Below, in pieces: positions 1 through 64,000 of a stretch of DNA of 64,000 bases. The notes under the pieces are model-generated. The model was not told where the DNA came from. It ran no database searches and saw nothing but the letters and a program-made list of their open reading frames with translations. The position numbers and the translations under genes are program-made. The stretch lies in the IMG/VR virus record IMGVR_UViG_3300023178_003744, positions 13,224 to 77,223 of that record. One strand, 5' to 3'. Source of the DNA: a virus. The first letter of the stretch is position 1, and every line of letters begins with the position of its first letter.

Positions 1-1
1 T

Positions 2-55
2 GCCGGCACACGAAAAAGCGTGGTAGCTTGGATTTGCGGTCCGCAATTTAAATAA
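2..55 (+). CDS. C-terminal fragment of a PKHD-type 2OG-Fe(II) oxygenase (truncated by window edge)
   Basis: Frame 2 reads AGTRKSVVAWICGPQFK*, matching the G-x-R-x-S-x-V-x-W-x-x-GP-x-FK terminus of phage PKHD/prolyl-hydroxylase-like oxygenases. Confidence 0.7.
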   Translation, partial: AGTRKSVVAWICGPQFK

Positions 56-67
56 ACTAACCTACAG

Positions 68-130
68 TTATAGCATATCTACGGGATGAATGGGCAATTC
101 GAATGACAATAATAAATCATCAGTAAACAT
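68..130 (-). CDS. Putative 20-aa small peptide MFTDDLLLSFELPIHPVDML
   Basis: ATG at 130 and TAA at 70-68; AAGAGGT SD-like sequence just upstream (140-134); fills the gap after ORF 140..823 on the same strand. Confidence 0.35.
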   Translation of the reverse strand: MFTDDLLLSFELPIHPVDML

Positions 131-139
131 ATGACCTCT

Positions 140-823
140 TTATATTAATACATTTTTTAAATCGTTTATACCATCCGAATGCATTGCTATGAAAAACTGA
201 TAGGTTTCTTTGTCAACACAAGATCTTGCTCCGTGAATTATATTTGTGTCTATAACATATAACCTACCTGCTTCAATTTCAAAATCTTCAAAGTCTTCTA
301 CTTGCGGATTCATGCTTTTAACATCTCGAGGATTAGATCGTCTACGTTGCTTATCAAATTGTATCTTAACTTTATCAGGTTCAGTTGTTCCCCATAGACG
401 TAGTATAGGAGAAGGCATCCATGTGTCTGTATGTGGCCAGAAAAATGATTCTGCATCCCAGCGTAATATTGCACTCCTTACCATGTGCTTCTTAATAGGT
501 TTAAGTACAGCAAATGCACTTTCGTCTAATACTTCTGTTGAGACTGTAGCATCGGCGTCTAGGAAAAATTTTTCTGGGCGAGCACGAATCCATTCATCTA
601 ATGGATAACATATTGGCTCTGGATTGTTAAGCATACTGCCGTTTTGATTTACCAATGGTAAGCCATATCTTGGCAAGTGAGCCTTTTCTTCTCCCCACTT
701 TCTAAAAGCATACTTATACTTTTTCATACATTCATAAAAACTGTCTACATCAAAAACCATGCTAGTTTTTTGTAGTACTGTAGGATGAAAGTCTATATAT
801 TCTTTTTCTTCGAGCATGTTCAT
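140..823 (-). CDS. Aspartyl/asparaginyl beta-hydroxylase-like 2OG-Fe(II) oxygenase
   Basis: HxD (WPHTD) plus distal His (DTNIIHGA) and GRLYVID strand, typical of the cupin/AspH fold. Confidence 0.65.
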   Translation of the reverse strand: MNMLEEKEYIDFHPTVLQKTSMVFDVDSFYECMKKYKYAFRKWGEEKAHLPRYGLPLVNQNGSMLNNPEPICYPLDEWIRARPEKFFLDADATVSTEVLDESAFAVLKPIKKHMVRSAILRWDAESFFWPHTDTWMPSPILRLWGTTEPDKVKIQFDKQRRRSNPRDVKSMNPQVEDFEDFEIEAGRLYVIDTNIIHGARSCVDKETYQFFIAMHSDGINDLKNVLI

Positions 824-1404
824 ATAATTGATGTTACTAAATGTATTCTTGATTCTGTGCTTGCATTAAAAGCAGTATGATACTGAGCTGTATTAGTAAG
901 CCACCAAGTATTAGCAGGCATGTGTACAACTTCGTTTTTTATAACCATTTTGCACCCTATATTAGTTTCTATAGGATAGTGCAATCTTGTATCAGCATCG
1001 TTATGCCAAGTTAAACAGGTTTTAGGCCTCATTAACATCAGTCTCATTCGACCTATTGTAAATTTATCAGATACCGCACGATAAATTTTTTCAAAAACTG
1101 TACCTTTAAATTGACTGCATAGATCAGTAAAATCTTTTTCATTTTTTGGCACTTTATAAGGTTTTGGTACAAATTTAACTGTTTTACCGTTTTCGTCAAA
1201 CACCTCGTGTCCATTTTGCCAATCCCAGATTAAACTGCCGGATCCGTAATGTATATCATCGGGACGATCTTTTGTAGTGTTAAGACAAATTTGACTGTCT
1301 CTTTTTTCCCATGATATTATTTCATTATCTATTAAATTGTCTAATTCTTCTGTAACATCTAGTACAGGTAAATCAGTTAGGTTTTTAAAAAATTTATATT
1401 TCAT
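820..1404 (-). CDS. Aspartyl/asparaginyl beta-hydroxylase-like 2OG-Fe(II) oxygenase
   Basis: GRMRLM..P..CLTWHND...RLHYPI.TN ... NT..YHTAFN.S...RIHLV, the AspH-family pattern. Confidence 0.8.
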   Translation of the reverse strand: MKYKFFKNLTDLPVLDVTEELDNLIDNEIISWEKRDSQICLNTTKDRPDDIHYGSGSLIWDWQNGHEVFDENGKTVKFVPKPYKVPKNEKDFTDLCSQFKGTVFEKIYRAVSDKFTIGRMRLMLMRPKTCLTWHNDADTRLHYPIETNIGCKMVIKNEVVHMPANTWWLTNTAQYHTAFNASTESRIHLVTSII

Positions 1405-1415
1405 ACTAAAATTAT

Positions 1416-2528
1416 TTATTTCTTGCGTTTGGGTATCTTGCTATCAGCTGAACTAACACAACTTTCAGTAATACAAGGTTTTGCACTATCAAAAAGTTTA
1501 AATCCAGTTTCTATATTGCCCAGGGGAGCATCATGACAGCTGTAGCTGCGCTTTACACTACCGTCAGGTTCTCTAATAATAATACCGCTATAGCCAGCAT
1601 TGCAGCTCCATCCTTTAAATTTATTGAAATCAAATGCATTAAATCTTTCAGCTTGATCCATATACCATTTTTTACCTTTGGAATCTGTAAATTCTACTTG
1701 CATATGCCACGGTACACTTTTATCATTTTCGCCTATTGCATATGAAGGTAGTTCGAAATTAGGTTTAGGTCTATTAGCCCACTTGCGCTTTACTTCAGTG
1801 TATGCCATTTGCGGCATACCGTTCCAAAGCCGCTTTAAGTCTTCTTCTTTGTAACCTTCGACCACACGTGATGCAGTAGGATCTGATTGTGGTTTAAGGG
1901 TAACATTGATTCCTTGTTCGTGGAAGAACAGTGCGTTTTCCCAGTCCCTTTCAAACCATTCTGGAACCATAACCATGTTAATAGTAACTTGGACATCGTG
2001 TTCTTGACACAGTACAAGCTTATTAGCAAAGTCCTGCATCTTCTCGCGGGTATTTAGATGCTCTGTATGTAAACTAGCAGTAATACTAGCACGGTGGAAC
2101 GGCTTTGCGTATTCTACATATGTCTCAAACCACTTCATAGGTCGAGAGCAGTTTGACGTCATATGAATACTTGTGTAATTAGTGTTATCAACGTCGTCAG
2201 CGAGATATTTAAGTATGTCAAGATAACCGGGATGAAAAGTAGGTTCACCCCCACTAAGGCTGAAATGAAAGCTATTAAATCCATTGCCCCGAGCTTGTCG
2301 TTTAATTTCATCTATTGTCCTCAAGCATAGTTTAGTCGGTCTGTGATCTTTTTTATCACTGCGAGCATAAGGCCAGCAGTAACTACAACGATAGTTACAG
2401 AAGCGTCCTAGTAACCAGCTTACTGTGAACAAGTCTCTGTATAGTAAAGTACGCTGCCCTACTTGTATTATATCATCAAATGGTATTTTTGTAAAGTCGT
2501 AATCTGACCATTTTAAATCTTCGGACAT
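1416..2528 (-). CDS. Radical SAM protein with C-terminal Cys-rich (SPASM/twitch-like) region
   Basis: CNYRCSYC, SGGEPT, C-terminal WSCNAG...SC...C...C. Confidence 0.9.
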   Translation of the reverse strand: MSEDLKWSDYDFTKIPFDDIIQVGQRTLLYRDLFTVSWLLGRFCNYRCSYCWPYARSDKKDHRPTKLCLRTIDEIKRQARGNGFNSFHFSLSGGEPTFHPGYLDILKYLADDVDNTNYTSIHMTSNCSRPMKWFETYVEYAKPFHRASITASLHTEHLNTREKMQDFANKLVLCQEHDVQVTINMVMVPEWFERDWENALFFHEQGINVTLKPQSDPTASRVVEGYKEEDLKRLWNGMPQMAYTEVKRKWANRPKPNFELPSYAIGENDKSVPWHMQVEFTDSKGKKWYMDQAERFNAFDFNKFKGWSCNAGYSGIIIREPDGSVKRSYSCHDAPLGNIETGFKLFDSAKPCITESCVSSADSKIPKRKK

Positions 2529-2539
2529 GAAAATACTTA
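2529..2539 (-). promoter_or_regulatory. Late-promoter-like TAAGTA box 5 nt before the ATG at 2528
   Basis: Minus strand reads TAAGTA-TTTTC-ATG, the same geometry as the TAAATA-N5-ATG sites elsewhere in the window. Confidence 0.4.
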
Positions 2540-3187
2540 TCCAGTAATTAAATTCCTAATATATTTTGCTTGCCATTTTAATCCTTCTTCACCAAAATGG
2601 GCACCTTTGTCAACTATATATTCGTGAAATAAATCATCACCTAATACCTCTTCAATACACAGTACATTATGATCATAGTATTTTTTATATGTACTATATC
2701 CCCCAAATGTTTGGAAAAATGTTAAATTAAAATTATTTCTTATTGCTTCGAAAGTATTACTGAATTCTAATTCACTTTCTATTGTAGGAATTATTTTTAA
2801 CCTGCTTTTGTAAAAATTCCTAATTTTCAACGGTCCTTTACTTGTAAGTTTTGGTTGATAAGTTATTGCATGAGATTCACGATCAAGCCAAAGCCCCCAA
2901 TAATTTGACAATTCCTTTTTTAAATATTGCATTGGATCTATTATTTCGGGCATGTAGGTCCATCTCCATGCAGTCGTTCCCTGAAAAATGTGATATGTAG
3001 GTTCGTTAATTTTTTTTGATAAATGCATTATCAAAGCTGAAGAAAAATGTATGCTAGAGCCAGCATAAGAAAAATTATAAATTTTCCAAGATGGTTCTAA
3101 TAAAGCTAACTGTTTTGGCCAATTATCAAAATTATTAATGTGCGGTTGGCCCCAACTCCAACTACAACCATAAACATGTATTCTCAT
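2537..3187 (-). CDS. SGNH/GDSL-like hydrolase or acyltransferase
   Basis: N-terminal YGCSWSWG (GDS-like block I), NFSYAGSS (block II), C-terminal DKGAHFG (catalytic His block). Confidence 0.55.
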   Translation of the reverse strand: MRIHVYGCSWSWGQPHINNFDNWPKQLALLEPSWKIYNFSYAGSSIHFSSALIMHLSKKINEPTYHIFQGTTAWRWTYMPEIIDPMQYLKKELSNYWGLWLDRESHAITYQPKLTSKGPLKIRNFYKSRLKIIPTIESELEFSNTFEAIRNNFNLTFFQTFGGYSTYKKYYDHNVLCIEEVLGDDLFHEYIVDKGAHFGEEGLKWQAKYIRNLITG

Positions 3188-3903
3188 TACTTTCCTTTTT
3201 TAGGTATCAGTATGAAAGATGATATTTCTACGTTTTTTACAAATTGATACTTGTGCTGAGCACAAAATTGTCTTATATACGGAGTATCAATTTCTCTAAT
3301 AGGATTATCATTCAAGTGTTCAAATTGTATCAACGGTCTCCACTTTTCAATAAGTTTGTTTGCTCCTTTAATGATAGCAATATCACTACTTTCAGCATCA
3401 ATTTTTATAAAGGACAAATCTTCAATTTTTTCTAAAAATACATTGTCGAGTGTAGAAGATTGCATTTCAATAGTAAACCAATTTGGTAATATTTGTTTCT
3501 TAACATTGTTATTCACATCGTGTGGAAGAAGTGGTGAGAGCAACGGCGTGTGCAAAACCGTATTGTGTTTTGCATCATCTTCTACCATATCAAAATACCG
3601 TGTAGAATAACCTATATCTTGATTACTGCAATGAAATTGTACAGTTTCTTGCTTATCTGATAAAAAATAATGATAAGCTTCTAAATTATTTAATTTTTTA
3701 TTTTTGATGTCTTGCATGATTAGTTCATAACTACTCTCATGCGCATCTATAGCGTATACTGTTTTAAATAATTTTGTATATTCTAAAGTATTATGGGTAC
3801 ACTTGCCAATTCCAACTTCAATAGCTGTGCTATTTTCATGCAAAAGTCTTTTTGAAATTAATGTACCTATACCTGTATAATGAAATAATGTATTACGATC
3901 CAC
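3187..3903 (-). CDS. FkbM-family SAM-dependent methyltransferase (likely GTG start at 3903; ORF open to 3951)
   Basis: AIEVGIG motif I, VYAIDA, TLD...FIKIDAES.D..IIKGA..LI.K.RP.I.FE, characteristic of FkbM. Confidence 0.8.
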   Translation of the reverse strand: MDRNTLFHYTGIGTLISKRLLHENSTAIEVGIGKCTHNTLEYTKLFKTVYAIDAHESSYELIMQDIKNKKLNNLEAYHYFLSDKQETVQFHCSNQDIGYSTRYFDMVEDDAKHNTVLHTPLLSPLLPHDVNNNVKKQILPNWFTIEMQSSTLDNVFLEKIEDLSFIKIDAESSDIAIIKGANKLIEKWRPLIQFEHLNDNPIREIDTPYIRQFCAQHKYQFVKNVEISSFILIPKKGK

Positions 3904-5041
3904 TTGATATCCACTTATAAAGTTCGGGATTAAGTGCACGCCAATGTTCATTTCTTATTTTATTCATTATTGAATCCATATAATGAAATTTTCGTATATC
4001 ACCCGTTTGATTTATCTCATTTTGTAAAAGTTTAAAAAATACTTTATATGGTTTATATTTATTTTTCAACAACCAATTGTTTATTTTTTTCTTAAGGCTA
4101 TTTTTTGCTTGATCAGGCAGATTACGTATTTGCATGTAATTTGGTCCGCTTATTAACGAATAACGATGATCAAACTTATTAGTAATACAATAGTCCATTA
4201 ATCTATCAACTATATTAACGTTATATATACTTGCAACACTTTGTATACTTAATTGATCAAAATTTTTGTTAAACCATTCTATAGTTGCTGTTGTGTTCTT
4301 CCATGTTGACCCTTTACGTAAAAAATCGTTCATCTTGCCATAAGAGTCTACGCTTAATGCAATAGATACAGATTTACATTGCTTAAGTATACCTATTAAT
4401 TTATTGTTAGGTATGGTTGTTGCATTGGTGACTAAATGAATAGTTAAATTTTTAGTGTCGCATTTTTCTATAAGACTTATCATTTTATCTTGCTCTAATA
4501 GAGGTTCACCGCCTAAAAACTTAATATGCTGTACTCGAGAAAAATCACCTTTATCTAAAAAATTATTATTTACTACACCTTTATATGTATCAAAAGGAAA
4601 ACTCTTGTCTTTTTTGCTTGCCATTTGTTCTAATTTTTTTGCATCAGTGTACCAATTGGTGCTTAACGACGGGCCGCACATTCTGCATTTATTGTTACAT
4701 AAATTACTAAACGCAATGTCTAAAAAACTTATATACGGATCTGTATGTTCTCTCAAGCTAATTGTACCAAGATAATCTTGTACACTCGGTTCTAGTACAT
4801 CAGTTCTATAACTTTTATTTGCAATTTTTTCTTCTTGATAACATCGTGTGCAACCTGGATGAGCTTCGTCTTTTTTGCATTTATCTCGTAAGTTCTCTAA
4901 ATACTTATCATTAAAAACATTAGGGTTTGATATGTTTATTGACTTCGGTTTATCAACATCATAAAATACACAACATGGTGAAATTTCTCCATCGGGACGT
5001 ATAAATAGAGCGTTTAAGGGCAAAGGGCATCCAAATTTCAT
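3893..5041 (-). CDS. Radical SAM protein with N-terminal twitch/SPASM-like domain
   Basis: CPLP...DGEISPCC...CTRC, then CNNKCRMC and LGGEPL. Confidence 0.9.
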   Translation of the reverse strand: MKFGCPLPLNALFIRPDGEISPCCVFYDVDKPKSINISNPNVFNDKYLENLRDKCKKDEAHPGCTRCYQEEKIANKSYRTDVLEPSVQDYLGTISLREHTDPYISFLDIAFSNLCNNKCRMCGPSLSTNWYTDAKKLEQMASKKDKSFPFDTYKGVVNNNFLDKGDFSRVQHIKFLGGEPLLEQDKMISLIEKCDTKNLTIHLVTNATTIPNNKLIGILKQCKSVSIALSVDSYGKMNDFLRKGSTWKNTTATIEWFNKNFDQLSIQSVASIYNVNIVDRLMDYCITNKFDHRYSLISGPNYMQIRNLPDQAKNSLKKKINNWLLKNKYKPYKVFFKLLQNEINQTGDIRKFHYMDSIMNKIRNEHWRALNPELYKWISSGS

Positions 5042-5053
5042 AAATATATTTAT
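5040..5053. promoter_or_regulatory. Palindromic bidirectional late-promoter-like element ATAAATATATTTAT
   Basis: Perfect 14-bp palindrome with TAAATA on both strands, between divergent genes 3893..5041(-) and 5067..5666(+). Confidence 0.6.
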
Positions 5054-5066
5054 TATAGGAAAATAT

Positions 5067-5666
5067 ATGTTGTTGAAAAAATATGCAGAAACTGCTGAAC
5101 GTTGTCAGCGCAATTATGATATAACGCAGCTATTACCTAAAGAGCATGTAGATTATATTTTATCAGTTTGCACAACTATGCCATCAAAAAATAATAAAAA
5201 TTTGTATAGACTTTTGGCTATACAAAATACAAGCATTTCTAAAAAAATATATATAAAAGGGGCATGGGCAGCTGGCGATCTCAAATTAAAAGAAGTTCCT
5301 AATCAATATAGAAATGGCCAAGTATACGCACCATTATTACTAATTTGGGACGGGTCTATTTGTCCTGAAGGCAGGAATAGTAGAGAAGATCATCTTATGG
5401 CTGTAGGTATTTCTAGTGGTGCTGCTGCATTAGCAGCAGCAGAGCTTGGGTATAAGACCGGTTTCTGTGTATGTTTCGAAGAGAAAAAAGTTGAAGGTGT
5501 TTTGAATAAACATATAGGTCAAACTTTAAATTTAAAAATTACACTTATGTTAGGTATAGGTTTACCAGACAGCCGATTTGATCGTACAGAATGTGTTTTA
5601 AACGATAAAGTTGTCTATACATGTGGTTCTTTTAACAAGACCACACCTATTTTAGAAATACATTAA
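5067..5666 (+). CDS. Nitroreductase-family flavoprotein
   Basis: RCQRNYD, MPSKNN, AVGISSGAAALAAAELGYKTGFC and LMLGIG motifs. Confidence 0.8.
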   Translation: MLLKKYAETAERCQRNYDITQLLPKEHVDYILSVCTTMPSKNNKNLYRLLAIQNTSISKKIYIKGAWAAGDLKLKEVPNQYRNGQVYAPLLLIWDGSICPEGRNSREDHLMAVGISSGAAALAAAELGYKTGFCVCFEEKKVEGVLNKHIGQTLNLKITLMLGIGLPDSRFDRTECVLNDKVVYTCGSFNKTTPILEIH

Positions 5667-6865
5667 CCAAATACCTTCATGTCAGTTAAATGACTAGGTA
5701 GTATGTCAAACAACTGCTGTTTTTCAGTAGCTTTAGGCACGCATAGACCACAACCACAGTGCTTTCCAGGACCTAACGGGCATTGAATTACTGGCATTGT
5801 ATTATTTTCTATATTACTTCGTAAATTTTCTAGAATTTTTCTATTTTCAGTAATTGATCCGATTGGGCCTCGAGTACCGTCAAATCTTGCTTGGCAAGTT
5901 TGATGATGCCAAATAGTATCTGTTTGTTGTTCTATATGCAAAAAGAACCAATTTACACTGCAATGCCAATTTCTAAATTTAGCAAACTCTAAAAATTGAC
6001 TCTTTTTCCATTCGCCGTCATTGCTACAAACTTCCATTGTTCTACTACCACAGCAAGGCCTTCCTAATTCTCTTGCAAGTTTTTTCTCTTGTGATTTTTC
6101 AGTTTGAACTGCACTAGCTTCATGAGATACTTTTGCTTCTTTTGCTACTTTAGACTCATTCAATTTAGCATTTTTATTGGCCCAATACTCTTTAAACCAA
6201 GAAAGTTGTTCGTCGGTATATCTATGAGCAAAGCTGTTATGACTGTCTTCATGTTCACCGATTAATCTGGGAACAAATCCTATGCCGTCTCGATCTAATT
6301 GTAAACATAAATCTTTGCATTCTTCAAAATACTCTGCATGGAACATAACATTGGTTTTCAATGGAAATTTCTTTTCAGTAAGATAATAAATGTTATCTAC
6401 TACTTGTTTTTTAAGCTTTTGATGAGCTTCGGCGTGATAGCTTATTGTAATAAAACCATAGTTTTCGATTATGCTGTCAGCCATTTTCCTACTAAAAGCT
6501 CCGTTACTTGTAATAGTAAGGTTAAGCATAAATTTTTTCTTATACTTTTCTTTGTAAGTTTCTTTTAGCCATTCTCCAAACTTTAAAAAGTTTGGATTTA
6601 CTGTAGGTTCACCTCCAGTAAAATTTAAATTTAAGCGTTTATTAGTTTTGTATCGTGTTAGGAGTTCGCCGTATTCAAATACAAAATTAGCAGTATCTTG
6701 CAGTGTTTCTAAACTTGCATGAGGTGAAAAATTATCATGTCTATGTGCCGGACAATAAGTGCAGTCATAATTACAACGACGGCCTACATCCCAAGTCACA
6801 GTTAAATTGTGTCCATCTAACAAATTTACTGCTTTAAAATCAGTTTTTTCAATTGTTTCGGTCAT
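5663..6865 (-). CDS. Radical SAM protein with C-terminal Cys-rich region
   Basis: CNYDCTYC, TGGEPT, PCCG...WHCSV...TC...C...CGCGLC. Confidence 0.9.
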   Translation of the reverse strand: MTETIEKTDFKAVNLLDGHNLTVTWDVGRRCNYDCTYCPAHRHDNFSPHASLETLQDTANFVFEYGELLTRYKTNKRLNLNFTGGEPTVNPNFLKFGEWLKETYKEKYKKKFMLNLTITSNGAFSRKMADSIIENYGFITISYHAEAHQKLKKQVVDNIYYLTEKKFPLKTNVMFHAEYFEECKDLCLQLDRDGIGFVPRLIGEHEDSHNSFAHRYTDEQLSWFKEYWANKNAKLNESKVAKEAKVSHEASAVQTEKSQEKKLARELGRPCCGSRTMEVCSNDGEWKKSQFLEFAKFRNWHCSVNWFFLHIEQQTDTIWHHQTCQARFDGTRGPIGSITENRKILENLRSNIENNTMPVIQCPLGPGKHCGCGLCVPKATEKQQLFDILPSHLTDMKVFG

Positions 6866-8175
6866 ATCATATACTTTTCTAAGTTAGGGCATACTTCTGC
6901 TATGCTTTCATTGCGCATAGTGTCTAATTTTTTAGTGTAGCTGCAAAATTCTTGCCAGTGATCATTATAGTAACTTTCACTATTCATATATTTACATACT
7001 CCGTTTACAATTCTATGAGCATGTTCTACAACGTGTTTTTCAAAATTATTTTCTTCAATCCACGTAAGAAAATCATTAAAACGTTCTGTAAGTCTTGCTT
7101 TTTCTTCGTTCGGTAACACTCTTATATTTAAATGCTTTGGGTGATGTGCTACATGATGAGTAATTATAGGTTTACCTCTAGTACTGTTTATTTTTTTAAA
7201 ACCACTTTCTGTAAGTTTCCATTTCATAAAATCAATCATATGATCCACAGTATAAGCTGTTACAGTAAACGCTAGCCAACTTCTAACATTTCCTGCCATA
7301 TTGTCTAATGTTTGTAAATTTTTTAAAGTTTTGAGCCATTTTGCTGGATGCCGTTGGTATTCAAAAACTTTATCCATTCCATCTATACTTGCACCTATCT
7401 TAACTGATTTAAACCATTCCCATAACTTTTTAACTCGTGATGGTAATGTACTCATATTTGTGTTGTACTCTACAGAAATATTTTTAGCGTAATCATTTTG
7501 TACACAGTATTCTAAGAAATCATAATGGCGCTCAATTAGCATAGGTTCGCCGCCTGCAAAATATACATGCTCTATAGTATTTGCATTTTTTTCTAATTGT
7601 TGCCAAAAAGGTTCATAATTAGGCCAGTCAAATTCTTTCGCATGCAACCCTTTACTGGTATTTTCAATTGTAATATTTCCGCTACTATCTTTAAAAGTAT
7701 TTGATCCAGTTAATTTTATCCAATCTTCATACCAAGCACTACTATCAGTAGGTCCACACATTCTACATTTTAAATTACAAAAATTACCAAATCGTATATC
7801 ATAATGGCGTACTGGCACTAACTCTGTGTTTATATTACCGTCTTGATCAGTATCAGCTTTAGCCTGCTCTAGTGTATAGTCCCATTGTTTTAGTTCTTCT
7901 GTACGCCTGCTATGTAAGCCGTTGGATTCTTCTGTTAAACACCGGCCGCACTCTTGACTCCATTGATTATTAAGCATATTAATGCGCATAGCACGCATTA
8001 ACTTAGAATTTCTACTATCGTCTAAGCTATCAAATCCAGCATTGTAAGCTGACCCATCTTGTTTACGCAAAACACCTTTATTAGGTGTTACGTTAGCTTG
8101 ACAGCAAACTCTTACATCGCCATTAGCTCGTACTGCTTGAAAAATCCAAGGTATAGGGCAAAAAGTGTTTGACAT
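6862..8175 (-). CDS. Radical SAM protein with N-terminal twitch domain
   Basis: FCPIPW...GDVRVCC...CGRC; CNLKCRMC; AGGEPM. Confidence 0.9.
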   Translation of the reverse strand: MSNTFCPIPWIFQAVRANGDVRVCCQANVTPNKGVLRKQDGSAYNAGFDSLDDSRNSKLMRAMRINMLNNQWSQECGRCLTEESNGLHSRRTEELKQWDYTLEQAKADTDQDGNINTELVPVRHYDIRFGNFCNLKCRMCGPTDSSAWYEDWIKLTGSNTFKDSSGNITIENTSKGLHAKEFDWPNYEPFWQQLEKNANTIEHVYFAGGEPMLIERHYDFLEYCVQNDYAKNISVEYNTNMSTLPSRVKKLWEWFKSVKIGASIDGMDKVFEYQRHPAKWLKTLKNLQTLDNMAGNVRSWLAFTVTAYTVDHMIDFMKWKLTESGFKKINSTRGKPIITHHVAHHPKHLNIRVLPNEEKARLTERFNDFLTWIEENNFEKHVVEHAHRIVNGVCKYMNSESYYNDHWQEFCSYTKKLDTMRNESIAEVCPNLEKYMI

Positions 8176-9035
8176 TATTTTATCTTTAACTTCTTCTTTG
8201 CAGAGTCAATTGCCCATTTGCGTTCTGCACACCAATAACAACAGCCTTTTTCTAAATCATCTGTCAAATCTAAACATTCTATTAAAGGACTTTTACCGTG
8301 TTTATACGTAGTATAATCTTCAAACTGAGATAGTAATAATTTATCACCTTCGCAGCTTCTTGTAGTAGCAAGTAAATCTTCCCATCCATTTTTATAATAC
8401 TGTCCTATTACAAAATCTTTAGAAAGTAATCTCCACGGCAAAACCGTACGCTTGTCATTGTTAAGATGCCATTGCGGACAGTCAAGTTCCCTCATAACTT
8501 TTTTCCAAGTCCACTTTCTGTCCCAAGGTTCACCCCTATGCTTAAACTTTTCATCTATAGGATTATTTGTTATAAATCCATAAACTGCATCTATATCATA
8601 CCTGTGCTGCACGTAGCTATTAAAACTGTTTGTGCAAATTCTATCACCAGATTTGTCTAGCTGCGCTATTTTTCCTATTGCACCGTCTTCGAGTTCAGGC
8701 GGAATAAAGTTTTCTAATCTTGTCATTTTAATATTAGGAAACATCGACTGTAATTTTTCAAAAACTTCTACACTAATAGGTGCTGCCCAGGGCCTATTAT
8801 TCCATACTCTTACATTAGAAATAACAATTAATTCTGCATTAGACTTGGTTTTTTCAATAAAAGAACATAAAGTAGCTGTACCACAAGCACTATCCGCACC
8901 TCCGCTCACATTTACTGCTATTTTTTTCCATGTAGGATCAAATGGAAACACCGTATTATCTAAGGGCTGTAAAATGTTTTTAGGTACTTTCCAGTAATTA
9001 TAACTTTTATTATTCAATTCTACATTAAATTTCAT
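8175..9035 (-). CDS. QueC-like PP-loop ATPase (adenine nucleotide alpha hydrolase)
   Basis: VSGGADS PP-loop; TRSCE...CCYWCAER Zn-binding-like C-terminus. Confidence 0.75.
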   Translation of the reverse strand: MKFNVELNNKSYNYWKVPKNILQPLDNTVFPFDPTWKKIAVNVSGGADSACGTATLCSFIEKTKSNAELIVISNVRVWNNRPWAAPISVEVFEKLQSMFPNIKMTRLENFIPPELEDGAIGKIAQLDKSGDRICTNSFNSYVQHRYDIDAVYGFITNNPIDEKFKHRGEPWDRKWTWKKVMRELDCPQWHLNNDKRTVLPWRLLSKDFVIGQYYKNGWEDLLATTRSCEGDKLLLSQFEDYTTYKHGKSPLIECLDLTDDLEKGCCYWCAERKWAIDSAKKKLKIK

Positions 9036-10422
9036 TAAATATATCTTTCATATCAGGAAATACATCTTGCCAACTGGTGCTTCTTTGTTTATCGCAAAGT
9101 TCTAGAAATTCTTTCATTTCAGGCAATCGAATACTCCAATCTTCTGATTCCATAAATTGTAACATACCTTCTAAACGTTGTATACCATAATTTGCTGTTC
9201 GCCAATCTTCGTACGTTACTTTTCCTTTATGCCAACTTGGAATGCCTTTTTCCCAATTAGCTTCCCACCAAGGATAAAACTCTTCGTATTTTTTTCTGCA
9301 TTTTTCCTTAAACTCGTTAGGCAAAATTTTAACATTTAAATGCGGCGGATGGTATACAAAATGATAATTTACACCACCTGCTCCAAACGGCCACATATTT
9401 ATTTTGTTAAAGTTTTGCTCTAGTTTCCACTTTATTAAGTCAGGAATATAATATATGTTTAACGCTTGAACTGCACAAGCTACAGTAATTTCTACATTGT
9501 TTGATGTTTCTTTGTCAAGAATATGAAATACTTCTTTTTGCCTTTTCCACTTACTTGGATAGCGTATGTAATCATTCATTTCTTCTATACTATCTATACT
9601 GTAATGGAAACGCACTAATTTAAAATGTTTCCATAAATCAAATAAGTCATCTCGCCATTCTACACCATTTGAATTATATCTTATTTCTAGGTCTTTAGCA
9701 TAACCCATTTCAATACATTTTTCTAATATTTCGTAGTGCTCTTCGATAATAAGGCTTTCGCCGCCTGCAAAATAAATTTGTTGCATGTTAGGAATTTGTT
9801 CATAAAATTGCTCCCAAAATACAGGATTTTGCTTATGCCAATTGTAACTACTACCGTTGTAACTGCCTTTGTCTTTCCATTGCATTGTTGTTTTTAAACT
9901 GGCATTTTCTACTGCTGGAAAAATAGCTTTGTAATCTTTTATCCAACCCGAACTATCGTGCGGAGAGCACATTACGCATGCTAGTTGGCATTTAGTGCCA
10001 AACCGCAAATCAATATAAGCTAATTGCGGAGGTACACTTCCGTCATCGTTTGTGTTTTCTATTAATTTACCAACACTTACTCTTTTGCTCCAGTACTCTG
10101 TTTCCCATTGGCGTTTACTACGATGACCGGCTGCTTCTTCTTTATAACATTTTAAACAACTAGGAGGCTTTTCACCATTCATCATTTGTCTTCTGACATT
10201 TTTCATATAAGTGCTATTCCAACTACTTAAAAAATCACTTACATTTAAATTATTAGGCTTACCGTCATCTGTTTTTAAAATTCCTACCATACCACCGTGT
10301 TCACGATCGTTGGTAGCTCCTACACTAGATGCATTTGCTGTACAACATACTCGCATACTTCCGTCTGGCCTAGTGCTCAAATGAACCCAGGGTAAAATAC
10401 AAAATGTATCACTTACTGTCAT
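9025..10422 (-). CDS. Radical SAM protein with N-terminal twitch domain
   Basis: FCILPW...DGSMRVCC...CLKC; CQLACVMC; AGGESL. Confidence 0.9.
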   Translation of the reverse strand: MTVSDTFCILPWVHLSTRPDGSMRVCCTANASSVGATNDREHGGMVGILKTDDGKPNNLNVSDFLSSWNSTYMKNVRRQMMNGEKPPSCLKCYKEEAAGHRSKRQWETEYWSKRVSVGKLIENTNDDGSVPPQLAYIDLRFGTKCQLACVMCSPHDSSGWIKDYKAIFPAVENASLKTTMQWKDKGSYNGSSYNWHKQNPVFWEQFYEQIPNMQQIYFAGGESLIIEEHYEILEKCIEMGYAKDLEIRYNSNGVEWRDDLFDLWKHFKLVRFHYSIDSIEEMNDYIRYPSKWKRQKEVFHILDKETSNNVEITVACAVQALNIYYIPDLIKWKLEQNFNKINMWPFGAGGVNYHFVYHPPHLNVKILPNEFKEKCRKKYEEFYPWWEANWEKGIPSWHKGKVTYEDWRTANYGIQRLEGMLQFMESEDWSIRLPEMKEFLELCDKQRSTSWQDVFPDMKDIFNEI

Positions 10423-11834
10423 TTATTATCATCCGTAAAAATATATTCGTAAAACTTTGGGAATATGTCTAAAATTGATTGCCCGCGATGCGCATCGAGT
10501 TGTTCTGTGTATTTTTCACATTCTATTCTTTGCTCTGCTTTATGTCCATGCTGATCTTCTGTAAGATTGCTAGGCAGCGCATTAAAAACCATTTCAGTTT
10601 TTTCTTCATTTGGGATAAGCACATCAGCATGCTTTCCGATTTTTACAATATCTTTGTTAATTCTATCAATCTTATACCAAGTTACTTTAACGTTTTCGGG
10701 TTCATTATCTATATTATCCATTAGATTTTTATAATATTGTTTCCATTTAGTATACTCTTCAAACCAAGCTTTTTTGCCTTGATTATTTAAAATTTTAATA
10801 CTTAACCTACTAGGATCATATAAAAAATCAAACGATAAATTAAAATTATAACGTATTCGTTGATTGACTCTAAATTGTTCGATATACCATTTTGCCATAT
10901 CAAACACATCAAAAACATTATATATTTGTACAACATAAGAAATATTTATTGTAACTTGTTTTCCGTCTTGCTCTAGTAACTTTGCTAAATTAGTAGATAA
11001 CACTTCCCATTTACTAGGGTATCTTATATATTCATTTACTTTTTCTGTGCCGTCGATGCTTAAATTAAAAATAACTCTTTCGAATTTGTTTATTACTGCT
11101 AACAATCTAGGCTGTAAATTTGTTAAATTAGTAGTCATCTTTAATGTTATTTGTTTAGCATAATCTTTTTCTACTAGATTGTCAAGTAAGTCATACATCT
11201 CATCGTGTAATGTAGGTTCACCGCCGACAAAAGTTATTTCTTTTACTTCAAATATATTATCTTCTAAACTTTTCCAAAAAACAGATATGTCATCTATTTT
11301 ATCAAAAGTTAGATCTTTATACCAAGTGGGTTGATTGGTATCTTGAAATTGTTGCTGTTCTTTAACAATTTGACTGCTAAACTGGGGCCAGCACATTCTG
11401 CATTTTAAGTTGCATAAATTATTTAATCTAATATCAAAATATGAAATCTGAGGATTTGTAACTATTTCGTCAAACGACCTAGTTAAAGCATCTTGCCATT
11501 TTACATTCTCTTTCATTCGTTTACTAGGTAAAAATTGTTTTGGTCCTACTTCAGTCCAATCTTTATCAAAATCAACTTCCTCTTTCCAACAAATTTCACA
11601 CTCTGGCAATCTTTCATCATTTAAGATTTTCTGCCTAGCTTCGTTCATGTAATCGCTATTCCAAATTTCAGTAACTGAATCCTTTGCAATATTAAATTTT
11701 TCATTATTATTTTTCACTGCTACTTTTTTTCGATTAACTTTGCAGCATAATCTTACGTTACCTTCAGTAGTCGTTGCTAAATGGATGAAAGGTAGTATAC
11801 AAAAATTTTTTAAGTCAGAAACTTTGTTACTCAT
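10419..11834 (-). CDS. Radical SAM protein with N-terminal twitch domain
   Basis: FCILPF...GNVRLCC...CEIC; CNLKCRMC; VGGEPT. Confidence 0.9.
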   Translation of the reverse strand: MSNKVSDLKNFCILPFIHLATTTEGNVRLCCKVNRKKVAVKNNNEKFNIAKDSVTEIWNSDYMNEARQKILNDERLPECEICWKEEVDFDKDWTEVGPKQFLPSKRMKENVKWQDALTRSFDEIVTNPQISYFDIRLNNLCNLKCRMCWPQFSSQIVKEQQQFQDTNQPTWYKDLTFDKIDDISVFWKSLEDNIFEVKEITFVGGEPTLHDEMYDLLDNLVEKDYAKQITLKMTTNLTNLQPRLLAVINKFERVIFNLSIDGTEKVNEYIRYPSKWEVLSTNLAKLLEQDGKQVTINISYVVQIYNVFDVFDMAKWYIEQFRVNQRIRYNFNLSFDFLYDPSRLSIKILNNQGKKAWFEEYTKWKQYYKNLMDNIDNEPENVKVTWYKIDRINKDIVKIGKHADVLIPNEEKTEMVFNALPSNLTEDQHGHKAEQRIECEKYTEQLDAHRGQSILDIFPKFYEYIFTDDNK

Positions 11835-11839
11835 AAAGA

Positions 11840-11869
11840 TATTTATAACTGCATTAAATAAGGTAAATA
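11840..11869. promoter_or_regulatory. Divergent late promoters: TATAAATA (minus, 11847-11840) and TAAATA (plus, 11855-11860 and 11864-11869)
   Basis: Exact T4 late consensus TATAAATA 5 nt before ATG 11834; TAAATA 4 nt before ATG 11874. Confidence 0.65.
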
Positions 11870-11873
11870 TTTC

Positions 11874-13133
11874 ATGAACGATTCTACATTTTGTCCTTTT
11901 CCTTTTGAATCATTAGCTCTTAAAAGTTGGCTAAACGGCCAAATTCATAAAGTTTATCCGTGTTGTAATATGAAACACGATCGTCCCATAACTGAAGTAA
12001 ATAAAGAAACAGATCTGCAAAAAGTTTTTGACAGTCAGACCTTTCAAAATCTACGTAAAGACTTAATGAACGGAAAGAAAAATTCTCTATGTAATTATTG
12101 CTGGAACTTAGAGAAGCAAACTGGCCAAAGTCCAAGAACAATAGCATGTGAATCAAATAATACAACTTACAAAAAGACAAAAAAACTAAAAATTAAAAAA
12201 TTAGATATTCTTACTGATGAAGCATGCAATTTACGATGTCGAATGTGTACTCCGTCGTCGTCAAACAGTTTAAGAATAGATGTAAATAATCTCATAAGCA
12301 ATGACAAACCATTAGTTAGCAATTGGCCAAAGCATTCTGTAAGTTATGCAAAATTAGATCCAAAAGGCACCAGTGCTTTTTTTAATATGGGCCAAAAATA
12401 TATAGATGAAATAGTACAAATTTCTGATACTTTAGAAGAAATAAAATTTACAGGCGGCGAGCCGACAATAAGTTCTACTTTTTGGCAAATAATAGATAAT
12501 ATTCAAAATCCTAATATCAAAATTCATCTTACAACAAATGGTACAAAATTTAATCAGAGATTATTGAAAACTTTAGATAAATTTACTAATAAACATTTTA
12601 CAATAAGTGTAGATGGCACAGATTCAACCTATGAGTACATACGTCATCCGTTTTTGTGGAGTAAACTCACTGAAAATATAAATCGTTTAATATCTCATAA
12701 CCAAAATCACAATACTGAAATACATTTTTGCAGTGTACTAACTTCTTACAACATATTAAACATACACTATCTTGTAACCTACATAGAAAAACTATCAACT
12801 ACTTGCTCGAATAACATAAAATGGAAATGCATTCCTAATCCTCATCCTAAAGATAGCGTGTTTGATGTTAAATATCTTCCTACTCATATTTTAAAAAAAG
12901 CATTAAACTATTTTGAGATTTTAGAACAAGACTGTACTAAAACATCAATACATGCTGTGAGAAAAATTAAAAATTATTTGCAGTTTAACATAGAAAATCC
13001 AATTGACATTGATACAAAAACAAAAAAATTAACAATGTTAAAACAAGATATAGATTTATTAGATTTCTCTCGAAAACAGTCGTATAAAGACTTTCTTCAT
13101 GACGACTTAATAGACATTATAGAAGATATTTAA
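11874..13133 (+). CDS. Radical SAM protein with N-terminal twitch domain (inverted orientation)
   Basis: FCPFPF...YPCC...CNYC; CNLRCRMC; TGGEPT. Confidence 0.9.
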   Translation: MNDSTFCPFPFESLALKSWLNGQIHKVYPCCNMKHDRPITEVNKETDLQKVFDSQTFQNLRKDLMNGKKNSLCNYCWNLEKQTGQSPRTIACESNNTTYKKTKKLKIKKLDILTDEACNLRCRMCTPSSSNSLRIDVNNLISNDKPLVSNWPKHSVSYAKLDPKGTSAFFNMGQKYIDEIVQISDTLEEIKFTGGEPTISSTFWQIIDNIQNPNIKIHLTTNGTKFNQRLLKTLDKFTNKHFTISVDGTDSTYEYIRHPFLWSKLTENINRLISHNQNHNTEIHFCSVLTSYNILNIHYLVTYIEKLSTTCSNNIKWKCIPNPHPKDSVFDVKYLPTHILKKALNYFEILEQDCTKTSIHAVRKIKNYLQFNIENPIDIDTKTKKLTMLKQDIDLLDFSRKQSYKDFLHDDLIDIIEDI

Positions 13134-14223
13134 ATTCAGGTATAGTTTTTATATAATCTATGTTTCTTATTTTAGATATGTCATGTAGATGATCTACTAG
13201 TACTGCATGGTAATCTTGTTTATAAGAAGAATTTGTAACAATAGTTTGTAATTCACTAATTTTTTTCCGTATATTAGGAAAATTTTTCTCTGATGTTTTC
13301 AACATATCAGTAACAAACTGCTTTGCCGAGTCTGGCATTGCGTCGATACTAAAATGCTTAGGATTAATGCAATTTAAAAAATCTATTTTTGTTTTTGGCC
13401 TGTCTTTTACAAACTTAGAAATAAAATGCAACCATTGGTCTGCTACTAAAATGTTATAAGGTTGTATGACAAAATTTAGATTTATATTAATCTCTTTCAT
13501 TGTACAAAGTTGATCAACGTTATGTTTTACTGTATTCCAATTTGCTGGAAATCTTATGAGGTTGTACACCTCATCAACAGCATCAATACTTAATATAACT
13601 GTTAAACTTTTAAACTTACTTTTGTATTTGTCAAAAAAGTTTTTTATTCTAGTTGCATTTGTAGTAATTATTAACTCAACTTTTGATGCATCATATTTTT
13701 TTATAAATTTATCTAAGAATGCAATACAATACGGATCAATGGTTGGTTCTCCGCCAGCAAGTTTTAAAAATTTCAAATTACTAAAATCAATATCAATGTT
13801 AATATCCAAATTATTACCAGCAGCTACTTGCCTAAAATATTTAGACATGTGTGTATTTTTTTTTACAAAACTTTGTATTTGAGAACTGTCTGCTTGTGAA
13901 CACATGTTGCATTGTAAATTACAATAATTGCTTGTTCTTATATCTGCCCAAATTGGTTTATGCTTTTTGTAATCAATGGACGATTGATGCTCTTTGTCTA
14001 GTTGAGAAAACCAATTCCGTAAAGACATTTCACTTGTATAAGTTTCTTTATTCCAACAAACTCTGCACTCTTTTTGTTTTTTTCTGTTAACGTAATTAGC
14101 AACCTTTTTATAATTATAATCATCTAGATTATAATCATCATCATAATTGCAACAAGGAGCAATTGTATTTTTGTCAGTTTTATAAAAAAGACCTATATAA
14201 GGTGCTGCACACTTATTTGTCAT
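13117..14223 (-). CDS. Radical SAM protein with N-terminal twitch domain
   Basis: CAAPY...APCC...CRVC; CNLQCNMC; AGGEPT. Confidence 0.9.
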   Translation of the reverse strand: MTNKCAAPYIGLFYKTDKNTIAPCCNYDDDYNLDDYNYKKVANYVNRKKQKECRVCWNKETYTSEMSLRNWFSQLDKEHQSSIDYKKHKPIWADIRTSNYCNLQCNMCSQADSSQIQSFVKKNTHMSKYFRQVAAGNNLDINIDIDFSNLKFLKLAGGEPTIDPYCIAFLDKFIKKYDASKVELIITTNATRIKNFFDKYKSKFKSLTVILSIDAVDEVYNLIRFPANWNTVKHNVDQLCTMKEININLNFVIQPYNILVADQWLHFISKFVKDRPKTKIDFLNCINPKHFSIDAMPDSAKQFVTDMLKTSEKNFPNIRKKISELQTIVTNSSYKQDYHAVLVDHLHDISKIRNIDYIKTIPEFKYLL

Positions 14224-15232
14224 GGAATTTTATTTCATTTTGGTACGCACCCTTTTTAGCACATGTTCTAATGCATCTACTTATATGAAGATTATGTTTA
14301 GGGTCCCAACTGTCTTGCAAAACTTTTTGATAGTATTCTGTACTTAGAATTTCATCTAGGGAATGAAACTGTAAATTGTTCCAATCCGTAGGAAAGGTTT
14401 TATATTTGTCTAATATTTGTTCTTTATTTTTGAATGCACTATCCCATAGAAAACAACACGGCCAAACAGTACTATTAGCTGCGATGAAAATTTCTTTTCC
14501 ATGATAAAATTTGCAATCAATACTTGATAATATTTCTTTTGTTTGCTGTTCTGATTTATTTTCATTTGTAATAAATTTATCAAGCTCGGCTACTACTGCT
14601 TTTTTGCTGTGCTCTTTTGCTCCACTAGTTGTTATTACTACATCGGTTTTATCGTTTTTCTTACCGATTTTTGATACCCAATCATGATAACTATTCCTCA
14701 TACCAGTACGGGTTGCAAAATCAAATCCGTATTCTCTTGCTAATTTTTTAGCTTCATCAACTTCGTGTTCATTATGATCAAAAACAATGTATATCCACGT
14801 TCCTTGGCCGCCTGCGTCACTATACGCTTTCATGTTCCGTTTGATTATATCAAAATTTGTATTAACTCTATATATATAATTACTATGCGTACCGTCTACA
14901 CAAAAATTTACCTTAATATTTAACTTACCTAGTTCGTTCCACCACGAAGCACTGTTACGTCCTCCGTTAGTACTATATTGTATAAATGCACCTTTTTCTA
15001 CTAGATATTGTGTTATTTCTAAACATTCAGGATTTACAATAGGATCTCCTAGAACTCCACAAAACTTGAATTTTATTCCTTTTGGGTCTGGGAACCAATT
15101 TTTAATTTGTTGTAGTGTTAAGTTCTGTGGTTTTAAAATATCTAAATTTTGAGTCCGAGCACATCCCGGACATGCTGCGTTACAGTCACTGGAAATTTCT
15201 AATTCTACTCGTTGTATATTTTTTATTTGCAT
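14213..15232 (-). CDS. Radical SAM protein with C-terminal SPASM/twitch domain
   Basis: CNAACPGC, CGVLGDP, C-terminal C...WPCC...CIRTC. Confidence 0.9.
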   Translation of the reverse strand: MQIKNIQRVELEISSDCNAACPGCARTQNLDILKPQNLTLQQIKNWFPDPKGIKFKFCGVLGDPIVNPECLEITQYLVEKGAFIQYSTNGGRNSASWWNELGKLNIKVNFCVDGTHSNYIYRVNTNFDIIKRNMKAYSDAGGQGTWIYIVFDHNEHEVDEAKKLAREYGFDFATRTGMRNSYHDWVSKIGKKNDKTDVVITTSGAKEHSKKAVVAELDKFITNENKSEQQTKEILSSIDCKFYHGKEIFIAANSTVWPCCFLWDSAFKNKEQILDKYKTFPTDWNNLQFHSLDEILSTEYYQKVLQDSWDPKHNLHISRCIRTCAKKGAYQNEIKFHDK

Positions 15233-15244
15233 TAATCGCTTCCA

Positions 15245-15258
15245 ATAAATATATTTAT
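15245..15258. promoter_or_regulatory. Second copy of the palindromic bidirectional late-promoter-like element ATAAATATATTTAT
   Basis: Identical palindrome between divergent genes 14213..15232(-) and 15257..16582(+). Confidence 0.6.
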
Positions 15259-16582
15259 GAATAAAAATAGCGGCAAGAATTTAATGCATGCCAAACTAAC
15301 AAATGCTTACGGTGAAAGTTTTTGTGCAAGTCCATGGAATAGTTTACATGAAGGCCCAAACGGAATAGTTAACACATGTTGTAAGACAAGATGGCCAATT
15401 GGAAAAAATACAGAAAGTTCCTTTGAGCAAATGTATAACAGTGATCATGCTAAGAGTGTTAGAAAAGAATTTTTAGAAGGCAAAAAGCCAGAACAGTGTA
15501 AAGAATGCTGGGTACAAGAAGAAGCAGGAAATCATTCTATTAACAGAATTGCTGCTAACAAAATGAGTACTGAAGCAGTTATTGCCGACCTAGTAAAAAA
15601 CACAGACTCAGACGGTACTTTACATAAACATAAACCGGAATGGTTAGATTTGCTTTGGTCAAATAAATGTAACTTTGCATGCATAGGTTGTGTTCCTGAT
15701 CTAAGTTCAACTATTAACAAAAATTTCAAAAAAGAATTTGCTATACTCAACGGCAAAAATCCATCATCATATCACATTGATACTAAAGATTGGACAAATT
15801 CTAATAACAATAAAATAGATTACATATTGCGTCATAAAGATACTATAAGGCGTATTCATTTTAATGGCGGAGAGCCATTTTTGAACGAAGATATATACGA
15901 ACTGCTTGAAGTATTATTAAAGAAAAAACTACACAAAAAAATAAACATTTGGACTCACACAAACGGTAGTGTTACTAAAAGTTACAAAGGAACAGATATA
16001 ATAGAAGACTATCTAGTACACTGGGGCGACAATGCAGATGTTGTTATGAGCAATGACGGTTTCGGAAAAATAGGAGAATATATAAGGTGGGGATATACTG
16101 ATAAAAAATGGTTAGCGACCTATGAAAAGATCTCAAATACTAATATAAATTTAAAAATCCAAACTTGCTATAATATGTTTAATGCTTGTAATATTCATGA
16201 ATTAGGTGAATGGTTTATTCAAAACTGTAAAAATAAAACGGTATACGGTAAACTAACTGTGTGGACAAACGAAACTACCAATCCGAGTATGTTAAACTAT
16301 AATTCAGATGTCAAACAAACAGCAATTGATTCTTTAACAAAATCAATACAATCAAGAAATCATCCAGTAGGCTGGGAAGATAATTTACATAAATGGTTAG
16401 ACTGGTTAACTGGAGACGGAAAAGCAGCACAGCATGAAAAAAGCTATAGTTTGAACAATTATAGAAATTTAAAAGCATGGTACAACGGCGTAAATGCACT
16501 AGACATTAAAAGAGGTACTGATCTTTGCCAAGATATTCCACTGTTAGCTCCGCTGTATAACTTAGGGAAAGCTATTAGTTAA
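15257..16582 (+). CDS. Radical SAM protein with N-terminal twitch domain (inverted orientation)
   Basis: FCASPW...GIVNTCC...CKEC; CNFACIGC; NGGEPF. Confidence 0.9.
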   Translation: MNKNSGKNLMHAKLTNAYGESFCASPWNSLHEGPNGIVNTCCKTRWPIGKNTESSFEQMYNSDHAKSVRKEFLEGKKPEQCKECWVQEEAGNHSINRIAANKMSTEAVIADLVKNTDSDGTLHKHKPEWLDLLWSNKCNFACIGCVPDLSSTINKNFKKEFAILNGKNPSSYHIDTKDWTNSNNNKIDYILRHKDTIRRIHFNGGEPFLNEDIYELLEVLLKKKLHKKINIWTHTNGSVTKSYKGTDIIEDYLVHWGDNADVVMSNDGFGKIGEYIRWGYTDKKWLATYEKISNTNINLKIQTCYNMFNACNIHELGEWFIQNCKNKTVYGKLTVWTNETTNPSMLNYNSDVKQTAIDSLTKSIQSRNHPVGWEDNLHKWLDWLTGDGKAAQHEKSYSLNNYRNLKAWYNGVNALDIKRGTDLCQDIPLLAPLYNLGKAIS

Positions 16583-17132
16583 CTAAAACTGATTGATTTC
16601 TCCATTGATCATTTACGTAGTTTACAATAATACTACTTCTATCATTACTTAACGGTTTTAGACTATGATATTCGGTTCCTGTGTTTTTAAAAAACCAACC
16701 AGAATTTTCTTTTGCTGCAACTTGACTATTGTTTAATATCGTACTGTCTTGCAATGATGTTAAATAAACTTGCAAAGTAAACAACTTTGCTTTATCATCA
16801 ACATGACTGTGTAGATAGCTTCCTTTAGCATCGTTACAAAGTTCAATTCTTGTCTTACATTTAATAAAGTTTTGATTACACACATTTCCAAAAAATTCTT
16901 TACATTTAGCAGTATCGAATTCTTTACCTAACTCGTATAATAATTTAGACTGAATAGAATTACAAAATATTCTATTTTTGACGTCAGTTCGTTGGCCAGA
17001 AAAAGTATCAAATGGAAATTTTTGGTATTCATCTACTAGTGCGTCAAAGACTGATTTTTCCAGTAAATCATCAAATTTAAAAAATGTATAACTACTAGAT
17101 ATCTTTTTGTATATAAAATTGTAATTTATCAA
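16575..17132 (-). CDS. 2OG-Fe(II) oxygenase
   Basis: LHSHVD (HxD), LQVYL, EYHS (distal His) and RSSIIVNY (2OG-binding Arg-x-Ser). Confidence 0.75.
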   Translation of the reverse strand: MINYNFIYKKISSSYTFFKFDDLLEKSVFDALVDEYQKFPFDTFSGQRTDVKNRIFCNSIQSKLLYELGKEFDTAKCKEFFGNVCNQNFIKCKTRIELCNDAKGSYLHSHVDDKAKLFTLQVYLTSLQDSTILNNSQVAAKENSGWFFKNTGTEYHSLKPLSNDRSSIIVNYVNDQWRNQSVLVN

Positions 17133-18055
17133 AATTTTATCTTCTTACGTACTAGTGTATTATATAATTTACAATTAAATAATTCTTTATCACTATTTGC
17201 AGTTAGATTAACAATACGTATTTTTTTTGTTTCGCATTCTTTAATTCTTATATCGGGATCTATATGAAAAAATAATTCCCAAAAATCAAAATTTTGATAC
17301 ATAATATCTTTATCAAGAACTTCGATATAAACTTCATTCTTAGGAGACTTTGTTTTCATATCAGTTACAAAATTATTATTTACTAAAACTTTTTTGCTTA
17401 CAGGATTTATAACTTCTAGCCCATATTCTAATAGATACTCTCTGTAATTACATGAACTAGGTCTGCTTTCACTTTTTCTAAACCAATCATCATATCCGTT
17501 ATCATCCCTAAAACTAGACAAACCGTGCCAGCTTATTTCTAAGCGTTCTTTATTACGTATTTGCACACTAATATCATTACCAAAATTAGATATAATTTCA
17601 TCTTGATTTTTAATTTGTGTGTAACTAGTTTTTTTGATAGGTTTTGTACTTTTTGTTTGCTCAAGAATTGGCACTGTGTCTAAATTTAAATATCTAGCTA
17701 TTAATAATCGTTTATTACCGGGGTGCACTGCTTCATAAAACTTTTGAATAGGCATAAAAATTCCGTTTTGATCAATGTCAGTTATAATAAAATTACATAA
17801 ATCAATTGTTCCCTGTAGCCATAATTCAAGTTTATGATACATAGATAGCATTCTATAATCTAGGTTGCTATATAAGTTTCTAAGTCTTCGACTCGGCATA
17901 TAGTCTGCAAACGCACTAGGAATATTATTTAATTTTTCTAATTTATATTCCGGATATATAAAAAAATTATAATTTTGAAAAATGTAATTCAAAGCAGCAT
18001 TGTCTGGCCATCTAGGTTTTTCTGACAAATTATCTTGCAAAGTTTTTAATTTCAT
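17129..18055 (-). CDS. Hypothetical protein with a ParB/sulfiredoxin-like segment
   Basis: DIDQNGIFMPI...VHPGNKRLLIARYLNLDTVPIL resembles the ParB/Srx I..G...PI...G..R..A..LG...VP pattern. Confidence 0.45.
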   Translation of the reverse strand: MKLKTLQDNLSEKPRWPDNAALNYIFQNYNFFIYPEYKLEKLNNIPSAFADYMPSRRLRNLYSNLDYRMLSMYHKLELWLQGTIDLCNFIITDIDQNGIFMPIQKFYEAVHPGNKRLLIARYLNLDTVPILEQTKSTKPIKKTSYTQIKNQDEIISNFGNDISVQIRNKERLEISWHGLSSFRDDNGYDDWFRKSESRPSSCNYREYLLEYGLEVINPVSKKVLVNNNFVTDMKTKSPKNEVYIEVLDKDIMYQNFDFWELFFHIDPDIRIKECETKKIRIVNLTANSDKELFNCKLYNTLVRKKIKF

Positions 18056-19134
18056 TATTTAAATTGCTCCGAAAAAGGATCAAATTCCTTACCACACTTC
18101 ATAGCACAGACTTTCAACTTTCCAGCTTTGCAACTAGGTTTATTCCAACTTTCTTCTATGTTGTTAAATATACCTGTATCAAATACCGCCTTTAATCCGT
18201 GTTTTTTTGCACTGATAGCATCTTTTCCACCAACACTTTTTATAAAATCCCATACTTGTTCAACTTTTGGATCTTTATGCCACCATTTATACATACGACC
18301 TGCGGTCCAACAACACGGCATAGCAAGACCTTCTGCTGTAATAAACAAGCTGCCTTCGTCTTTTACCTTACAAAATATTTCAGCTTGATCATAATATGCA
18401 TCCATCGTACCGTGTTTTTGTTTGATATCGTCATATTGCTTAATAGCTGCATTTTGATACTGTGCGTTAGGTTTTTTTAATTCAGCAGTTTTATTTCCTT
18501 TACGATCCACTGCTTGGTGTGTTTCCTTTTTTTCGCTTTTTGCACTTATAAATCTACCAGTTTTCTTTGCAACAAATCTTTCAAAACCTATTTTTTCACT
18601 TAATAATTTGGCTTGTTCTACTTGATGTTGATTATGCTCAAATATTAAAAAATCCCATCGGCTACGGCCGCCTGCATTTGTAAATGCTCGCATACTGCGT
18701 TCTACGTTATCCCATACTACACCTTGACGATAGATATGATTAGTATCGGACATTCCATCTACACTAAAAATAACAGCGCCCATACGACCAAAAGTTTTTG
18801 CAAGTTCCTGCCACCATGCTTCGTCTCTTGCACCTGCATTTGTATTCATTGATAACCACATTTTAGAATTGTGTTTTCTAAAATATTGAAATATCTCAAG
18901 TGTATCCCGTGCAACAATAGGGTCGCCTAGGTTGCCACACATGTACATAGTGTTTAATTGTTGGATAAATTCTGGTTTAAAAATACGCTTGCAATCATCA
19001 AGTGTTAATTCGCTAAGATCGATATGTGGATTTATTGCGCCACCGTTTTGGTTACGATCACACATTGGACAACTTGCCTGACAATTTTGTGTATTTTCTA
19101 AGTGTATGGTTCGTATATTTTCATACTTGTACAT
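18055..19134 (-). CDS. Radical SAM protein with C-terminal SPASM/twitch domain (likely start MYKYE at 19134)
   Basis: CQASCPMC, CGNLGDP, FC...MPCC...CAMKC; TAATG coupling with the upstream stop codon. Confidence 0.9.
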   Translation of the reverse strand: MYKYENIRTIHLENTQNCQASCPMCDRNQNGGAINPHIDLSELTLDDCKRIFKPEFIQQLNTMYMCGNLGDPIVARDTLEIFQYFRKHNSKMWLSMNTNAGARDEAWWQELAKTFGRMGAVIFSVDGMSDTNHIYRQGVVWDNVERSMRAFTNAGGRSRWDFLIFEHNQHQVEQAKLLSEKIGFERFVAKKTGRFISAKSEKKETHQAVDRKGNKTAELKKPNAQYQNAAIKQYDDIKQKHGTMDAYYDQAEIFCKVKDEGSLFITAEGLAMPCCWTAGRMYKWWHKDPKVEQVWDFIKSVGGKDAISAKKHGLKAVFDTGIFNNIEESWNKPSCKAGKLKVCAMKCGKEFDPFSEQFK

Positions 19135-19799
19135 TAGTAGTGACCAAATCCCCAGTGTTTCTCTCTGCATGACCAACAATCTTTACAAATTACTGACCAA
19201 TTTTCTGTAAAAACTTCACAACTACGAGTTTCAGGTAATAAGCTGTCTAACACACCTAAAGATTTATACAGCTCTTGTACACCGCGTTTATCAATATTGA
19301 TTAAAGGTCGAAATGATCTAACCCCATAACGTTGTGGTTTTTTATGATGTTTTTTCTTTTTACGACCTTTATCGTAAATATGTTTGCCGTCATATAGTTC
19401 GGGTGCTTTCTTTTTACTAGGATTTGCAGTCAAACCTACAAAATGTGCTTGTATTTTTTTTTGTTTATACAAATCCATTACTATATCGCTCATATCTCCA
19501 ATGTAATTGTTCGCAGCGTCTGTTCTTATTGTGCCTATAAAATGCTCACCAAAATTAACACCTGTAAGTTCTGTAATTTTATTCATTACTCTTTTTGCAT
19601 AAACTTCTTGAAATGGTTTATTTTCTGCTATACAACTTATAGGGTGAATAACAGTATCGGAACGTTCTTCTTTTACATACAATGCAAGCATATAACAAAC
19701 TATAGCACTATCAATACCGCCGCTAAGTTTAATACCTACTTTTTTAACAAATTTTGAAAATTCTATATTAATGATATCTTGTTTATTATAAAATTCCAT
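19134..19799 (-). CDS. QueC-like PP-loop ATPase
   Basis: LSGGIDS; RPLINIDK; TRSCE...CKDCWSCRE, like the QueC Zn site. Confidence 0.8.
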   Translation of the reverse strand: MEFYNKQDIINIEFSKFVKKVGIKLSGGIDSAIVCYMLALYVKEERSDTVIHPISCIAENKPFQEVYAKRVMNKITELTGVNFGEHFIGTIRTDAANNYIGDMSDIVMDLYKQKKIQAHFVGLTANPSKKKAPELYDGKHIYDKGRKKKKHHKKPQRYGVRSFRPLINIDKRGVQELYKSLGVLDSLLPETRSCEVFTENWSVICKDCWSCREKHWGFGHY

Positions 19800-19801
19800 T
19801 T

Positions 19802-20023
19802 TTATTCCAAAATCAACTTAATGTCTTTTCCTGGCCCAATTTTACTAGGAAGGTCGCCATATGTATCCACATACCATTCAATAACTGCAATATACCAGTT
19901 ATGACTATTGTGATGTGCTTTTTTATTAAACTTATGTATGTTATTATTAGTAGCTTGCATAGTGCTCAAAGCACGAGCACTTTCTTTTTGCAAATCTCTA
20001 ACGCTTAGATTACTTATATCCAA
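19802..20023 (-). CDS. Small hypothetical protein (73 aa)
   Basis: Tightly packed ORF within the operon, Asn/His-rich middle. Confidence 0.7.
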   Translation of the reverse strand: MDISNLSVRDLQKESARALSTMQATNNNIHKFNKKAHHNSHNWYIAVIEWYVDTYGDLPSKIGPGKDIKLILE

Positions 20024-22619
20024 TTCTCATAAACCTTGTATAACCTTCTAAATTTAATTCATCTGAAAACAGTACATCCGACATTGGCGTTTGTGATTCA
20101 AACTGTTGTAAATTACTCGATCTATTAATATGCTCATCTATTTTCAAATCATTACTTTGTAATATTAACAACTTTCCTTGTGGCAATCTATCATACCATA
20201 AAGTAAAGTTTTCTATATGTTCACAGCTTGTATTAATAATTGTGTCCGGTCTTGCTTCTAAAGTTACTTCTCTATCTTCTTGTGCTGTTAAAGTTTTAAA
20301 TTCAAAAAAGGAATAATCAATGTTATGTATATCCATTGTCTGTGCTTTAAACTTCCAATCGCCTGCTACTATATCTTTATTAAACAGTTCTGCAATTTTC
20401 CAGCAAGTAGGATCACTATCAAAGCTGTACATTTTAGTAAAATCTACACCATGCTCTCGTAATAGCGGCACAACTGTTGCATACCATCCAGCACATAAAA
20501 ATACTATACCTAAATTTTCTATTGCGTCTAATGACGACACTGTATTTGCTAACCATTTTTTACTTAATATTTGTCCTCGAGAGAAGCAATCAAAATTAAA
20601 ATTTTCATTATCTTTTAATTTTTTCAAAGGCTCTACAAATAAGCTACTTGTGTATTTTTCTAATATACGCCATAACGCATGATAGTTGTTAGACAATAAA
20701 CTAAATTCATCTTTTAAATCAGGCAATAACCTAGATAAACTGTATAAGTTATTCTCTAGTACAGCTTTCCGTAAGTCATCATTTTCTGTCAATTTAAAAA
20801 TACTGGACAAATCATGATCGTTGTACATACGCCTTACATTTGAAATTTGTCCTTGATACAATATTTCAAATCTATCTAGTGTATCAATAATGTTCATAGA
20901 CTTAGGTATAATTACACTGCTTTTAATTTGACTTTCTATACCTTCATCTAACGATACCACTGCTTCTTGCTCTGGGTATTCTATATTATCAAATGTATTG
21001 CTAGGCACAAACGCAACAGATTGAAACTTTGCGTGTAACCATTCAAAATCATTTATTTTCTTTAACTTTTCGGGATCTGTTTTATTACTTTTTCCGTAAT
21101 TTCTACCTTCATTAGCACCTTTTAAAATCCAATCTTTCAAAGGTCCTTCGGCATGCGTACACCAAGTTTTAAGTCTTTCTTCGGTTTCATTATCTTTTTG
21201 ACGGTCGATTACTTTGCTTGCTAACTTAACACATTCTCTAAAAGCACTACGCCAAGCACTAAATTCATCTACTGCAAAATTTGTTAAATTACTTACAGTT
21301 GGCATAGGCTTAAATTTAGAACTTATGCTTGTAGTCATATCAGTTTTTGATATATCCATATGTTCTGTAAGTGCACGTGGCAACAGCTTTACACCACCGT
21401 AGCCATACTCTAGACCGTTAATTGGGTTTTTACTTCTCCATACCTTTACATAGTCTTTTTCGTTTTCAGGAGTAATATAATCAAAGTTAAAATCATCAAC
21501 AATAGTTGCGTCGCCGTCTACTACCCAAAACATATCAGAATTAACTTGTTTTGCAGCTTCTATGTGTGCTTGATGAATACCTTCTATACCGTGTACTCTT
21601 TTTGCTCTAGGAAAACGTTTTAACAATTCGTCATAATTTTTATCTGCTTCGGGTTCATCGTAGGTTATCATTACTATATCATAATGGCTTTTTTCTGTTT
21701 TCAAATACTTATGGCCGATACGAGGCGGGTTAACGTACATGCTCTTAAACATTTTGCTTTGATCTTCGTTATATACATCTAACGGTACATCCATGCTGAG
21801 CTCATTTACTAAGTGTTCTCCAAGGATTTCCATTTCGTATAAAAGATCTTCTTCGCCCATTTTAGAATATGTGTCAGTCCACATCTTATTAACATATTCA
21901 AAATCACGGACATTAACATAATCCCAATCAGTGCAATTTGTAAGATAAGTGCCAAGGCGGGCACCATACATTGCCCATATACCATTATCTACATCTAATC
22001 CTACAGTTTGCCAAATACGTAATCTGTCCATGTTTTTCTTGTGTATTTTATGAAAATTAGCAAGATCTACTTTTTCACCTTCTCTTAGAGTCATTTTTAC
22101 GCCTTCTCTAAATCCAGCACGCCATGCTTGATGCGGAGTTGCATTGTTGTATACTGTACTACATACTCTATCTATCTGGCAATATTCTACATCCCAGCAA
22201 AAGTCTACTTGAGCTTGGATATTATTTGGATCAGCTGACTCGTGTGTTTTCATATTTTCGATTATATGTTTTGGCCATGACTTGATGCCGCCGTTACCGT
22301 ACACTAATCCATTAATTATATTCCGACCGCTCCAACTTACAACACTGTTTTCTAAGTCAACATGATCTTGAAAAACAAGTTCTTGATTTATAAAGTCGCC
22401 GTTGATTACATTATCAGCATCTACAATAATTAATCTTTCTGTATCAGATAATTTTGCACATGCTTTATGTGCAGCATCAGAACCTTCAACACCGTGCACC
22501 CGTTTTGCCCATGGTATTTTTTTAATTAAATCATTGTAATTTTTTTCTGCATTAGGCTCATCATAACTTAAAAAAATCACGTCATAATCAGCAGGTTTCA
22601 ATATATTAGTCATTCTCAA
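20010..22619 (-). CDS. Fusion of two tandem GT-A-like glycosyltransferase domains and a C-terminal class I methyltransferase-like domain
   Basis: Duplicated YD(V/I)...YDEP.A.KNY..L....P.AKRVHG.EG...AH...A...VD(A/G)D...NPINGL.YG.GG.K..P...AWR..FRE.VK; C-terminal FSRGQ..SK.WL...GWY...SFDSDP...INTSCEH. Confidence 0.7.
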   Translation of the reverse strand: MRMTNILKPADYDVIFLSYDEPNAEKNYNDLIKKIPWAKRVHGVEGSDAAHKACAKLSDTERLIIVDADNVINGDFINQELVFQDHVDLENSVVSWSGRNIINGLVYGNGGIKSWPKHIIENMKTHESADPNNIQAQVDFCWDVEYCQIDRVCSTVYNNATPHQAWRAGFREGVKMTLREGEKVDLANFHKIHKKNMDRLRIWQTVGLDVDNGIWAMYGARLGTYLTNCTDWDYVNVRDFEYVNKMWTDTYSKMGEEDLLYEMEILGEHLVNELSMDVPLDVYNEDQSKMFKSMYVNPPRIGHKYLKTEKSHYDIVMITYDEPEADKNYDELLKRFPRAKRVHGIEGIHQAHIEAAKQVNSDMFWVVDGDATIVDDFNFDYITPENEKDYVKVWRSKNPINGLEYGYGGVKLLPRALTEHMDISKTDMTTSISSKFKPMPTVSNLTNFAVDEFSAWRSAFRECVKLASKVIDRQKDNETEERLKTWCTHAEGPLKDWILKGANEGRNYGKSNKTDPEKLKKINDFEWLHAKFQSVAFVPSNTFDNIEYPEQEAVVSLDEGIESQIKSSVIIPKSMNIIDTLDRFEILYQGQISNVRRMYNDHDLSSIFKLTENDDLRKAVLENNLYSLSRLLPDLKDEFSLLSNNYHALWRILEKYTSSLFVEPLKKLKDNENFNFDCFSRGQILSKKWLANTVSSLDAIENLGIVFLCAGWYATVVPLLREHGVDFTKMYSFDSDPTCWKIAELFNKDIVAGDWKFKAQTMDIHNIDYSFFEFKTLTAQEDREVTLEARPDTIINTSCEHIENFTLWYDRLPQGKLLILQSNDLKIDEHINRSSNLQQFESQTPMSDVLFSDELNLEGYTRFMRIGYK

Positions 22620-23115
22620 AACTCATAGGTAAATTTTTCTTTGTAAAGATACTTATTGGTACATTAATTTTATCTGAAATTTTTATTTCAATACAGCGCT
22701 TTTCAAATAGCTCGTTTACGGACAAAGTTATAGTATCAAGTAAATTATGTGGTGAATTTTTTTCAGTTACATAAAAAACTATCCAACTGCTAGTAACAGA
22801 TTCAATATCTGCTTGGTCCGTTAAAGTAATTTTTAAAATATTATCTACTTTTGTGATTATTATTGTACTATCTGCATTATTTTTTACATTCACAAAACTT
22901 TTATAGCTAACAGTAAAATTATTGATTGCTTTTTTTTCTACTAGGCAATATACATCATGTATTTTTTGAACTTGAAAACTGTGAAGATTAACTTTTCCTT
23001 CTACAAAATCTACATATTGCTGCTTGCTTACTTCCAGTAAATCTAAAGTGTTGTCATGAAAATTGATACATCCTAAAATAGTTCCTGTATTTTTGTCAAA
23101 TTTTAGATAAAACAT
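22606..23115 (-). CDS. Hypothetical protein
   Basis: 169-aa ORF packed within the operon. Confidence 0.7.
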   Translation of the reverse strand: MFYLKFDKNTGTILGCINFHDNTLDLLEVSKQQYVDFVEGKVNLHSFQVQKIHDVYCLVEKKAINNFTVSYKSFVNVKNNADSTIIITKVDNILKITLTDQADIESVTSSWIVFYVTEKNSPHNLLDTITLSVNELFEKRCIEIKISDKINVPISIFTKKNLPMSFEND

Positions 23116-23939
23116 CAGTCATCTAGCCAATCTTTAATATCATCATTAATAAAATTATCTTCTACATAGTGTAAAAATTGGTGTTGTTTATAATTATTAA
23201 TAAAAATTCCATCAGCACTTGCATAGTACATCAAACTTTCAGTCCAACTTTGAATGTTTCGAACTCCTTGCAAAGGTGTTTTCATGTGAACTAGATTAAA
23301 TTTATTTTTATCTAATTTAATATTGCATAATTTAACACACATTGCTGCGGCGACATCTATACTGCAAAATTCTTGTTTTTGCTTAGGAGTGAATATGTTA
23401 GCAAAATCATCAAAATTATCTACTATTAATTCTAAATTATCAAAAAAGTTATCATTTGTTTCATTTTTTTCAAAGTAAAAAAATGCACTGTAAATGTTAG
23501 GTAAATTATTTGCTAAAAATACTTTCCTATGCTTATAATCTTGGATGATCTTACGCCCTCTATGATTTACAATTTCTGTACTAAAATATAATTTAGTATC
23601 TTGTAACTCATCCCATATATTAGATAAATTACACAATACCAACACATCTGTGTCAAAAACTATAGTACGATTGTACGGTGTTAATTTGTAAATAAGCTTC
23701 CTATTATTAATTCTCCACTCATTAATTTCAGTTAAATCATTTTCAATTGGAATAATTTTATCAAACAAATGTATTTTTTCATCAGGCACTTTATCGTTAG
23801 TAATAATACTTATTTTTTCGTCTTTACTAAATTTTTTTATACTTTGGGCTAGATAGCAAGCTTGCAATACATAGTTAAATTTAGTATTATTTTGTGCTAC
23901 TACACACACTCCTTTATTCATTTGCAAAGTCCTTGTCAA
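23115..23939 (-). CDS. GT-A fold (GT8-like) glycosyltransferase; start may be MNKGV near 23921
   Basis: LTPYNRTIVFDTDV DxD motif; IYSAFFYF; C-terminal LVHMK. Confidence 0.7.
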   Translation of the reverse strand: MTRTLQMNKGVCVVAQNNTKFNYVLQACYLAQSIKKFSKDEKISIITNDKVPDEKIHLFDKIIPIENDLTEINEWRINNRKLIYKLTPYNRTIVFDTDVLVLCNLSNIWDELQDTKLYFSTEIVNHRGRKIIQDYKHRKVFLANNLPNIYSAFFYFEKNETNDNFFDNLELIVDNFDDFANIFTPKQKQEFCSIDVAAAMCVKLCNIKLDKNKFNLVHMKTPLQGVRNIQSWTESLMYYASADGIFINNYKQHQFLHYVEDNFINDDIKDWLDD

Positions 23940-24756
23940 TAATTTTATCTAACTCAAACTTATTCATTAAATGCACATTGGTATTTTTCATTACATGTAA
24001 ATTATAATCACCTCTATTATTAGACAATACTTTAATAGTACTGTTGTCTATTGATAACGGTATGTCTACATCAAATGAATTATACAGTGTATAAGGCAGG
24101 TCGACTACAGTTTTACTTTCAGTAAAACCATTTATAATATGTGCTGCAATACTAAATGCATAATCATTTCTAAATTTTGTACTTGTAACATTAAACAACG
24201 ACCGATAGTAACTCCAATTATCTCTTACAAAGCCTACTAAATCAAAAATATTTTTTGCTAAGTTGCTTTTTTTGAAGTATACTACCGTTGCCCAGTATAA
24301 AGGAATACTAGCCTTAGATACTCTACCTTGTTTAACTTGAGGTACTGTGTCTGCAAAGTCTTTATATGCTTTACCAATACATATATCATTGTTACTTTGA
24401 AAAAGATTTAATAAATTAGAATTAGCAATAATAAAATCTGTGTCAATTAACAATGTTTTATCGTAAGGGGTCAGTGTATAAGCATCTACTCTATTAGAAT
24501 TATGCCATAGATCTCTAATCTTAAGTGATCCTTGCGTAAATGTACGATAATTCTCAAAATCGGGAGTATTTGTAACTACAATATTATCTACATACTTAGA
24601 ATAAAACGGATATTTTTGAAAATTATCTGTATCGTTTGTAACAACAGTTACAGGTAATTTTAAATATCGTTTTACACGCTTGGCACAGTATATTGCTTGT
24701 TTTACATAGTCAACTGTTTCATTATTAATTGCAAACAATAATACTCCGCTAGACAC
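23914..24756 (-). CDS. GT-A fold (GT8-like) glycosyltransferase
   Basis: LTPYDKTLLIDTDF DxD motif; WATVVYFKK; FRNDYAFSIA; VHLMNK; paralogous to the downstream gene. Confidence 0.7.
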   Translation of the reverse strand: MSSGVLLFAINNETVDYVKQAIYCAKRVKRYLKLPVTVVTNDTDNFQKYPFYSKYVDNIVVTNTPDFENYRTFTQGSLKIRDLWHNSNRVDAYTLTPYDKTLLIDTDFIIANSNLLNLFQSNNDICIGKAYKDFADTVPQVKQGRVSKASIPLYWATVVYFKKSNLAKNIFDLVGFVRDNWSYYRSLFNVTSTKFRNDYAFSIAAHIINGFTESKTVVDLPYTLYNSFDVDIPLSIDNSTIKVLSNNRGDYNLHVMKNTNVHLMNKFELDKIIDKDFANE

Positions 24757-25087
24757 TTTTGTTCCTAATTAAATCGGCAATATTATCATAATCAGCTTTG
24801 TACTGTTTTAAAGCAACATTATAGGTATTCCAAACTATATGATAAAAGTCATACAAGTTAGTAACACAGATTGGTATATTATCGTTGTCAAGAAAGACTG
24901 CGTCTTCTTCATCTTTAGACAAAAACAAGCCGATTTGTCGCACTAATTCAGCATCAGCTGTGAAGGCGCCGCCGTTATAATACACTTGTAATTTTTCTAA
25001 AAACTTATCGTATATGTAAGCTCTTTGTCTATTGATTGATTCTAAATTTTTACTAGCTTCTAAAGCTTTAACTAATCTTTGATCCAT
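24749..25087 (-). CDS. Hypothetical protein (first gene of the glycosyltransferase operon)
   Basis: 112-aa ORF directly after a sigma70-like promoter. Confidence 0.7.
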   Translation of the reverse strand: MDQRLVKALEASKNLESINRQRAYIYDKFLEKLQVYYNGGAFTADAELVRQIGLFLSKDEEDAVFLDNDNIPICVTNLYDFYHIVWNTYNVALKQYKADYDNIADLIRNKSV

Positions 25088-25093
25088 GTTACT

Positions 25094-25121
25094 ATTATAT
25101 AGTAAAAAATAACAAAGTCAA
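25094..25121 (-). promoter_or_regulatory. Sigma70-type promoter TTGACT-N16-TATAAT
   Basis: -35 at 25121-25116, -10 at 25099-25094; ATG 6 nt downstream (leaderless geometry). Confidence 0.65.
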
Positions 25122-25125
25122 GAAA

Positions 25126-26103
25126 TTAATAAGTTGCCGTAAATCCTACTGTGCTACCATTTGCACTAAATGTAGGCGTAGTTGCAGCAAAAGTACCCGT
25201 AGGTGTAATAACATCTACAGTAGTTGTAACTACTGTCTGTACATCTTCATCATTAAGAGTATCGCCTACATCCGCATCATAAAAATCTAAAAATATTTGA
25301 TATGTAGTATCGTTAGCTCGTCTAAACCTATATCTTACATAATTTTCATTATATACAGCATCTCCGCCGTCTATATCGCTGGTAAACTTATATATTTCTG
25401 TATCAGGAGTACCGTTAGGTTTACCATCTAAAAAATACCATCCTTCGTACGATGCTAATTTAGTTGATCCTGCATACGCACTATTTGTATAGGTTATACT
25501 ATCTGCAAATATATCAACCTGCTCTAAATTATTAACCATATTACGCCAGTCAATACTTTTTGCTTCTGAACCGGTATATGTCGCACTTGCAGTAATGCGC
25601 AAACTGCCACCTGTGTTAAAAAAAACAAATTTATCATTTTCAGACGCAAAAACAATGTTAAAAACATGCTGATTATTACCATTCCAGCCAGCAGCTAGTG
25701 TACCGGTAGTAGCTGTTGTTAAACTTGTATTTGTACTATCAACAGTAAATCTATCACCATAATTTGTATTATGAGCCGCGGCTATTGCATTGTATTTTGC
25801 TGCGGTTATTTTTTCAGTTGATGTTAAAGTTGGAAGGCTACCGCTAGTGCCGGTTCTATGCCCTGTAACCAAGTTAACAATATTGGAAACTGTGTTCCAA
25901 TCATCAGCAGTAATTTTATCGACATCAGTTACAGTGCTACCTTGTGTTATAGATGAGCCATAACCTTGGATAGTTCCTTCTGTGCCATCATTTACATATG
26001 ATCCACTAGGTGTATCTATTATTGCATTTACTTCATTAATTAGATCGTTATACTTTGTTGCTGTAATACTATTTGTAGTTGCTACTGATGTTACTGTGCC
26101 CAT
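25126..26103 (-). CDS. Virion structural protein (tail/baseplate-associated)
   Basis: Thr/Gly-rich beta composition, paralogous to 26107..27087, located in the tail module. Confidence 0.6.
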   Translation of the reverse strand: MGTVTSVATTNSITATKYNDLINEVNAIIDTPSGSYVNDGTEGTIQGYGSSITQGSTVTDVDKITADDWNTVSNIVNLVTGHRTGTSGSLPTLTSTEKITAAKYNAIAAAHNTNYGDRFTVDSTNTSLTTATTGTLAAGWNGNNQHVFNIVFASENDKFVFFNTGGSLRITASATYTGSEAKSIDWRNMVNNLEQVDIFADSITYTNSAYAGSTKLASYEGWYFLDGKPNGTPDTEIYKFTSDIDGGDAVYNENYVRYRFRRANDTTYQIFLDFYDADVGDTLNDEDVQTVVTTTVDVITPTGTFAATTPTFSANGSTVGFTATY

Positions 26104-26106
26104 TTT

Positions 26107-27087
26107 TTATGCCAATACTAAACTATTACCAGGTCCTTCAGAAAATACAGGGACAGGCAAGCTTATATAATCTCCGCTAGGGGTTTCCACAAACACATTA
26201 CTATTAATATTTGTTCTCACGTCTTCATCTACACTCGGGTCGCCAGTATCAGCATCATTAAAGGTCACTGTAAATCTATAACGTGTCTCAGAAATTTTTT
26301 CTACTTCAATTTCGTAATAGTTTTCGTCATAATTAGGAAAACCAGATACATCTCCAGCATTCAAAGTGTAGAGTTTTGTAAGTGTATTCAAAGGTAATGC
26401 ATCTATTGCCCACCATCCAGCATAAGTAACACCGCTGCCATTAGTTTGTGCTATTTTAATAGTGCCTAATCCGCTACTTGTAATACTAAGATTTTTAATT
26501 TCAACTGTGCCTATACTTGCCACAATATTAGCCCAATCTGTATCTTTATCTTCAGGACTATTAGGAAGAGATGCACTCCCGCCTAATCTAAGCACGCCGC
26601 CTGCATTAAAAAATCCTTTTTTATGATTTTCACTTTCCCAAACCATATCAAACACATGTGTTTGAATTCCGTTCCACGGTGTTGATATACTTCCAATACT
26701 AGCATTACTTAGACTTTTCTGACTAGGATGACAGGTATTTCTATTGTTTGTATTTTGTAATTGAACTGCTTCCCAAGTGTTGTATATGTCAGCATCAACT
26801 GTGTCATTATTAGACAGTTCAGGCATAGCTATATCACCAGTTGGTTCATTACCATTGATATGCACATATGCTCTTATAATGTCCTGTCTTAATAGATTCC
26901 AGTCTGCTGCTGTTATTAATTCTTCAGCAACTACCGGTACTGCATTTAGCGGGTTAAAGTAACCCGCTGTAGTACCTATAGTATTAATACTCCAGGATCC
27001 TGTAGGAGTTCCGATAATTCTTACAACTTTTGCTCTAAGATCTTCAAACTCAGCTGCTCCAATAATATCACCGACTTCAACTGCCAC
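26107..27087 (-). CDS. Virion structural protein, paralog of 25126..26103 (GTG start)
   Basis: Shared ITA.DWN, FFN.GG.LR, K..DW, Y.ENY and F.DAD.GD...DEDV motifs; AAGGA SD. Confidence 0.6.
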   Translation of the reverse strand: MAVEVGDIIGAAEFEDLRAKVVRIIGTPTGSWSINTIGTTAGYFNPLNAVPVVAEELITAADWNLLRQDIIRAYVHINGNEPTGDIAMPELSNNDTVDADIYNTWEAVQLQNTNNRNTCHPSQKSLSNASIGSISTPWNGIQTHVFDMVWESENHKKGFFNAGGVLRLGGSASLPNSPEDKDTDWANIVASIGTVEIKNLSITSSGLGTIKIAQTNGSGVTYAGWWAIDALPLNTLTKLYTLNAGDVSGFPNYDENYYEIEVEKISETRYRFTVTFNDADTGDPSVDEDVRTNINSNVFVETPSGDYISLPVPVFSEGPGNSLVLA

Positions 27088-27096
27088 AATAATTCC

Positions 27097-28611
27097 TTAC
27101 ACCATTAAAAAACATTCAACAAGCTTTTCGTCAGTATTTATATTTGTTTCTAACGCTATGCCTACAAGATGAAACTTTTGTTCTACACTTGCACAGCCAT
27201 TATTGCAAGCCCAAACTCTATCACCTTTATTTACAGGACCTGTAACTCTTACAGGCACACGGCCTTTAAGTGCAATTGCTTGTCCTTCAGCTTCGGCATT
27301 CATCAACAGTGCTGGTTTCTTAGAAATAACTCCTATAGCTGCAAAAGAATTTTCAGTATATTCTTTAGTTTCTGTATCTTCATATGTGCTCACCGTCATT
27401 ACGGTGCCTACTGCATAATCTTTGTCTGTTGTATAAACTTCAGCTAAGTCAGCATATTTTGCTTTAGTAGCTGTACCTTGGAATAGTACTGCATTTAAAT
27501 TGCCGCCTGCATCACGTATAGCAACTGTATTTCCAGTACCAGTTGCTGCTGTATCAACGCTACCTGGATATACTGTACCACCAACTCTTAATCCTAGTGC
27601 ATCGCTAGCAGTACCGATAAAGTTACTTGCATACATGTCAATATACGGACTTGCTGCACTACCTACATTAACACTTTGGCCTGGCCCCGGTAATAGTTCT
27701 CCAGCTTTTGCTTGTACAACATCAACATCTGCGCCGCCGCCGCTTTTCACACGCAACTTTGTTACTAAGCCTTGTTGATTTTGTATAACTGCTTCATTAC
27801 CATTTTCTATGAAAAGTTGTAAATCTTTACTAGCACCTATTGCTACACCACCGTCGTTGTTAACATCTACTGCTTCTTGTAATTGAGTTGTAATACCTGG
27901 GATTTCTTTAATGTGATATTGTGCTAGTACGCCTCCTAGCATTTCTGCATTACGCACAGTGCCCCAGAATATATGATCACTTGAAGTTACACCCGGACCG
28001 TAAGCATCGCCAGCTGGATCAGTAGTTGTAGTGTTAAGTTGCGTCATACCGGGAAATACATTATCAAATCCCGGATAAGCATTTACTGCTTGGTCAATGG
28101 TGTACTCGTTGTCATTACTTACAATATAAACTGTTACATCATTAATTACCGCAATAATTGCCTGGTGATTAATTCCTAGTGTATCACGTATTAATACACT
28201 TTTCCAAAGTGTTTCACCATCGCCTGCGTCTTGAGGACCAATTAAAATAAATTCATTACCAGTGTACGCATACAACTGCAAATCATCATTATCCCACCAA
28301 AGGTCACCTTCTAATAGTCCTACTGGCGGTTCTGGTGCAACTTCTGTACCACCGGTGTTTCTCCAGCGAACACCGTTCCAATATTTTAAGCGTCCGGAAC
28401 CAGCATCGTACCAAACTTGTCCAGTTAGTTTTCTCGGTGGTTGGTTTGCTCCTGCAAAATTTTCAAGTAGAAATACAAAGTTTTCATTTTGTATTTCGCC
28501 GTAACCTGCATAGTTACGCCCAACTAGTTTAAGATCAGTGGACTGATCAATAGTGCCGTCTTCGACAACTGTTAATACATCATTATCATAGGTATTAATT
28601 GTATATGCCAT
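27097..28611 (-). CDS. Tail fibre-like protein with C-terminal intramolecular chaperone/autocleavage-like domain
   Basis: N-terminal MAYTI...L.L.G.NY.GYGE..NENF..LLENFA module; C-terminal YADLAE.Y...GVIS..PA.LMN...AL.GRVPV.V.G.V.KGD. Confidence 0.7.
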   Translation of the reverse strand: MAYTINTYDNDVLTVVEDGTIDQSTDLKLVGRNYAGYGEIQNENFVFLLENFAGANQPPRKLTGQVWYDAGSGRLKYWNGVRWRNTGGTEVAPEPPVGLLEGDLWWDNDDLQLYAYTGNEFILIGPQDAGDGETLWKSVLIRDTLGINHQAIIAVINDVTVYIVSNDNEYTIDQAVNAYPGFDNVFPGMTQLNTTTTDPAGDAYGPGVTSSDHIFWGTVRNAEMLGGVLAQYHIKEIPGITTQLQEAVDVNNDGGVAIGASKDLQLFIENGNEAVIQNQQGLVTKLRVKSGGGADVDVVQAKAGELLPGPGQSVNVGSAASPYIDMYASNFIGTASDALGLRVGGTVYPGSVDTAATGTGNTVAIRDAGGNLNAVLFQGTATKAKYADLAEVYTTDKDYAVGTVMTVSTYEDTETKEYTENSFAAIGVISKKPALLMNAEAEGQAIALKGRVPVRVTGPVNKGDRVWACNNGCASVEQKFHLVGIALETNINTDEKLVECFLMV

Positions 28612-28636
28612 GCTTGCTTAACCTCTCAGTTACAAG

Positions 28637-28642
28637 TATTTA
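28637..28642 (-). promoter_or_regulatory. Late promoter TAAATA
   Basis: Intergenic, upstream of a GAGAGG SD and ATG 28611. Confidence 0.5.
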
Positions 28643-28659
28643 GCCTAATTTATTAGATT

Positions 28660-29814
28660 TTACAATGCAGCAATTCTAGCTTGGAAGTCTGCAAAGTTAG
28701 TGCTTGCTGCTACTTCAGTTTGCAGTACAGATAAACTAATATATCCTGGTATTGTTCCATTTACAGCATCTACTAGAAGAGTTGAATCGTCTGCAAATAC
28801 GCTACCTTTAAAATCACTTACTACTTCTGTAGCGGTCACAGTGCCGGTCACGTCTAATTCTGAAGCTGGTGCACTATTGAAAATGCCAATCCTACTTTCA
28901 CTGCTATCTATATATAAAGCATCAACTCGTGTTGTATCGTCTAGAATTCTTATTGCAAAATCGTTATTTTGTCTTTCTATATCTAAGACAGTATTTGTTG
29001 TTGAAGTATCAACTTTTAATGTTCCATATTTTGAGTCTTGATATCCTATAGATAGACCACTTGTGCCTTTTACAAATAATCCTGATTCTATGTTTTGATC
29101 AACTAATACGTTTTCGCTATCTCTTTGATTATTTCTAACAAAATTACTTGGAGAATAATTGTTACCGTCTGCGCCAACAAGTGTGTCTGTTGAAAGGGCT
29201 GTTCCTCTAAATTTATAATTGTCAACATCTACAGGATTAAAACCAATTTTGATAGGTGTATTTGCTGGATATAATGATATACCAAAAGTATTAATTGGCG
29301 TAAATTCTTCTCTACTAGATATACCTACTAAAAAACCATTTACATAATGAGTTTGTACTGTTTTAGGCACACCTACTGTATCAGTTAACGTTATTGCTTC
29401 TGTGCCTGTTTTTCCTTGTGCCTTTGTATACGCAGGGCCCACGGTAATATATTCGCTACCGTTATAAAATTTCAATTGGTCTACACCAGTATCAATAAAA
29501 ATGTCACCGATATCAGCGTTGCTTGCTACAGTTCCTACTATATTGCCGTTTGCAGTAACAAAATTTTCACCATTATATACAAGTAATCTACCTTGTGCAA
29601 TATCAAACCAAATTTGACCTAGTAATGCATTCTCAGGTGCAGTAGTTGAAGCAAAATTTTCTAATAATTTAACAAAATTTTCGTTTAATGCTTCGCCAAA
29701 GTTTGAATAATTTTGCCCTATTAATGCAAGATCAGTTGATGTAGTATCTAGCACACCGTCTATTAGATCTGTTAATATATCACCGTTGGTTTTATTAATC
29801 CTATAACTCATCAA
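28660..29814 (-). CDS. Tail fibre-like structural protein
   Basis: Same N-terminal LLENFA module; IGI.N.AP...LDV.G fibre repeat. Confidence 0.7.
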   Translation of the reverse strand: MMSYRINKTNGDILTDLIDGVLDTTSTDLALIGQNYSNFGEALNENFVKLLENFASTTAPENALLGQIWFDIAQGRLLVYNGENFVTANGNIVGTVASNADIGDIFIDTGVDQLKFYNGSEYITVGPAYTKAQGKTGTEAITLTDTVGVPKTVQTHYVNGFLVGISSREEFTPINTFGISLYPANTPIKIGFNPVDVDNYKFRGTALSTDTLVGADGNNYSPSNFVRNNQRDSENVLVDQNIESGLFVKGTSGLSIGYQDSKYGTLKVDTSTTNTVLDIERQNNDFAIRILDDTTRVDALYIDSSESRIGIFNSAPASELDVTGTVTATEVVSDFKGSVFADDSTLLVDAVNGTIPGYISLSVLQTEVAASTNFADFQARIAAL

Positions 29815-31919
29815 TTAACTCCTGTATAGATGATGTAGCTCATTGTTAAATGTGGATTTGTAACATCTAATGGTAGACCTGTTGTAGGATTAAGTACGCC
29901 GCCACTGGATGCGATTCTCTCACTAGTATTACTTAATGCAACTTCAAATGATCCACTTGACACTCCACTAGGTGTTGGTGTTTCTTGTATTTCCCTATAG
30001 GCATAGAACTGCTGTCCTGTACTAGATTTTAAATCATGTTCGTGTTCGGGTAAATTTTGTACATCAATACTAACTTCTTCATTACCACCTACTGCTGCTA
30101 TTGTTTGCGCACTAGCCCCTGTTACTCTATTGGTATCTGCAGATGGTGTTGTACTGCCCATATTATACGCACCTAAAGGCAATCTGCCTCGTAAATCTGG
30201 TAATACAAAAGTTCCTTCAGTTGATGTTGGATTTCCCAAACCATCAACTGGTGTATAAGTATATCCTATAACATTGAACAACAGAGAATATATGTTAATA
30301 TCTAGCTCTGCTCCATTACACCAAGCCCACCCCGAAGGCACTGTACTTGTAGGCCATATCATCATTCCGCCTACTGGCATGACTCCAGGTATGTTACTTA
30401 AAAAAGTTTGTCTTGTAATTCTTTTAAGACCAGTGTTCAAGCCATCTAGTCTTTCTACAAGTATTTGATCAGAATTAAATGTTTCTGTTGTTAAGTCTTT
30501 GGTATTAATAACTGTAGGTGCAATGGTCAAATTAAATGTTTTTGTAGTACCTGTGCTACCATCAAAATCATTAGAAACTGTCTCTACGTCTCCAGTAAAC
30601 TGAAATACTGTGCTGTTTGTTAATCTAGATGCGGTGCCTGCATTACCACTTACTGATCCAAAAACATTTCCTTGCACGTTGCCTACAAAACTAGAAGCAT
30701 AAATGTTTTTAAATTTAAGATCGGCTCTACCTATATTGCGAGCACTGTCTAAGTCAGGTATAATTAAGTCATTCCTTGGATCATTTTCTGGAATGTCTAA
30801 ATTACCAATTACTAAACCTTCTTTAAATGTTGCACCGCCTCCAACATTTAAATTGCCTGATATCCCTGCGCCGCCTGTAATTACAAGTGATCCAGTTTGA
30901 AAATCTGTAGATTCAACACCGCCTGCACCTTTGATATTACCAGTAGCAGCAATGTTTCCATCTACATCTAAAGCTTCTTCAGGTGCTTGATTATTGATAC
31001 CTACTTTTTGATCACTTGCTAAACTTAATATAGTTTTTGTTTGCCCAGCTTGTCTAAGTCTAAAGTCAATATTACCGTTTTGAACACTATTACTAATAAC
31101 TCCATTTATATTATCAATTGAGAACGATATTTCGTTATTTACGCCTAATTTTAACGCATCTGCATTACGTATACGCAAAGGATATTGTGTTGTACTTTCG
31201 ACATCACTTCTTAAAAAATTGCCTGCGCTTACTACTTTATCGCCTATGATTAAATTTTCTGCTTTTTCTGCTACGCCATGATATTTTACTAAGTTTTCAT
31301 ATTGATCGGGATTTACTAGTGCATCTGGTTGCGTTACTGCAAGATTTATACCTGGTTTTATTTCTTTTCCTATAAAGCCAGGTATAGTTTGTTTTGGTGT
31401 AAATGTTTGATTAGATACAATAGCAATAGCATTTTGCTCTACTTCTAATACAACTACATTATATTCATTATTATCTGTTGCTACAATCTGCTTAACAGTA
31501 GCACCGGTAGTTAATCCATCACTGAATTCAGGGCCTACTAAAATCCAATTGTTACCATTGAACAAATACAACTGTTGAGAGCCTTGGTCAACCCACAAGT
31601 CACCATCTACACTATCAGCAACTTCAGGTCTTGTTAAGCTTTTTTGCAATCCGCCTGCACTTGAAAATTTCGTTCCGTCGTAAACTTTAAGTTGCTCTGC
31701 ATTGTTATCGTACCATACTTGACCTTCTATTGGATTTATAGGTTCTACAGGACTAGCAAAATTTTCAAGTAACCTAATTAAATTTTCTGCAATAACTTGT
31801 CCGTATCCAAGAGAATTTTTACCAGGTAGTTTTAAACTGGTTTCTGTATTGATAGTATTATCTTCTATCTCTATTGGATTTTTAGTTGTATTGTCTGAGA
31901 ACTCTATAGTGTAGGCCAT
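29811..31919 (-). CDS. Tail fibre protein with phage tail collar domain
   Basis: Same N-terminal module; PVGGMMIWP...PSGW..CNG....Y..LF.VIG...F.LPDLRGR (about 30380-30170) is the tail collar signature. Confidence 0.85.
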   Translation of the reverse strand: MAYTIEFSDNTTKNPIEIEDNTINTETSLKLPGKNSLGYGQVIAENLIRLLENFASPVEPINPIEGQVWYDNNAEQLKVYDGTKFSSAGGLQKSLTRPEVADSVDGDLWVDQGSQQLYLFNGNNWILVGPEFSDGLTTGATVKQIVATDNNEYNVVVLEVEQNAIAIVSNQTFTPKQTIPGFIGKEIKPGINLAVTQPDALVNPDQYENLVKYHGVAEKAENLIIGDKVVSAGNFLRSDVESTTQYPLRIRNADALKLGVNNEISFSIDNINGVISNSVQNGNIDFRLRQAGQTKTILSLASDQKVGINNQAPEEALDVDGNIAATGNIKGAGGVESTDFQTGSLVITGGAGISGNLNVGGGATFKEGLVIGNLDIPENDPRNDLIIPDLDSARNIGRADLKFKNIYASSFVGNVQGNVFGSVSGNAGTASRLTNSTVFQFTGDVETVSNDFDGSTGTTKTFNLTIAPTVINTKDLTTETFNSDQILVERLDGLNTGLKRITRQTFLSNIPGVMPVGGMMIWPTSTVPSGWAWCNGAELDINIYSLLFNVIGYTYTPVDGLGNPTSTEGTFVLPDLRGRLPLGAYNMGSTTPSADTNRVTGASAQTIAAVGGNEEVSIDVQNLPEHEHDLKSSTGQQFYAYREIQETPTPSGVSSGSFEVALSNTSERIASSGGVLNPTTGLPLDVTNPHLTMSYIIYTGVN

Positions 31920-31921
31920 TT

Positions 31922-32536
31922 TTATTCCTCATTAAACCCAGTTAGACTTTGAATTCTAACTGTGTAATCTATTTGAATTAATCTATTAAGACTCTTTTGC
32001 ACTGGATGAAAAATTACATGAGTAAGCAATCTACCTTCACCGTTTGGATCATACGATACTAATCCAAGCTCGTCAAATATAAATATTCCGTCTGTAGTTT
32101 GTGAATTATCAAAGGCATCTTGACCTTCTGGTTCACTGTAATCTAAAAGACATGACACAAAAACATCAGTATAGTTAGTACCGCTTACGTGTCTAGTTTC
32201 AATTTTATTTCTAAACGGATCTACGTTTTCAACACTGTTATCGTCGACAATTTTGCTGTAAGTTTGATTATACAAACTTGCATTAGTGCCAGTGCTGTTA
32301 GGAGTCAAGTAAGTAATAATGCCTGTTGGGTCAACACTTGTTCCACCATTACCAAATGCCATTTGATATATAAAACCGCTGCTTGAATTACCTATACTTT
32401 CTGCTAAACTTATACTCATGTTTTCATAATGTATAGCATTGCGTTTATTAATTAATACTTCGCCAGAGTCAGGATCATGTATTTTTATATGACCCTCAAT
32501 ATGCACTCCGTTATAATCTTTCATTGCGTCGTTCAT
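31922..32536 (-). CDS. Virion structural protein (baseplate/tail-associated)
   Basis: Position in the tail module; FDELGL...LLTHVIFHPVQKS..R.I.I.Y.VRI end resembles tail/baseplate adaptor proteins. Confidence 0.55.
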   Translation of the reverse strand: MNDAMKDYNGVHIEGHIKIHDPDSGEVLINKRNAIHYENMSISLAESIGNSSSGFIYQMAFGNGGTSVDPTGIITYLTPNSTGTNASLYNQTYSKIVDDNSVENVDPFRNKIETRHVSGTNYTDVFVSCLLDYSEPEGQDAFDNSQTTDGIFIFDELGLVSYDPNGEGRLLTHVIFHPVQKSLNRLIQIDYTVRIQSLTGFNEE

Positions 32537-32555
32537 TTTTATATCCTAATAATTG

Positions 32556-32563
32556 TATTTATC
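32556..32563 (-). promoter_or_regulatory. Late promoter GATAAATA
   Basis: Intergenic, followed by an AGGA SD and ATG 32536. Confidence 0.55.
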
Positions 32564-32570
32564 TGACCTT

Positions 32571-35500
32571 TTAGTTAGATACATTTTGTAAAAACACTGC
32601 TGCTGGCGTAGCACTATCTTTTAAACTTTTACCTGATTCATACCAAGACATTCCCTTCTTGCGAATTACTAGTATTTTAACATTTTCAGGTGGTGTATTT
32701 TTTAACACTAATTTACTATCATCTACGATAGTAAAATCAGGCTCTAAAGTTATGTCGCCTTCTGGTGAATCTTGATCAATAGGTTGTATTACATTTCCTT
32801 GGTCATCTTTATATTCGAATCTATAACTAGCAATAGAATTTTTACGTAATCTAGACCCTGCTACAAAAACTTCAAACTCTGACTCACTTGTTGGCGTAAA
32901 GTCTAATTCATACTCGCTAGATGTTCCGTCTGCGGTAAAGATTGTACTAAACGTTTCGTCTTTGTAAGGAATTCTATGTTCATCATTAATGTATAAAACC
33001 TCTGTAGATTTTTCATGCAGTACCGGAACACCAGTTCCTAATGTTCCTCTTCTTATCTGAGATATCACATTACCATCTCTTACATAATATTCAATTCTTT
33101 CTCCGTTTATCCATATTATTCCCGGCTTATCATTTACGCCCGGTGATGGAAGATTATCTGCATTTTTTAGAGTAAGCTTTTTATCATACCAATATAAATC
33201 GTCAGCTAAAGTATATTCTTGATTATTAGTAATTGCGTAGAATCGTGTCCTATTTAAAATATCTTTAAACTGTATCCACGAAAGTTCACTTTGTACAGGG
33301 CCAGCCGCAAAGTGTATAACTAAAAATTCATCGCCTAAATCTACATCTGTAATAATTTCTATTACTTTTTTGCTAGAGTCTATTACATAATCAACATTTG
33401 GCGTCAGTAATTGCTTATTTCTCGATAGCCAAACATACTGTGCGTCAACAGTTTCTGTTGTAAGATTAATTTTTTTGTTTATTATGTTGGAAATTTTTCT
33501 CCATTCTTTTGTATTTTCTTGTAACCCAGACAATGATTTAACTGTGATTCTATCTCTAATCAAACCTTGATGCGTAGCATTGTTAAATCTATAAATTTTA
33601 ATTTTTGCATTCTCAGCATATATTGTGTCAAATGTAATAGTATTATTATCTACTATAAATTCTTCATTTACAAAATTACCAAACTGATATTCTGCATTAT
33701 GTCTTACATATACCTTTAAATCCTGCCCTGCATCAAAACTTACAACATTGTTGTCTAAAATTACAGCAGCTCTGTCTGAATCCCAATTATAGTCTTGCAA
33801 GTATTGTAATTTTGTGTCATCTATATATACCTCAACTGTATAACCAGGTATATTGCCTAAATCAACTTGCTCTTTATTTAAAGAATATTCAAAAACATTT
33901 GCTGTCAAATTAAAGGTTTCGTAATATCCTGGATCTAAGACTTGATCGTTTACAGTGACTACTACTTGCCATTCGTTTAGAGATCTAGTTTGACCTTCTT
34001 GAACTTCATACTGTGTAGAACTACCATCTGCTGTTAAGTTTTCTATAGACAACTGACTGTAGTTTATATGATCACTAGTATTGTATATGTTATACTGTAT
34101 TTCAGCATTTTCTTGTATGGAATCTGCAAATTCAACAACCGTGTTACCTGCGTCGTCGTTTACAAGCTGATGTTCTTTTTCTATGCCATCTACTGATACA
34201 ATACTTTGTAAATTTTCTTTGTAAGGCACACTTGTTATTATGCTTAGTGTACTACCGTCACTTATTAATGATTCCGAAGCTAAAATATCGTTGCCGCCTA
34301 CAGAGAAATTACTTATAGATATAATATCTCCATTTGCAGGTGCAGTGTTAAATTCTATGCTTGAATTATTAAAATCTACAGTAAACTCTGCTGTGTCAAC
34401 TATATCTCCGTTTAATCTTGCAATAATCTGATTATTTAAAAATACATCTGCATTTACTTTGTAAATTTTTGTACTTCCGTCGCCGTAATAAGTGTCTGAC
34501 GATATTACGCTAGAACCGCCTTGAGCTTTTTGTGTTACCTTGATGTTTAAGGTGTCTAGTACTTGTCCAGGTACATGTTCTTCTACGCTTCCGCTTGTAT
34601 TAGGAGTTACAAAATTATCTCCGTCTATTGTAATATCATTTGCTAATAAACCCTGAGCATTACCATATGTTAAATTACCGCCAGATAAGTTTGTATCAAT
34701 ACTGTCAGGCATAGGAGCAAATGTACCGTCACTCGAAGTTTTTCTAATTACAAGCACATCGCCTTGTACTACTTTTATTTCTGCATAATTAGCAGATCCT
34801 GGCATTCTAAATTCATCTAGATATAATGTTTGTGTTACGCCATCGCCAATTAACGATTCCATAATAGCATTAGGGTTATCTACAATAGTAGACCCGTCGT
34901 ATGCTGAATCATCTAATCTTGTGTTGTTCAAGTATACGTTATAGGTTGTATTTGCTTCTAATGGTGAACTTAATGTAATCTGTGTAGTAGAACCATCAAA
35001 AGTAAATATTTCATCTTCGTTTGTATCTACATAAGAATCCCAAGTACTGTTAAACCATACATCATTGTCCCAGCCCTTAATGTTATCAAACTCTAAACCT
35101 TTAACTTCAACACCGCCGTAGTCTACACCAGACATAAGTTGTGATAGTTCTTTTCCTAATCCTTCTGTTTGAGGTAGATACAATTTTCCTATTCGGTCGG
35201 CAGCATTTAATAGTTCTATAGATTTAGAGTACTCAATTCTTACTTCTGAACCTTCACTTAGAGGATTGTTTGTAGTTATTCTTCCTAAATATCTCAAATA
35301 GCTTTTTGTTTTATCTTCAATATTTTCGTAAGTATAATCACCAAGTAATAATTCTATATCATTTACATACACTTTAATTTTGTCAGTACGTATGTCTAAT
35401 GGCCATTTTAAAGTGTATTGAGTTGAAGTTCCGCTAGCAACAAAAGATTCGGTAGACTCTAAAACACTTACAACAAAATTATTTGTTATTCTATCAAATT

Positions 35501-38500
35501 TCATTTTACTTGTAAGAGATCTTGTCTTACTGTTTCCTATTTCTACACTTATTCTTGCAGGTGTGCCAGAGTCTGTTATATTAGAAATAATTTCAACTTC
35601 GGGTACTGAAAAATATCCTTTACCAGGGTTTATGATTTCACATCTTTTTAATTTGCCATTTGTTCCAATGTATGTTTTAATTTCTGCACCAGTGCCTGAC
35701 TTGCTTGTTAAATTTATGATAGGCGGCGTTCTATAACCACTACCCGGATCTATAATATTAACTGCCGTTATTTCAAAACTTGCGTTGTCTAACCAAATTT
35801 TATTAGGATAATCTTCGACAAATCTAGACTCTACTTCTATTTGATCGTTGATGAATTTTGTCTTAGGAACAACAATTCGATTCAACTCATCATCATAGAC
35901 TACTCTTAAATCAAAGTCTGTAGTAAGAGCTCTTGCTGGTTCTAATCTATCATAGATACTTAAATATTCTCTTATTTTAGTCTTATAAGGCTTTATTTCT
36001 TCTATATAATTTTCATAGCTAGGCAAATTATCATTATTAAAAGTAAGATCTTTTCTTAATTTTCCGACATTATGCTTTGCTTTTATAAAACTTGTTTTAA
36101 ATAACCAGTCTGCATTATTTTGCTCTGATAGTAAATATCTTATACTAGCAAAAAATAGTTTATTATATTCATCTAACAAGTCATTTACAAACAAGTTATT
36201 CTTAATTGCATAAAGAATTATTCTAAGTTCAAAAATTGGTAGGAAATCATATAGCTTTATATCAAAACTATTACTATCATAACCAAACGGTAAAGGTTTG
36301 TAAAGTCTTTCTGAAAATTCTATAGTTCCATTTTGTCTACCAATGGTGTCGTAATCTATTGTATAATCTAAACTATTAGTTGTGTTAACTCTACGTAGGA
36401 GCAACCAGCCACCCGTGCCTACATTTTTAATTTTTACAGTTTGATTAAAATTAATATTAGCTGTATAAATGTCATGTGTTGTTTCAACAATATGATTTAT
36501 TTCTGTATTTTGATTATACCCTTTTGCGTACCAGTCTATATAATTCCAGTACAATGTAGTATCAAACTTTTGAGTAATTGCTCTAGTCCATACCTGGAAT
36601 ACAGTATCTCTTTCGTATATAGCCCATTTGGTATTGATGTTAGAGTCAGAATTTACTAATACTCTATAACTACGAACAGTAGCAATGGTATCTTTATCAT
36701 AATTTTGCCCTGCGTTTTCTATCACAACAGAACTTAATTTGCCTACACTATCAATAGTAGTAGAAATTACAGCGCCCGAACCTTGCCCTATTATTTCTAC
36801 TGTAGGTGCTACTTTGTATCCGCGACCTTTTGATACAATGTCTACTCTAGAAACTCTACCGTTTTCGATAACCAAAGAAATTTTTGCCTGTGTAAACTTT
36901 TCTGTTTTAATATCTGTTAAATCATCATAAGTATCTACAATTTGGTCATAAGCTTGTTGTTCGCTTGTAGGTGGAGGATCTGCATCAAATAAAGGTGTTA
37001 AATCTTTATTATCTACGATGAGATTTTGTTTTAGCACATAATTTGTACGCTCGACAACCTGTTTCAAAGCTTCAATTCTGTTTTCAAACCAAGTTTGTCT
37101 AGGTGTAAATAGGTTTCCGTATCTATATTTAATAGGAACTCTTGGATCTGGAACTGGTCTTTGAAAATCGTCGTATCCAATTAAGCTGTCGTACCATTTC
37201 AAGATAATATCATCATTAGGCTGACTCGAACCTAAATTTTCTGTTGTGATTTGATATTGTAAGTGCGAATTGTTGTCTTCATTGCCGACCTTAAAAGTTT
37301 GCACACTTAATACTATATCATCATCTGTTAAATATTTCTTTACATTGTTTAGTAAGAATGAATTACCATTTAAGAAAGAAACAAATTCTATGCCTGCGTT
37401 TACAGGGTTGCTAATAATAGAAGCTATCTGAGAAATACTAATATTTCTACCTTCTACATTTGGTATAGTGCTTTTGTTTTTTACCCAAAAATAGTACCTT
37501 GGCACAAATTGTTCTGATACAACATCATATTTTTGTTTAACAGTATATGCTCTATTACCATACACACTAAATCCACCCGATATTAATCCTTCTTGAACTA
37601 CAGAATCATATTCAGACGGAGTTAATCGACTTTCTACCCATTCGTACACATCAATACTGCTATTATCAATCAATGTATTTTGAGTTTGGGAGTTATATAT
37701 TACGTCATTTTGATATGTATTTAAGAATGAAGCATTACTAATATCCCACCATACTTTGCCTACATACTCTTCCGCCCAAGGCGAACCACTATCAAAAATT
37801 ACATCTTCACCTTCGTCAGAGCTACTACTAGTTGATACTATATTGTAACTAGCTGGATCATCTGGTGTTTTAAATGATATTTCTTGCTCTGCAACTCCGG
37901 CTATTTTTCCTTGAATAATATCTATGTAGTCTAAATTCCTAATTACTTTGTCTGTTTTTCTGTTATACAAAAAGACTTTTTTAATCTTACTAAGGTCAAC
38001 TGTTTCTTCAAGGCTTCTTATTTTTAACCACATTGTATTAGTTGTGGTATCTGTAAGTTTAAAATTATAAATTTGTCCTATACTATCATCTCTAAATGTC
38101 GAAGTTGCATATATGTTATTGTTTTTTAGAACAATTTGAGAACCAAAATTTTCAATGTCATTATCTGGAGCACTTAAGATTTGCGCTAATAGGAATTCAT
38201 CATCGATATTATCATAAATGTAAACTTTTCCTTGATTTGCATTTGTATATGCAAACCGTGTAAAGCTGTAATCAAACGTTGTGTTATTATTGTCATATGT
38301 TGTATCAATAATTGATTCGCTATTTTTTGCGCTAATTAGTAATTTTTCACCGTCGAAATCAATTTCTGTGCCAAATTGTTCATTTTTGTCATAGTTTTGA
38401 TTTTCAAGAACAGACAGTAATTCAAACGAGCCGTTAATTTGCTTATAAATTAAAACTCGACCTTCATTTTTTCTAATTGTATCTTTTAAGGGTTCGTTAA

Positions 38501-41500
38501 TAGCAATGTATAATCCAGAACCACTAATTGCTACCCGTGTGCCTAAACCGGAAGTTGTGCTATCTAGCTGATTAGTACTATCGTCACCAGTTATTATAGT
38601 TTGACTTAATTGATATAGCCCGTTGATATTTCTGTAGACTACAATTTTAGACGGTTTATCTAAATATGTTGCTCTTGCTACAAGTACATCTCCATTTTTC
38701 GATACGTCAAATGTAGAGCCAAATGTCTCTAGTAGTTCTTGATCTAATATAGTAGAGTAATCTACTGAATCATTTATAACTACAGTTCCTGTATTGTTAG
38801 GTATATGTCCTACATAGTCTATGTATTCAGATTTCTCTGTCCAATTAGCAATATTAAATACACTAGGCACTAGATTTGTTTTTGCTTCATACAAAGTGCC
38901 ATCAGGGTCATCAAGATAAATTATATCACCTGTTCTATAATTAAGTGTTTCGTCAAAAGCACCTTTGTATTTCTTAAATTTAGCTAGGTCCCAAGAATAA
39001 TCAACTCCGTCTATAGTACCATTATTAACAAAATATATTTTACCAGGTAATACAATGCTTTCGTCACCTTTCGCTGCAACAAATGCTTTTTGATTACTAC
39101 CATCTATTCGTAAAGTTACCTGAGATCCTAAATGTCTATTACTTTGTCTATCTGGTGTTGTAAAGTTACCTATTAGTTCATGACCCTGCCCTAAACTCTT
39201 ATATATAGAATACATTCCTTCATTTGTAAAATTACTTGCTTCTCCGTTTATATCAGCTGGAATGTTGAAAATCTCTTTCCAATTGCTGTTAATAATACTA
39301 GGTGATTCATTTGTAATAGGTGCACCTAAAATTTGTCTATTTGTATACAACCAATATTCTGCATCTATTAATTCGTTTTGACCTGTATACTGTATCTCTA
39401 AACTATTGTCAAGTTCTATGCTTACTGTATTTTCAAAAACTAATAAGTCGCCTATTCCTTGAGCTGAATTTCCTAAACTTACAGCATTTACATTTCCTAT
39501 TTCTCTATCTATTTGATAAATCGAGCTAGGGTCGCTAGGTATTGCTAAAAATTCTATAGCTGCTAAGTCACCATAATCAAATCCTTTGCTCCAAGTGCCT
39601 GTTGTATTTTTTACAAATATTTTTACATTTGTGCCATTACGTTCTATGAATGCAACTTCTGCTGTTGCTCCAGTACTTTTATCTCTTACTGTTTGGCCAA
39701 TTTTAGGTTGATAAGGTTCGCCGTTAGTCTGGAATTTTGTAAATTCAAAACTAATGTACCCATTCCAAATGTCAACAATATTGTGTTCTCTATTAATTTG
39801 CCCCGGTGACAAACCAATATTAGTAATAGGATTTTGTACGCCCAACGTGTAATTAGGAATTTGATTTACATATATGTAAACGTCATCGCCTATAGATAAA
39901 GTGTCTAAAAATGCAGACGGTGCTCTAACAGCAAATTTTGTATTTAAAATTTCTCCATTTACATTATCAGCATTAGGAAAACCTTCATAGCTAAAAGTTT
40001 TAATGTAAGAATTTACATTATTTTCACTGTCTATTATTGTAGTATTAGTATCATATATGTTGTGATAATCATTAATGTAAGTAGAATCTTCACTTATGTC
40101 AAGGTATATTAATCCTCGACCTTCGTCTGTCAATGTAGAACCATTTGTAACTGTATATGTTGGTGTTTCGATAAACCAAAAACCGCCGTATACAATTCTA
40201 TCTGCGTCTAGTTGTTTTACAAAATCTCCTACAAATTCACCAGTATTAAGTAAAAACAAAGATGCAGTAGTATTAAATGTACCAACAGTATCTTTTAGAT
40301 ATACTATATATTTGTCTTCGTCGTTCTTGTGAACATACGCAACTGTACCTGCGCCAGTTGAAGACTGCACTGCATCGCCTACTTGTGGAATAGTGTTAAT
40401 ACTTGCAAAATATAATGTTGTATCAATAGCTTCCCTAATTATATGTTGAGATTCAAAAAATGCTTCGTCTATTCCATTATATTCTAAATTAAATGGATTT
40501 GTTGGCACTAGCGTTTCTTGATCTTGATAGGTTTTTGTAAGTGTGTTCCATGCAAATTTTGCTTGATATGAATCAGCATTACGAGTATTATCGTATAAAG
40601 TTTTAGGCACTCTTACAAGTATATGATTTACATCTCCTGTAAATGCAGGTATACTAGTACCAGTACGTAGTGCATAATTTCCTACATTCAGTATAGAATA
40701 AGTTTCTGTTCTGTTTTCTTGATTTGAATCAATAATACCTTGAGTAACACTGCTAAAAGTATTAAACAAGTTTCCGTCGAGCGCTGGAATTAGATCAAAT
40801 TTTGATTCCCATAATCTATCTTTATATTTTACAATATCGCCCTCGGAGTATGATACCGACGTTGAAAACGCATCTTTGTATTTGGTTTTTACATTAGATG
40901 CTGTAGGCGAACCTACAATTATATGAGGTCCTTTTATATCTACACTAGAACCAAATTTTAAATTATTACCAATGCTAGTATCTGGCTCTAATACATCATT
41001 TAAAGTCCAAGACGAAGAAGCAGATTTTCTACTGTAAACCCAAACTTTTCCTTGTTCATTTTCAGGATCACCTATTACTAAAATATTATTATTATCGTTT
41101 ACTGCAATACTATCACCAAATGTTCCACTAAATGTTGTTTCGGTATCACTAGGTCCGTTTACTTTTTCTAATAAATCAAATTGATTACTATTTTTGAGTA
41201 CTTGCCAATTATTAGATTCGGCAAAATTATCAATCCAAATACGCATATTGTCATCAAAAGATTTCTGTAATGTTTGATTAGCTTCGCCGACGTCTGTAAA
41301 TCTTACCTTCTCTAATTTTGTAATATTTGCTGTTAGATTAGATCCCGAAGGAAGTTGTTTTGTAAATTTTACATATAATGTGTCATTTTCTTTTCTTGTA
41401 ACCTGTCCGAAATAATTAACTGATGAATTATATACTGACTCATTTAAAGTAACTGAACTGTCCGCAAGGTTTCCGCCTTGATCAGTATTAGGTGCATAAA

Positions 41501-44500
41501 AATTGTTTATACCTATAATATCATTTACTTGTATATCGCCAACTGGTTGTTTAAATTGTATTTCTGCAACATAAAAAGTAAGTGCTTTAGATTCTGTAAA
41601 AGCGCCTAAATCGCCAAATAATGATTCAGCTATTGCTTGATCCGATAATCTATTTGCTTGTTGTATTTTTGCTTGAGTGTCTAGATATTGTTGATAAAGA
41701 AAATCAGACTGTTCTCGATCAATAATGTTAACTATTTCTTCTAATGTTAAAGTTTCAGTAGACACATTTATAATTTCATAGTCGTCGATAGCTTTGACTT
41801 GTAAATCTGTTTTTACATGTTTGTATACATTCCAATCTTCAGTTTTATCACCAAATATCCAAAGATATTCATTATTTCCTAAAACATTTGTTCCTACTCC
41901 TATTATGTCAGCTAGATTTGATAAACCTGCTTTTACATCTTCTTTGTGAACATAACCAGCTGTGTTCACATAGCTAGTAAATTGTTTTTTAGTGGGGAAC
42001 GGATTATTAATGTTTTCTGAAGGAACATATACATCATAAGTTGGAATGTTATACGTTGTGTCACCGTTCGTATTTTCATCAGCAATTTGTATTAATTGCG
42101 GATTAACAATAAACTTTGCTTCGTCTAGTTTAACTTCAAATTCATCAAAAGTTGCCGAAGCACCGTATACACCATCTCTAATTGCCCATTCTTCATAAAA
42201 TTCCAAACTGTCTTTATCTTCACTTGCTAACGCATCAAACAATTTAGAAAAAGCATTTTGAGTTCCTTTTTCGAGAATCATGCCCTGATAAAATTTATAT
42301 TGACTTACATCGTCAGCTATAATATTTTCAAGGTAATCTCTTTTTTGATATCCTATTAGGTGTTGAGCAAATTTTTGCTGCTCGGTATCAAAATTATCAC
42401 TATCTAGATCATAAAAATCACCAAATTGATTAACTTTATATTCAAAATTAGGTAACAATCCTTGTTTTGGTTTTTCGTTTAATGCAATCCAATTAGAAGC
42501 ATTAAAAAATTCTGTACCAAGAATTTTTTTATCCGCAACATAAAATTTTTGTTCATATTGAATAAGGTCGCCTACATCATATGATTTATTTGATTCCCAC
42601 TGTTCGTAATCTGCATCTTGAAAAACAAAACCCGGGATGTTAGCACTACCATTCCACTCATCAGTGCTATAGCCTAATATTTTTATTCTTTCTTGCCTAT
42701 AACCAGGTATAAGATCAAAAATTACGTCACTAAATATAGTTTGATTATTCAATAAAATTACATGCTCTTTTTGAATTAAGGGCAATTCTACGTGATAAAT
42801 TCCTTCGCCTGTGTCTTCGTCGTTTACATATAATGTATAGTTAGAATCACTTCTACCTACTGAAGATAAATTAATTTCTAGTATATTTCCATTAGCATTA
42901 TACAATGTATTTCCATTAGGACCATTATAAATGTCACCAACTACAGCATAAGGATTTTGGAATTCTAAATAATTAGATCCTGGGCTTAAAGAAATTAAGC
43001 TACCTTCATCTAAGTCAAATAAAGTCCAAAACAAAAATTCTTTCGACGTGTGTAACCAATTATATACAACATTTTCGTTGCTTTTATAGTATTCAAAAAC
43101 AAAACCTTTTTGTTGTAGATATTCGCCATAGCTGATTAAAAAGTCAACTACTTCTTGTTCTGTAGTTAACAAAGTGCCATATGGGATTTCTTTTATTTTT
43201 GCTTGAAATTGTGTACGTATTTCAACTGTTTTACCGCCTATAATAGGCAAGCTATCTAGTTTTGCAAAAAAATCTAGATTAAATTCTGTTTCTCTATTTG
43301 TTGCGGTACATCTATAAAATGTATTATTATTACGCACAATCGTACCAGTGGTATATAAGTTGCCGCTTTGCCATTCAACATATGATTCACTTATACCACC
43401 TACGTTTATAGGGTAATCTGTACTACTAGCAATATGAGGGAAAATAGAAAAATATCCTTTTGCTTTGTTATATCCTTTTAATAAAAATCCTTCTTCAGTT
43501 CGTTCAATAATTACACCGCTATAGGAACATATATCAACAGGAGTGCTCTCATTGTAAACAATTTCGTAATCTTCTTCAGGTACAAAAACATTTCCTTTGT
43601 TTAGTGGTGTTCTGCTGTCAAGGATTAACTTTAATTTGTTTTTTTCCGTGTAACCTGCAAATTTAAATCCCATTTGATTAGTAATATTTTGCAAGTCATT
43701 TTTATAAAGATCGAAATTTTTCTTAATCATTTTTGAATAATTTGCAATATAATTTATTATACCACTAGTTGCAACATAATCATCGTCAATATTATTAGGA
43801 GGATACACTATGTCTTCTAACTGTAGTCTATTATTAGACGGTTTGTAAATTATATTTCCGCTTATATCTCTTATTTGATTATATCTATCAAATGCAGTTG
43901 CAAAAAATTCATTAGGTTTATTTAAACCATATGCCATAAGCAATGCAAACGGGTACTCGCTAGATCTACGCCAAGCTGCTTCAACAGGAGCGCCATCTCC
44001 AAATACAAAAGGCTTTTCTATATTATTAAAATTATAAGCACCGATCAAACCAATTTCTAATGGTTTAATTAAATCACCATGCTCGTCTACTGGAAGTATT
44101 TCAAATAAATTAGGCCTACTATATTTAGGATTGTAAATAGGTCTTTGATTAGGAACACGTATGATACCTTTTTGGATGTCTTCCCATAGTAAAAAATTAT
44201 CTTTTGTGTAAGGCGCTGAACCGTAGGTATCTTTCCACCAAGTAGGCTCAATAGAAAATCCTAGCATTTCCCACGGAGTAATATTAGGACGATCAGTATC
44301 GTAGTAGTATTTGAAAATTTCACGCCAAAAACCTGGCAATTTATTATACTCTATATCTGTACTATCACTGTAGTTATAAGTAAAACTATTATCTCGTTCA
44401 AAAAAATCATGACTATGATAGTCTGTGTTTATTAAATTTGTCCAAGCAATAAATTCAGGAGTAAGTGCTTTATTAACTAATTCAGTACTCAAAGAATCAT

Positions 44501-47500
44501 TTCTATAAAAGCTAGATTTCACTCTAGATATATCAAATAATTCAGTATTGTAAGTTACTTTAATATTATTAAAAATTCTTTTTTCTAATTCTACTAAAAG
44601 GTCATCTCTATAATCATCATAAGCTTTAGTTATAGATCCGTCATGACCTTGTATAACATTTACTGGTGTTTGTAATGTTGTATCTAAATAGATTTTTGGT
44701 TCAAAAAGAGGATACAAACCTAGTTTAGTTGGAGTAGGCGGAATGTAATTACCATTTGTACTTTCATATTCGTAAATTGAAATTACGTCTTGCGGCTGTT
44801 TATTAGCCGTTACTACTGCGTAGCCTTCGTTATTAAATGTATAATCAATTCCGTGCAATAATTGTACATCATTCAAATAAACTTGAACAGCTCTTGTTGA
44901 AGCATCTGCTAGTGTAAAGTTTTCAGCTAAAGGAAAATAAATTTCATCGCTATCTTCAATTTCGTGATCGGTTTTTATATTGCCACTGTATGGTACCATA
45001 TCACTAAAATAGAAGTTGTCATTTGTATTTTTATTACGAGAAAATTCTTCTAAAATTTTATCAACATGAGTTTTTGCATCACCGCTAATTCCTAAATTTT
45101 CGCTCAAGCTTAAAAATTCACGTTTGAATTTACTATACTCATTTTTAGCATAGCGTATAGCATCAACAAAATTAGCATTTTCATTTACTATATGATACAA
45201 TGATAAATTTAAAGGTGCGCTATGTTGTAAAAAACGTCTACCATTTTTATCAATATCTGATATATCTCTTAAATTACTCGAACCAGGATATTGGCCTATA
45301 AATTCTGCTGTATTTTCTACAATACTAGATACATGATCATTTACTTCTCCTAAAGTAAAAGTATCTAGATTTTGATTTTTAGGGTTTCGTTCTAAAGAAT
45401 ACGGAAATTCATATTTTCCATTTTGATTTTTCTGTAAATCTGAGGTAGTTTTTATGACTATGTTGTCGCCATACTCTAAAGCAGCAATAAAATCAATTCT
45501 TGCATATTCAGTTACATCGGGCTCTACAGTATAGTCTGTACCTTTAATTAAAAGTTCATTATTTTTGAATACATTGATCTGTATATTTTCAATATTGTTT
45601 GAACTATCGTCATATACGTCTATATAAACATTATTAAAAGATTCGTCATATACATATTGTCTGATCACAGGTTGTTTATATTCAGTAATTTTTTGCCATT
45701 GAGACACATTTTCAAAATCTGTTCTATTTTGATATTTTCGTAAATAGCCTTTGTTTACCTCTACAATCTTCTCGTTTTCGTTTTCTATGTACGTAAAAGT
45801 ACTTTGACCGTAATCAGACTCAAATACAATATCTCCTACATTATTAATATTTTGATATGATAAAGGAAAGCCTAATTCAGAGTCTGAAACACCAGTTCCA
45901 ACTTTGTATCCTACAATTCTATTACCATTAAATGTGCTAGATTCATAATAATTAATATCTCCGTAGCTGTAGTTATTGCTATCAAACATATCAAACAACG
46001 GAGCTTGATTTCTTTGAATTTTTCTTTGACTTACAGTCCAGGTATTATTTGCAAAAGATAAAACTTTCCCTTTATATTCATTACCTCTTAAAACTGCAAC
46101 TGTTTCGTTTTCTAAAGATTCTGCATCGTCGGCTTCTACTAAAGTAATTTGCCTTCTACCTGACACAATAGCATCATCTTCAATTGTACCATCATATGTA
46201 ATAAATTTTACTGTATAAATTTTATTTGTTACGAACGGATCTAGATCTGCAAGGAACAATACTCTCATACCGTCTGCTAAATCTACACCATCTACATTAT
46301 ATCCTATGCTTCCTTCAATAACAGAAAATACATCAACAGTAAAATCATCAACCAAATCAATATTCTGTTTTGCTTTTGTGCCATAGTTATATAATTTAAT
46401 ATTAGGATTAAATTCAATAATAGGTCTGCTGGCTCTAAAATTTTGATCTAATTCAACAACAGAATTATTTAGGTCTGCTGACTGTTGAATAATATCTTTA
46501 TGGAACCATCTATTGTGTCGTGACCATAGATTTCCATCTATAGATGATCTGTTAATTGTTAAATAATCTTTTTGCGACGGATATCCAATCGCTGTATCAA
46601 ACGGTTTAGAATCAAATTGTATACTATCAAAGTCTACTTCTATATCTGGTGTGTATTCAGAAGGTATATTAAGAGAATTTTCTTCTATGAGAGTAATACT
46701 ATCTCCAACTCCTTCGACGTAGAATGTTTTATCTTTATAATATGCTGGCTCAACTTCACCGATAAATTTAATTTTCATTCCGTTAGAAAATTCAACGCCG
46801 TTGCCTGATTTATAGTATTTCTTTTGTAGAATTTCTGCTTCTACGTCAACAAAAGCAGCTTCCTCTAAATCTTTGATTTCAATGCGTCCATTAATATTAA
46901 TATCCTCTGTTGATACATACCATAGAGTGTCCGGCGCATACTGGCTTAACTGTAAAGTTGCTGTGCCTTTTTCTAAACCTTGTATATCTAAGCCTTCATA
47001 TATTATAATAGATGAACTATCTAAATCAAAATTCGGCTGATCGGTTAATTTACTTCTAAATACAATAGGAAAATTTGGTATATCAACATCAAATTTATAT
47101 GTTATGCCTCTATACAATGTTAAAGTAGGATTGTTCGTTAATCCATCTGGTGTAAAGATATACGAGTACGAATCTAAATTATCACCAAGTCTTACTTTTA
47201 TAGTACTATCAACTTCTACCGAGTTTCCAGCAATACTAATTGCTTGAGGCCCGCTAGGTAGCCAATAGTATTCTCTAAAATTAGCAAATTTATCCCAATT
47301 GATATTAGGGTTCCATGCATAAAATTCTTGCTGGGTTAATAAACTATAATCTTTGTTAGCAGAATTATAATTTGCAAATGCATTAGTATAATCATTAAAA
47401 TCTTTATAGAATCTTGTATTGCCTAAATTATCTTTTATAATCGACGCAGGCTCAAACTTATAATCATTTCTCTTTTTAGAAACATCATCGAAGTATGTGT

Positions 47501-47711
47501 CATCTATATTATATGCTTTAGAATCTTTTCTCCCTACAAATCCATTAACTCTGTTAATTAAACCAGGAGATATAAACCTATCTAATGTTGCATTTAAAAA
47601 TTTACTATTCTGTGGAGTTCTAAAAATTTTAGGTAAATGATCTCTACTACGTCTTTTAGAAGATCCGTTAACTGGCAAGTTAGGTTCATTTTGAAAATTA
47701 TCGTAAGCCAT
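32571..47711 (-). CDS. Giant (5046 aa) baseplate wedge/virion structural protein, gp7-like position
   Basis: Follows the gp6-like gene; contains G.GY...P repeats, FG-GAP-like propeller repeats, CBM5/12-like W...Y..GD.V.Y modules and (G/A)DGST repeats. Confidence 0.75.
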   Translation of the reverse strand: MAYDNFQNEPNLPVNGSSKRRSRDHLPKIFRTPQNSKFLNATLDRFISPGLINRVNGFVGRKDSKAYNIDDTYFDDVSKKRNDYKFEPASIIKDNLGNTRFYKDFNDYTNAFANYNSANKDYSLLTQQEFYAWNPNINWDKFANFREYYWLPSGPQAISIAGNSVEVDSTIKVRLGDNLDSYSYIFTPDGLTNNPTLTLYRGITYKFDVDIPNFPIVFRSKLTDQPNFDLDSSSIIIYEGLDIQGLEKGTATLQLSQYAPDTLWYVSTEDININGRIEIKDLEEAAFVDVEAEILQKKYYKSGNGVEFSNGMKIKFIGEVEPAYYKDKTFYVEGVGDSITLIEENSLNIPSEYTPDIEVDFDSIQFDSKPFDTAIGYPSQKDYLTINRSSIDGNLWSRHNRWFHKDIIQQSADLNNSVVELDQNFRASRPIIEFNPNIKLYNYGTKAKQNIDLVDDFTVDVFSVIEGSIGYNVDGVDLADGMRVLFLADLDPFVTNKIYTVKFITYDGTIEDDAIVSGRRQITLVEADDAESLENETVAVLRGNEYKGKVLSFANNTWTVSQRKIQRNQAPLFDMFDSNNYSYGDINYYESSTFNGNRIVGYKVGTGVSDSELGFPLSYQNINNVGDIVFESDYGQSTFTYIENENEKIVEVNKGYLRKYQNRTDFENVSQWQKITEYKQPVIRQYVYDESFNNVYIDVYDDSSNNIENIQINVFKNNELLIKGTDYTVEPDVTEYARIDFIAALEYGDNIVIKTTSDLQKNQNGKYEFPYSLERNPKNQNLDTFTLGEVNDHVSSIVENTAEFIGQYPGSSNLRDISDIDKNGRRFLQHSAPLNLSLYHIVNENANFVDAIRYAKNEYSKFKREFLSLSENLGISGDAKTHVDKILEEFSRNKNTNDNFYFSDMVPYSGNIKTDHEIEDSDEIYFPLAENFTLADASTRAVQVYLNDVQLLHGIDYTFNNEGYAVVTANKQPQDVISIYEYESTNGNYIPPTPTKLGLYPLFEPKIYLDTTLQTPVNVIQGHDGSITKAYDDYRDDLLVELEKRIFNNIKVTYNTELFDISRVKSSFYRNDSLSTELVNKALTPEFIAWTNLINTDYHSHDFFERDNSFTYNYSDSTDIEYNKLPGFWREIFKYYYDTDRPNITPWEMLGFSIEPTWWKDTYGSAPYTKDNFLLWEDIQKGIIRVPNQRPIYNPKYSRPNLFEILPVDEHGDLIKPLEIGLIGAYNFNNIEKPFVFGDGAPVEAAWRRSSEYPFALLMAYGLNKPNEFFATAFDRYNQIRDISGNIIYKPSNNRLQLEDIVYPPNNIDDDYVATSGIINYIANYSKMIKKNFDLYKNDLQNITNQMGFKFAGYTEKNKLKLILDSRTPLNKGNVFVPEEDYEIVYNESTPVDICSYSGVIIERTEEGFLLKGYNKAKGYFSIFPHIASSTDYPINVGGISESYVEWQSGNLYTTGTIVRNNNTFYRCTATNRETEFNLDFFAKLDSLPIIGGKTVEIRTQFQAKIKEIPYGTLLTTEQEVVDFLISYGEYLQQKGFVFEYYKSNENVVYNWLHTSKEFLFWTLFDLDEGSLISLSPGSNYLEFQNPYAVVGDIYNGPNGNTLYNANGNILEINLSSVGRSDSNYTLYVNDEDTGEGIYHVELPLIQKEHVILLNNQTIFSDVIFDLIPGYRQERIKILGYSTDEWNGSANIPGFVFQDADYEQWESNKSYDVGDLIQYEQKFYVADKKILGTEFFNASNWIALNEKPKQGLLPNFEYKVNQFGDFYDLDSDNFDTEQQKFAQHLIGYQKRDYLENIIADDVSQYKFYQGMILEKGTQNAFSKLFDALASEDKDSLEFYEEWAIRDGVYGASATFDEFEVKLDEAKFIVNPQLIQIADENTNGDTTYNIPTYDVYVPSENINNPFPTKKQFTSYVNTAGYVHKEDVKAGLSNLADIIGVGTNVLGNNEYLWIFGDKTEDWNVYKHVKTDLQVKAIDDYEIINVSTETLTLEEIVNIIDREQSDFLYQQYLDTQAKIQQANRLSDQAIAESLFGDLGAFTESKALTFYVAEIQFKQPVGDIQVNDIIGINNFYAPNTDQGGNLADSSVTLNESVYNSSVNYFGQVTRKENDTLYVKFTKQLPSGSNLTANITKLEKVRFTDVGEANQTLQKSFDDNMRIWIDNFAESNNWQVLKNSNQFDLLEKVNGPSDTETTFSGTFGDSIAVNDNNNILVIGDPENEQGKVWVYSRKSASSSWTLNDVLEPDTSIGNNLKFGSSVDIKGPHIIVGSPTASNVKTKYKDAFSTSVSYSEGDIVKYKDRLWESKFDLIPALDGNLFNTFSSVTQGIIDSNQENRTETYSILNVGNYALRTGTSIPAFTGDVNHILVRVPKTLYDNTRNADSYQAKFAWNTLTKTYQDQETLVPTNPFNLEYNGIDEAFFESQHIIREAIDTTLYFASINTIPQVGDAVQSSTGAGTVAYVHKNDEDKYIVYLKDTVGTFNTTASLFLLNTGEFVGDFVKQLDADRIVYGGFWFIETPTYTVTNGSTLTDEGRGLIYLDISEDSTYINDYHNIYDTNTTIIDSENNVNSYIKTFSYEGFPNADNVNGEILNTKFAVRAPSAFLDTLSIGDDVYIYVNQIPNYTLGVQNPITNIGLSPGQINREHNIVDIWNGYISFEFTKFQTNGEPYQPKIGQTVRDKSTGATAEVAFIERNGTNVKIFVKNTTGTWSKGFDYGDLAAIEFLAIPSDPSSIYQIDREIGNVNAVSLGNSAQGIGDLLVFENTVSIELDNSLEIQYTGQNELIDAEYWLYTNRQILGAPITNESPSIINSNWKEIFNIPADINGEASNFTNEGMYSIYKSLGQGHELIGNFTTPDRQSNRHLGSQVTLRIDGSNQKAFVAAKGDESIVLPGKIYFVNNGTIDGVDYSWDLAKFKKYKGAFDETLNYRTGDIIYLDDPDGTLYEAKTNLVPSVFNIANWTEKSEYIDYVGHIPNNTGTVVINDSVDYSTILDQELLETFGSTFDVSKNGDVLVARATYLDKPSKIVVYRNINGLYQLSQTIITGDDSTNQLDSTTSGLGTRVAISGSGLYIAINEPLKDTIRKNEGRVLIYKQINGSFELLSVLENQNYDKNEQFGTEIDFDGEKLLISAKNSESIIDTTYDNNNTTFDYSFTRFAYTNANQGKVYIYDNIDDEFLLAQILSAPDNDIENFGSQIVLKNNNIYATSTFRDDSIGQIYNFKLTDTTTNTMWLKIRSLEETVDLSKIKKVFLYNRKTDKVIRNLDYIDIIQGKIAGVAEQEISFKTPDDPASYNIVSTSSSSDEGEDVIFDSGSPWAEEYVGKVWWDISNASFLNTYQNDVIYNSQTQNTLIDNSSIDVYEWVESRLTPSEYDSVVQEGLISGGFSVYGNRAYTVKQKYDVVSEQFVPRYYFWVKNKSTIPNVEGRNISISQIASIISNPVNAGIEFVSFLNGNSFLLNNVKKYLTDDDIVLSVQTFKVGNEDNNSHLQYQITTENLGSSQPNDDIILKWYDSLIGYDDFQRPVPDPRVPIKYRYGNLFTPRQTWFENRIEALKQVVERTNYVLKQNLIVDNKDLTPLFDADPPPTSEQQAYDQIVDTYDDLTDIKTEKFTQAKISLVIENGRVSRVDIVSKGRGYKVAPTVEIIGQGSGAVISTTIDSVGKLSSVVIENAGQNYDKDTIATVRSYRVLVNSDSNINTKWAIYERDTVFQVWTRAITQKFDTTLYWNYIDWYAKGYNQNTEINHIVETTHDIYTANINFNQTVKIKNVGTGGWLLLRRVNTTNSLDYTIDYDTIGRQNGTIEFSERLYKPLPFGYDSNSFDIKLYDFLPIFELRIILYAIKNNLFVNDLLDEYNKLFFASIRYLLSEQNNADWLFKTSFIKAKHNVGKLRKDLTFNNDNLPSYENYIEEIKPYKTKIREYLSIYDRLEPARALTTDFDLRVVYDDELNRIVVPKTKFINDQIEVESRFVEDYPNKIWLDNASFEITAVNIIDPGSGYRTPPIINLTSKSGTGAEIKTYIGTNGKLKRCEIINPGKGYFSVPEVEIISNITDSGTPARISVEIGNSKTRSLTSKMKFDRITNNFVVSVLESTESFVASGTSTQYTLKWPLDIRTDKIKVYVNDIELLLGDYTYENIEDKTKSYLRYLGRITTNNPLSEGSEVRIEYSKSIELLNAADRIGKLYLPQTEGLGKELSQLMSGVDYGGVEVKGLEFDNIKGWDNDVWFNSTWDSYVDTNEDEIFTFDGSTTQITLSSPLEANTTYNVYLNNTRLDDSAYDGSTIVDNPNAIMESLIGDGVTQTLYLDEFRMPGSANYAEIKVVQGDVLVIRKTSSDGTFAPMPDSIDTNLSGGNLTYGNAQGLLANDITIDGDNFVTPNTSGSVEEHVPGQVLDTLNIKVTQKAQGGSSVISSDTYYGDGSTKIYKVNADVFLNNQIIARLNGDIVDTAEFTVDFNNSSIEFNTAPANGDIISISNFSVGGNDILASESLISDGSTLSIITSVPYKENLQSIVSVDGIEKEHQLVNDDAGNTVVEFADSIQENAEIQYNIYNTSDHINYSQLSIENLTADGSSTQYEVQEGQTRSLNEWQVVVTVNDQVLDPGYYETFNLTANVFEYSLNKEQVDLGNIPGYTVEVYIDDTKLQYLQDYNWDSDRAAVILDNNVVSFDAGQDLKVYVRHNAEYQFGNFVNEEFIVDNNTITFDTIYAENAKIKIYRFNNATHQGLIRDRITVKSLSGLQENTKEWRKISNIINKKINLTTETVDAQYVWLSRNKQLLTPNVDYVIDSSKKVIEIITDVDLGDEFLVIHFAAGPVQSELSWIQFKDILNRTRFYAITNNQEYTLADDLYWYDKKLTLKNADNLPSPGVNDKPGIIWINGERIEYYVRDGNVISQIRRGTLGTGVPVLHEKSTEVLYINDEHRIPYKDETFSTIFTADGTSSEYELDFTPTSESEFEVFVAGSRLRKNSIASYRFEYKDDQGNVIQPIDQDSPEGDITLEPDFTIVDDSKLVLKNTPPENVKILVIRKKGMSWYESGKSLKDSATPAAVFLQNVSN

Positions 47712-47713
47712 TA

Positions 47714-50700
47714 TTAGTATGAGCCTCCTGAATTATTGTTACTTGAACTAGATGAAGTATAATTTGTTGTTGAAGTTACATTTAAGGCAGTGCTTTGTAC
47801 ACCTGCATTTACATCAGTAGTTGACGTAGTAATTAATCCGCTAGCTTGGATTTTAGTTGCTGTGATTTCATCTATAACTTCTAAATCTGTAATCTTTGCA
47901 CCACTTACAAATATTTCATCTGATTCTGATTTTACTTCAAATAAGCTACCAAAAACTCTATTTGCATCGCTAGGAACGACAATAAATGTAACTATGTCAG
48001 GACTAAGTTGTTTCATTACATACGCACTCAATTCACTAAAATAGAATGTATCACCAAAATTCCAATTTTCTAATGCAAAAAATTCTTCAATTGCACTTAA
48101 ACACTGTGATTTTATATCATTATCGTTGATTACAGATTCTGGATTTTTAACAATTTTAAATGTTGCTTGCAAGTCACTATCTGCTTTTGCACCAAAAATT
48201 ATTTTGTACTTTACAGGATTATAAATTATTTCATCACTTACTGATTTGATAGAAGCAAGATTTGCATTGTAAGAAAGATATAGCTGATCAGTACTAGGAG
48301 GCAGGGGTTTTTCTGCTTCGTCTCTTAGATATCTTCTAAAACTTGTGTCATAAGATTGAGTAAGCACATATACATCTATTATGTTGCTTACACTCGGGTC
48401 TAATCTTTTATCTTTATCTGCAGAATGCACATAATGGAATTTTAAATTATCTCTGCCAGAAACAGCTCGGTAGTCTGCTGTAACCTTTAGTGAATTTGAT
48501 TCTTTGTTTAGAACTTCAAAATAATCCTCGTCTAGATAATAGAATATTTGTCCATCATCATACAAGCTAGTCGTTTGCACTGATGCCTTAGTTGCAAACG
48601 AAATAATTTCGTTGTTTGAATTAGGAAAATACAAATATTGTTCGCTTCCGTCAGCGTTCTGCTGTCTTTGTCTATATACAATTTTATTTTCACTGTTTAC
48701 CTCGTCAGCAACAATTACTTCAAAAAGATCAGGATCATCAACTATTCCATCTTCGTCGCTATCAAAAAAAGTAATTTCCATTTTGCTACTATCAACATAA
48801 CCATCTGTATCTCTATAACTTGCTAATACAGACCAATCATAATCAACAGTAAAAGCATCTGTAGAATCAGGTTTTGGATTTATACTCAAAACAGAAATTT
48901 TATCTTTTAATGTTTTGCCACTTGTTTTATTAAAAACTTTATCTGATGAATCAAAATAAAATCTAATTTCGTTAGGACTTTCGAACAAGTACCTACATGC
49001 TCTATATGTTACTGTATAAGTATTGCCTTCTGGCTCAAACAATAACAGCCAACTACTATCTAATTGTCTGCTCGAATTATTCCCTGCTTGCTTCAAACTG
49101 AAGTCATTAAAAATATCCAAATTTTCAAGGGTAATTACTTCCCATTTTAAATTATTTGTATCATATCTTAAGCCAAAAGTTTGTCTTGCAAATGCTTGAT
49201 TAACTATCTGTGTCTGTGTAGTAGTAAATAATTCATTAGACATTTTTGGAATGATTTGATCTAATATTGCACCTGTAGGAATTATATCAGATAATTTTAC
49301 TGGTCCGTCTCCGTTGTCTGTTAATTCTGTACCATTACCTTGGATACTGTATACTTTTGTCCAAAGATAAGTAACTGAATCTTTATGATCCGCTTCGCCG
49401 TCCATTAAAGCATTATTATTGCTTTTCATAAAATGCTTGCCTTCTGGTGCAACAAATTTTAACAAAGTATTAGGCTTAATAAGCTTTAATGTACTTGTAG
49501 TAAAATCTCCTAGCAATTGTAATTGGCCGCCAAGGTCATTAAAATAACCTGTATTTTGATTCGTACTACTAGATACACTTGTCCAAAAATTGTTAAAGTC
49601 ATTTACTTTTATTTTTGTATATTCGCTGTAGTAAAAGTTTTGTAAATTTTTATTTGCTAGCACAGGCTGCACAACATTTATTATCGCACCGGCAATATCA
49701 GTTCTTGTTTGCCAAGAGAATTTTTCTTTAAATTGTAGTAATTCTTTTGTTAGAATACCATCATTACCGTATAAATTTGTTTTACTGTATTTTCCTGTAC
49801 TGTCTAATAGATCAAAATATCTACTAATACCACTACTTATTCTGTTTACACTTTTAACTTTTACAATGTCCGGGTTCCTTGTAATAGGTGCTAACTGATA
49901 ATCTTCAGCTGTAATCATTCTATTTTGTGTATAGTAATTTGCCGGAGCGTTAGTTTTTATACTTTCATTAGACTCAGAACTAGAACCATTGTTTATAGTA
50001 TTAGGCAATTGGCATTGAATGTTAAGTGTCTCTTCTTTACCAAACTTACTTATGTACGGAATATTTAAACTAATAGCTGAAAGTTCTTCTGGATCTAAAG
50101 AGCCTACATCTGGACTAGATACTCTAAAATACGCTCTAAATTTTCCTAATGGAATATTACCAAAAGTTCCGTCTCCGAAAACCAAACTAATTCTGTCTTC
50201 TAATCTAGTTAACACACTGAAAACATTTTTATCATTTTTATTTAAGTTATTATATATTACATTATTTCCTTCAGTAGAAACAACTTTTGTCCATTCTTCG
50301 TCTTCATTGTTTTGTGCATCTAACGAGTACAGCCAAACGTCTGATTCATTAACATTTGTATCGTCAATAGCTACTACTTGATTACTGTTACCTTCATTAA
50401 GTGTAAAATCTCCATTTATGAGTGTTCCTTGCCTAAAGTGCATAAAGTAACCTGTATTTTCACTTTGATTTCCTCTACCATCTGATCGATATAGAATTGC
50501 AAATTTGTTTCCGTTAAACGGAGCTTCTTCTACTATAGAACCATTTTCTATTCCAGTACTTACAATTTCGAAGGGTCTGTTTATGCCATTTATCGGACGG
50601 GTAAAAGGAAAAATAGGTAAACCTACATTTGCACTATTAAATCTATATTGTTGGGTTAAGATACCATTAATTGTTTCTTCTTGTAATGGATTACCTATAC

Positions 50701-51205
50701 TGGCTTCATACGGAAGTGCTGCATTTAATATTCTTGTAAATTTACTTTTCCAGCCGACATCTTGGGAATCATTAAATCTAATATTTGTTCCAGATATATT
50801 TAAATTATTTTCATCTCTAACGTCTTCAGAAGTTGTTACTGAAATAATTTTTAATAGCCCGTTTACAGGTATTACACGTTTAGGTTGATAACTAAGAAGC
50901 CTAGCCAACCGTAGCACGCTTTCACGTCTTTCTGCTGTTTCAAGAAAGTTTTCTCGAGCGTTTAAATCTGTTCTAAACGAGAAATTCTGTCCTAAGAATG
51001 CTATTAAATCAATTAAAGCAATATATTCACTAGACTCAATATAATCATTAAAATCTTCAGGATAATTACGTCGCAAGTACGTAATCATCGTTCTTCGTAA
51101 ATTATCAAAATCATAGGAAAGAAATTCAGCATTTCTAAAGCTTTGGTAGATACGCTTCCAATCTTCAGCTACTAATAGCCTATTTTGCCGATCAGTATTA
51201 GACAT
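47714..51205 (-). CDS. gp6: Baseplate wedge subunit, T4 gp6-like
   Basis: YDFD.LR..MI.YL...DF.D..E.S....LID..A...NARE.FL.TA..R.SV..LA..L.Y.P; FGDG.FG..P; ES.ESIK.NAP..Y.TQNR.ITAEDY. Confidence 0.85.
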   Translation of the reverse strand: MSNTDRQNRLLVAEDWKRIYQSFRNAEFLSYDFDNLRRTMITYLRRNYPEDFNDYIESSEYIALIDLIAFLGQNFSFRTDLNARENFLETAERRESVLRLARLLSYQPKRVIPVNGLLKIISVTTSEDVRDENNLNISGTNIRFNDSQDVGWKSKFTRILNAALPYEASIGNPLQEETINGILTQQYRFNSANVGLPIFPFTRPINGINRPFEIVSTGIENGSIVEEAPFNGNKFAILYRSDGRGNQSENTGYFMHFRQGTLINGDFTLNEGNSNQVVAIDDTNVNESDVWLYSLDAQNNEDEEWTKVVSTEGNNVIYNNLNKNDKNVFSVLTRLEDRISLVFGDGTFGNIPLGKFRAYFRVSSPDVGSLDPEELSAISLNIPYISKFGKEETLNIQCQLPNTINNGSSSESNESIKTNAPANYYTQNRMITAEDYQLAPITRNPDIVKVKSVNRISSGISRYFDLLDSTGKYSKTNLYGNDGILTKELLQFKEKFSWQTRTDIAGAIINVVQPVLANKNLQNFYYSEYTKIKVNDFNNFWTSVSSSTNQNTGYFNDLGGQLQLLGDFTTSTLKLIKPNTLLKFVAPEGKHFMKSNNNALMDGEADHKDSVTYLWTKVYSIQGNGTELTDNGDGPVKLSDIIPTGAILDQIIPKMSNELFTTTQTQIVNQAFARQTFGLRYDTNNLKWEVITLENLDIFNDFSLKQAGNNSSRQLDSSWLLLFEPEGNTYTVTYRACRYLFESPNEIRFYFDSSDKVFNKTSGKTLKDKISVLSINPKPDSTDAFTVDYDWSVLASYRDTDGYVDSSKMEITFFDSDEDGIVDDPDLFEVIVADEVNSENKIVYRQRQQNADGSEQYLYFPNSNNEIISFATKASVQTTSLYDDGQIFYYLDEDYFEVLNKESNSLKVTADYRAVSGRDNLKFHYVHSADKDKRLDPSVSNIIDVYVLTQSYDTSFRRYLRDEAEKPLPPSTDQLYLSYNANLASIKSVSDEIIYNPVKYKIIFGAKADSDLQATFKIVKNPESVINDNDIKSQCLSAIEEFFALENWNFGDTFYFSELSAYVMKQLSPDIVTFIVVPSDANRVFGSLFEVKSESDEIFVSGAKITDLEVIDEITATKIQASGLITTSTTDVNAGVQSTALNVTSTTNYTSSSSSNNNSGGSY

Positions 51206-51231
51206 GTATAAAAACCTTCAAATATATAAGG

Positions 51232-51239
51232 TATTTATG
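51232..51239 (-). promoter_or_regulatory. Late promoter CATAAATA
   Basis: Intergenic, upstream of the gp6-like start codon. Confidence 0.55.
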
Positions 51240-51264
51240 CTAATATAAAATGCGTACTAAACTT

Positions 51265-51747
51265 TTAATATGATCTTTGTTCTGAATAATCGTTTGTTGT
51301 AGGTATTAAATAACCAGCTCTATTATCAAATCTAAGCTGCAAATATTCTGATACATCGTAAGGAACATAGGTAATGTTACAGGTAATTTGAATGCCATGT
51401 TCGTAAGAATCTACAATTATTTTGTCAGCATTTACTCTAGGATCATAGTTTATAATTTCTGTAACATCTTCCGCAATAGCTTCTTTTAATCTATCTGTTA
51501 GTGGGTCAAACAACACATCCCATATAATTGTACCAAACTCAGGATCTGACAACTTTTCGCCCTGCCTTATATGAAAGTGATTAATAATATCTTGTCTAAT
51601 GCATTCTAAATCAAAAACTTTAGTTGATCTTTTAGAAGGACTTGTAGTTGAAAAACCCTTATAGCTTTGCGTAGGCAAACCATAACTTTGCTTCTTTGAA
51701 GTAGGTATAATAACTTCTTTGTATATCTTTTTTTCTATACGAGACAT
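51265..51747 (-). CDS. gp25: Baseplate wedge subunit, gp25-like
   Basis: I.N.F..RQGEK..DPEFG..I.D.LF.P....I...I..DPRV. Confidence 0.85.
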   Translation of the reverse strand: MSRIEKKIYKEVIIPTSKKQSYGLPTQSYKGFSTTSPSKRSTKVFDLECIRQDIINHFHIRQGEKLSDPEFGTIIWDVLFDPLTDRLKEAIAEDVTEIINYDPRVNADKIIVDSYEHGIQITCNITYVPYDVSEYLQLRFDNRAGYLIPTTNDYSEQRSY

Positions 51748-53990
51748 TATATAACTTTCCTATCTTTAATAATATATTCTCTACAGTCTATATGATCTGC
51801 TGACTGGTAACCTTCAGGCGGAATACTGAAATTACTAGTTGTAACTTCTAATCCTGAATACCATAAGTCGTGTTCTTGTTGTTTCCCCCATGTAGTCAAC
51901 GGCGGATGGAATAAATGATTATTCATTGACTCTTCATGTCGCCACGGATGCCCAGCAGGCATTCTTCCTAGATTTGTTTTTATTACAGTAAATGTAGGAT
52001 CTTTGTAATATCCCTCAGGCCAATTTTCTGATTTTTCATATTTTTTAACTGGTTTTGTATTCCAACTACCACGACCACCTTGTTCGCCTTCACCCTTTTT
52101 GTTAGGTGTGTTCGAAATCAACGGCCATGTTTGATAGAATTCGTGGGGTCCTGTTGTAGCTAATCGCACTCTATTAATAACTGCTCCGACTTCGTCAGTG
52201 CCTGACCCATCTTGTGGGCCGCCTGGAGCTTCGTCAGTGCACTCCTTGGCTCCAGTGCCTATCTCCTTTTGTAACTTAGTTCCTATTAATTCAAGATACG
52301 GTCCTCTAAATTCATCAGTACTCCATTTCTTAAGTTTTTCTACTATTCGACCGTTTTCGTCTGTTGTAATTTCGTTTTCACCAGCCAGGTCATAATAAGA
52401 TTTAGATCTGTTGTGGCCGCCTACATCATCAAAATCAGGTCCTTCAGGATGACAATATGCATCTATAGTTGAGGTTTTTCCTTCTAAATCTGGTTCAGTT
52501 TCCCCTAAGTTAGTCGGTTGAAACGGAAAACATTTTACAATAAAATTATCTTTTCTATTTTCCATATGAAACTGTAGATTTCCTTGATATAAATTATCTG
52601 CCCTAACTAAACTTGATCCTTTAAATGTTGAAATTCCAAAACCGTTAGTTGTTAGAATTTCCATTCTACCATCTTTAACTTCGAGAGCAAATTGGCGTTG
52701 ACCTGCTCCTCTGTGCTTACCATCAGAACCAAAACCTAAATCTTTTCTTTGTTCCATATAAAGCTTACGATGCGCAGAAAAGTTAATATCTTGTGCTTCT
52801 ACATTTACTTGACATGCATGTAAATTAATTTGCGCTTGACCGTCTTCCTCAGGAGAACCTTCTTGGCTTTGGCTTGCCATGTGTATTCCATCTTTTGCAA
52901 ACACATCTATTTTTCCATTAGGTGACATGTGAATCCAAGACATACCACTGCCGTGCATTATATGAATAAAGTCTTCTGAATTGTGCATGATAATTCTGTG
53001 ACCCGTTCGTGTTGTAATACGAAATTGTTCATGTAGATAAGTGTCTTTTAAGTTAGAGTGATCTCCGTCCCATTGACTCTCTGCTTTTGAATTATAATCT
53101 GTTATATCAGGCTTTGTGCCTTTATAATCTCTATGTCCGTCCCACGGAAATCTTGCGCTAGTAAATCCTAGCATTCCGTCGTCCATAACAATGTTAGTTC
53201 CGCCCATACGCATTTTAGGTACAGGATTTACATCTTCCCCTACTTTTTGGTTAAAAACCTTGTTAGATCTAGGAGCATTATCCATTACGGCTGGCGGGCC
53301 TGGTGAACTCCACCCGTACACATTAGACGGAGTGTCTCTTCTAGCGCCGCTTGTTATTGCCGATGAAAACTCAAAATGGTCCATTGTACCTGCAAAAATT
53401 TCTCTATCTTCTCTAGTTTGCATTCCCCAAAGAGTTTTTATCTCATTATTTTTACCTCGCTTTTTACGATCAACAGCAGCATCCCACTCAGCAATAGCAG
53501 CAGCATCATCAGGACCCGAAAATGCTCGTGATGGTCCTACGTCTTTTTTGTTAAAATTAGACTCAAGGTTGTTAAACAAATTTTGATTCATATATTCGTC
53601 ATGCATGTAGCCAACTATGAATCCTTCGCCGTCGCCGCCTTCAGCAACTACAACCACGCACAATACACCTACGTCAGGCGGTACTGCCCAAAATCCATAT
53701 GATGTTTGTGATTCTGCATAGGTACTTTGCTTTCCGCTAGCGGTATAATTAGTTTGGCCTGCAAAAGGTGAAGTATATCTTGCAATAATAGTTTGAGTGT
53801 CATCGCCTGCTGTTGTACCTTGCTTACTATTAGGTAAAATTTCAACTTCGCAATAACCCATTCTCTGCGGATCGATATTATTTGCAACTCGACCAATATA
53901 TATACCCGTACTTGTTCCAGCGCCGCCGGCCATAGAAGTACGTGTATTGCGGGTTACACCTGATGTTCCTTGATTTAATTCTGGTCTCAT
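51747..53990 (-). CDS. gp5: Baseplate hub/spike protein, gp5/VgrG-like (no lysozyme domain evident)
   Basis: N-terminal OB-fold pattern YIGRV.N.IDP.RMG...V...SYGFW..PPDVG..V.V; R.TTR.GH.I.M.NSE..I.I....G.SWI.M..NGKIDVF. Confidence 0.7.
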   Translation of the reverse strand: MRPELNQGTSGVTRNTRTSMAGGAGTSTGIYIGRVANNIDPQRMGYCEVEILPNSKQGTTAGDDTQTIIARYTSPFAGQTNYTASGKQSTYAESQTSYGFWAVPPDVGVLCVVVVAEGGDGEGFIVGYMHDEYMNQNLFNNLESNFNKKDVGPSRAFSGPDDAAAIAEWDAAVDRKKRGKNNEIKTLWGMQTREDREIFAGTMDHFEFSSAITSGARRDTPSNVYGWSSPGPPAVMDNAPRSNKVFNQKVGEDVNPVPKMRMGGTNIVMDDGMLGFTSARFPWDGHRDYKGTKPDITDYNSKAESQWDGDHSNLKDTYLHEQFRITTRTGHRIIMHNSEDFIHIMHGSGMSWIHMSPNGKIDVFAKDGIHMASQSQEGSPEEDGQAQINLHACQVNVEAQDINFSAHRKLYMEQRKDLGFGSDGKHRGAGQRQFALEVKDGRMEILTTNGFGISTFKGSSLVRADNLYQGNLQFHMENRKDNFIVKCFPFQPTNLGETEPDLEGKTSTIDAYCHPEGPDFDDVGGHNRSKSYYDLAGENEITTDENGRIVEKLKKWSTDEFRGPYLELIGTKLQKEIGTGAKECTDEAPGGPQDGSGTDEVGAVINRVRLATTGPHEFYQTWPLISNTPNKKGEGEQGGRGSWNTKPVKKYEKSENWPEGYYKDPTFTVIKTNLGRMPAGHPWRHEESMNNHLFHPPLTTWGKQQEHDLWYSGLEVTTSNFSIPPEGYQSADHIDCREYIIKDRKVI

Positions 53991-53996
53991 TTACTG

Positions 53997-56261
53997 TTAT
54001 TCCCTGTATTCTTTTACATCTGATATTAATTCGCCGCCTGGTTCATACATTGGAGTACTAGTGCCTTCGCCTTGCTGTCTGTAACGAATACAGCTAAGTG
54101 TTTGTTTAAATCCTTCTGATTTTGTAAATGTACTCTGCACTTTTACTACCTGATAGAATCCTGTAAATCTGTACTGTCCGGGTGTTGTCCACGGAACACC
54201 TAAATCATAAGGTGTTTCAAAGTTTATTTGAATATCCGCTTCACTGTTTATATACTCAAGATCTCCGTCTTTTGTTAAATTTCCGTCGCTGCCAGCAATA
54301 TAATTGCCGCATCCGTTTGACTGTAAATAAACTGGATCGCCGTGTATATCCATTTCTATGTTTAGCAAATCAATATCTGAATTCATTAATATGTTGTGCC
54401 AGTCTCTGTTAGCTATAGATTCTGTATGTTTAGGTGTACCTATAGTCATTTTAGATCTTTGCGGAAGACTTTGAGTTTGCGTTATTTCGTCTGGAGAGCT
54501 AGGTGGCGAGCCTATTACTGATTTCATTAATACATCTGCACCTTTAGGGTGTTGCAATCCTGGTGTACCTAATGCGGCTGTTGCTTCGTTGTGTCCCATA
54601 TCTGACGTAATCGGCGCAAAGAATGAATAATTAAAATCTAAATCTAATTTAAGAACATCATTGTTTAAGCCAGTGTAAATGTAATTATAAATCCTAGCAG
54701 GAGATCCTCCCCCTTTGCCTATACTTCCAGGCGCTGCAAATCTGTTTAATGCTGCTTTGTGTTCGATAACCCTATAGATATATGTTTTAGCAGTACGCCC
54801 GCTTTCAGGTTCTTTAGCACTGCTTTCTGCTAACACAAAGCACTGTATTTTATACCAATTAACTTTGTTATTTTCATCAGGTTTGCCGTTGACTCCTTCG
54901 TTTCGACCGTATTCACTGGCTAAAATTAGTTCTTCTAATATATCAATAATTCTATTACCTGTTTCACACTTAATACTGAAAGAATCATGATCTAATAAAT
55001 TAAATCTATTTTGAAAAATGTCGTAATTTTCATCAGTTCGTGTATTGCGAACAGGTCCCATTTTATTGACTTTTCTATCAAAAGGTGTTTTACTTAATGT
55101 TGACTCGCCTATCTTGTTGCAGTTATCTTTATAAAAATTATAAATTACAGGACCTCTTGAATTAGTACCTTTGTTACCACTAAGATTGTATTGTTTATTT
55201 TGTGCTACCCAGTCGTCAAACGCTTTATAAGCTTGTGCATCTCCTGTTGAATTTTCAGCAGCGCTTAAACTTCCTATACCTCTTTCCTTATCCCAATCTT
55301 CTAACCACTTTACTGCAAATTCAGCCGCGCCTGGCGACGAAAGTGCTGTTAATACTGCTGATTCTTCAGCACTTGTTTTTGTATCAGGAAATACTATGTA
55401 ATATTGATCGCCTTCAGCAATCAAACCTTTTTCTTGTTTTTTCAATTCTTGGGAATTTAGCAAAGCAGTTAAACTATTTTGTCCATAAAAACAGATATCT
55501 TTAAGTTTGTCTCCAACAAGTGTACCATTGGTCTTAAGAGTAGCGTTTTCATCATTCCATGCTTGATCATTCCATGCTATTGCTTGACACTGATACATTG
55601 TGCCGCCCTCGGTATATTTAAATTTTGCGTTAATTAATTTTACAACAAAATTAAATGGTCCTACAGTTCCAGGGCGACCCTGATCGTCCCAGCCATCAAA
55701 CTTTAAACCTAGCATCCATCCAGCATCTGAATAGTTAGCCCAGCCCTGCGCTCTTGCTGCTTTATCTAAGTCTTCAATAAAATTACCTAAACTATACGGT
55801 TCAAATATATCAAAATCAAAACTTATAGAATGAGTGTTTCTAATATGCGCATTTGGCGCAGCAATACCTTGAATTCGCATAGAGTCAAAATGATAATCAC
55901 TTGCTCCCATATCAACAGCTACCGGTATACCTGCTTTAAATTGCCCTTTTATCGAATCGGGAAAATTTGTCTGTCCTTTAGACAAACAACATAAAGACCA
56001 CATCCAAGAATAAGAAGCAAATTTATGTAATGGATTTTTTCCGCCAGCAGTTGCACCTGTGCCGCCGCCATTCGGTGTTGGATTTTTATTTCCGCCGGCG
56101 CCTGCTGCTCTATTAGGCTCACGAAGATAAAAGAATTCATCAGGTGATAAAGGATTATCTACCCAAGTACGCCAGCTAGTATCGCTTACTGGAGTATCTG
56201 TGTTTTCTCTTGTGCTTTCTCCGCCGTTAGCAAGTGTTGCATCAATATTAAAAGTAGGCAT
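53997..56261 (-). CDS. Baseplate hub/tail protein (gp27-like position)
   Basis: NPLH.FASY, F.I.EPYS, Y.YIYTG.N.DVL, I.GDP..L and F.G.Y.V.KV.S.F..F.Q.L...R; lies between the gp53- and gp5-like genes. Confidence 0.55.
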   Translation of the reverse strand: MPTFNIDATLANGGESTRENTDTPVSDTSWRTWVDNPLSPDEFFYLREPNRAAGAGGNKNPTPNGGGTGATAGGKNPLHKFASYSWMWSLCCLSKGQTNFPDSIKGQFKAGIPVAVDMGASDYHFDSMRIQGIAAPNAHIRNTHSISFDFDIFEPYSLGNFIEDLDKAARAQGWANYSDAGWMLGLKFDGWDDQGRPGTVGPFNFVVKLINAKFKYTEGGTMYQCQAIAWNDQAWNDENATLKTNGTLVGDKLKDICFYGQNSLTALLNSQELKKQEKGLIAEGDQYYIVFPDTKTSAEESAVLTALSSPGAAEFAVKWLEDWDKERGIGSLSAAENSTGDAQAYKAFDDWVAQNKQYNLSGNKGTNSRGPVIYNFYKDNCNKIGESTLSKTPFDRKVNKMGPVRNTRTDENYDIFQNRFNLLDHDSFSIKCETGNRIIDILEELILASEYGRNEGVNGKPDENNKVNWYKIQCFVLAESSAKEPESGRTAKTYIYRVIEHKAALNRFAAPGSIGKGGGSPARIYNYIYTGLNNDVLKLDLDFNYSFFAPITSDMGHNEATAALGTPGLQHPKGADVLMKSVIGSPPSSPDEITQTQSLPQRSKMTIGTPKHTESIANRDWHNILMNSDIDLLNIEMDIHGDPVYLQSNGCGNYIAGSDGNLTKDGDLEYINSEADIQINFETPYDLGVPWTTPGQYRFTGFYQVVKVQSTFTKSEGFKQTLSCIRYRQQGEGTSTPMYEPGGELISDVKEYRE

Positions 56262-56575
56262 TACAGCAGTTCCTTTAAATATTTTGCTTGAGGCAAATAT
56301 ATTTCTACACCAGCTTCGAGATCATAAACAGGGTCTCTAATAACATTTAGATTTCTTTGTGCAAAAACCCACCATAAAGCTCGTTCTTTATACAAATCAT
56401 ATGCTAACAAATCCGGCCTATGTGTGTATTGGGGTTCGATTTTGTAAAGCACATCGTTTGCTCTTGCTGGCACTGGCCTAATTTTTAAAATATCTAAATA
56501 CAAATCATTTTGTATGTCGGTTTTAAAATAAGGACTAGCTCTGCTATAGTCTGGTGAATCATATTTTGTAGTCAT
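56261..56575 (-). CDS. gp53: Baseplate wedge subunit, gp53/LysM-like
   Basis: Y..RPDLLAYDLY....LWWVFA.RN....DP..D...G..IY.P. Confidence 0.8.
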   Translation of the reverse strand: MTTKYDSPDYSRASPYFKTDIQNDLYLDILKIRPVPARANDVLYKIEPQYTHRPDLLAYDLYKERALWWVFAQRNLNVIRDPVYDLEAGVEIYLPQAKYLKELL

Positions 56576-57396
56576 TATAAGAATCCATCTAATGCGCCTG
56601 CAGCGAAACCTTGTAGACTAAATGTTTGTGATTTGCCTCTGCTAATTGCAATTTGCATATTAGCTGTTATTTCACATTTTGTAGGTGCATATGCACCTAC
56701 ACTAGATTGTATGTAATCTACATCTGAAGGCAAACTAATGTTCCATTGTTTTACTACGACTGGCACATTTGGAAGCACATGCCGTCCGTAACCAGTTAAA
56801 GTTACAACCGGAGGCGGTGAACCTTGGAATGCACTATTTGCATATGCACTTTTAGTTACTGTTTTAAGGTACTGCTGTGCAGCAATTATGTAATCTGCTT
56901 CTCTTTCTGTTTGACAAGTAAAAGTGCCCGAAATACTAATATCACTTACTCCGCTGTTTTGGTAAACAACATATGGATATAGTGCGTGTGTAGGCGTTTG
57001 TTCTGAGTAAGCAGCAAATGTACCTAACGAAACTGTAGGAGTATACGGCCAAATTAATCCATTTGTACGAGCAATACTGCGATGTAAAGGTCCAAAACTT
57101 ATTCCTGGTGGTATACTTAATCTCACTCGCCAGTCTTGAGCACCAGTGGCTTTCCAGCTAGCAGTTTGAAGTGTTATTGGTGTTGGATTTGCTCCTTCAG
57201 GAATATTTCTTGACCGTAATTGACTGTTAAAAAATTTTCTTTCGTATGTTTCATTGTCAACAAATTCGTCAAGTCTATTTGTATTATCACCAATTATCGT
57301 AGAACTACCTAACGCTGCATCGTTGGTTGATGTAGGATCAAATGAACTTCGACTTTGGCTTTCTTCTGTTGGATTTTCTACAAATGGTAATGCCAT
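56575..57396 (-). CDS. Baseplate/tail-tube initiator-like protein (gp48/gp54-like position)
   Basis: G..WPYTP.V, Y.NS....I.ISG.F, G.PPP...L.GYG.....VPVVV......LP.DVDYI; first gene of the baseplate operon. Confidence 0.55.
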   Translation of the reverse strand: MALPFVENPTEESQSRSSFDPTSTNDAALGSSTIIGDNTNRLDEFVDNETYERKFFNSQLRSRNIPEGANPTPITLQTASWKATGAQDWRVRLSIPPGISFGPLHRSIARTNGLIWPYTPTVSLGTFAAYSEQTPTHALYPYVVYQNSGVSDISISGTFTCQTEREADYIIAAQQYLKTVTKSAYANSAFQGSPPPVVTLTGYGRHVLPNVPVVVKQWNISLPSDVDYIQSSVGAYAPTKCEITANMQIAISRGKSQTFSLQGFAAGALDGFL

Positions 57397-57425
57397 ATTT
57401 GCTTCCTAAATAAAATTTTATACAT

Positions 57426-57466
57426 TATTTAGTTGACAAAAATACACATACATTATATTATAAATA
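57426..57466. promoter_or_regulatory. Divergent control region: minus-strand late TAAATA (57431-57426); plus-strand sigma70 TTGACA-N17-TATTAT (57433-57461) overlapping late TATAAATA (57459-57466)
   Basis: Direct motif matches at the strand switch between the structural and replication modules. Confidence 0.7.
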
Positions 57467-57484
57467 TTATTTTATGGAATTTTA

Positions 57485-58315
57485 ATGAAAAGATATAATT
57501 ACCTAAACAACAAAGATATTTTACTAGAAATACACAAATCAAAAAATACATTTTGCAGCTATGTCGATGATGATTATCATCAATATGATATTATTATACC
57601 AATGCCTACACCGTATTCTACTCTAGACGAAACTTTGCAAAAAATAAACATTAGAACTGTAGCAGAAGCTAAACGTAATAAAGCAAAAAGATTACAACAT
57701 CAAGATTACGACCGGCGAAAAGCAGCAGGCGAAAAAATAAAACTAGCCGAATGCGAAGTTAATTATAAAAAGATTGATAAAAAAGATCTTATTTTTAGAG
57801 TTATGACTTTTGATCATATCCCAGAAGAAATTGGCAGAAAGAAAACTCCTAAGTCTCTAGCTGACACAAAAACTAAACTAAATTTTCCTGCTTTTCAACA
57901 TTTTAAATTTAACGAAAATGACGAATTAGAATGTATAGGCAAAAGTCATTGGCAAGGCGGCATGGAAAATGGTTATTTTGACAAGCAAAGCGGCAAAGTT
58001 ACCAATAAACTTGCTCATATGTGGATGAAATTGTGCGAAAGATATTCTACTAGAGGTAACGTTAGAGGATATACTTATAACGACGAAATGAAAGGGCAAG
58101 CTATATTACAGCTTACCCAAATAGGACTACAGTTTGATGAATCTAAGAGTCAAAATCCATTTGCATATTACACAGCAGCAGTTACAAATAGTTTTGTACG
58201 GGTTATAAATTTAGAAAAACGTAATCAAAATATTAGAGACGACATTTTAGAAATGAATAATATGAATCCTAGTTATACAAGACAAAGTCAACGTGACTGG
58301 GATGCTTCAAATTAA
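57485..58315 (+). CDS. gp55: Late-transcription sigma factor, T4 gp55-like
   Basis: YLNNKD.L N-terminus; N.RGYTY.DEM......L......FDE.KS.NPFAY.T....NSF.R.I..EK; gp55-gp47-gp46 synteny as in T4. Confidence 0.85.
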   Translation: MKRYNYLNNKDILLEIHKSKNTFCSYVDDDYHQYDIIIPMPTPYSTLDETLQKINIRTVAEAKRNKAKRLQHQDYDRRKAAGEKIKLAECEVNYKKIDKKDLIFRVMTFDHIPEEIGRKKTPKSLADTKTKLNFPAFQHFKFNENDELECIGKSHWQGGMENGYFDKQSGKVTNKLAHMWMKLCERYSTRGNVRGYTYNDEMKGQAILQLTQIGLQFDESKSQNPFAYYTAAVTNSFVRVINLEKRNQNIRDDILEMNNMNPSYTRQSQRDWDASN

Positions 58316-58332
58316 TAACATACGAGGAAAAA

Positions 58333-59343
58333 TTGTTTAAAAAAGCAGCAATCTTCACAGATATTCACCTTGGCTTAAAAAGCAACAGTAAAATACATAA
58401 TACCGACTGCGAAGAATTTGTAGATTGGTTTATCGAACAAGCAAAAGAAAATAATTGCGAAACTGCAATATTTTGTGGCGACTGGCATCATAATCGTAGC
58501 AGCGTTAATATCGGTACACTCGATTATACTGTACGTTGTTTAGAAAAATTAGGCAAAAGTTTTGAAAATTTCTACATGTTTGTAGGTAATCACGACTTAT
58601 ATTACAAAGATAGACGTGATGTGAGTTCAACTAACTTTGCTAGGCATATTCCAGGCGTTACAGTTATTGATGAATTTACTGAAATCGAAGATGTTGCGTT
58701 TGTGCCTTGGCTAGTTGACAACGAATGGAAGAAAATAGAACAATCAAAGTCTAAATATATGTTTGGTCACTTTGAATTGCCAACATTTTTAATGAACGCT
58801 CATGTTCAAATGCCAGAACACGGTGATCTAAGAGCATCTCATTTTGTTAATCAGAAGTATGTGTTCTCAGGGCACTTTCACAAGCGTCAAATAAAAGGTA
58901 ATATCCATTATATTGGCAATGCTTTTCCTCATAATTACTCAGATGCATGGGACGACGAACGTGGCATGGTAATTTTAGATCGAGAAAACGACAAGGAACC
59001 CGAATATATCAATTGGTCTAACTGTCCTAAGTACCGTACAGTAAAACTTTCTGAGCTGCTTGACCCCGAAAGCAATATTATCAAAGACAAAATGTATCTT
59101 AGAGTTTCTATTGACATTGATATTAGCTACGAAGAAGCTAGTTTCATTAAGGAAACTTACGTTAAGCAGCATAATTGCAGAGAAATTACACTTATTCCAC
59201 AAAAACAGATTGATGAAATTACTACTAATCTAGATATTAGCAAATTTGAAAGCGTAGATGAAATTGTTTCTAAAGAAATTGTAGCAATTGATTCAGAATC
59301 GTTCGATCAAAAATTATTACTAGACATTTATAGAAATCTATAG
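58333..59343 (+). CDS. gp47: Recombination endonuclease subunit, gp47 (Mre11/SbcD-like)
   Basis: DIHLG, GDWHH, GNHD, GHFE and SGHFH metallophosphoesterase motifs; TTG start with GAGG SD. Confidence 0.95.
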   Translation: MFKKAAIFTDIHLGLKSNSKIHNTDCEEFVDWFIEQAKENNCETAIFCGDWHHNRSSVNIGTLDYTVRCLEKLGKSFENFYMFVGNHDLYYKDRRDVSSTNFARHIPGVTVIDEFTEIEDVAFVPWLVDNEWKKIEQSKSKYMFGHFELPTFLMNAHVQMPEHGDLRASHFVNQKYVFSGHFHKRQIKGNIHYIGNAFPHNYSDAWDDERGMVILDRENDKEPEYINWSNCPKYRTVKLSELLDPESNIIKDKMYLRVSIDIDISYEEASFIKETYVKQHNCREITLIPQKQIDEITTNLDISKFESVDEIVSKEIVAIDSESFDQKLLLDIYRNL

Positions 59344-59367
59344 TATATTATACTAAAAATAACCTAT

Positions 59368-61143
59368 ATGACAATTCTAATTAAAGATTTAACAGTTAAA
59401 AACTTTATGAGCGTTGGTAATCAAACTCAAGCAGTTCGATTTGATCAAGAACAGCTCACTCTAGTGCTTGGTGAAAACTTAGATCAAGGAGGTGATGACT
59501 CAGGCTCACGAAACGGGACGGGCAAAACTACAATTATTAATGCATTGTCTTACGCTCTCTACGGCCAAGCACTAACTAATATCAAAAGAAACAACCTTAT
59601 TAACAAAACGAACTCAAAACACATGTTAGTAACGTTGAATTTTGAAAAAAACAATGTTCAATACCGTATCGAACGTGGTAGATCGCCTACATTTACTAAG
59701 TTTTATGTGAATAATGAAGAACAAGAGCTTACAGACGAGTCACAAGGCGACTCTCGAAAGACTCAAGAGTCAATTAATGAGCTATTAGGTATGAGTCACG
59801 ATATGTTTAAGCATATTGTAGCACTTAATACCTATTCAGAGCCATTTTTAGCAATGCGTACTAACGATCAGCGTGCAATTATTGAACAATTGCTTGGTAT
59901 TACCATACTTTCTGAAAAAGCTGAGGCTCTAAAAGAGAAAATTAGAGAAACAAAGACTACTATTGACTCTGAAACTAACAAAATTACAGCAATTCAGTCA
60001 GCAAATGAGAAAATTGAAGAAACAATTGCCAGCCTTGGTGGTACTCAACGTGCTTGGCAAGCAAAAAGAAAGCAAGATATTGAAAAATTAGAAGCTGCTA
60101 TCAATGAATTGGGCAAACTAGACATTGATTCTGAGATCGAAAACCACGAAAAGCTACAAAATTGGCAAACAACCAATACTGAACTTGAAAATTTGCAAAA
60201 AGAACGGATAGCTTTAGAGTCTGCACAGCAAAGAGCACAAAAAACTGTAGACAAAATAGAAAAAGATATTCAAGATCTTGAAGATGCAGTGTGTTATGCA
60301 TGTGATCAACCACTGCACGACGACAAAAAACAAGAAATTCTTGCAAAAAAGACCAAAGAATTAGACGAATCTGCAAAATATTTGCAAGAAATTGCCGAAA
60401 CGCTTGATAAAACACAGAAAAGCATTGCTGATATTGGTGATTTAGAAAGCAAACCCACAGTTTTTTATGAATCTATGAAAGAAGCATACGAACATAGACA
60501 AAACATAGACAGTCTTTCACAAAGTCTTGAAGCAAAACAGAACGAAACTGATCCTTATGAAGCACAAATTAAAGAACTTACCAATACTGCACTTCAAGAA
60601 ATTGATTGGTCAACTGTAAATCGTCTTACTGATTACCAAGATCATCAAGAATTCTTGCTAAAATTGCTTACAAATAAAGATAGTTTCATTCGAAAGAAGA
60701 TTATTGATCAAAATTTGAGCTATTTAAACAACAGGCTTACTTCATATCTTTCAAAACTTGGTCTTCCGCATCAAGTTGAGTTTCAAAATGATCTAAATGT
60801 AGAAATTACGCAACTAGGACAAGATCTAGACTTTGATAACTTAAGTCGAGGCGAACGTAATAGACTTATACTTGGATTAAGTTTTGCATTTAGAGACGTA
60901 TGGGAAAATCTATATCAAAATATCAATTTGTTGTTTATCGATGAGCTGATAGACAGCGGTATGGACTCAGCTGGTGTTGAAAATGCACTAGGTGTAATCA
61001 AACACATGGGCAGAGAAGGTAGAAAAAATGTTTTCCTTATCTCGCACAAAGATGAATTAGTAGGAAGAGTAAATCATGTGCTCAAAGTAATAAAAGAATC
61101 AGGTTTTACTTCTTACTCAACAGACTTGGATGTTGTAGAATGA
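59368..61143 (+). CDS. gp46: Recombination endonuclease ATPase subunit, gp46 (Rad50/SbcC-like)
   Basis: KNFMS.GN, Walker A NGTGKT, coiled coil with CYAC zinc hook, LSRGE signature, LLFIDE Walker B, ISHK. Confidence 0.95.
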   Translation: MTILIKDLTVKNFMSVGNQTQAVRFDQEQLTLVLGENLDQGGDDSGSRNGTGKTTIINALSYALYGQALTNIKRNNLINKTNSKHMLVTLNFEKNNVQYRIERGRSPTFTKFYVNNEEQELTDESQGDSRKTQESINELLGMSHDMFKHIVALNTYSEPFLAMRTNDQRAIIEQLLGITILSEKAEALKEKIRETKTTIDSETNKITAIQSANEKIEETIASLGGTQRAWQAKRKQDIEKLEAAINELGKLDIDSEIENHEKLQNWQTTNTELENLQKERIALESAQQRAQKTVDKIEKDIQDLEDAVCYACDQPLHDDKKQEILAKKTKELDESAKYLQEIAETLDKTQKSIADIGDLESKPTVFYESMKEAYEHRQNIDSLSQSLEAKQNETDPYEAQIKELTNTALQEIDWSTVNRLTDYQDHQEFLLKLLTNKDSFIRKKIIDQNLSYLNNRLTSYLSKLGLPHQVEFQNDLNVEITQLGQDLDFDNLSRGERNRLILGLSFAFRDVWENLYQNINLLFIDELIDSGMDSAGVENALGVIKHMGREGRKNVFLISHKDELVGRVNHVLKVIKESGFTSYSTDLDVVE

Positions 61144-61370
61144 CCGAAGAATCAAATAACAAAGAAGAAACAACTCATGAAAAGTTAGTAAAAGAGTATC
61201 TAAGGTACTACGACGCTAATATAAAATTTCAAAGCAGGCACAGTTTTAGAACACACAGATCAAGTAGAAGACACTTAAGAAATATTATCAAATTGGCTAG
61301 AGACAGGCAAAAAGAAATACACGAAGAATACGCAAAAAATAAAAAAACCAGAAAGAAAGGCACTGACTAA
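61140..61370 (+). CDS. Small basic hypothetical protein
   Basis: 76-aa ORF with ATGA overlap to gp46. Confidence 0.65.
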   Translation: MTEESNNKEETTHEKLVKEYLRYYDANIKFQSRHSFRTHRSSRRHLRNIIKLARDRQKEIHEEYAKNKKTRKKGTD

Positions 61371-61390
61371 GGCATGAATATAAACATTAT

Positions 61391-61831
61391 ATGGAATGGA
61401 CCTATAAAGGCAATGTAATCGATAGTTTACCTGATAACTGTGAAGGTTTTGTATATGTTATTACAAATACAACCAATGGTAAGCAATATATAGGCAAGAA
61501 ATACGCAAAATCTACAAAAACTCGACCACCTCTTAAAGGAAAGAAAAACAAAAGGCGTACAAAAGTAGAAAGTGATTGGAGAGACTACTGGCGTTCTTCA
61601 GATCATTTAACAAAAGATATAGAAAATTTAGGCAAAGAAAAATTCACAAGAGAAATACTTTATATTTGTCCCAGTAGAGGCATTGCAAGTTATTTAGAAG
61701 CACGAGAACAATTTGAAAGGCGAGTTTTAGAATCTGACAATTACTATAACGGAATAATAAACGTTCGTATAGGCAGTTCTAAAATATTAAAGGAGTACCT
61801 AGGCAATGAAACAGGTAAAACAAAACTTTAG
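61391..61831 (+). CDS. GIY-YIG endonuclease (Seg-like, catalytic domain only)
   Basis: GFVYVITNTTNGKQYIGKK ... F.REIL......LEAREQ......YYN. Confidence 0.85.
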   Translation: MEWTYKGNVIDSLPDNCEGFVYVITNTTNGKQYIGKKYAKSTKTRPPLKGKKNKRRTKVESDWRDYWRSSDHLTKDIENLGKEKFTREILYICPSRGIASYLEAREQFERRVLESDNYYNGIINVRIGSSKILKEYLGNETGKTKL

Positions 61832-61849
61832 GCAATTATACAGCACACA

Positions 61850-62200
61850 AGGTTAGCGGGCCGGATACATACCGCTGTGGAAAAGTTGGGGAGTAGACCC
61901 AAACACGTAACATGTTGAGCCAACGCCCAGAGGCGGTAAGTTGACATAGATTGCTGCTGTCAGTCACAAAACACACTATGTTCATAAAAACTGTACAAGT
62001 AGGAACGAGAGTGCAGATAACGTAACAGTGTTACGTGATGTCGACGTAGGTAGGGAAAGGTCAGAGCCCATTGAACGTGTGTATAAACAAATACCTATTT
62101 CCATGTCACGGGTGGTGATACTCACAGGAAAACCGAAAGGCTTTTTTTATGACGGGACCGTAACAGGTTCCGTCTGAGCAGATTAATCTACAGGAATCTT
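61850..62200 (+). ncRNA. Candidate large structured non-coding RNA (family not recognised)
   Basis: ORF-free and GC-richer than its flanks; many stems with G-U pairs on the plus strand, a GAAA tetraloop, a long-range helix 61876-83/62098-105 and a possible pseudoknot 61903-08/62075-80. Confidence 0.6.
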
Positions 62201-62218
62201 TCTTCCCGAGTACCTAAA

Positions 62219-62340
62219 AAAATCTAAAAAAGACTATCAGATAAAATCTAAAAGCGTATTAGTACGAAGTAAGTTGTTGAGTTTGATTTGCGATAGCGAT
62301 AGCTGAGCAAACAAACGAAGACATGGATCAACGCAGTTGA
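62219..62340. repeat. Short direct repeats and GNA-loop hairpins (possible origin/ssDNA signal)
   Basis: AAAATCTAAAA at 62219 and 62243; TAC-GAA-GTA 62263-71; hairpin 62281-62316 with GCGATAGCGATAGC; TCAAC-GCA-GTTGA 62328-40. Confidence 0.45.
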
Positions 62341-62342
62341 GA

Positions 62343-62350
62343 CATAAATA
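62343..62350 (+). promoter_or_regulatory. Late promoter CATAAATA
   Basis: Upstream of an AAGGA SD and ATG 62378. Confidence 0.6.
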
Positions 62351-62377
62351 ACATAAACATGATATTAAGGAATCCTC

Positions 62378-63835
62378 ATGAAAGCTGCTGACTTTATTTT
62401 ATTAGAACAATCAGAAGACTTATGGATTGACCAACAGGTCGGCGACATCTGTAAACAATATGGTATCGACTGTGATGCTCCTGATGCTTTTGAAAAGGCT
62501 AATAAAGCATTAGAAAAAGACTACAAAAAAAGAATTAAAGAAGTAAAAAAAGATTTAGCTAATCCAAAATATCGAATGATGAGAAGGGTTTTAGAAAATC
62601 AAATAGAAAACCTCCGAGACACATTGCGTAGAAAACAAGATTTTTTACATCGTAAATTTAAAGGTTTTTCAAGATATACAGGATCAAAGCCTAGTAGACT
62701 TTCAGGTCAAACTCCAAGAGGAGCTGAGACACAAACACCATCAAATACACAACAGCAACAGCCTACACAAAAACCAAAACCTAGCTCTAGTACCCAAAGA
62801 CCTAAACCTCAAGGCACTATAAGAGCTAAGAACTTCGATACAAGTGGTCTAGAAGCTTTTTTTGGTAGCAGTGGCCCAGGACGAAAAACACTAGTAGCAG
62901 TAGCAAATTTACCATTATTTAAATTTATCGGTGCGGCTGTAATTGGACAACAAATGGTCACTATACTATCAGATTACAATGCTTATTTGCTAGGTATTCA
63001 ACGTGTTAGAGATAACAACATACAGGGAGTTCCTTGCGAAATATCGGGATATGATGGTTACTTAGACGACTACATTGATATAGATCTTGAAAATGAAAAC
63101 CAGCAGTTTAAGATAGAAAAAAATACTTCCGGCGGCAAAGTTTTATCTAGATCGGATAGCTCGATCACAAAACGAATATCAGATGAACTTTTTGCAGCAA
63201 TACCAACTTTGCTTGCTGGTACTGCGGCATGGATAGGTTTGATAAGAGGTATAGGAACAGCAGTTGGTGCTGTATTTGCATCGTCTGGTGTTGGCATATT
63301 TGCTGGTGTAGCTGTATTGATACTTACAACAGGTGCAGCATGGCTAATTACAATGATGGTAAACAAATTTATAGATCGGTTTGAAACTCAAGGTAGATTT
63401 TTAACAAATCCTTTAGCATCATTGATGATGGAAAGATTTGTATCGGATGGGTATATTGATCAAGTTTGCGACACTGGTAAAATATCAATCGGAGGCGAAG
63501 GCGGTTTTGAAATTCCAGCAGTTGCTCCTAGTGCATCAGATATACCTGTTATAGGTGATATGCTACCCGACGGCGACAGAAAAAATCCATTTGAAATTAA
63601 TCTAGATGAAGCTAGACAAGCATATGATGATCGAGAAGATGATATGCCAGTAAGTGATAATTCAGAATTCAAAATGAATCGTCAAGATGCTATGCGCATT
63701 GAGAATATGTTTGAAGATATAATTACAGAAATGCTAGCTGAACTTCAAGGTCCACGTCGTGCAGAATTAGAAAGACTTATACAAAGGTCAGCAGCTATGC
63801 AAAATCAAAACCGAGATGATGAAAGAGTAGCATAG
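62378..63835 (+). CDS. Hypothetical late protein with Gly-rich hydrophobic helices (candidate internal/ejection protein)
   Basis: MKAADF..LE N-terminus, coiled coil, Q/P/T linker, about 55-aa hydrophobic segment. Confidence 0.6.
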   Translation: MKAADFILLEQSEDLWIDQQVGDICKQYGIDCDAPDAFEKANKALEKDYKKRIKEVKKDLANPKYRMMRRVLENQIENLRDTLRRKQDFLHRKFKGFSRYTGSKPSRLSGQTPRGAETQTPSNTQQQQPTQKPKPSSSTQRPKPQGTIRAKNFDTSGLEAFFGSSGPGRKTLVAVANLPLFKFIGAAVIGQQMVTILSDYNAYLLGIQRVRDNNIQGVPCEISGYDGYLDDYIDIDLENENQQFKIEKNTSGGKVLSRSDSSITKRISDELFAAIPTLLAGTAAWIGLIRGIGTAVGAVFASSGVGIFAGVAVLILTTGAAWLITMMVNKFIDRFETQGRFLTNPLASLMMERFVSDGYIDQVCDTGKISIGGEGGFEIPAVAPSASDIPVIGDMLPDGDRKNPFEINLDEARQAYDDREDDMPVSDNSEFKMNRQDAMRIENMFEDIITEMLAELQGPRRAELERLIQRSAAMQNQNRDDERVA

Positions 63836-63837
63836 CG

Positions 63838-64000
63838 ATGAGAGCTAACGAATTTGTAGCAAATAAAATTTATCAAGAATCAAAACTTTTTGAAGATGAA
63901 CTTTCTGACTTTTTTCAAATAGAAGAAATCCGAGTAGAAGGTGAAAAAAAGTTTAGGTTAAAATATGGCCCAGATGACACTGAAGGCGAATTATTTGATA
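63838..64000 (+). CDS. Hypothetical protein, N-terminal fragment (MRANEFVANKIYQESKLFED...)
   Basis: ATG 2 nt after the previous stop codon; frame open to the window end. Confidence 0.7.
   Translation, partial: MRANEFVANKIYQESKLFEDELSDFFQIEEIRVEGEKKFRLKYGPDDTEGELFD

Follow-up and report, generated by a model that had tools for sequence, protein, structure and literature searches.

Organisation of the enzyme block and its fibre neighbourhood

The window analysed here is a stretch of 64,000 nucleotides (positions 13,224 to 77,223 of IMG/VR record IMGVR_UViG_3300023178_003744) from an uncultured giant phage of a salt-marsh/coastal habitat. This is a T4-related jumbo phage and not a pelagimyophage; its gp46 has its closest relatives in the jumbo phages PA5oct, Phosso and Atu_ph07 (44-50%). 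Coordinates refer to the window, and genes lie on the minus strand unless the plus strand is given. An enzyme block of about 28 kb is flanked by fibre genes on the left and right. As originally predicted, it adjoins fibre genes at its right end and continues past the left window edge, where it extends a further 2.7 kb, as far as a fibre-like gene that carries an Mtd_N domain. The block encodes 11 radical SAM (rSAM) enzymes, four sugar-transferase domains, methyltransferases and oxygenases, all of them soluble, and a membrane segment was detected in none of the 30 window proteins tested, which points to a cytoplasmic setting.

On the right, three tail-fibre paralogs (27097-31919) have a common N-terminal region of 180-300 aa, and one of them (29811-31919) carries a Phage Tail Collar domain (E 4.8e-15). 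Next to these are two paralogous 325-aa fibre-tip-like proteins (25126-27087), which are mutually 34% identical and one of which is 17% Thr; the same kind of domain is joined to a fibre N-terminus in ORF355 of the cultured Ralstonia jumbo phage RsoM2USA. The fibre and tip proteins contain 0-3 Cys residues. The first module gene after the fibres (24749-25087) encodes a 112-aa protein whose position is kept in related loci and which has no family match in Pfam, PHROGs or the PDB.

Radical SAM enzymes

Eleven rSAM ORFs had been predicted and all 11 were recovered, each with one CxxxCxxC motif. Ten pass the cut-off of Pfam PF04055, and the eleventh, 15257-16582, falls below it (24.5 vs 29.5 bits). 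Seven are full-length members of NCBIfam NF033640 (N_Twi_rSAM, twitch domain-containing radical SAM protein; cut-off 170 bits), with scores of 192-426 bits: 3893-5041 (245.5), 6862-8175 (368.8), 9025-10422 (426.4), 10419-11834 (320), 11874-13133 (plus strand, 225.9), 13117-14223 (194.7) and 15257-16582 (plus strand, 237.6). In this architecture the auxiliary twitch Fe-S domain is N-terminal, and the seven ORFs combine a CX3CX2C core with five invariant N-terminal Cys residues. A SPASM-like match is seen at residues 5-68 of 3893-5041, where the rSAM core spans residues 111-263, and at residues 23-85 of 15257-16582. NF033640 contains no characterised enzyme and is named in no paper of the literature searched, and no close solved structure was found for its members in the window.

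The other rSAM ORFs form two pairs of paralogs, in which the core gene 1416-2528 (PF04055 57.7 bits) is matched by 5663-6865 (34.7 bits), and the core gene 18055-19179 (32.7 bits) by 14213-15232 (42.3 bits). The last of these is a classical rSAM with a C-terminal SPASM domain (PF13186, 23.9 bits, residues 240-310). Similarity of the twitch rSAMs to the cytosylglucuronate decarboxylase BlsE is weak (TIGR04466 E 4.7e-5; 7vob E 5.6e-4).

Glycosyltransferases and methyltransferases

The four predicted GT-A domains are supported, as two domains of a fusion protein and two GT8/glycogenin-like genes. The 869-aa fusion (20010-22619; AF2 model pLDDT 86.7) consists of a GT-A-like domain D1 (residues 1-300), a paralogous GT-A-like domain D2 (residues 313-532), a helical linker and a class I SAM methyltransferase. 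D1 and D2 each have an invariant DxD (D67/D69 in D1). The model of D1 (pLDDT 88.4) finds mainly GT-A folds as its best Foldseek matches (TarP, SunS, PBCV-1 A64R; probability 0.87-1.0), with a VIA Z of 10.7. D1 also resembles the nucleotidyltransferases IspD and MobA (Z about 9), and its transferase chemistry is therefore only predicted. The second methyltransferase that had been proposed occupies residues 670-869 of the fusion and has a class I SAM-methyltransferase fold (VIA Z 15.9), while the proposed FkbM-family methyltransferase, 3187-3951, has been confirmed by PF05050 (E 1.4e-10) and TIGR01444 (50.5 bits vs cut-off 37.7).

The paralogous GT8-like genes (23115-23939 and 23914-24756) match glycogenin-1/2 by family profile over the DxD region (E 5e-6) and have homologs of 34-35% identity in RsoM2USA. 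Between them and the fusion, in the conserved fibre-proximal module, lies a gene for a 169-aa protein (22606-23115), whose position is kept in related loci and which has no family match in Pfam, PHROGs or the PDB. A 185-aa ORF of similar size occupies the corresponding place in RsoM2USA, with no detectable sequence similarity to it.

Oxygenases, PP-loop proteins and smaller ORFs

The original prediction of four 2OG-Fe(II) oxygenases holds for two ORFs. One ends at base 55 (1-55, plus strand), where the window contains the 3' end of a 193-aa ORF whose start lies beyond the left edge (L001:12697-13278; PF13640 2OG-FeII_Oxy_3 E 1e-14, NCBIfam Fe2+-dependent dioxygenase E 2e-12), and the other is an Asp/Arg beta-hydroxylase-family protein at 820-1404 (PF05118, Asp_Arg_Hydrox, E 3.3e-11, 43.7 bits vs cut-off 22.6). 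The remaining two candidates have an HxD motif only: the 227-aa protein 140-823 has no match in Pfam, PHROG or the PDB, with a weak homolog in a bacterial island (31% over 84 aa), and 16575-17132 has no family or PDB match. The latter is the first of two ORFs without a family (16575-18055; 185 aa and 308 aa), neither of which has a significant match. The supposed SGNH-like protein, of 216 aa (2537-3187), matches nothing in Pfam, PHROGs or the PDB, and that assignment was not upheld.

Two PP-loop ATPases had been described as QueC-like; their SGGADS and SGGIDS motifs are present, but matches to QueC or NAD synthase are weak. The ORF 8175-9035 (SGGADS) exceeds no HMM cut-off in Pfam or NCBIfam and is similar by BLASTP to 19134-19799 (SGGIDS), which has weak QueC, NAD-synthase and Asn-synthase matches; a third copy is located outside the window, on its left side (L001:11435-12250). 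The predicted nitroreductase-family flavoprotein (5067-5666, plus strand) passes PF00881 (24.9 bits vs cut-off 23.5). A 73-aa ORF (19802-20023) has tblastn matches in 71 related phage loci and none in bacterial or RsoM2USA loci, and no Pfam or Atlas match. A 20-aa ORF at 68-130 was rejected as a precursor peptide, being conserved nowhere.

Expression signals

The motif TAAATA occurs 16 times in 44 upstream windows of 50 nt, as opposed to about 1.4 expected, and is common to the structural genes. The boxes originally proposed as late ones are enriched approximately 10-fold upstream of gene starts, but one is also present in front of the gp55 sigma gene, and TAAATA alone therefore does not prove late expression. 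Two RNA libraries contain contigs that agree with island genes to within 0-2 mismatches; carried-over DNA is a possible source of these contigs.

Related islands in phages and predatory bacteria

The same mosaic island is found in about 240 IMG/VR contigs, and the conservation figures given here refer to the best 80 of the 240 matching stretches. Across these 80 loci there are 76 rSAM families, and the median locus has 9 rSAM ORFs in ~21 kb. The island varies in its middle part, whereas genes 9025, 1416, 18055 and 20010 stay conserved. The most conserved gene is 9025-10422 (80-86% identity); the core gene 1416-2528 has a median identity of 86%, and 18055-19179 has ortholog-like matches in 70 of the 80 loci (median 65%). 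Accessory families of related islands include UDP-sugar dehydrogenase, cytidylyltransferase, carbamoyltransferase, GDSL, Asn-synthase, Trp-halogenase, AMP-binding/carrier-protein genes, TauD, Asp/Asn hydroxylase and five nitroreductase-type families. A minimal version of the island lies directly behind the fibres of RsoM2USA, in an order that matches the window: fibre, tip domain, GT8, GT8, the ORF of similar size, D1, N-twitch rSAM, D2 and methyltransferase. A fibre-adjacent module co-oriented with the fibres is thereby seen in two distant phage lineages.

Homologous islands are also present in Bdellovibrionota-labelled chromosomes, beside rpoBC/ribosomal operons, with orthologs that are 38-64% identical; core genes of the island are common to the phage and Bdellovibrio-type predatory bacteria. 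Orthologs of 9025-10422 (53-63%) directly adjoin those of 1416-2528 (59-64%), and the order 9025, 1416, D2-type GT is retained in two bacterial genomes. Further orthologs correspond to 5663-6865 (45%) and 6862-8175 (49%). The bacterial ortholog of 18055-19179 (45%) overlaps a UDPG-dehydrogenase (UDP-sugar dehydrogenase)-family gene upstream and a GT2 gene downstream, an arrangement that looks like that of one operon. The GT8-like pair was not found in the five bacterial genomes searched.

Proposed function of the island

The proposal that a phage encodes a multi-step tailoring pathway is well supported. The data show gene families, folds, synteny, conservation and the bacterial context, whereas the glycan nature of the product, its acceptor, the timing and all chemical steps are inferred. 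Our tentative reading, to which we give a probability of about 0.45, is that the island encodes the cytoplasmic synthesis of a glycan and its modification by radical chemistry, with a virion fibre protein as the probable carrier. The original preference for a hypermodified glycan over a modified base stands: a sugar is a better candidate for the product than a RiPP or a DNA modification, because the conserved core includes four GT-A-type domains, and is further favoured by the bacterial rSAM ortholog whose ends overlap the UDP-sugar dehydrogenase-family and GT2 genes. TGT/DpdA is found nowhere in the 77-kb record and QueD, QueE and FolE have no family match over cut-off, which again favours a sugar over DNA modification. 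Against a glycan, no nucleotide-sugar synthesis enzyme is encoded in the window, and the nitroreductase, Asp/Asn hydroxylase, Trp-halogenase and AMP-binding/carrier genes of related islands would suit peptide or small-molecule chemistry equally well.

In such a pathway, the core (the two GT8-like proteins, the GT-A/GT-A/methyltransferase fusion and rSAMs 9025, 1416 and 18055) would assemble a short methylated oligosaccharide. The variable set (N-terminal-twitch rSAM paralogs, Fe(II)/2OG oxygenases, PP-loop ATPases, nitroreductase-type flavoprotein and FkbM methyltransferase) would then modify unactivated C-H positions of its sugars, with oxidation, epimerisation, deoxygenation, methylation and the decarboxylation or amidation of uronic acids as conceivable steps. 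We infer late timing and a virion target; the likeliest acceptor would be a neighbouring virion protein, either one of the fibre-tip-like candidates (25126-27087) or the fibres themselves, and each phage strain would then have a fibre decoration of its own. The genes for the rSAMs and the D1/D2 transferases are common to the phages and Bdellovibrionota-type bacteria and would be exchanged between them; the bacteria presumably use the homologous islands for a structure of their own; since these homologs act without any virion, a non-virion target is conceivable for the phage as well.

The same sugar chemistry could instead be directed at the infected cell, where altered nucleotide-sugars or glycans would enter host envelope pathways and remodel a receptor or surface glycan, leading to a superinfection block or host mimicry. 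Such a role has been proposed for glycosyltransferases of the fibre-linked hypervariable island of pelagimyophages (PMC7029224), the bacterial islands must serve a cellular structure, and genes of the membrane-bound FA_desaturase family are found in the bacterial island as well as in some of the related phage islands. This is nevertheless rather unlikely, as the window contains neither a membrane segment nor a lipid-carrier transferase, flippase, polymerase or transporter, the module follows the fibres immediately and in their orientation in both phage lineages, and the GT8 pair was not found in the five bacterial genomes searched. A soluble glycosylated small molecule (aminoglycoside-, nucleoside- or glycolipid-like), made for infection or against competitors, is quite improbable. 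The mix of twitch rSAMs, GTs, methyltransferases, carbamoyltransferase, halogenase, AMP-binding and carrier protein, TauD and nitroreductase resembles a natural-product cluster, every enzyme is soluble, and the host-side islands occur in predatory bacteria; however, the window has no scaffold-forming enzyme (cyclase, NRPS/PKS module or aminotransferase set) or exporter, and this reading leaves unexplained why the block keeps its place within the fibre module, both in RsoM2USA and in about 240 marine contigs.

Many SPASM/twitch rSAMs are peptide maturases, and the window enzymes have weak generic matches to such families. Together with the Asp/Asn beta-hydroxylase and nitroreductase families, and the peptide S-glycosyltransferases SunS/ThuS among the fold matches of D1, this could mean that the rSAMs modify protein or peptide side chains (epimerisation, cross-links, hydroxylation) of fibres or of a RiPP, with the GTs as unrelated neighbours. 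We consider this very doubtful: a search of the window and of 125 accessory families gave no PqqD/RRE domain, leader peptidase, exporter, YcaO or Lan enzyme, and no precursor peptide was found either, the conserved 73-aa ORF being not hypervariable and missing from bacterial islands. The few Cys residues of the fibre and tip proteins and the rSAM overlap with sugar genes in bacteria argue in the same direction. Hypermodification of phage DNA bases, of the 7-deazaguanine or glycosylated type, is highly improbable. Known phage loci of that kind do contain an rSAM (QueE) and glycosyltransferases, and the PP-loop proteins have some QueC-like similarity, but this is marginal, with partial model cover (25.2 bits vs 22 over 61 residues for 19134-19799, and 19.6 for the copy in the left flank), and with the NCBIfam QueC equivalog the score is 21.8, as opposed to a cut-off of 150.3. 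The island also sits in the fibre module, not in the replication module.

Comparison with known systems

Phage GT genes beside structural genes decorate capsid or tail proteins in the cytoplasm in mycobacteriophages, and the window island is similar in this placement; to our knowledge, a mycobacteriophage system of this kind comprises one to a few GTs and lacks a radical SAM/oxygenase tailoring set. The three-domain order of the fusion 20010-22619 equals that of A064R of chlorovirus PBCV-1, a GT-GT-methyltransferase that extends and caps the capsid N-glycan (PMC7826918). Structures of its domain 1 (2p6w, 2p72, 2p73) are among the best Foldseek matches of D1 (probability 1.00), with similarity at the fold level only (13-16% identity, E about 6e-4), and the chlorovirus pathway operates in a eukaryotic host without radical SAM enzymes. 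The sugar-acting rSAMs BtrN and BlsE likewise combine an rSAM core with one auxiliary cluster domain, which is C-terminal, as opposed to N-terminal in the NF033640 ORFs. BtrN is not among the matches listed for the window rSAMs, and BlsE family scores are far under the family cut-offs; a bacterial ortholog of a window rSAM is placed directly after a UDP-sugar 6-dehydrogenase-family gene.

Radical SAM cassettes also occur, together with fibres and glycosyltransferases, in the host-recognition cluster (HRC) of pelagimyophages and cyanomyophages, a hypervariable island within the structural region in marine T4-like phages (Zaragoza-Solas et al., 2020, PMC7029224); the rSAM genes receive one sentence and no analysis there. 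The window island is alike in kind and place, but its rSAM load is far higher, its phage is not a pelagimyophage, and bacterial counterpart islands are not described in that paper. The original statement that no characterised pathway has this composition thus stands for function, and needs amending in that NF033640 was already catalogued and rSAM cassettes had been noted in a fibre-linked island (PMC7029224). NF033640 itself is only a catalogue entry, and in the window phage it is represented by a seven-fold paralogous set.

Genomic setting and extent of the island

The block of radical SAM (rSAM) and putative sugar-tailoring genes lies on a 77,223-bp IMG/VR virus record, of which the window covers bases 13224-77223; the record's CheckV completeness of 21% would imply a genome of about 350 kb. 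To the right of the island are T4-type genes encoding baseplate wedge and hub proteins, a gp55-like sigma factor and gp46/gp47, with a gp46 homolog that is nearest to those of jumbo phages. A near-DNA search gave no DNA-level match to the window among cultured phages; near-identical DNA is present in many salt-marsh and in seawater metagenomes. The predicted continuation of the island beyond the left window edge was borne out by the fetched 13-kb left flank (L001, the record DNA with this flank), where it goes on with a GNAT gene, a third PP-loop gene and a gene for a 298-aa protein (L001:10564-11460, minus strand). The left boundary is a fibre-like gene (L001:9200-10567, plus strand) with an N-terminal Mtd_N domain (major tropism determinant N-terminus; E 2.8e-11), which gives an island of about 27.7 kb with fibre genes on both sides. 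None of 30 proteins in or beside the island contains a membrane-spanning segment. The 298-aa protein has no Pfam or NCBIfam match and carries a Trp/Pro-rich C-terminal tail that ends in GYC.

Radical SAM enzymes with an N-terminal twitch-like domain

All eleven rSAM ORFs of the original prediction are present at the coordinates given there, each with one CxxxCxxC motif, and ten exceed the Pfam cut-off; they form three paralog groups of seven, two and two. The seven (3893, 6862, 9025, 10419, 11874, 13117 and 15257, named by window start coordinate) belong to NF033640 (N_Twi_rSAM, NCBIfam 'twitch domain-containing radical SAM protein'), with full-length HMM scores of 192.4-426.4 bits against a curated cut-off of 170 bits, whereas the remaining four reach 28-43 bits and are non-members. 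In the seven paralogs the CX3CX2C core is preceded by an N-terminal Cys-rich SPASM-like/twitch-like domain, matched at the N-terminus by Pfam SPASM in six, and cysteines C8, C26, C27, C89 and C92 are invariant together with the core triad C145/C149/C152. In the pair 14213 and 18055 the core is N-terminal, with a C-terminal SPASM domain detected by Pfam in 14213 only, and 1416 and 5663 make up the third group.

The putative auxiliary cluster domain of NF033640 would lie at the end opposite to that in all studied relatives, and a literature search on the family returned nothing. A whole uncharacterised family is involved here, with 6-13 rSAM genes in a phage island and as many as 37 matches in a single bacterial genome, and it is linked with glycosyltransferase domains known from their fold alone. 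To our knowledge, sugar-acting radical SAM enzymes are few, and every one characterised to date showed new chemistry.

Glycosyltransferase and methyltransferase domains

The 869-aa product of ORF 20010-22619 was modelled (pLDDT 86.7) as two homologous alpha/beta domains (D1 and D2), a linker and a C-terminal domain with a class I SAM methyltransferase fold (VIA Z 15.9). Modelled alone (pLDDT 88.4), D1 has top Foldseek matches that are mainly GT-A enzymes (TarP, SunS, PBCV-1 A64R and cellulose synthase BcsA; probability 0.87-1.0, E 2e-4), and its best VIA alignment (Z 10.7 over 138 residues, rmsd 3.2) places it in the Rossmann-like GT-A fold. Together with a DxD motif (D67 and D69) that does not vary among 17 D1/D2 sequences, this upholds two of the four predicted GT-A domains. 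Because nucleotidyltransferases with this superfold come close behind (Z about 9), the models make glycosyltransferase chemistry of D1 and D2 likely rather than proven. The D1/D2 family is recognised in neither Pfam, PHROGs nor PDB sequence libraries, and a D1 profile searched against PDB sequences found nothing. Chlorovirus A064R, an enzyme that elongates and methylates the capsid glycan, has the same GT-GT-methyltransferase order (PMC7826918).

Two paralogous ORFs, 23115-23939 and 23914-24756, may encode GT8-like enzymes: a profile of 27 sequences matches glycogenin-1/2 (E 5e-6) at profile positions 13-104 only, the DxD region included, while no Pfam family passes for either ORF, even at E 10.

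Related islands in phages

Homologs of 9025 number more than 2,000 in a metagenome protein collection, with at least 80% identity in the 120 matches listed, and also occur on metagenome contigs of 160-320 kb. IMG/VR holds 240 stretches encoding relatives. The mapping across related phages proposed with the original prediction, carried out on the best 80 of these, revealed a mosaic in which conserved core genes alternate with variable ones. Median identities of core genes are 83% for 9025, 86% for 1416, 65% for 18055 and 55% for 20010, and a 73-aa ORF is likewise conserved. Loci of at least 20 kb (n = 41) carry 6-13 rSAM ORFs (median 9), and single-linkage clustering sorted the proteins of the 80 loci into 330 families, 76 of them rSAM. 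Accessory families of related islands include nitroreductase, PP-loop, Asp/Arg hydroxylase, TauD, fatty-acid-desaturase-type and GDSL proteins, as well as Trp-halogenase, carbamoyltransferase, AMP-binding proteins with a carrier protein, UDP-sugar dehydrogenase, cytidylyltransferase and Asn synthase.

A minimal island is found at ORFs 346-355 of the cultured Ralstonia jumbo phage RsoM2USA, directly after the fibre genes, in the order fibre, tip domain, GT8, GT8, 185-aa ORF, D1, N-twitch rSAM, D2, methyltransferase, with 30-42% identity to the window proteins. In the RsoM2USA paper the module genes were left unannotated by the authors, whose analysis of ten abundant virion gel bands did not report the module proteins. 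The moraphage paper concerns another lineage (PMC12619734).

The window island is like the host-recognition cluster of pelagimyophages and cyanomyophages, which is a hypervariable, fibre-flanked region with glycosyltransferase and rSAM genes inside the structural module; rSAM cassettes in the pelagimyophage island are mentioned in one sentence (PMC7029224). The window phage falls outside the lineage of those phages: the best matches of its gp46 are PA5oct (49.7%), Phosso and Atu_ph07, and a pelagiphage match was found by the methyltransferase domain only (25.6%). Four clustered N-twitch-like rSAM genes were also observed at 161-168 kb in the cultured Vibrio phage K566 (L082, 255 kb), at 21-27% identity to the window paralogs; this cluster is without the D1/D2 family, and annotated fibre genes are not adjacent to it.

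Counterparts in Bdellovibrionota-labelled genomes

A search of 185,579 species genomes placed close relatives of 9025 from cellular organisms in only six assemblies, at 53-61% identity in five and 31% in the sixth, and five of the six are labelled Bdellovibrionales, Bacteriovoracaceae or Pseudobdellovibrionaceae. Mis-binned phage was considered for the Bdellovibrionota-labelled MAGs and rejected. A gp46 homolog was found in none of the five genomes searched, a 16S gene is present in one, and on a 349-kb contig the island adjoins tuf-secE-nusG-rplKAJL, rpoBC and the S10 operon, which together identify the island-bearing assemblies as bacteria. Five such genomes hold 19-37 NF033640 matches each, in several clusters per genome, and members above cut-off were found in 31 of 151 genomes sampled from the phylum, single-contig genomes included, and in none of 14 control genomes. 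This expansion of N-twitch rSAM enzymes in predatory bacteria is not known to have been reported.

The bacterial island contains orthologs of 9025 (61% identity), 1416 (64%), 6862 (49%), 5663 (45%), 18055 (45%) and 14213 (38%), orthologs of D1, D2 and the methyltransferase at 35-39%, and further genes for GT2, TauD, desaturase-type and hydroxylase proteins. The start of its 18055 ortholog overlaps a gene of the UDP-glucose/GDP-mannose dehydrogenase family, and the end of this ortholog overlaps a GT2 gene. The order 9025, 1416, D2-type glycosyltransferase recurs on a 1.6-Mb contig of a second bacterial genome, and members of the D1/D2 family occur in four of five genomes. The GT8 pair was not found in the five bacterial genomes searched, and the fibre-tip-like protein 26107 as query returned no bacterial homolog.

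A quick maximum-likelihood tree places the clade of phage 9025 proteins (SH-aLRT 100) beside or within the bacterial orthologs, and in other subfamilies phage and bacterial rows are interleaved. This indicates that the rSAM paralogs are probably old and have been exchanged repeatedly between phages and bacteria, with midpoint rooting and long branches limiting this conclusion. The common gene pool offers Bdellovibrionota as a host lead for abundant uncultured marine and estuarine jumbo phages.

Proposed nature of the product and its acceptor

The data point towards a cytoplasmic pathway that would build a glycan and edit it by radical chemistry. Three observations support this most strongly: the transferase domains make up the conserved core, transferase genes keep rSAM genes as neighbours in phages as well as in bacteria, and one rSAM ortholog overlaps a nucleotide-sugar gene and a GT2 gene at its two ends. 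The most likely acceptor would be the virion, specifically the fibre-tip-like proteins encoded at 25126-27087, since two distant phage lineages have the module behind their fibre genes, all enzymes are soluble, and the GT8 genes, with their resemblance to a protein-priming family, were not found in the bacteria searched. Remodelling of the host surface by the island product is a less probable outcome. A soluble natural product, which would fit the carrier-protein and halogenase families of related islands, is also assigned lower odds.

DNA modification and direct protein modification by the island enzymes are likewise given smaller chances. The two PP-loop ATPases predicted to be QueC-like do carry SGGxDS motifs, with HMM matches that are only weak: the Pfam QueC match in 19134-19799 is marginal (25.2 versus 22 bits, residues 160-220 only), and the QueC equivalog score is 21.8 bits versus 150.3 required. 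QueE matches reach E 1e-4 only, and QueD and FolE gave no match in window or left-flank ORFs; the set of QueC, QueD, QueE and FolE at family cut-offs was not found there. No DpdA/TGT (PF01702) match occurs in the 77-kb record, which is about 21% of the genome. For peptide or protein modification, a 20-aa ORF at 68-130 (minus strand) was considered as a RiPP precursor and is without a homolog in any fetched phage or bacterial locus. The 73-aa ORF (19802-20023, minus strand), which directly follows the gene for the GT-GT-methyltransferase, recurs in 71 related phage loci, where it is conserved and not core-variable, unlike a RiPP precursor peptide; it is absent from the bacterial islands and RsoM2USA, matches no family and gave no usable match in an Atlas search. 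Representatives of 125 accessory families of related islands matched 33 Pfam families; no RRE/PqqD domain, leader peptidase or exporter occurs in the 25 commonest of these or among the window ORFs.

Among the remaining island enzymes, the predicted FkbM methyltransferase and nitroreductase were confirmed by HMM searches, which also identified an Asp/Arg hydroxylase. Two of four predicted 2OG oxygenases were verified, the other two (ORFs 140 and 16575) being without a Pfam, PHROGs or PDB sequence match, and the SGNH-like assignment of ORF 2537 was not verified by the same searches. ORFs 17129, 22606 and 24749, like these three and the 73-aa ORF, matched nothing in PHROGs and Pfam at E up to 10.

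Decoration of fibres, if true, would exceed in elaboration any virus-encoded glycosylation of virions known in phages, and it would be a plausible driver of host range. A wider and tentative proposal, which we regard as rather unlikely, is that the N-twitch rSAM radiation, which in the sample examined amounts to 76 rSAM families across 80 phage loci and to 19-37 copies in each Bdellovibrionota-type genome, serves predatory bacteria and their jumbo phages as a shared toolkit for the combinatorial editing of glycans by radical chemistry. Each paralog would install a different C-H functionalisation on a sugar, and phages would swap rSAM cassettes to vary the glycan on receptor-binding fibres, as an enzymatic counterpart to sequence-level tropism switching. 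Such a toolkit would add dozens of radical reactions that are new for carbohydrates, and it would be a new way for host range to vary. RsoM2USA, cultured with a minimal module, may be a tractable system, as may single-contig-genome bacteria of Bdellovibrionota, if in culture.

Promoter motifs, transcription and neighbouring structural genes

The late TAAATA boxes of the original prediction are enriched, with 16 occurrences in the 50-nt stretches preceding 44 gene starts versus about 1.4 expected from the motif's genome-wide frequency. The motif also precedes the gp55 gene, and it thus marks a shared promoter type, not necessarily late timing. It lies 24-35 nt upstream in structural genes but only 10-11 nt before the ATG in four island genes, where it is part of a palindromic AAATATATTT cassette at two divergent junctions (window 5041-5067 and 15232-15257). 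The cassette sets the box at this distance for both strands, which would result in near-leaderless mRNAs. The perfect T4 late box TATAAATA is rarer than expected (5 versus 16), so only the shorter TAAATA is usable. Contigs of two RNA libraries from different studies, one DNase-treated, match island genes with 0-2 mismatches; they cover the island in part, their gaps are no evidence of silence, and with DNA carry-over uncontrolled they give a weak hint that island genes may be transcribed.

A single ORF of 5046 aa occupies window 32571-47711 (minus strand), with the baseplate wedge gene on one side and the fibre genes on the other; in the equivalent position RsoM2USA has a 2541-aa virion structural protein, and the short fetched part of RsoM2USA ORF361 shows no similarity to the window ORF. 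Three fibre paralogs at 27097-31919 (minus strand) have their N-terminal 180-300 aa in common and divergent C-termini, one with a Phage Tail Collar domain and another with a weak Peptidase_G2/intramolecular-chaperone match at its C-terminal end.

What the first reader, a model, noticed from the sequence alone, without database searches (positions are those of the whole stretch)
61832..62200. Unrecognised large structured RNA immediately downstream of a stand-alone GIY-YIG nuclease
Seen: the only long intergenic gap in 64 kb (546 nt), GC-richer than the genome and full of helices. These are AGCGG/CCGCT (61855-76), TTGGG/CCCAA (61886-61902), CAAC-GCC-CAGA-GGC-GGTAA-GTTG, ACATAG/CTATGT, CTGTAC/GTGCAG (61991-62016), ACGTAAC/GTTACGT (62020-36), TAGGTA/TACCTA (62047-97) enclosing GGG-AAAGGTCAGAG-CCC, long-range TGTGGAAA/TTTCCATG (61876-83/62098-105), and a possible pseudoknot ACACGT/ACGTGT (61903-08/62075-80). 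After these come GTCAC/GTGAT and a CTCA/TGAG three-way junction holding CC-GAAA-GG and GACGGGACC/GGTTCCGTC (62151-74). G-U wobbles and the GNRA loop favour a plus-strand RNA. Known: nuclease-adjacent structured RNAs (HEARO, IscB omega-RNA) act as guides or scaffolds, and large ornate phage RNAs (GOLLD, ROOL) exist. Inference: either an RNP partner for the GIY-YIG protein, which lacks the usual C-terminal DNA-binding domain, or a ribozyme or replication-primer RNA.
Basis: partly seen in the sequence, partly recalled or inferred. Interest (0 to 1): 0.85.

Follow-up and report, generated by a model that had tools for sequence, protein, structure and literature searches.

The report
Twin-box knotted phage RNA gene
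The gene-free stretch behind a small nuclease gene of this uncultured giant T4-like phage encodes a real RNA of about 357 bases with three knots, from a family no catalogue lists; it carries one 7-letter word twice, seems able to switch between two folds, has no known job, and is probably not the nuclease's guide.

Summary
Window 61840-62196 (+) is a genuine structured RNA gene. I found relatives in 197 IMG/VR phage contigs, of which 105 are at most 93% identical to each other. On those 105, 67 base pairs in 14 helices are 94% paired, against 81% when shuffled and 36-40% when slid, and 43 pairs show compensatory changes. Three pseudoknots are supported. Both of its long-range pairings are wrong. 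Rfam gives no match.

This scan has reported the same "twin-box" family before, on other DNA. Two 7-nt words (62124-30 and 62190-96) are identical in 104 of 105 relatives across 11 variants, and I found no complementary partner anywhere.

New here:
- In three diverged subfamilies the loop of one hairpin repeats the 5' strand of the last hairpin and complements its 3' strand. That is the signature of two mutually exclusive folds.
- In a 216-kb relative, the Rfam Polynucleobacter-1 motif sits in the same gene slot and is followed by its own twin boxes.

The GIY-YIG gene lies upstream in 140 of 150 loci. It is replaced by a PDDEXK nuclease in three loci and is absent in six unrelated contexts, so a guide or RNP role is unlikely. 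Function is unknown.

The parts
61140..61370 (+). 76-aa arginine/lysine-rich ORF; syntenic neighbour in the order gp46, small ORF, nuclease, RNA
   Evidence: ORF list. Cluster 2 is present in 119 loci. No Pfam or PHROG hit. No co-variation with the boxes.
61391..61831 (+). 146-aa SegE-type GIY-YIG nuclease, catalytic domain only; neighbour of the RNA, not shown to be a partner
   Evidence: PF19835, E 9e-35. Within 2.5 kb upstream in 140 of 150 loci. Replaced by PDDEXK in 3 loci.
61840..62196 (+). Twin-box RNA, conserved extent (about 357 nt)
   Evidence: blastn and nhmmer homologues in 197 loci. 105-sequence alignment A3. Pair counts.
61840..61845 (+). 5' strand of pseudoknot 1; pairs with 61955-61960, the loop of hairpin 61950-61964
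   Evidence: Helix 1: 99.4% paired, 4 of 6 pairs with compensatory change. MI.
61855..61876 (+). Hairpin AGCGG/CCGCU with a GCC...AAUA loop; resembles the first hairpin of Polynucleobacter-1
   Evidence: Helix 2. Compared by eye with the Rfam consensus.
61877..61906 (+). GUG/CAC helix enclosing the variable hairpin 61886-61902
   Evidence: Helices 3 and 4. UA becomes AU in 7 sequences; all 5 pairs of the hairpin covary.
61912..61947 (+). Helix AUGUUGA/UUGACAU closing a variable domain; relatives carry inserts of 20 to 70 nt here
   Evidence: Helix 5. Insertions are visible.
61950..61964 (+). Hairpin whose loop forms pseudoknot 1 with the 5' end
   Evidence: Helix 6: 4 of 4 pairs covary.
61980..61984 (+). 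5' strand of the long-range helix with 62072-62076 (GUUCA/UGAAC); this helix crosses helix 62046-51/62093-98
   Evidence: Top MI pairs. Helix 7: 5 of 5 pairs covary.
61991..62016 (+). Hairpin with the invariant loop UAGGAACGA (62000-62008). Its GGAAC repeats the 5' strand of the last hairpin and complements that hairpin's 3' strand
   Evidence: Helix 8. Invariant columns. Loop/strand co-variation in L173 and L188.
62018..62038 (+). Variable hairpin, 10 to 130 nt in relatives
   Evidence: Helices 9 and 10. Length variation.
62043..62069 (+). Knotted core. GAC 62043-45 pairs with GUC 62060-62, inside hairpin GGG 62053-55 / CCC 62067-69. GUAGGU 62046-51 pairs with 62093-98
   Evidence: Helices 11 to 13. 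GAC/GUC becomes GUG/CAC, GAU/AUC, GCA/UGC or GUA/UAC; GGG/CCC becomes GGA/UCC.
62093..62098 (+). 3' strand of helix with 62046-62051, followed by the invariant UUCC
   Evidence: Helix 12.
62121..62130 (+). Box A: CUC followed by ACAGGAA (consensus ACAUGAA)
   Evidence: Identical to box B in 104 of 105 sequences, with 11 variants.
62151..62174 (+). Last hairpin GACGGGACC/GGUUCCGUC. The 3' strand is invariant; all variation sits on the 5' strand
   Evidence: Helix 14. Invariant columns.
62187..62196 (+). Box B: UCU followed by ACAGGAA; the 3' end of the conserved element
   Evidence: One RNA-library contig of a relative ends exactly here (table 7). Contig ends do not show RNA ends.
62197..62377 (+). 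Non-conserved A-rich spacer before the 485-aa gene; not part of the RNA
   Evidence: Similarity ends at about 62196-62205 in all but the closest relatives. No terminator-like hairpin here, unlike 51 of 98 relatives.

Best explanation
Shown: window 61840-62196 (+) is a gene for a non-coding RNA of about 357 nt with three pseudoknots. It belongs to the uncatalogued 'twin-box' family carried by uncultured giant T4-like phages of marine, estuarine and fresh water. It is transcribed in the same direction as the gp55-gp47-gp46-76aa-GIY-YIG block and lies at that block's end.

Shown: the RNA has a variable 5' domain (this window is type 1), an invariant knotted core, and a 3' module. The 3' module holds two identical single-stranded 7-nt words, CUC-ACAGGAA and UCU-ACAGGAA, on either side of a hairpin.

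Inferred: the RNA acts in trans as a folded scaffold that presents the two words to one sequence-reading partner, a nucleic acid or a protein that is encoded elsewhere or belongs to the host. It also toggles between two folds, because the 3' strand of the last hairpin can pair either with its own 5' strand or with the loop UAGGAACGA of the core hairpin. It is not a guide for the neighbouring nuclease.
For: Reality of the RNA:
- 197 loci hold it.
- On 105 sequences at most 93% identical, 94.2% of cells are paired, against 81.0% shuffled and 36-40% slid. 43 of 67 pairs show compensatory change. The covariation score is 0.386 against 0.159, reached by 0 of 500 shuffles.
- Variable-length hairpins, and no ORF with a PHROG hit.
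- G-U pairs fix the strand.

Boxes:
- 104 of 105 pairs are identical, across 11 variants; 29 of 30 non-canonical rows are identical; shuffling gives a mean of 56.
- For each variable box position, the best MI partner is the same position of the other box.
- Diverged relatives have other words in the same frame: AGCAAA, AGAUAAU and GUCAAGUU.
- There is no complement in cis.

Two folds:
- The hairpin loop, the 5' strand and the 3' strand read GGAAC/GGAAC/GUUCC in the canonical form, GGCAC/GGCAC/GUGCC in L173 and CCACC/CCACC/GGUGG in L188.
- Cognate loop-strand duplexes score -7.7, -13.3 and -9.4 kcal/mol. Non-cognate pairs score -1.1 to -8.4.
- The 3' strand is invariant, while the 5' strand takes only changes that form G-U.

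Independence from the nuclease.

Presence in RNA libraries: metatranscriptome contigs of several relatives cover the core, with summed depth up to about 190 against 2-10 on the flanking genes.

Own 3' end: a terminator-like hairpin within 60 nt after box B in 51 of 98 relatives, against 12 of 98 in a control window.
Against: - No partner for the boxes was found in cis within 2.5 kb either side, within the RNA, or in six long contigs of 77 to 236 kb. The central inferred step therefore has no direct support.
- The two-fold argument rests on three lineages, two of them single sequences.
- The RNA-library data are contigs. DNA carry-over cannot be excluded, and the depth sums several relatives.
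- This window has no terminator after box B.
- No phage carrying the RNA is cultured.
Confidence: 0.4

Rival explanations
1. Self-processing RNA or ribozyme. The knotted core, or a sequence-specific RNase, cuts at the same place in both boxes and releases the 66-nt unit between them (about 50 to 90 nt in relatives), either linear or circularised. The two sites must stay identical because one active site reads both.
For: - Many invariant unpaired nucleotides sit in a pseudoknotted core, as in ribozymes.
- The boxes have the same flanks, CUC and UCU, and sit on either side of a conserved hairpin.
- One RNA-library contig of a relative ends exactly at the end of box B (table 7).
Against: - No match to any self-cleaving ribozyme family in Rfam at E<=10.
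- No internal guide complementary to the boxes.
- Contig ends cannot show RNA ends.
- Terminator hairpins after box B in relatives already account for a 3' end near there.
Confidence: 0.15
2. Origin or priming transcript. The folded RNA stays at its own locus, and a box in the RNA pairs with the template strand at the other box. This forms a defined R-loop or primer end for replication next to the gp46/gp47 recombination module.
For: - Identity without a complementary RNA partner is what pairing with its own DNA at a second identical site would require.
- The position is next to recombination and replication genes.
- T4 oriF and oriG use R-loop transcripts; this rests on established knowledge and was not tested here.
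- Earlier notes of this scan proposed the same idea.
Against: - Seven base pairs are too few for a stable R-loop.
- The RNA also lies in unrelated gene contexts.
- One contig carries two such RNAs with different boxes.
- The A-rich tract after the RNA is not conserved.
- R-loop primers are not known to need a 300-nt knotted fold.
Confidence: 0.12
3. Cis-acting 3' element of the operon: a stabiliser, or a switch that controls termination or decay of the upstream mRNA. The two folds would be its on and off states.
For: - It lies at the 3' end of a co-oriented gene block, often directly before a terminator-like hairpin.
- Mutually exclusive pairings are typical of switches.
- Weinberg et al. 2010 listed Polynucleobacter-1 as possibly cis-regulatory (PMC2864571).
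Against: - The upstream genes differ between contexts.
- Downstream genes are variable or convergent.
- The size and three pseudoknots far exceed known 3' stabilisers.
- Twin-box identity is left unexplained.
Confidence: 0.1
4. RNP partner, guide or scaffold of the adjacent GIY-YIG nuclease.
For: - Tight synteny: the nuclease is within 2.5 kb upstream in 140 of 150 loci.
- The nuclease lacks a DNA-binding domain; it is 146 aa and PF19835 covers residues 3-123.
- A nuclease of another fold fills the same slot in 3 loci.
Against: - The RNA occurs without any nuclease neighbour in 6 loci.
- A nuclease homologue occurs without the RNA in Melnitz.
- No co-variation between the boxes and the protein.
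- No variable guide segment.
- A swap between PDDEXK and GIY-YIG fits a recombination-module nuclease, or a homing gene parked beside a conserved target, at least as well.
Confidence: 0.05

Closest known systems
Polynucleobacter-1 RNA motif (Rfam RF01718; Weinberg et al. 2010, PMC2864571), an orphan motif
   Same: - In the 216-kb relative G003, a 46-bit RF01718 match lies in the same slot: gp46, 77-aa ORF, GIY-YIG, then the RNA, then a convergent baseplate gene.
- About 170 nt further on, that match is followed by its own twin boxes with the same flanks, ACUC-AGAUAAU and AUCU-AGAUAAU, around a hairpin.
- The first hairpin is similar by eye: a GCGG/CCGC-type stem with a loop that starts with GCCA.
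   Different: - The RF01718 model finds nothing in the window at E<=10, nor in L132 or L008.
- The model has 141 positions and covers only a 5' domain. The window's 5' domain is of another type, and the knotted core of this RNA is not in the model.
- G003 also has a second twin-box RNA elsewhere, so the two are not simple replacements for each other.
GOLLD and ROOL (large ornate RNAs, often phage-borne)
   Same: Large, elaborately folded phage-associated RNAs of unknown function, without an obligatory protein-coding partner.
   Different: - No Rfam match.
- Smaller, at about 360 to 500 nt.
- Twin boxes and this knotted core are not features of those families.
IscB omega-RNA (HEARO) and TnpB reRNA (RNA guides of transposon nucleases)
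   Same: A structured RNA next to a small nuclease gene.
   Different: - The nuclease is GIY-YIG or PDDEXK, not RuvC/HNH.
- The RNA and the nuclease each occur without the other.
- No variable guide end and no transposon ends.
- No HEARO match.
ColE1 RNA II and the T4 oriF/oriG origin transcripts
   Same: A folded transcript near replication and recombination genes. Pairing with its own DNA would explain identity without a complementary RNA.
   Different: No origin features were shown here. The boxes are only 7 nt. The RNA occurs in unrelated contexts, and twice in one contig.
Riboswitch-type RNAs with mutually exclusive helices
   Same: One strand (GGUUCC) has two conserved alternative partners, the hairpin 5' strand and a distant loop, as in the expression platforms of switches.
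   Different: - No ligand pocket was identified.
- The RNA lies at the 3' end of an operon rather than in a 5' leader.
- It is much larger and knotted.

Membership tests
Twin-box phage RNA (uncatalogued family, defined by this scan) | Conserved knotted core: UAGGAACGA hairpin loop; GUCGAC-GUAGGU-GGG-AAAG-GUC-AGAG-CCC; ACCUAC-UUCC | tested here: met
   Window 62000-62008 and 62040-62102. Invariant or covarying in 105 sequences.
Twin-box phage RNA (uncatalogued family, defined by this scan) | Two identical 7-nt words with flanks CUC and UCU, on either side of a hairpin near the 3' end | tested here: met
   62121-62130 and 62187-62196, both ACAGGAA. Identical in 104 of 105 relatives.
Twin-box phage RNA (uncatalogued family, defined by this scan) | Carried by T4-like phages, typically after gp46, a small ORF and a small nuclease | tested here: met
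   gp55, gp47, gp46, 76-aa ORF and GIY-YIG lie upstream. The same order holds in most loci.
Polynucleobacter-1 (RF01718) | Scores at or above the Rfam gathering score (37 bits) with the family covariance model | tested here: not met
   No match at E<=10 in the window region or in the whole 77-kb record. As a positive control, the model scores 46.1 bits in G003.
Polynucleobacter-1 (RF01718) | Same genomic slot and a shared 3' twin-box module (evidence of wider kinship, not of membership) | tested here: met
   G003 has gp46, 77-aa ORF and GIY-YIG, then the RF01718 match followed by the boxes CUCAGAUAAU and UCUAGAUAAU.
RNA-guided nuclease RNAs (HEARO/omega-RNA, reRNA) | Obligate co-occurrence with its nuclease gene | tested here: not met
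   10 of 150 loci lack the GIY-YIG gene; 6 of them have no nuclease neighbour. Melnitz has the nuclease without the RNA.
RNA-guided nuclease RNAs (HEARO/omega-RNA, reRNA) | A hypervariable guide segment at one end of a constant scaffold | tested here: not met
   Both ends are conserved. The only fast-changing unpaired words are the two 7-nt boxes.
Group I intron | Match to the RF00028 core, and flanking exons that join into one reading frame | tested here: not met
   No Rfam match at E<=10. Upstream ORFs end before the RNA, and the downstream genes differ between loci.
GOLLD / ROOL / other catalogued large RNAs | Match to the family covariance model | tested here: not met
R-loop origin transcript (ColE1 RNA II, T4 oriF/oriG type) | A persistent RNA-DNA hybrid that primes leading-strand synthesis at the locus | not testable with these tools
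   Needs replication-start or R-loop mapping in infected cells.
Self-cleaving ribozymes | Site-specific self-scission in vitro | not testable with these tools
   No Rfam ribozyme match. Only contigs were available, not raw reads.

The most novel reading that the evidence does not exclude
The twin-box RNA is a new class of switching RNA machine. Its knotted core toggles the last hairpin open and closed, and so hands one external partner from box A to box B, or processes the RNA at both boxes. The partner would be a host or phage nucleic acid, or a defence nuclease that the RNA decoys. This would be a mechanism for which identity between two sites, rather than complementarity, is what selection maintains.
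Probability: 0.15. Interest if true: 0.88.

Novelty: new variant of a known kind. Interest (0 to 1): 0.68.

Why it matters
This is a widespread and strongly conserved RNA. It is about 360 to 500 nt long, has three pseudoknots, and is carried by uncultured giant T4-like phages, yet it has no catalogue entry and no known function.

Two features make it testable. The first is a pair of words kept identical, not complementary, through at least 11 changes. The second is a pair of mutually exclusive helices that covary in three subfamilies.

It also shows that the orphan Rfam motif Polynucleobacter-1 is probably only the 5' domain of a longer RNA of this kind. Finding what reads the boxes could uncover a new mode of RNA action in phage infection.

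As a finding of this scan it is not new. The same family has been reported from many other windows.

Tried and rejected
- Rfam. No family at gathering score on the whole window, and only noise at E<=10 on the window region, L132 and L008. RF01718 finds nothing in the window's record.
- tRNA and tmRNA: none.
- Terminator in the window gap: none.
- GenBank phages: no relative of the RNA, searched with two queries.
- A coding reading. The small ORFs in the gap have no PHROG hit, and relatives differ by length changes that are not multiples of three.
- RNAalifold's pairing of GUGGA with UCUAC is contradicted by the GUG/CAC covariation.
- A complement of the boxes:
  - No exact reverse complement within 2.5 kb either side.
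  - No third MI partner.
  - The wobble 6-mer matches only hit the UGUGUA of the long-range helix and do not follow box variants.
  - No enrichment of a box or anti-box in six contigs of 77 to 236 kb.
- A same-sense copy about 1660 nt upstream is gp46 coding sequence and does not follow the box.
- CAUG self-pairing of the boxes fails for the variants ACAGGAA and ACAUAAU.
- Co-variation of the boxes with GIY-YIG, the 76-aa ORF or gp46: none above the background seen in gp46. The power is low.
- Identity beyond the 7-mer. Position +2 agrees in 65 of 103 sequences, against about 34 expected (my own rough figure from the base frequencies). This may be phylogenetic, so I do not claim it.
- Host clue from 185,579 genomes. 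Of 25 pattern hits, only three contigs held the RNA at a strong E-value (a fourth, L261, gave only a 34-position match at E 8e-5). All three are probably phage contigs binned into MAGs.
- RNA-library contigs give presence only. Joints and parts without cover are not interpretable.
- Literature searches found no description of this RNA.

Full report
**Setting.** The window comes from a 77-kb viral record that CheckV rates 21% complete, which implies a genome of roughly 350 kb. Upstream of the finding lie a late sigma factor (gp55 type), gp47 (Mre11-like), gp46 (Rad50-like), a 76-aa basic ORF, and a 146-aa protein that is only a SegE-type GIY-YIG domain. The gap 61832-62377 is the only stretch of 150 nt or more without an ORF of 60 aa or more. 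Its GC content is 41.6% against 33.1% for the window.

- A 21-mer from the core occurs in 15 IMG/VR contigs whose similarity to the window (65-95% identity) spans about 61838-62200.
- A profile search finds the element in 197 of 198 loci. Of these, 122 are full length, and 105 are no more than 93% identical to each other.
- The alignment shows conserved blocks separated by hairpins of very different length. That excludes a coding reading.

**Structure.** I derived helices from mutual information and counted them on the 105-sequence alignment.
- 67 pairs in 14 helices are 94.2% paired. Shuffling gives 81.0%, and sliding the partner by 1 to 3 columns gives 36-40%.
- 43 pairs carry compensatory changes.
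- The covariation score is 0.386 against 0.159, and none of 500 shuffles reaches it.
- Conserved G-U pairs fix the plus strand.

Three pseudoknots are supported:
- The 5' end 61840-45 pairs with the loop 61955-60 of hairpin 61950-64.
- The long-range helix 61980-84/62072-76 crosses helix 62046-51/62093-98.
- GAC 62043-45 pairs with GUC 62060-62, inside the GGG/CCC hairpin.

Its two long-range proposals, and ACATAG/CTATGT, CAAC/GTTG and CTCA/TGAG, are not. Each of those strands has a different partner that covaries, or the pairing exists only in the window's clade.

**Twin boxes.** The sequences CUC-ACAGGAA (62121-30) and UCU-ACAGGAA (62187-96) lie on either side of the last hairpin.
- Across 105 relatives the two 7-mers are identical in 104. 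They take 11 different forms: ACAUGAA in 75 sequences, then ACAGGAA, ACAUGAU, ACAUAAU, GCAUGAA, ACGUGAA and others.
- 29 of the 30 non-canonical rows are identical. Shuffling gives a mean of 56 identical rows.
- For each variable box position, the strongest MI partner is the same position in the other box.
- I found no complementary sequence within 2.5 kb either side, within the RNA, or in six contigs of 77 to 236 kb that I downloaded whole.
- A recurring same-sense copy lies in gp46 coding sequence and does not follow the box.
- The boxes do not co-vary with the GIY-YIG protein, the 76-aa ORF or gp46 beyond the phylogenetic background.

This scan has reported the same "twin-box" family from many other windows. 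I reached the boxes independently, before reading those notes.

- The invariant loop UAGGAACGA (62000-08) contains GGAAC. That is the same word as the 5' strand of the last hairpin (GAYGGAACC), and it is complementary to that hairpin's 3' strand GGUUCC.
- The 3' strand is invariant in 105 sequences. The 5' strand accepts only changes that create G-U pairs.
- Two diverged relatives have a different last hairpin, and in both the distant loop has changed with it. L173 reads loop GGCAC, 5' strand GGCAC, 3' strand GUGCC. L188 reads CCACC, CCACC, GGUGG.
- Cognate loop-strand duplexes score -7.7, -13.3 and -9.4 kcal/mol. Non-cognate combinations score -1.1 to -8.4.

One strand with two conserved, mutually exclusive partners is the signature of a conformational switch. 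Because it rests on three lineages, I treat it as a well-founded inference, not a fact.

**Modularity and relation to Polynucleobacter-1.**
- In 28 loci only the 3' two thirds match the profile. Their 5' domain is a different structure, while the core, the boxes and the last hairpin are kept.
- Earlier notes named the orphan Rfam motif Polynucleobacter-1 as a relative, and I tested this. The RF01718 model finds nothing in the window's record. It scores 46 bits in the 216-kb relative G003.
- There it lies exactly in the slot gp46, 77-aa ORF, GIY-YIG, RNA, convergent baseplate gene. About 170 nt further on come its own twin boxes with the family's flanks, ACUC-AGAUAAU and AUCU-AGAUAAU, around a hairpin.
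- The same contig carries a second twin-box RNA elsewhere, behind a rubrerythrin gene, with the box AGCAAA.

So the 141-position Rfam motif appears to be the 5' domain of one subtype of this larger RNA. The window is not a member by the model's own test, but it is a relative in architecture and position.

**Relation to the nuclease.**
- The GIY-YIG gene lies within 2.5 kb upstream in 140 of 150 loci.
- In three loci a PDDEXK nuclease (PF24608) occupies the slot.
- In six loci the RNA lies among unrelated genes.
- The closest GenBank homologue of the nuclease, in Methylophilales phage Melnitz, sits behind a ribonucleotide reductase gene with no such RNA.

A swap between two nuclease folds next to gp46/gp47 fits either a recombination-module nuclease or a homing gene parked beside a conserved target. 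I found nothing that points to RNA guidance.

**Expression and ends.**
- Four metatranscriptome runs from three habitats hold contigs of this RNA and of several relatives. Summed word depth over the core reaches about 190, against 2 to 10 over the flanking genes.
- These are contigs, so DNA carry-over and summing over relatives limit the inference.
- In 51 of 98 relatives a terminator-like hairpin, often with a UUCG loop, starts a few bases after box B. A control window gives 12 of 98. The window itself has none.

**Mechanism.**
- Shown: a conserved, knotted, plus-strand RNA with two words kept identical.
- Inferred: (i) the words are single-stranded and are read by one partner that lies outside the locus; (ii) the RNA alternates between a closed last hairpin and a loop-to-strand pseudoknot.

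My best reading, at 0.4, is a trans-acting scaffold that presents the two words and switches fold. The rivals are a self-processing RNA cut at both boxes (0.15), an R-loop or priming transcript (0.12), a cis-acting 3' element (0.1) and a partner of the nuclease (0.05). None can be decided without RNA-end mapping, probing or partner capture.

**Novelty.** I found no description in Rfam 15 or in the searched literature. The nearest catalogued item is an orphan motif that covers only part of a sister subtype. Within this scan the family is already well documented. The additions here are the switch signature, the direct check of the Polynucleobacter-1 link, and the genome-wide negative search for a box partner.

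Noticed in passing
L063:1520-2071 (-), and likewise L038 and L104: A 170-184-aa PDDEXK endonuclease (PF24608) takes the exact place of the GIY-YIG gene between gp46 and the RNA. This is a non-homologous replacement of one small nuclease by another.
   Followed up: partly
L200:940-1700 (-) = G003:C1:36430-37190: The Rfam Polynucleobacter-1 match is followed, after about 170 nt, by a hairpin flanked by the twin boxes CUCAGAUAAU and UCUAGAUAAU. The Rfam model probably covers only the 5' domain of a longer RNA.
   Followed up: partly
L161:100-650 (-): This relative has the type-1 5' domain up to the pseudoknot hairpin and then continues with about 400 nt of unrelated, GC-richer sequence instead of the core. 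It may be an insertion or a further subtype.
   Followed up: no
G006 (L201-L204) and G008 (L221-L232): AGCT is absent from the 79-kb contig G006 (0 found, 172 expected) and strongly depleted in G008 (82 found, 541 expected). It is not depleted in G003 or G000. This suggests restriction avoidance that differs between related phages.
   Followed up: no
L263 and L264 (PBPT01000016.1, 335 kb, and PBPT01000082.1, 153 kb): Contigs binned into a Candidatus Neomarinimicrobiota MAG carry the twin-box RNA. They are probably giant-phage contigs misplaced by binning. The 335-kb contig may be a near-complete genome, useful for a genome-wide search for the partner of the boxes.
   Followed up: no
window 62197-62377: The A-rich spacer after the RNA, with AAAATCTAAAA twice and tandem GCGATA, is conserved only in relatives that are at least about 87% identical. 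It contains no terminator-like hairpin, unlike the equivalent place in about half of the relatives.
   Followed up: partly
window 62093-62130 compared with 62166-62196: The direct repeat is longer than the boxes. UUCC-(AA)-GUCU-CGGCUG...ACUC-box resembles UUCC-GUCU-GACUG...AUCU-box, and each copy follows the 3' strand of a helix. This looks like an old tandem duplication of a module, of which only the 7-mer is kept identical.
   Followed up: partly
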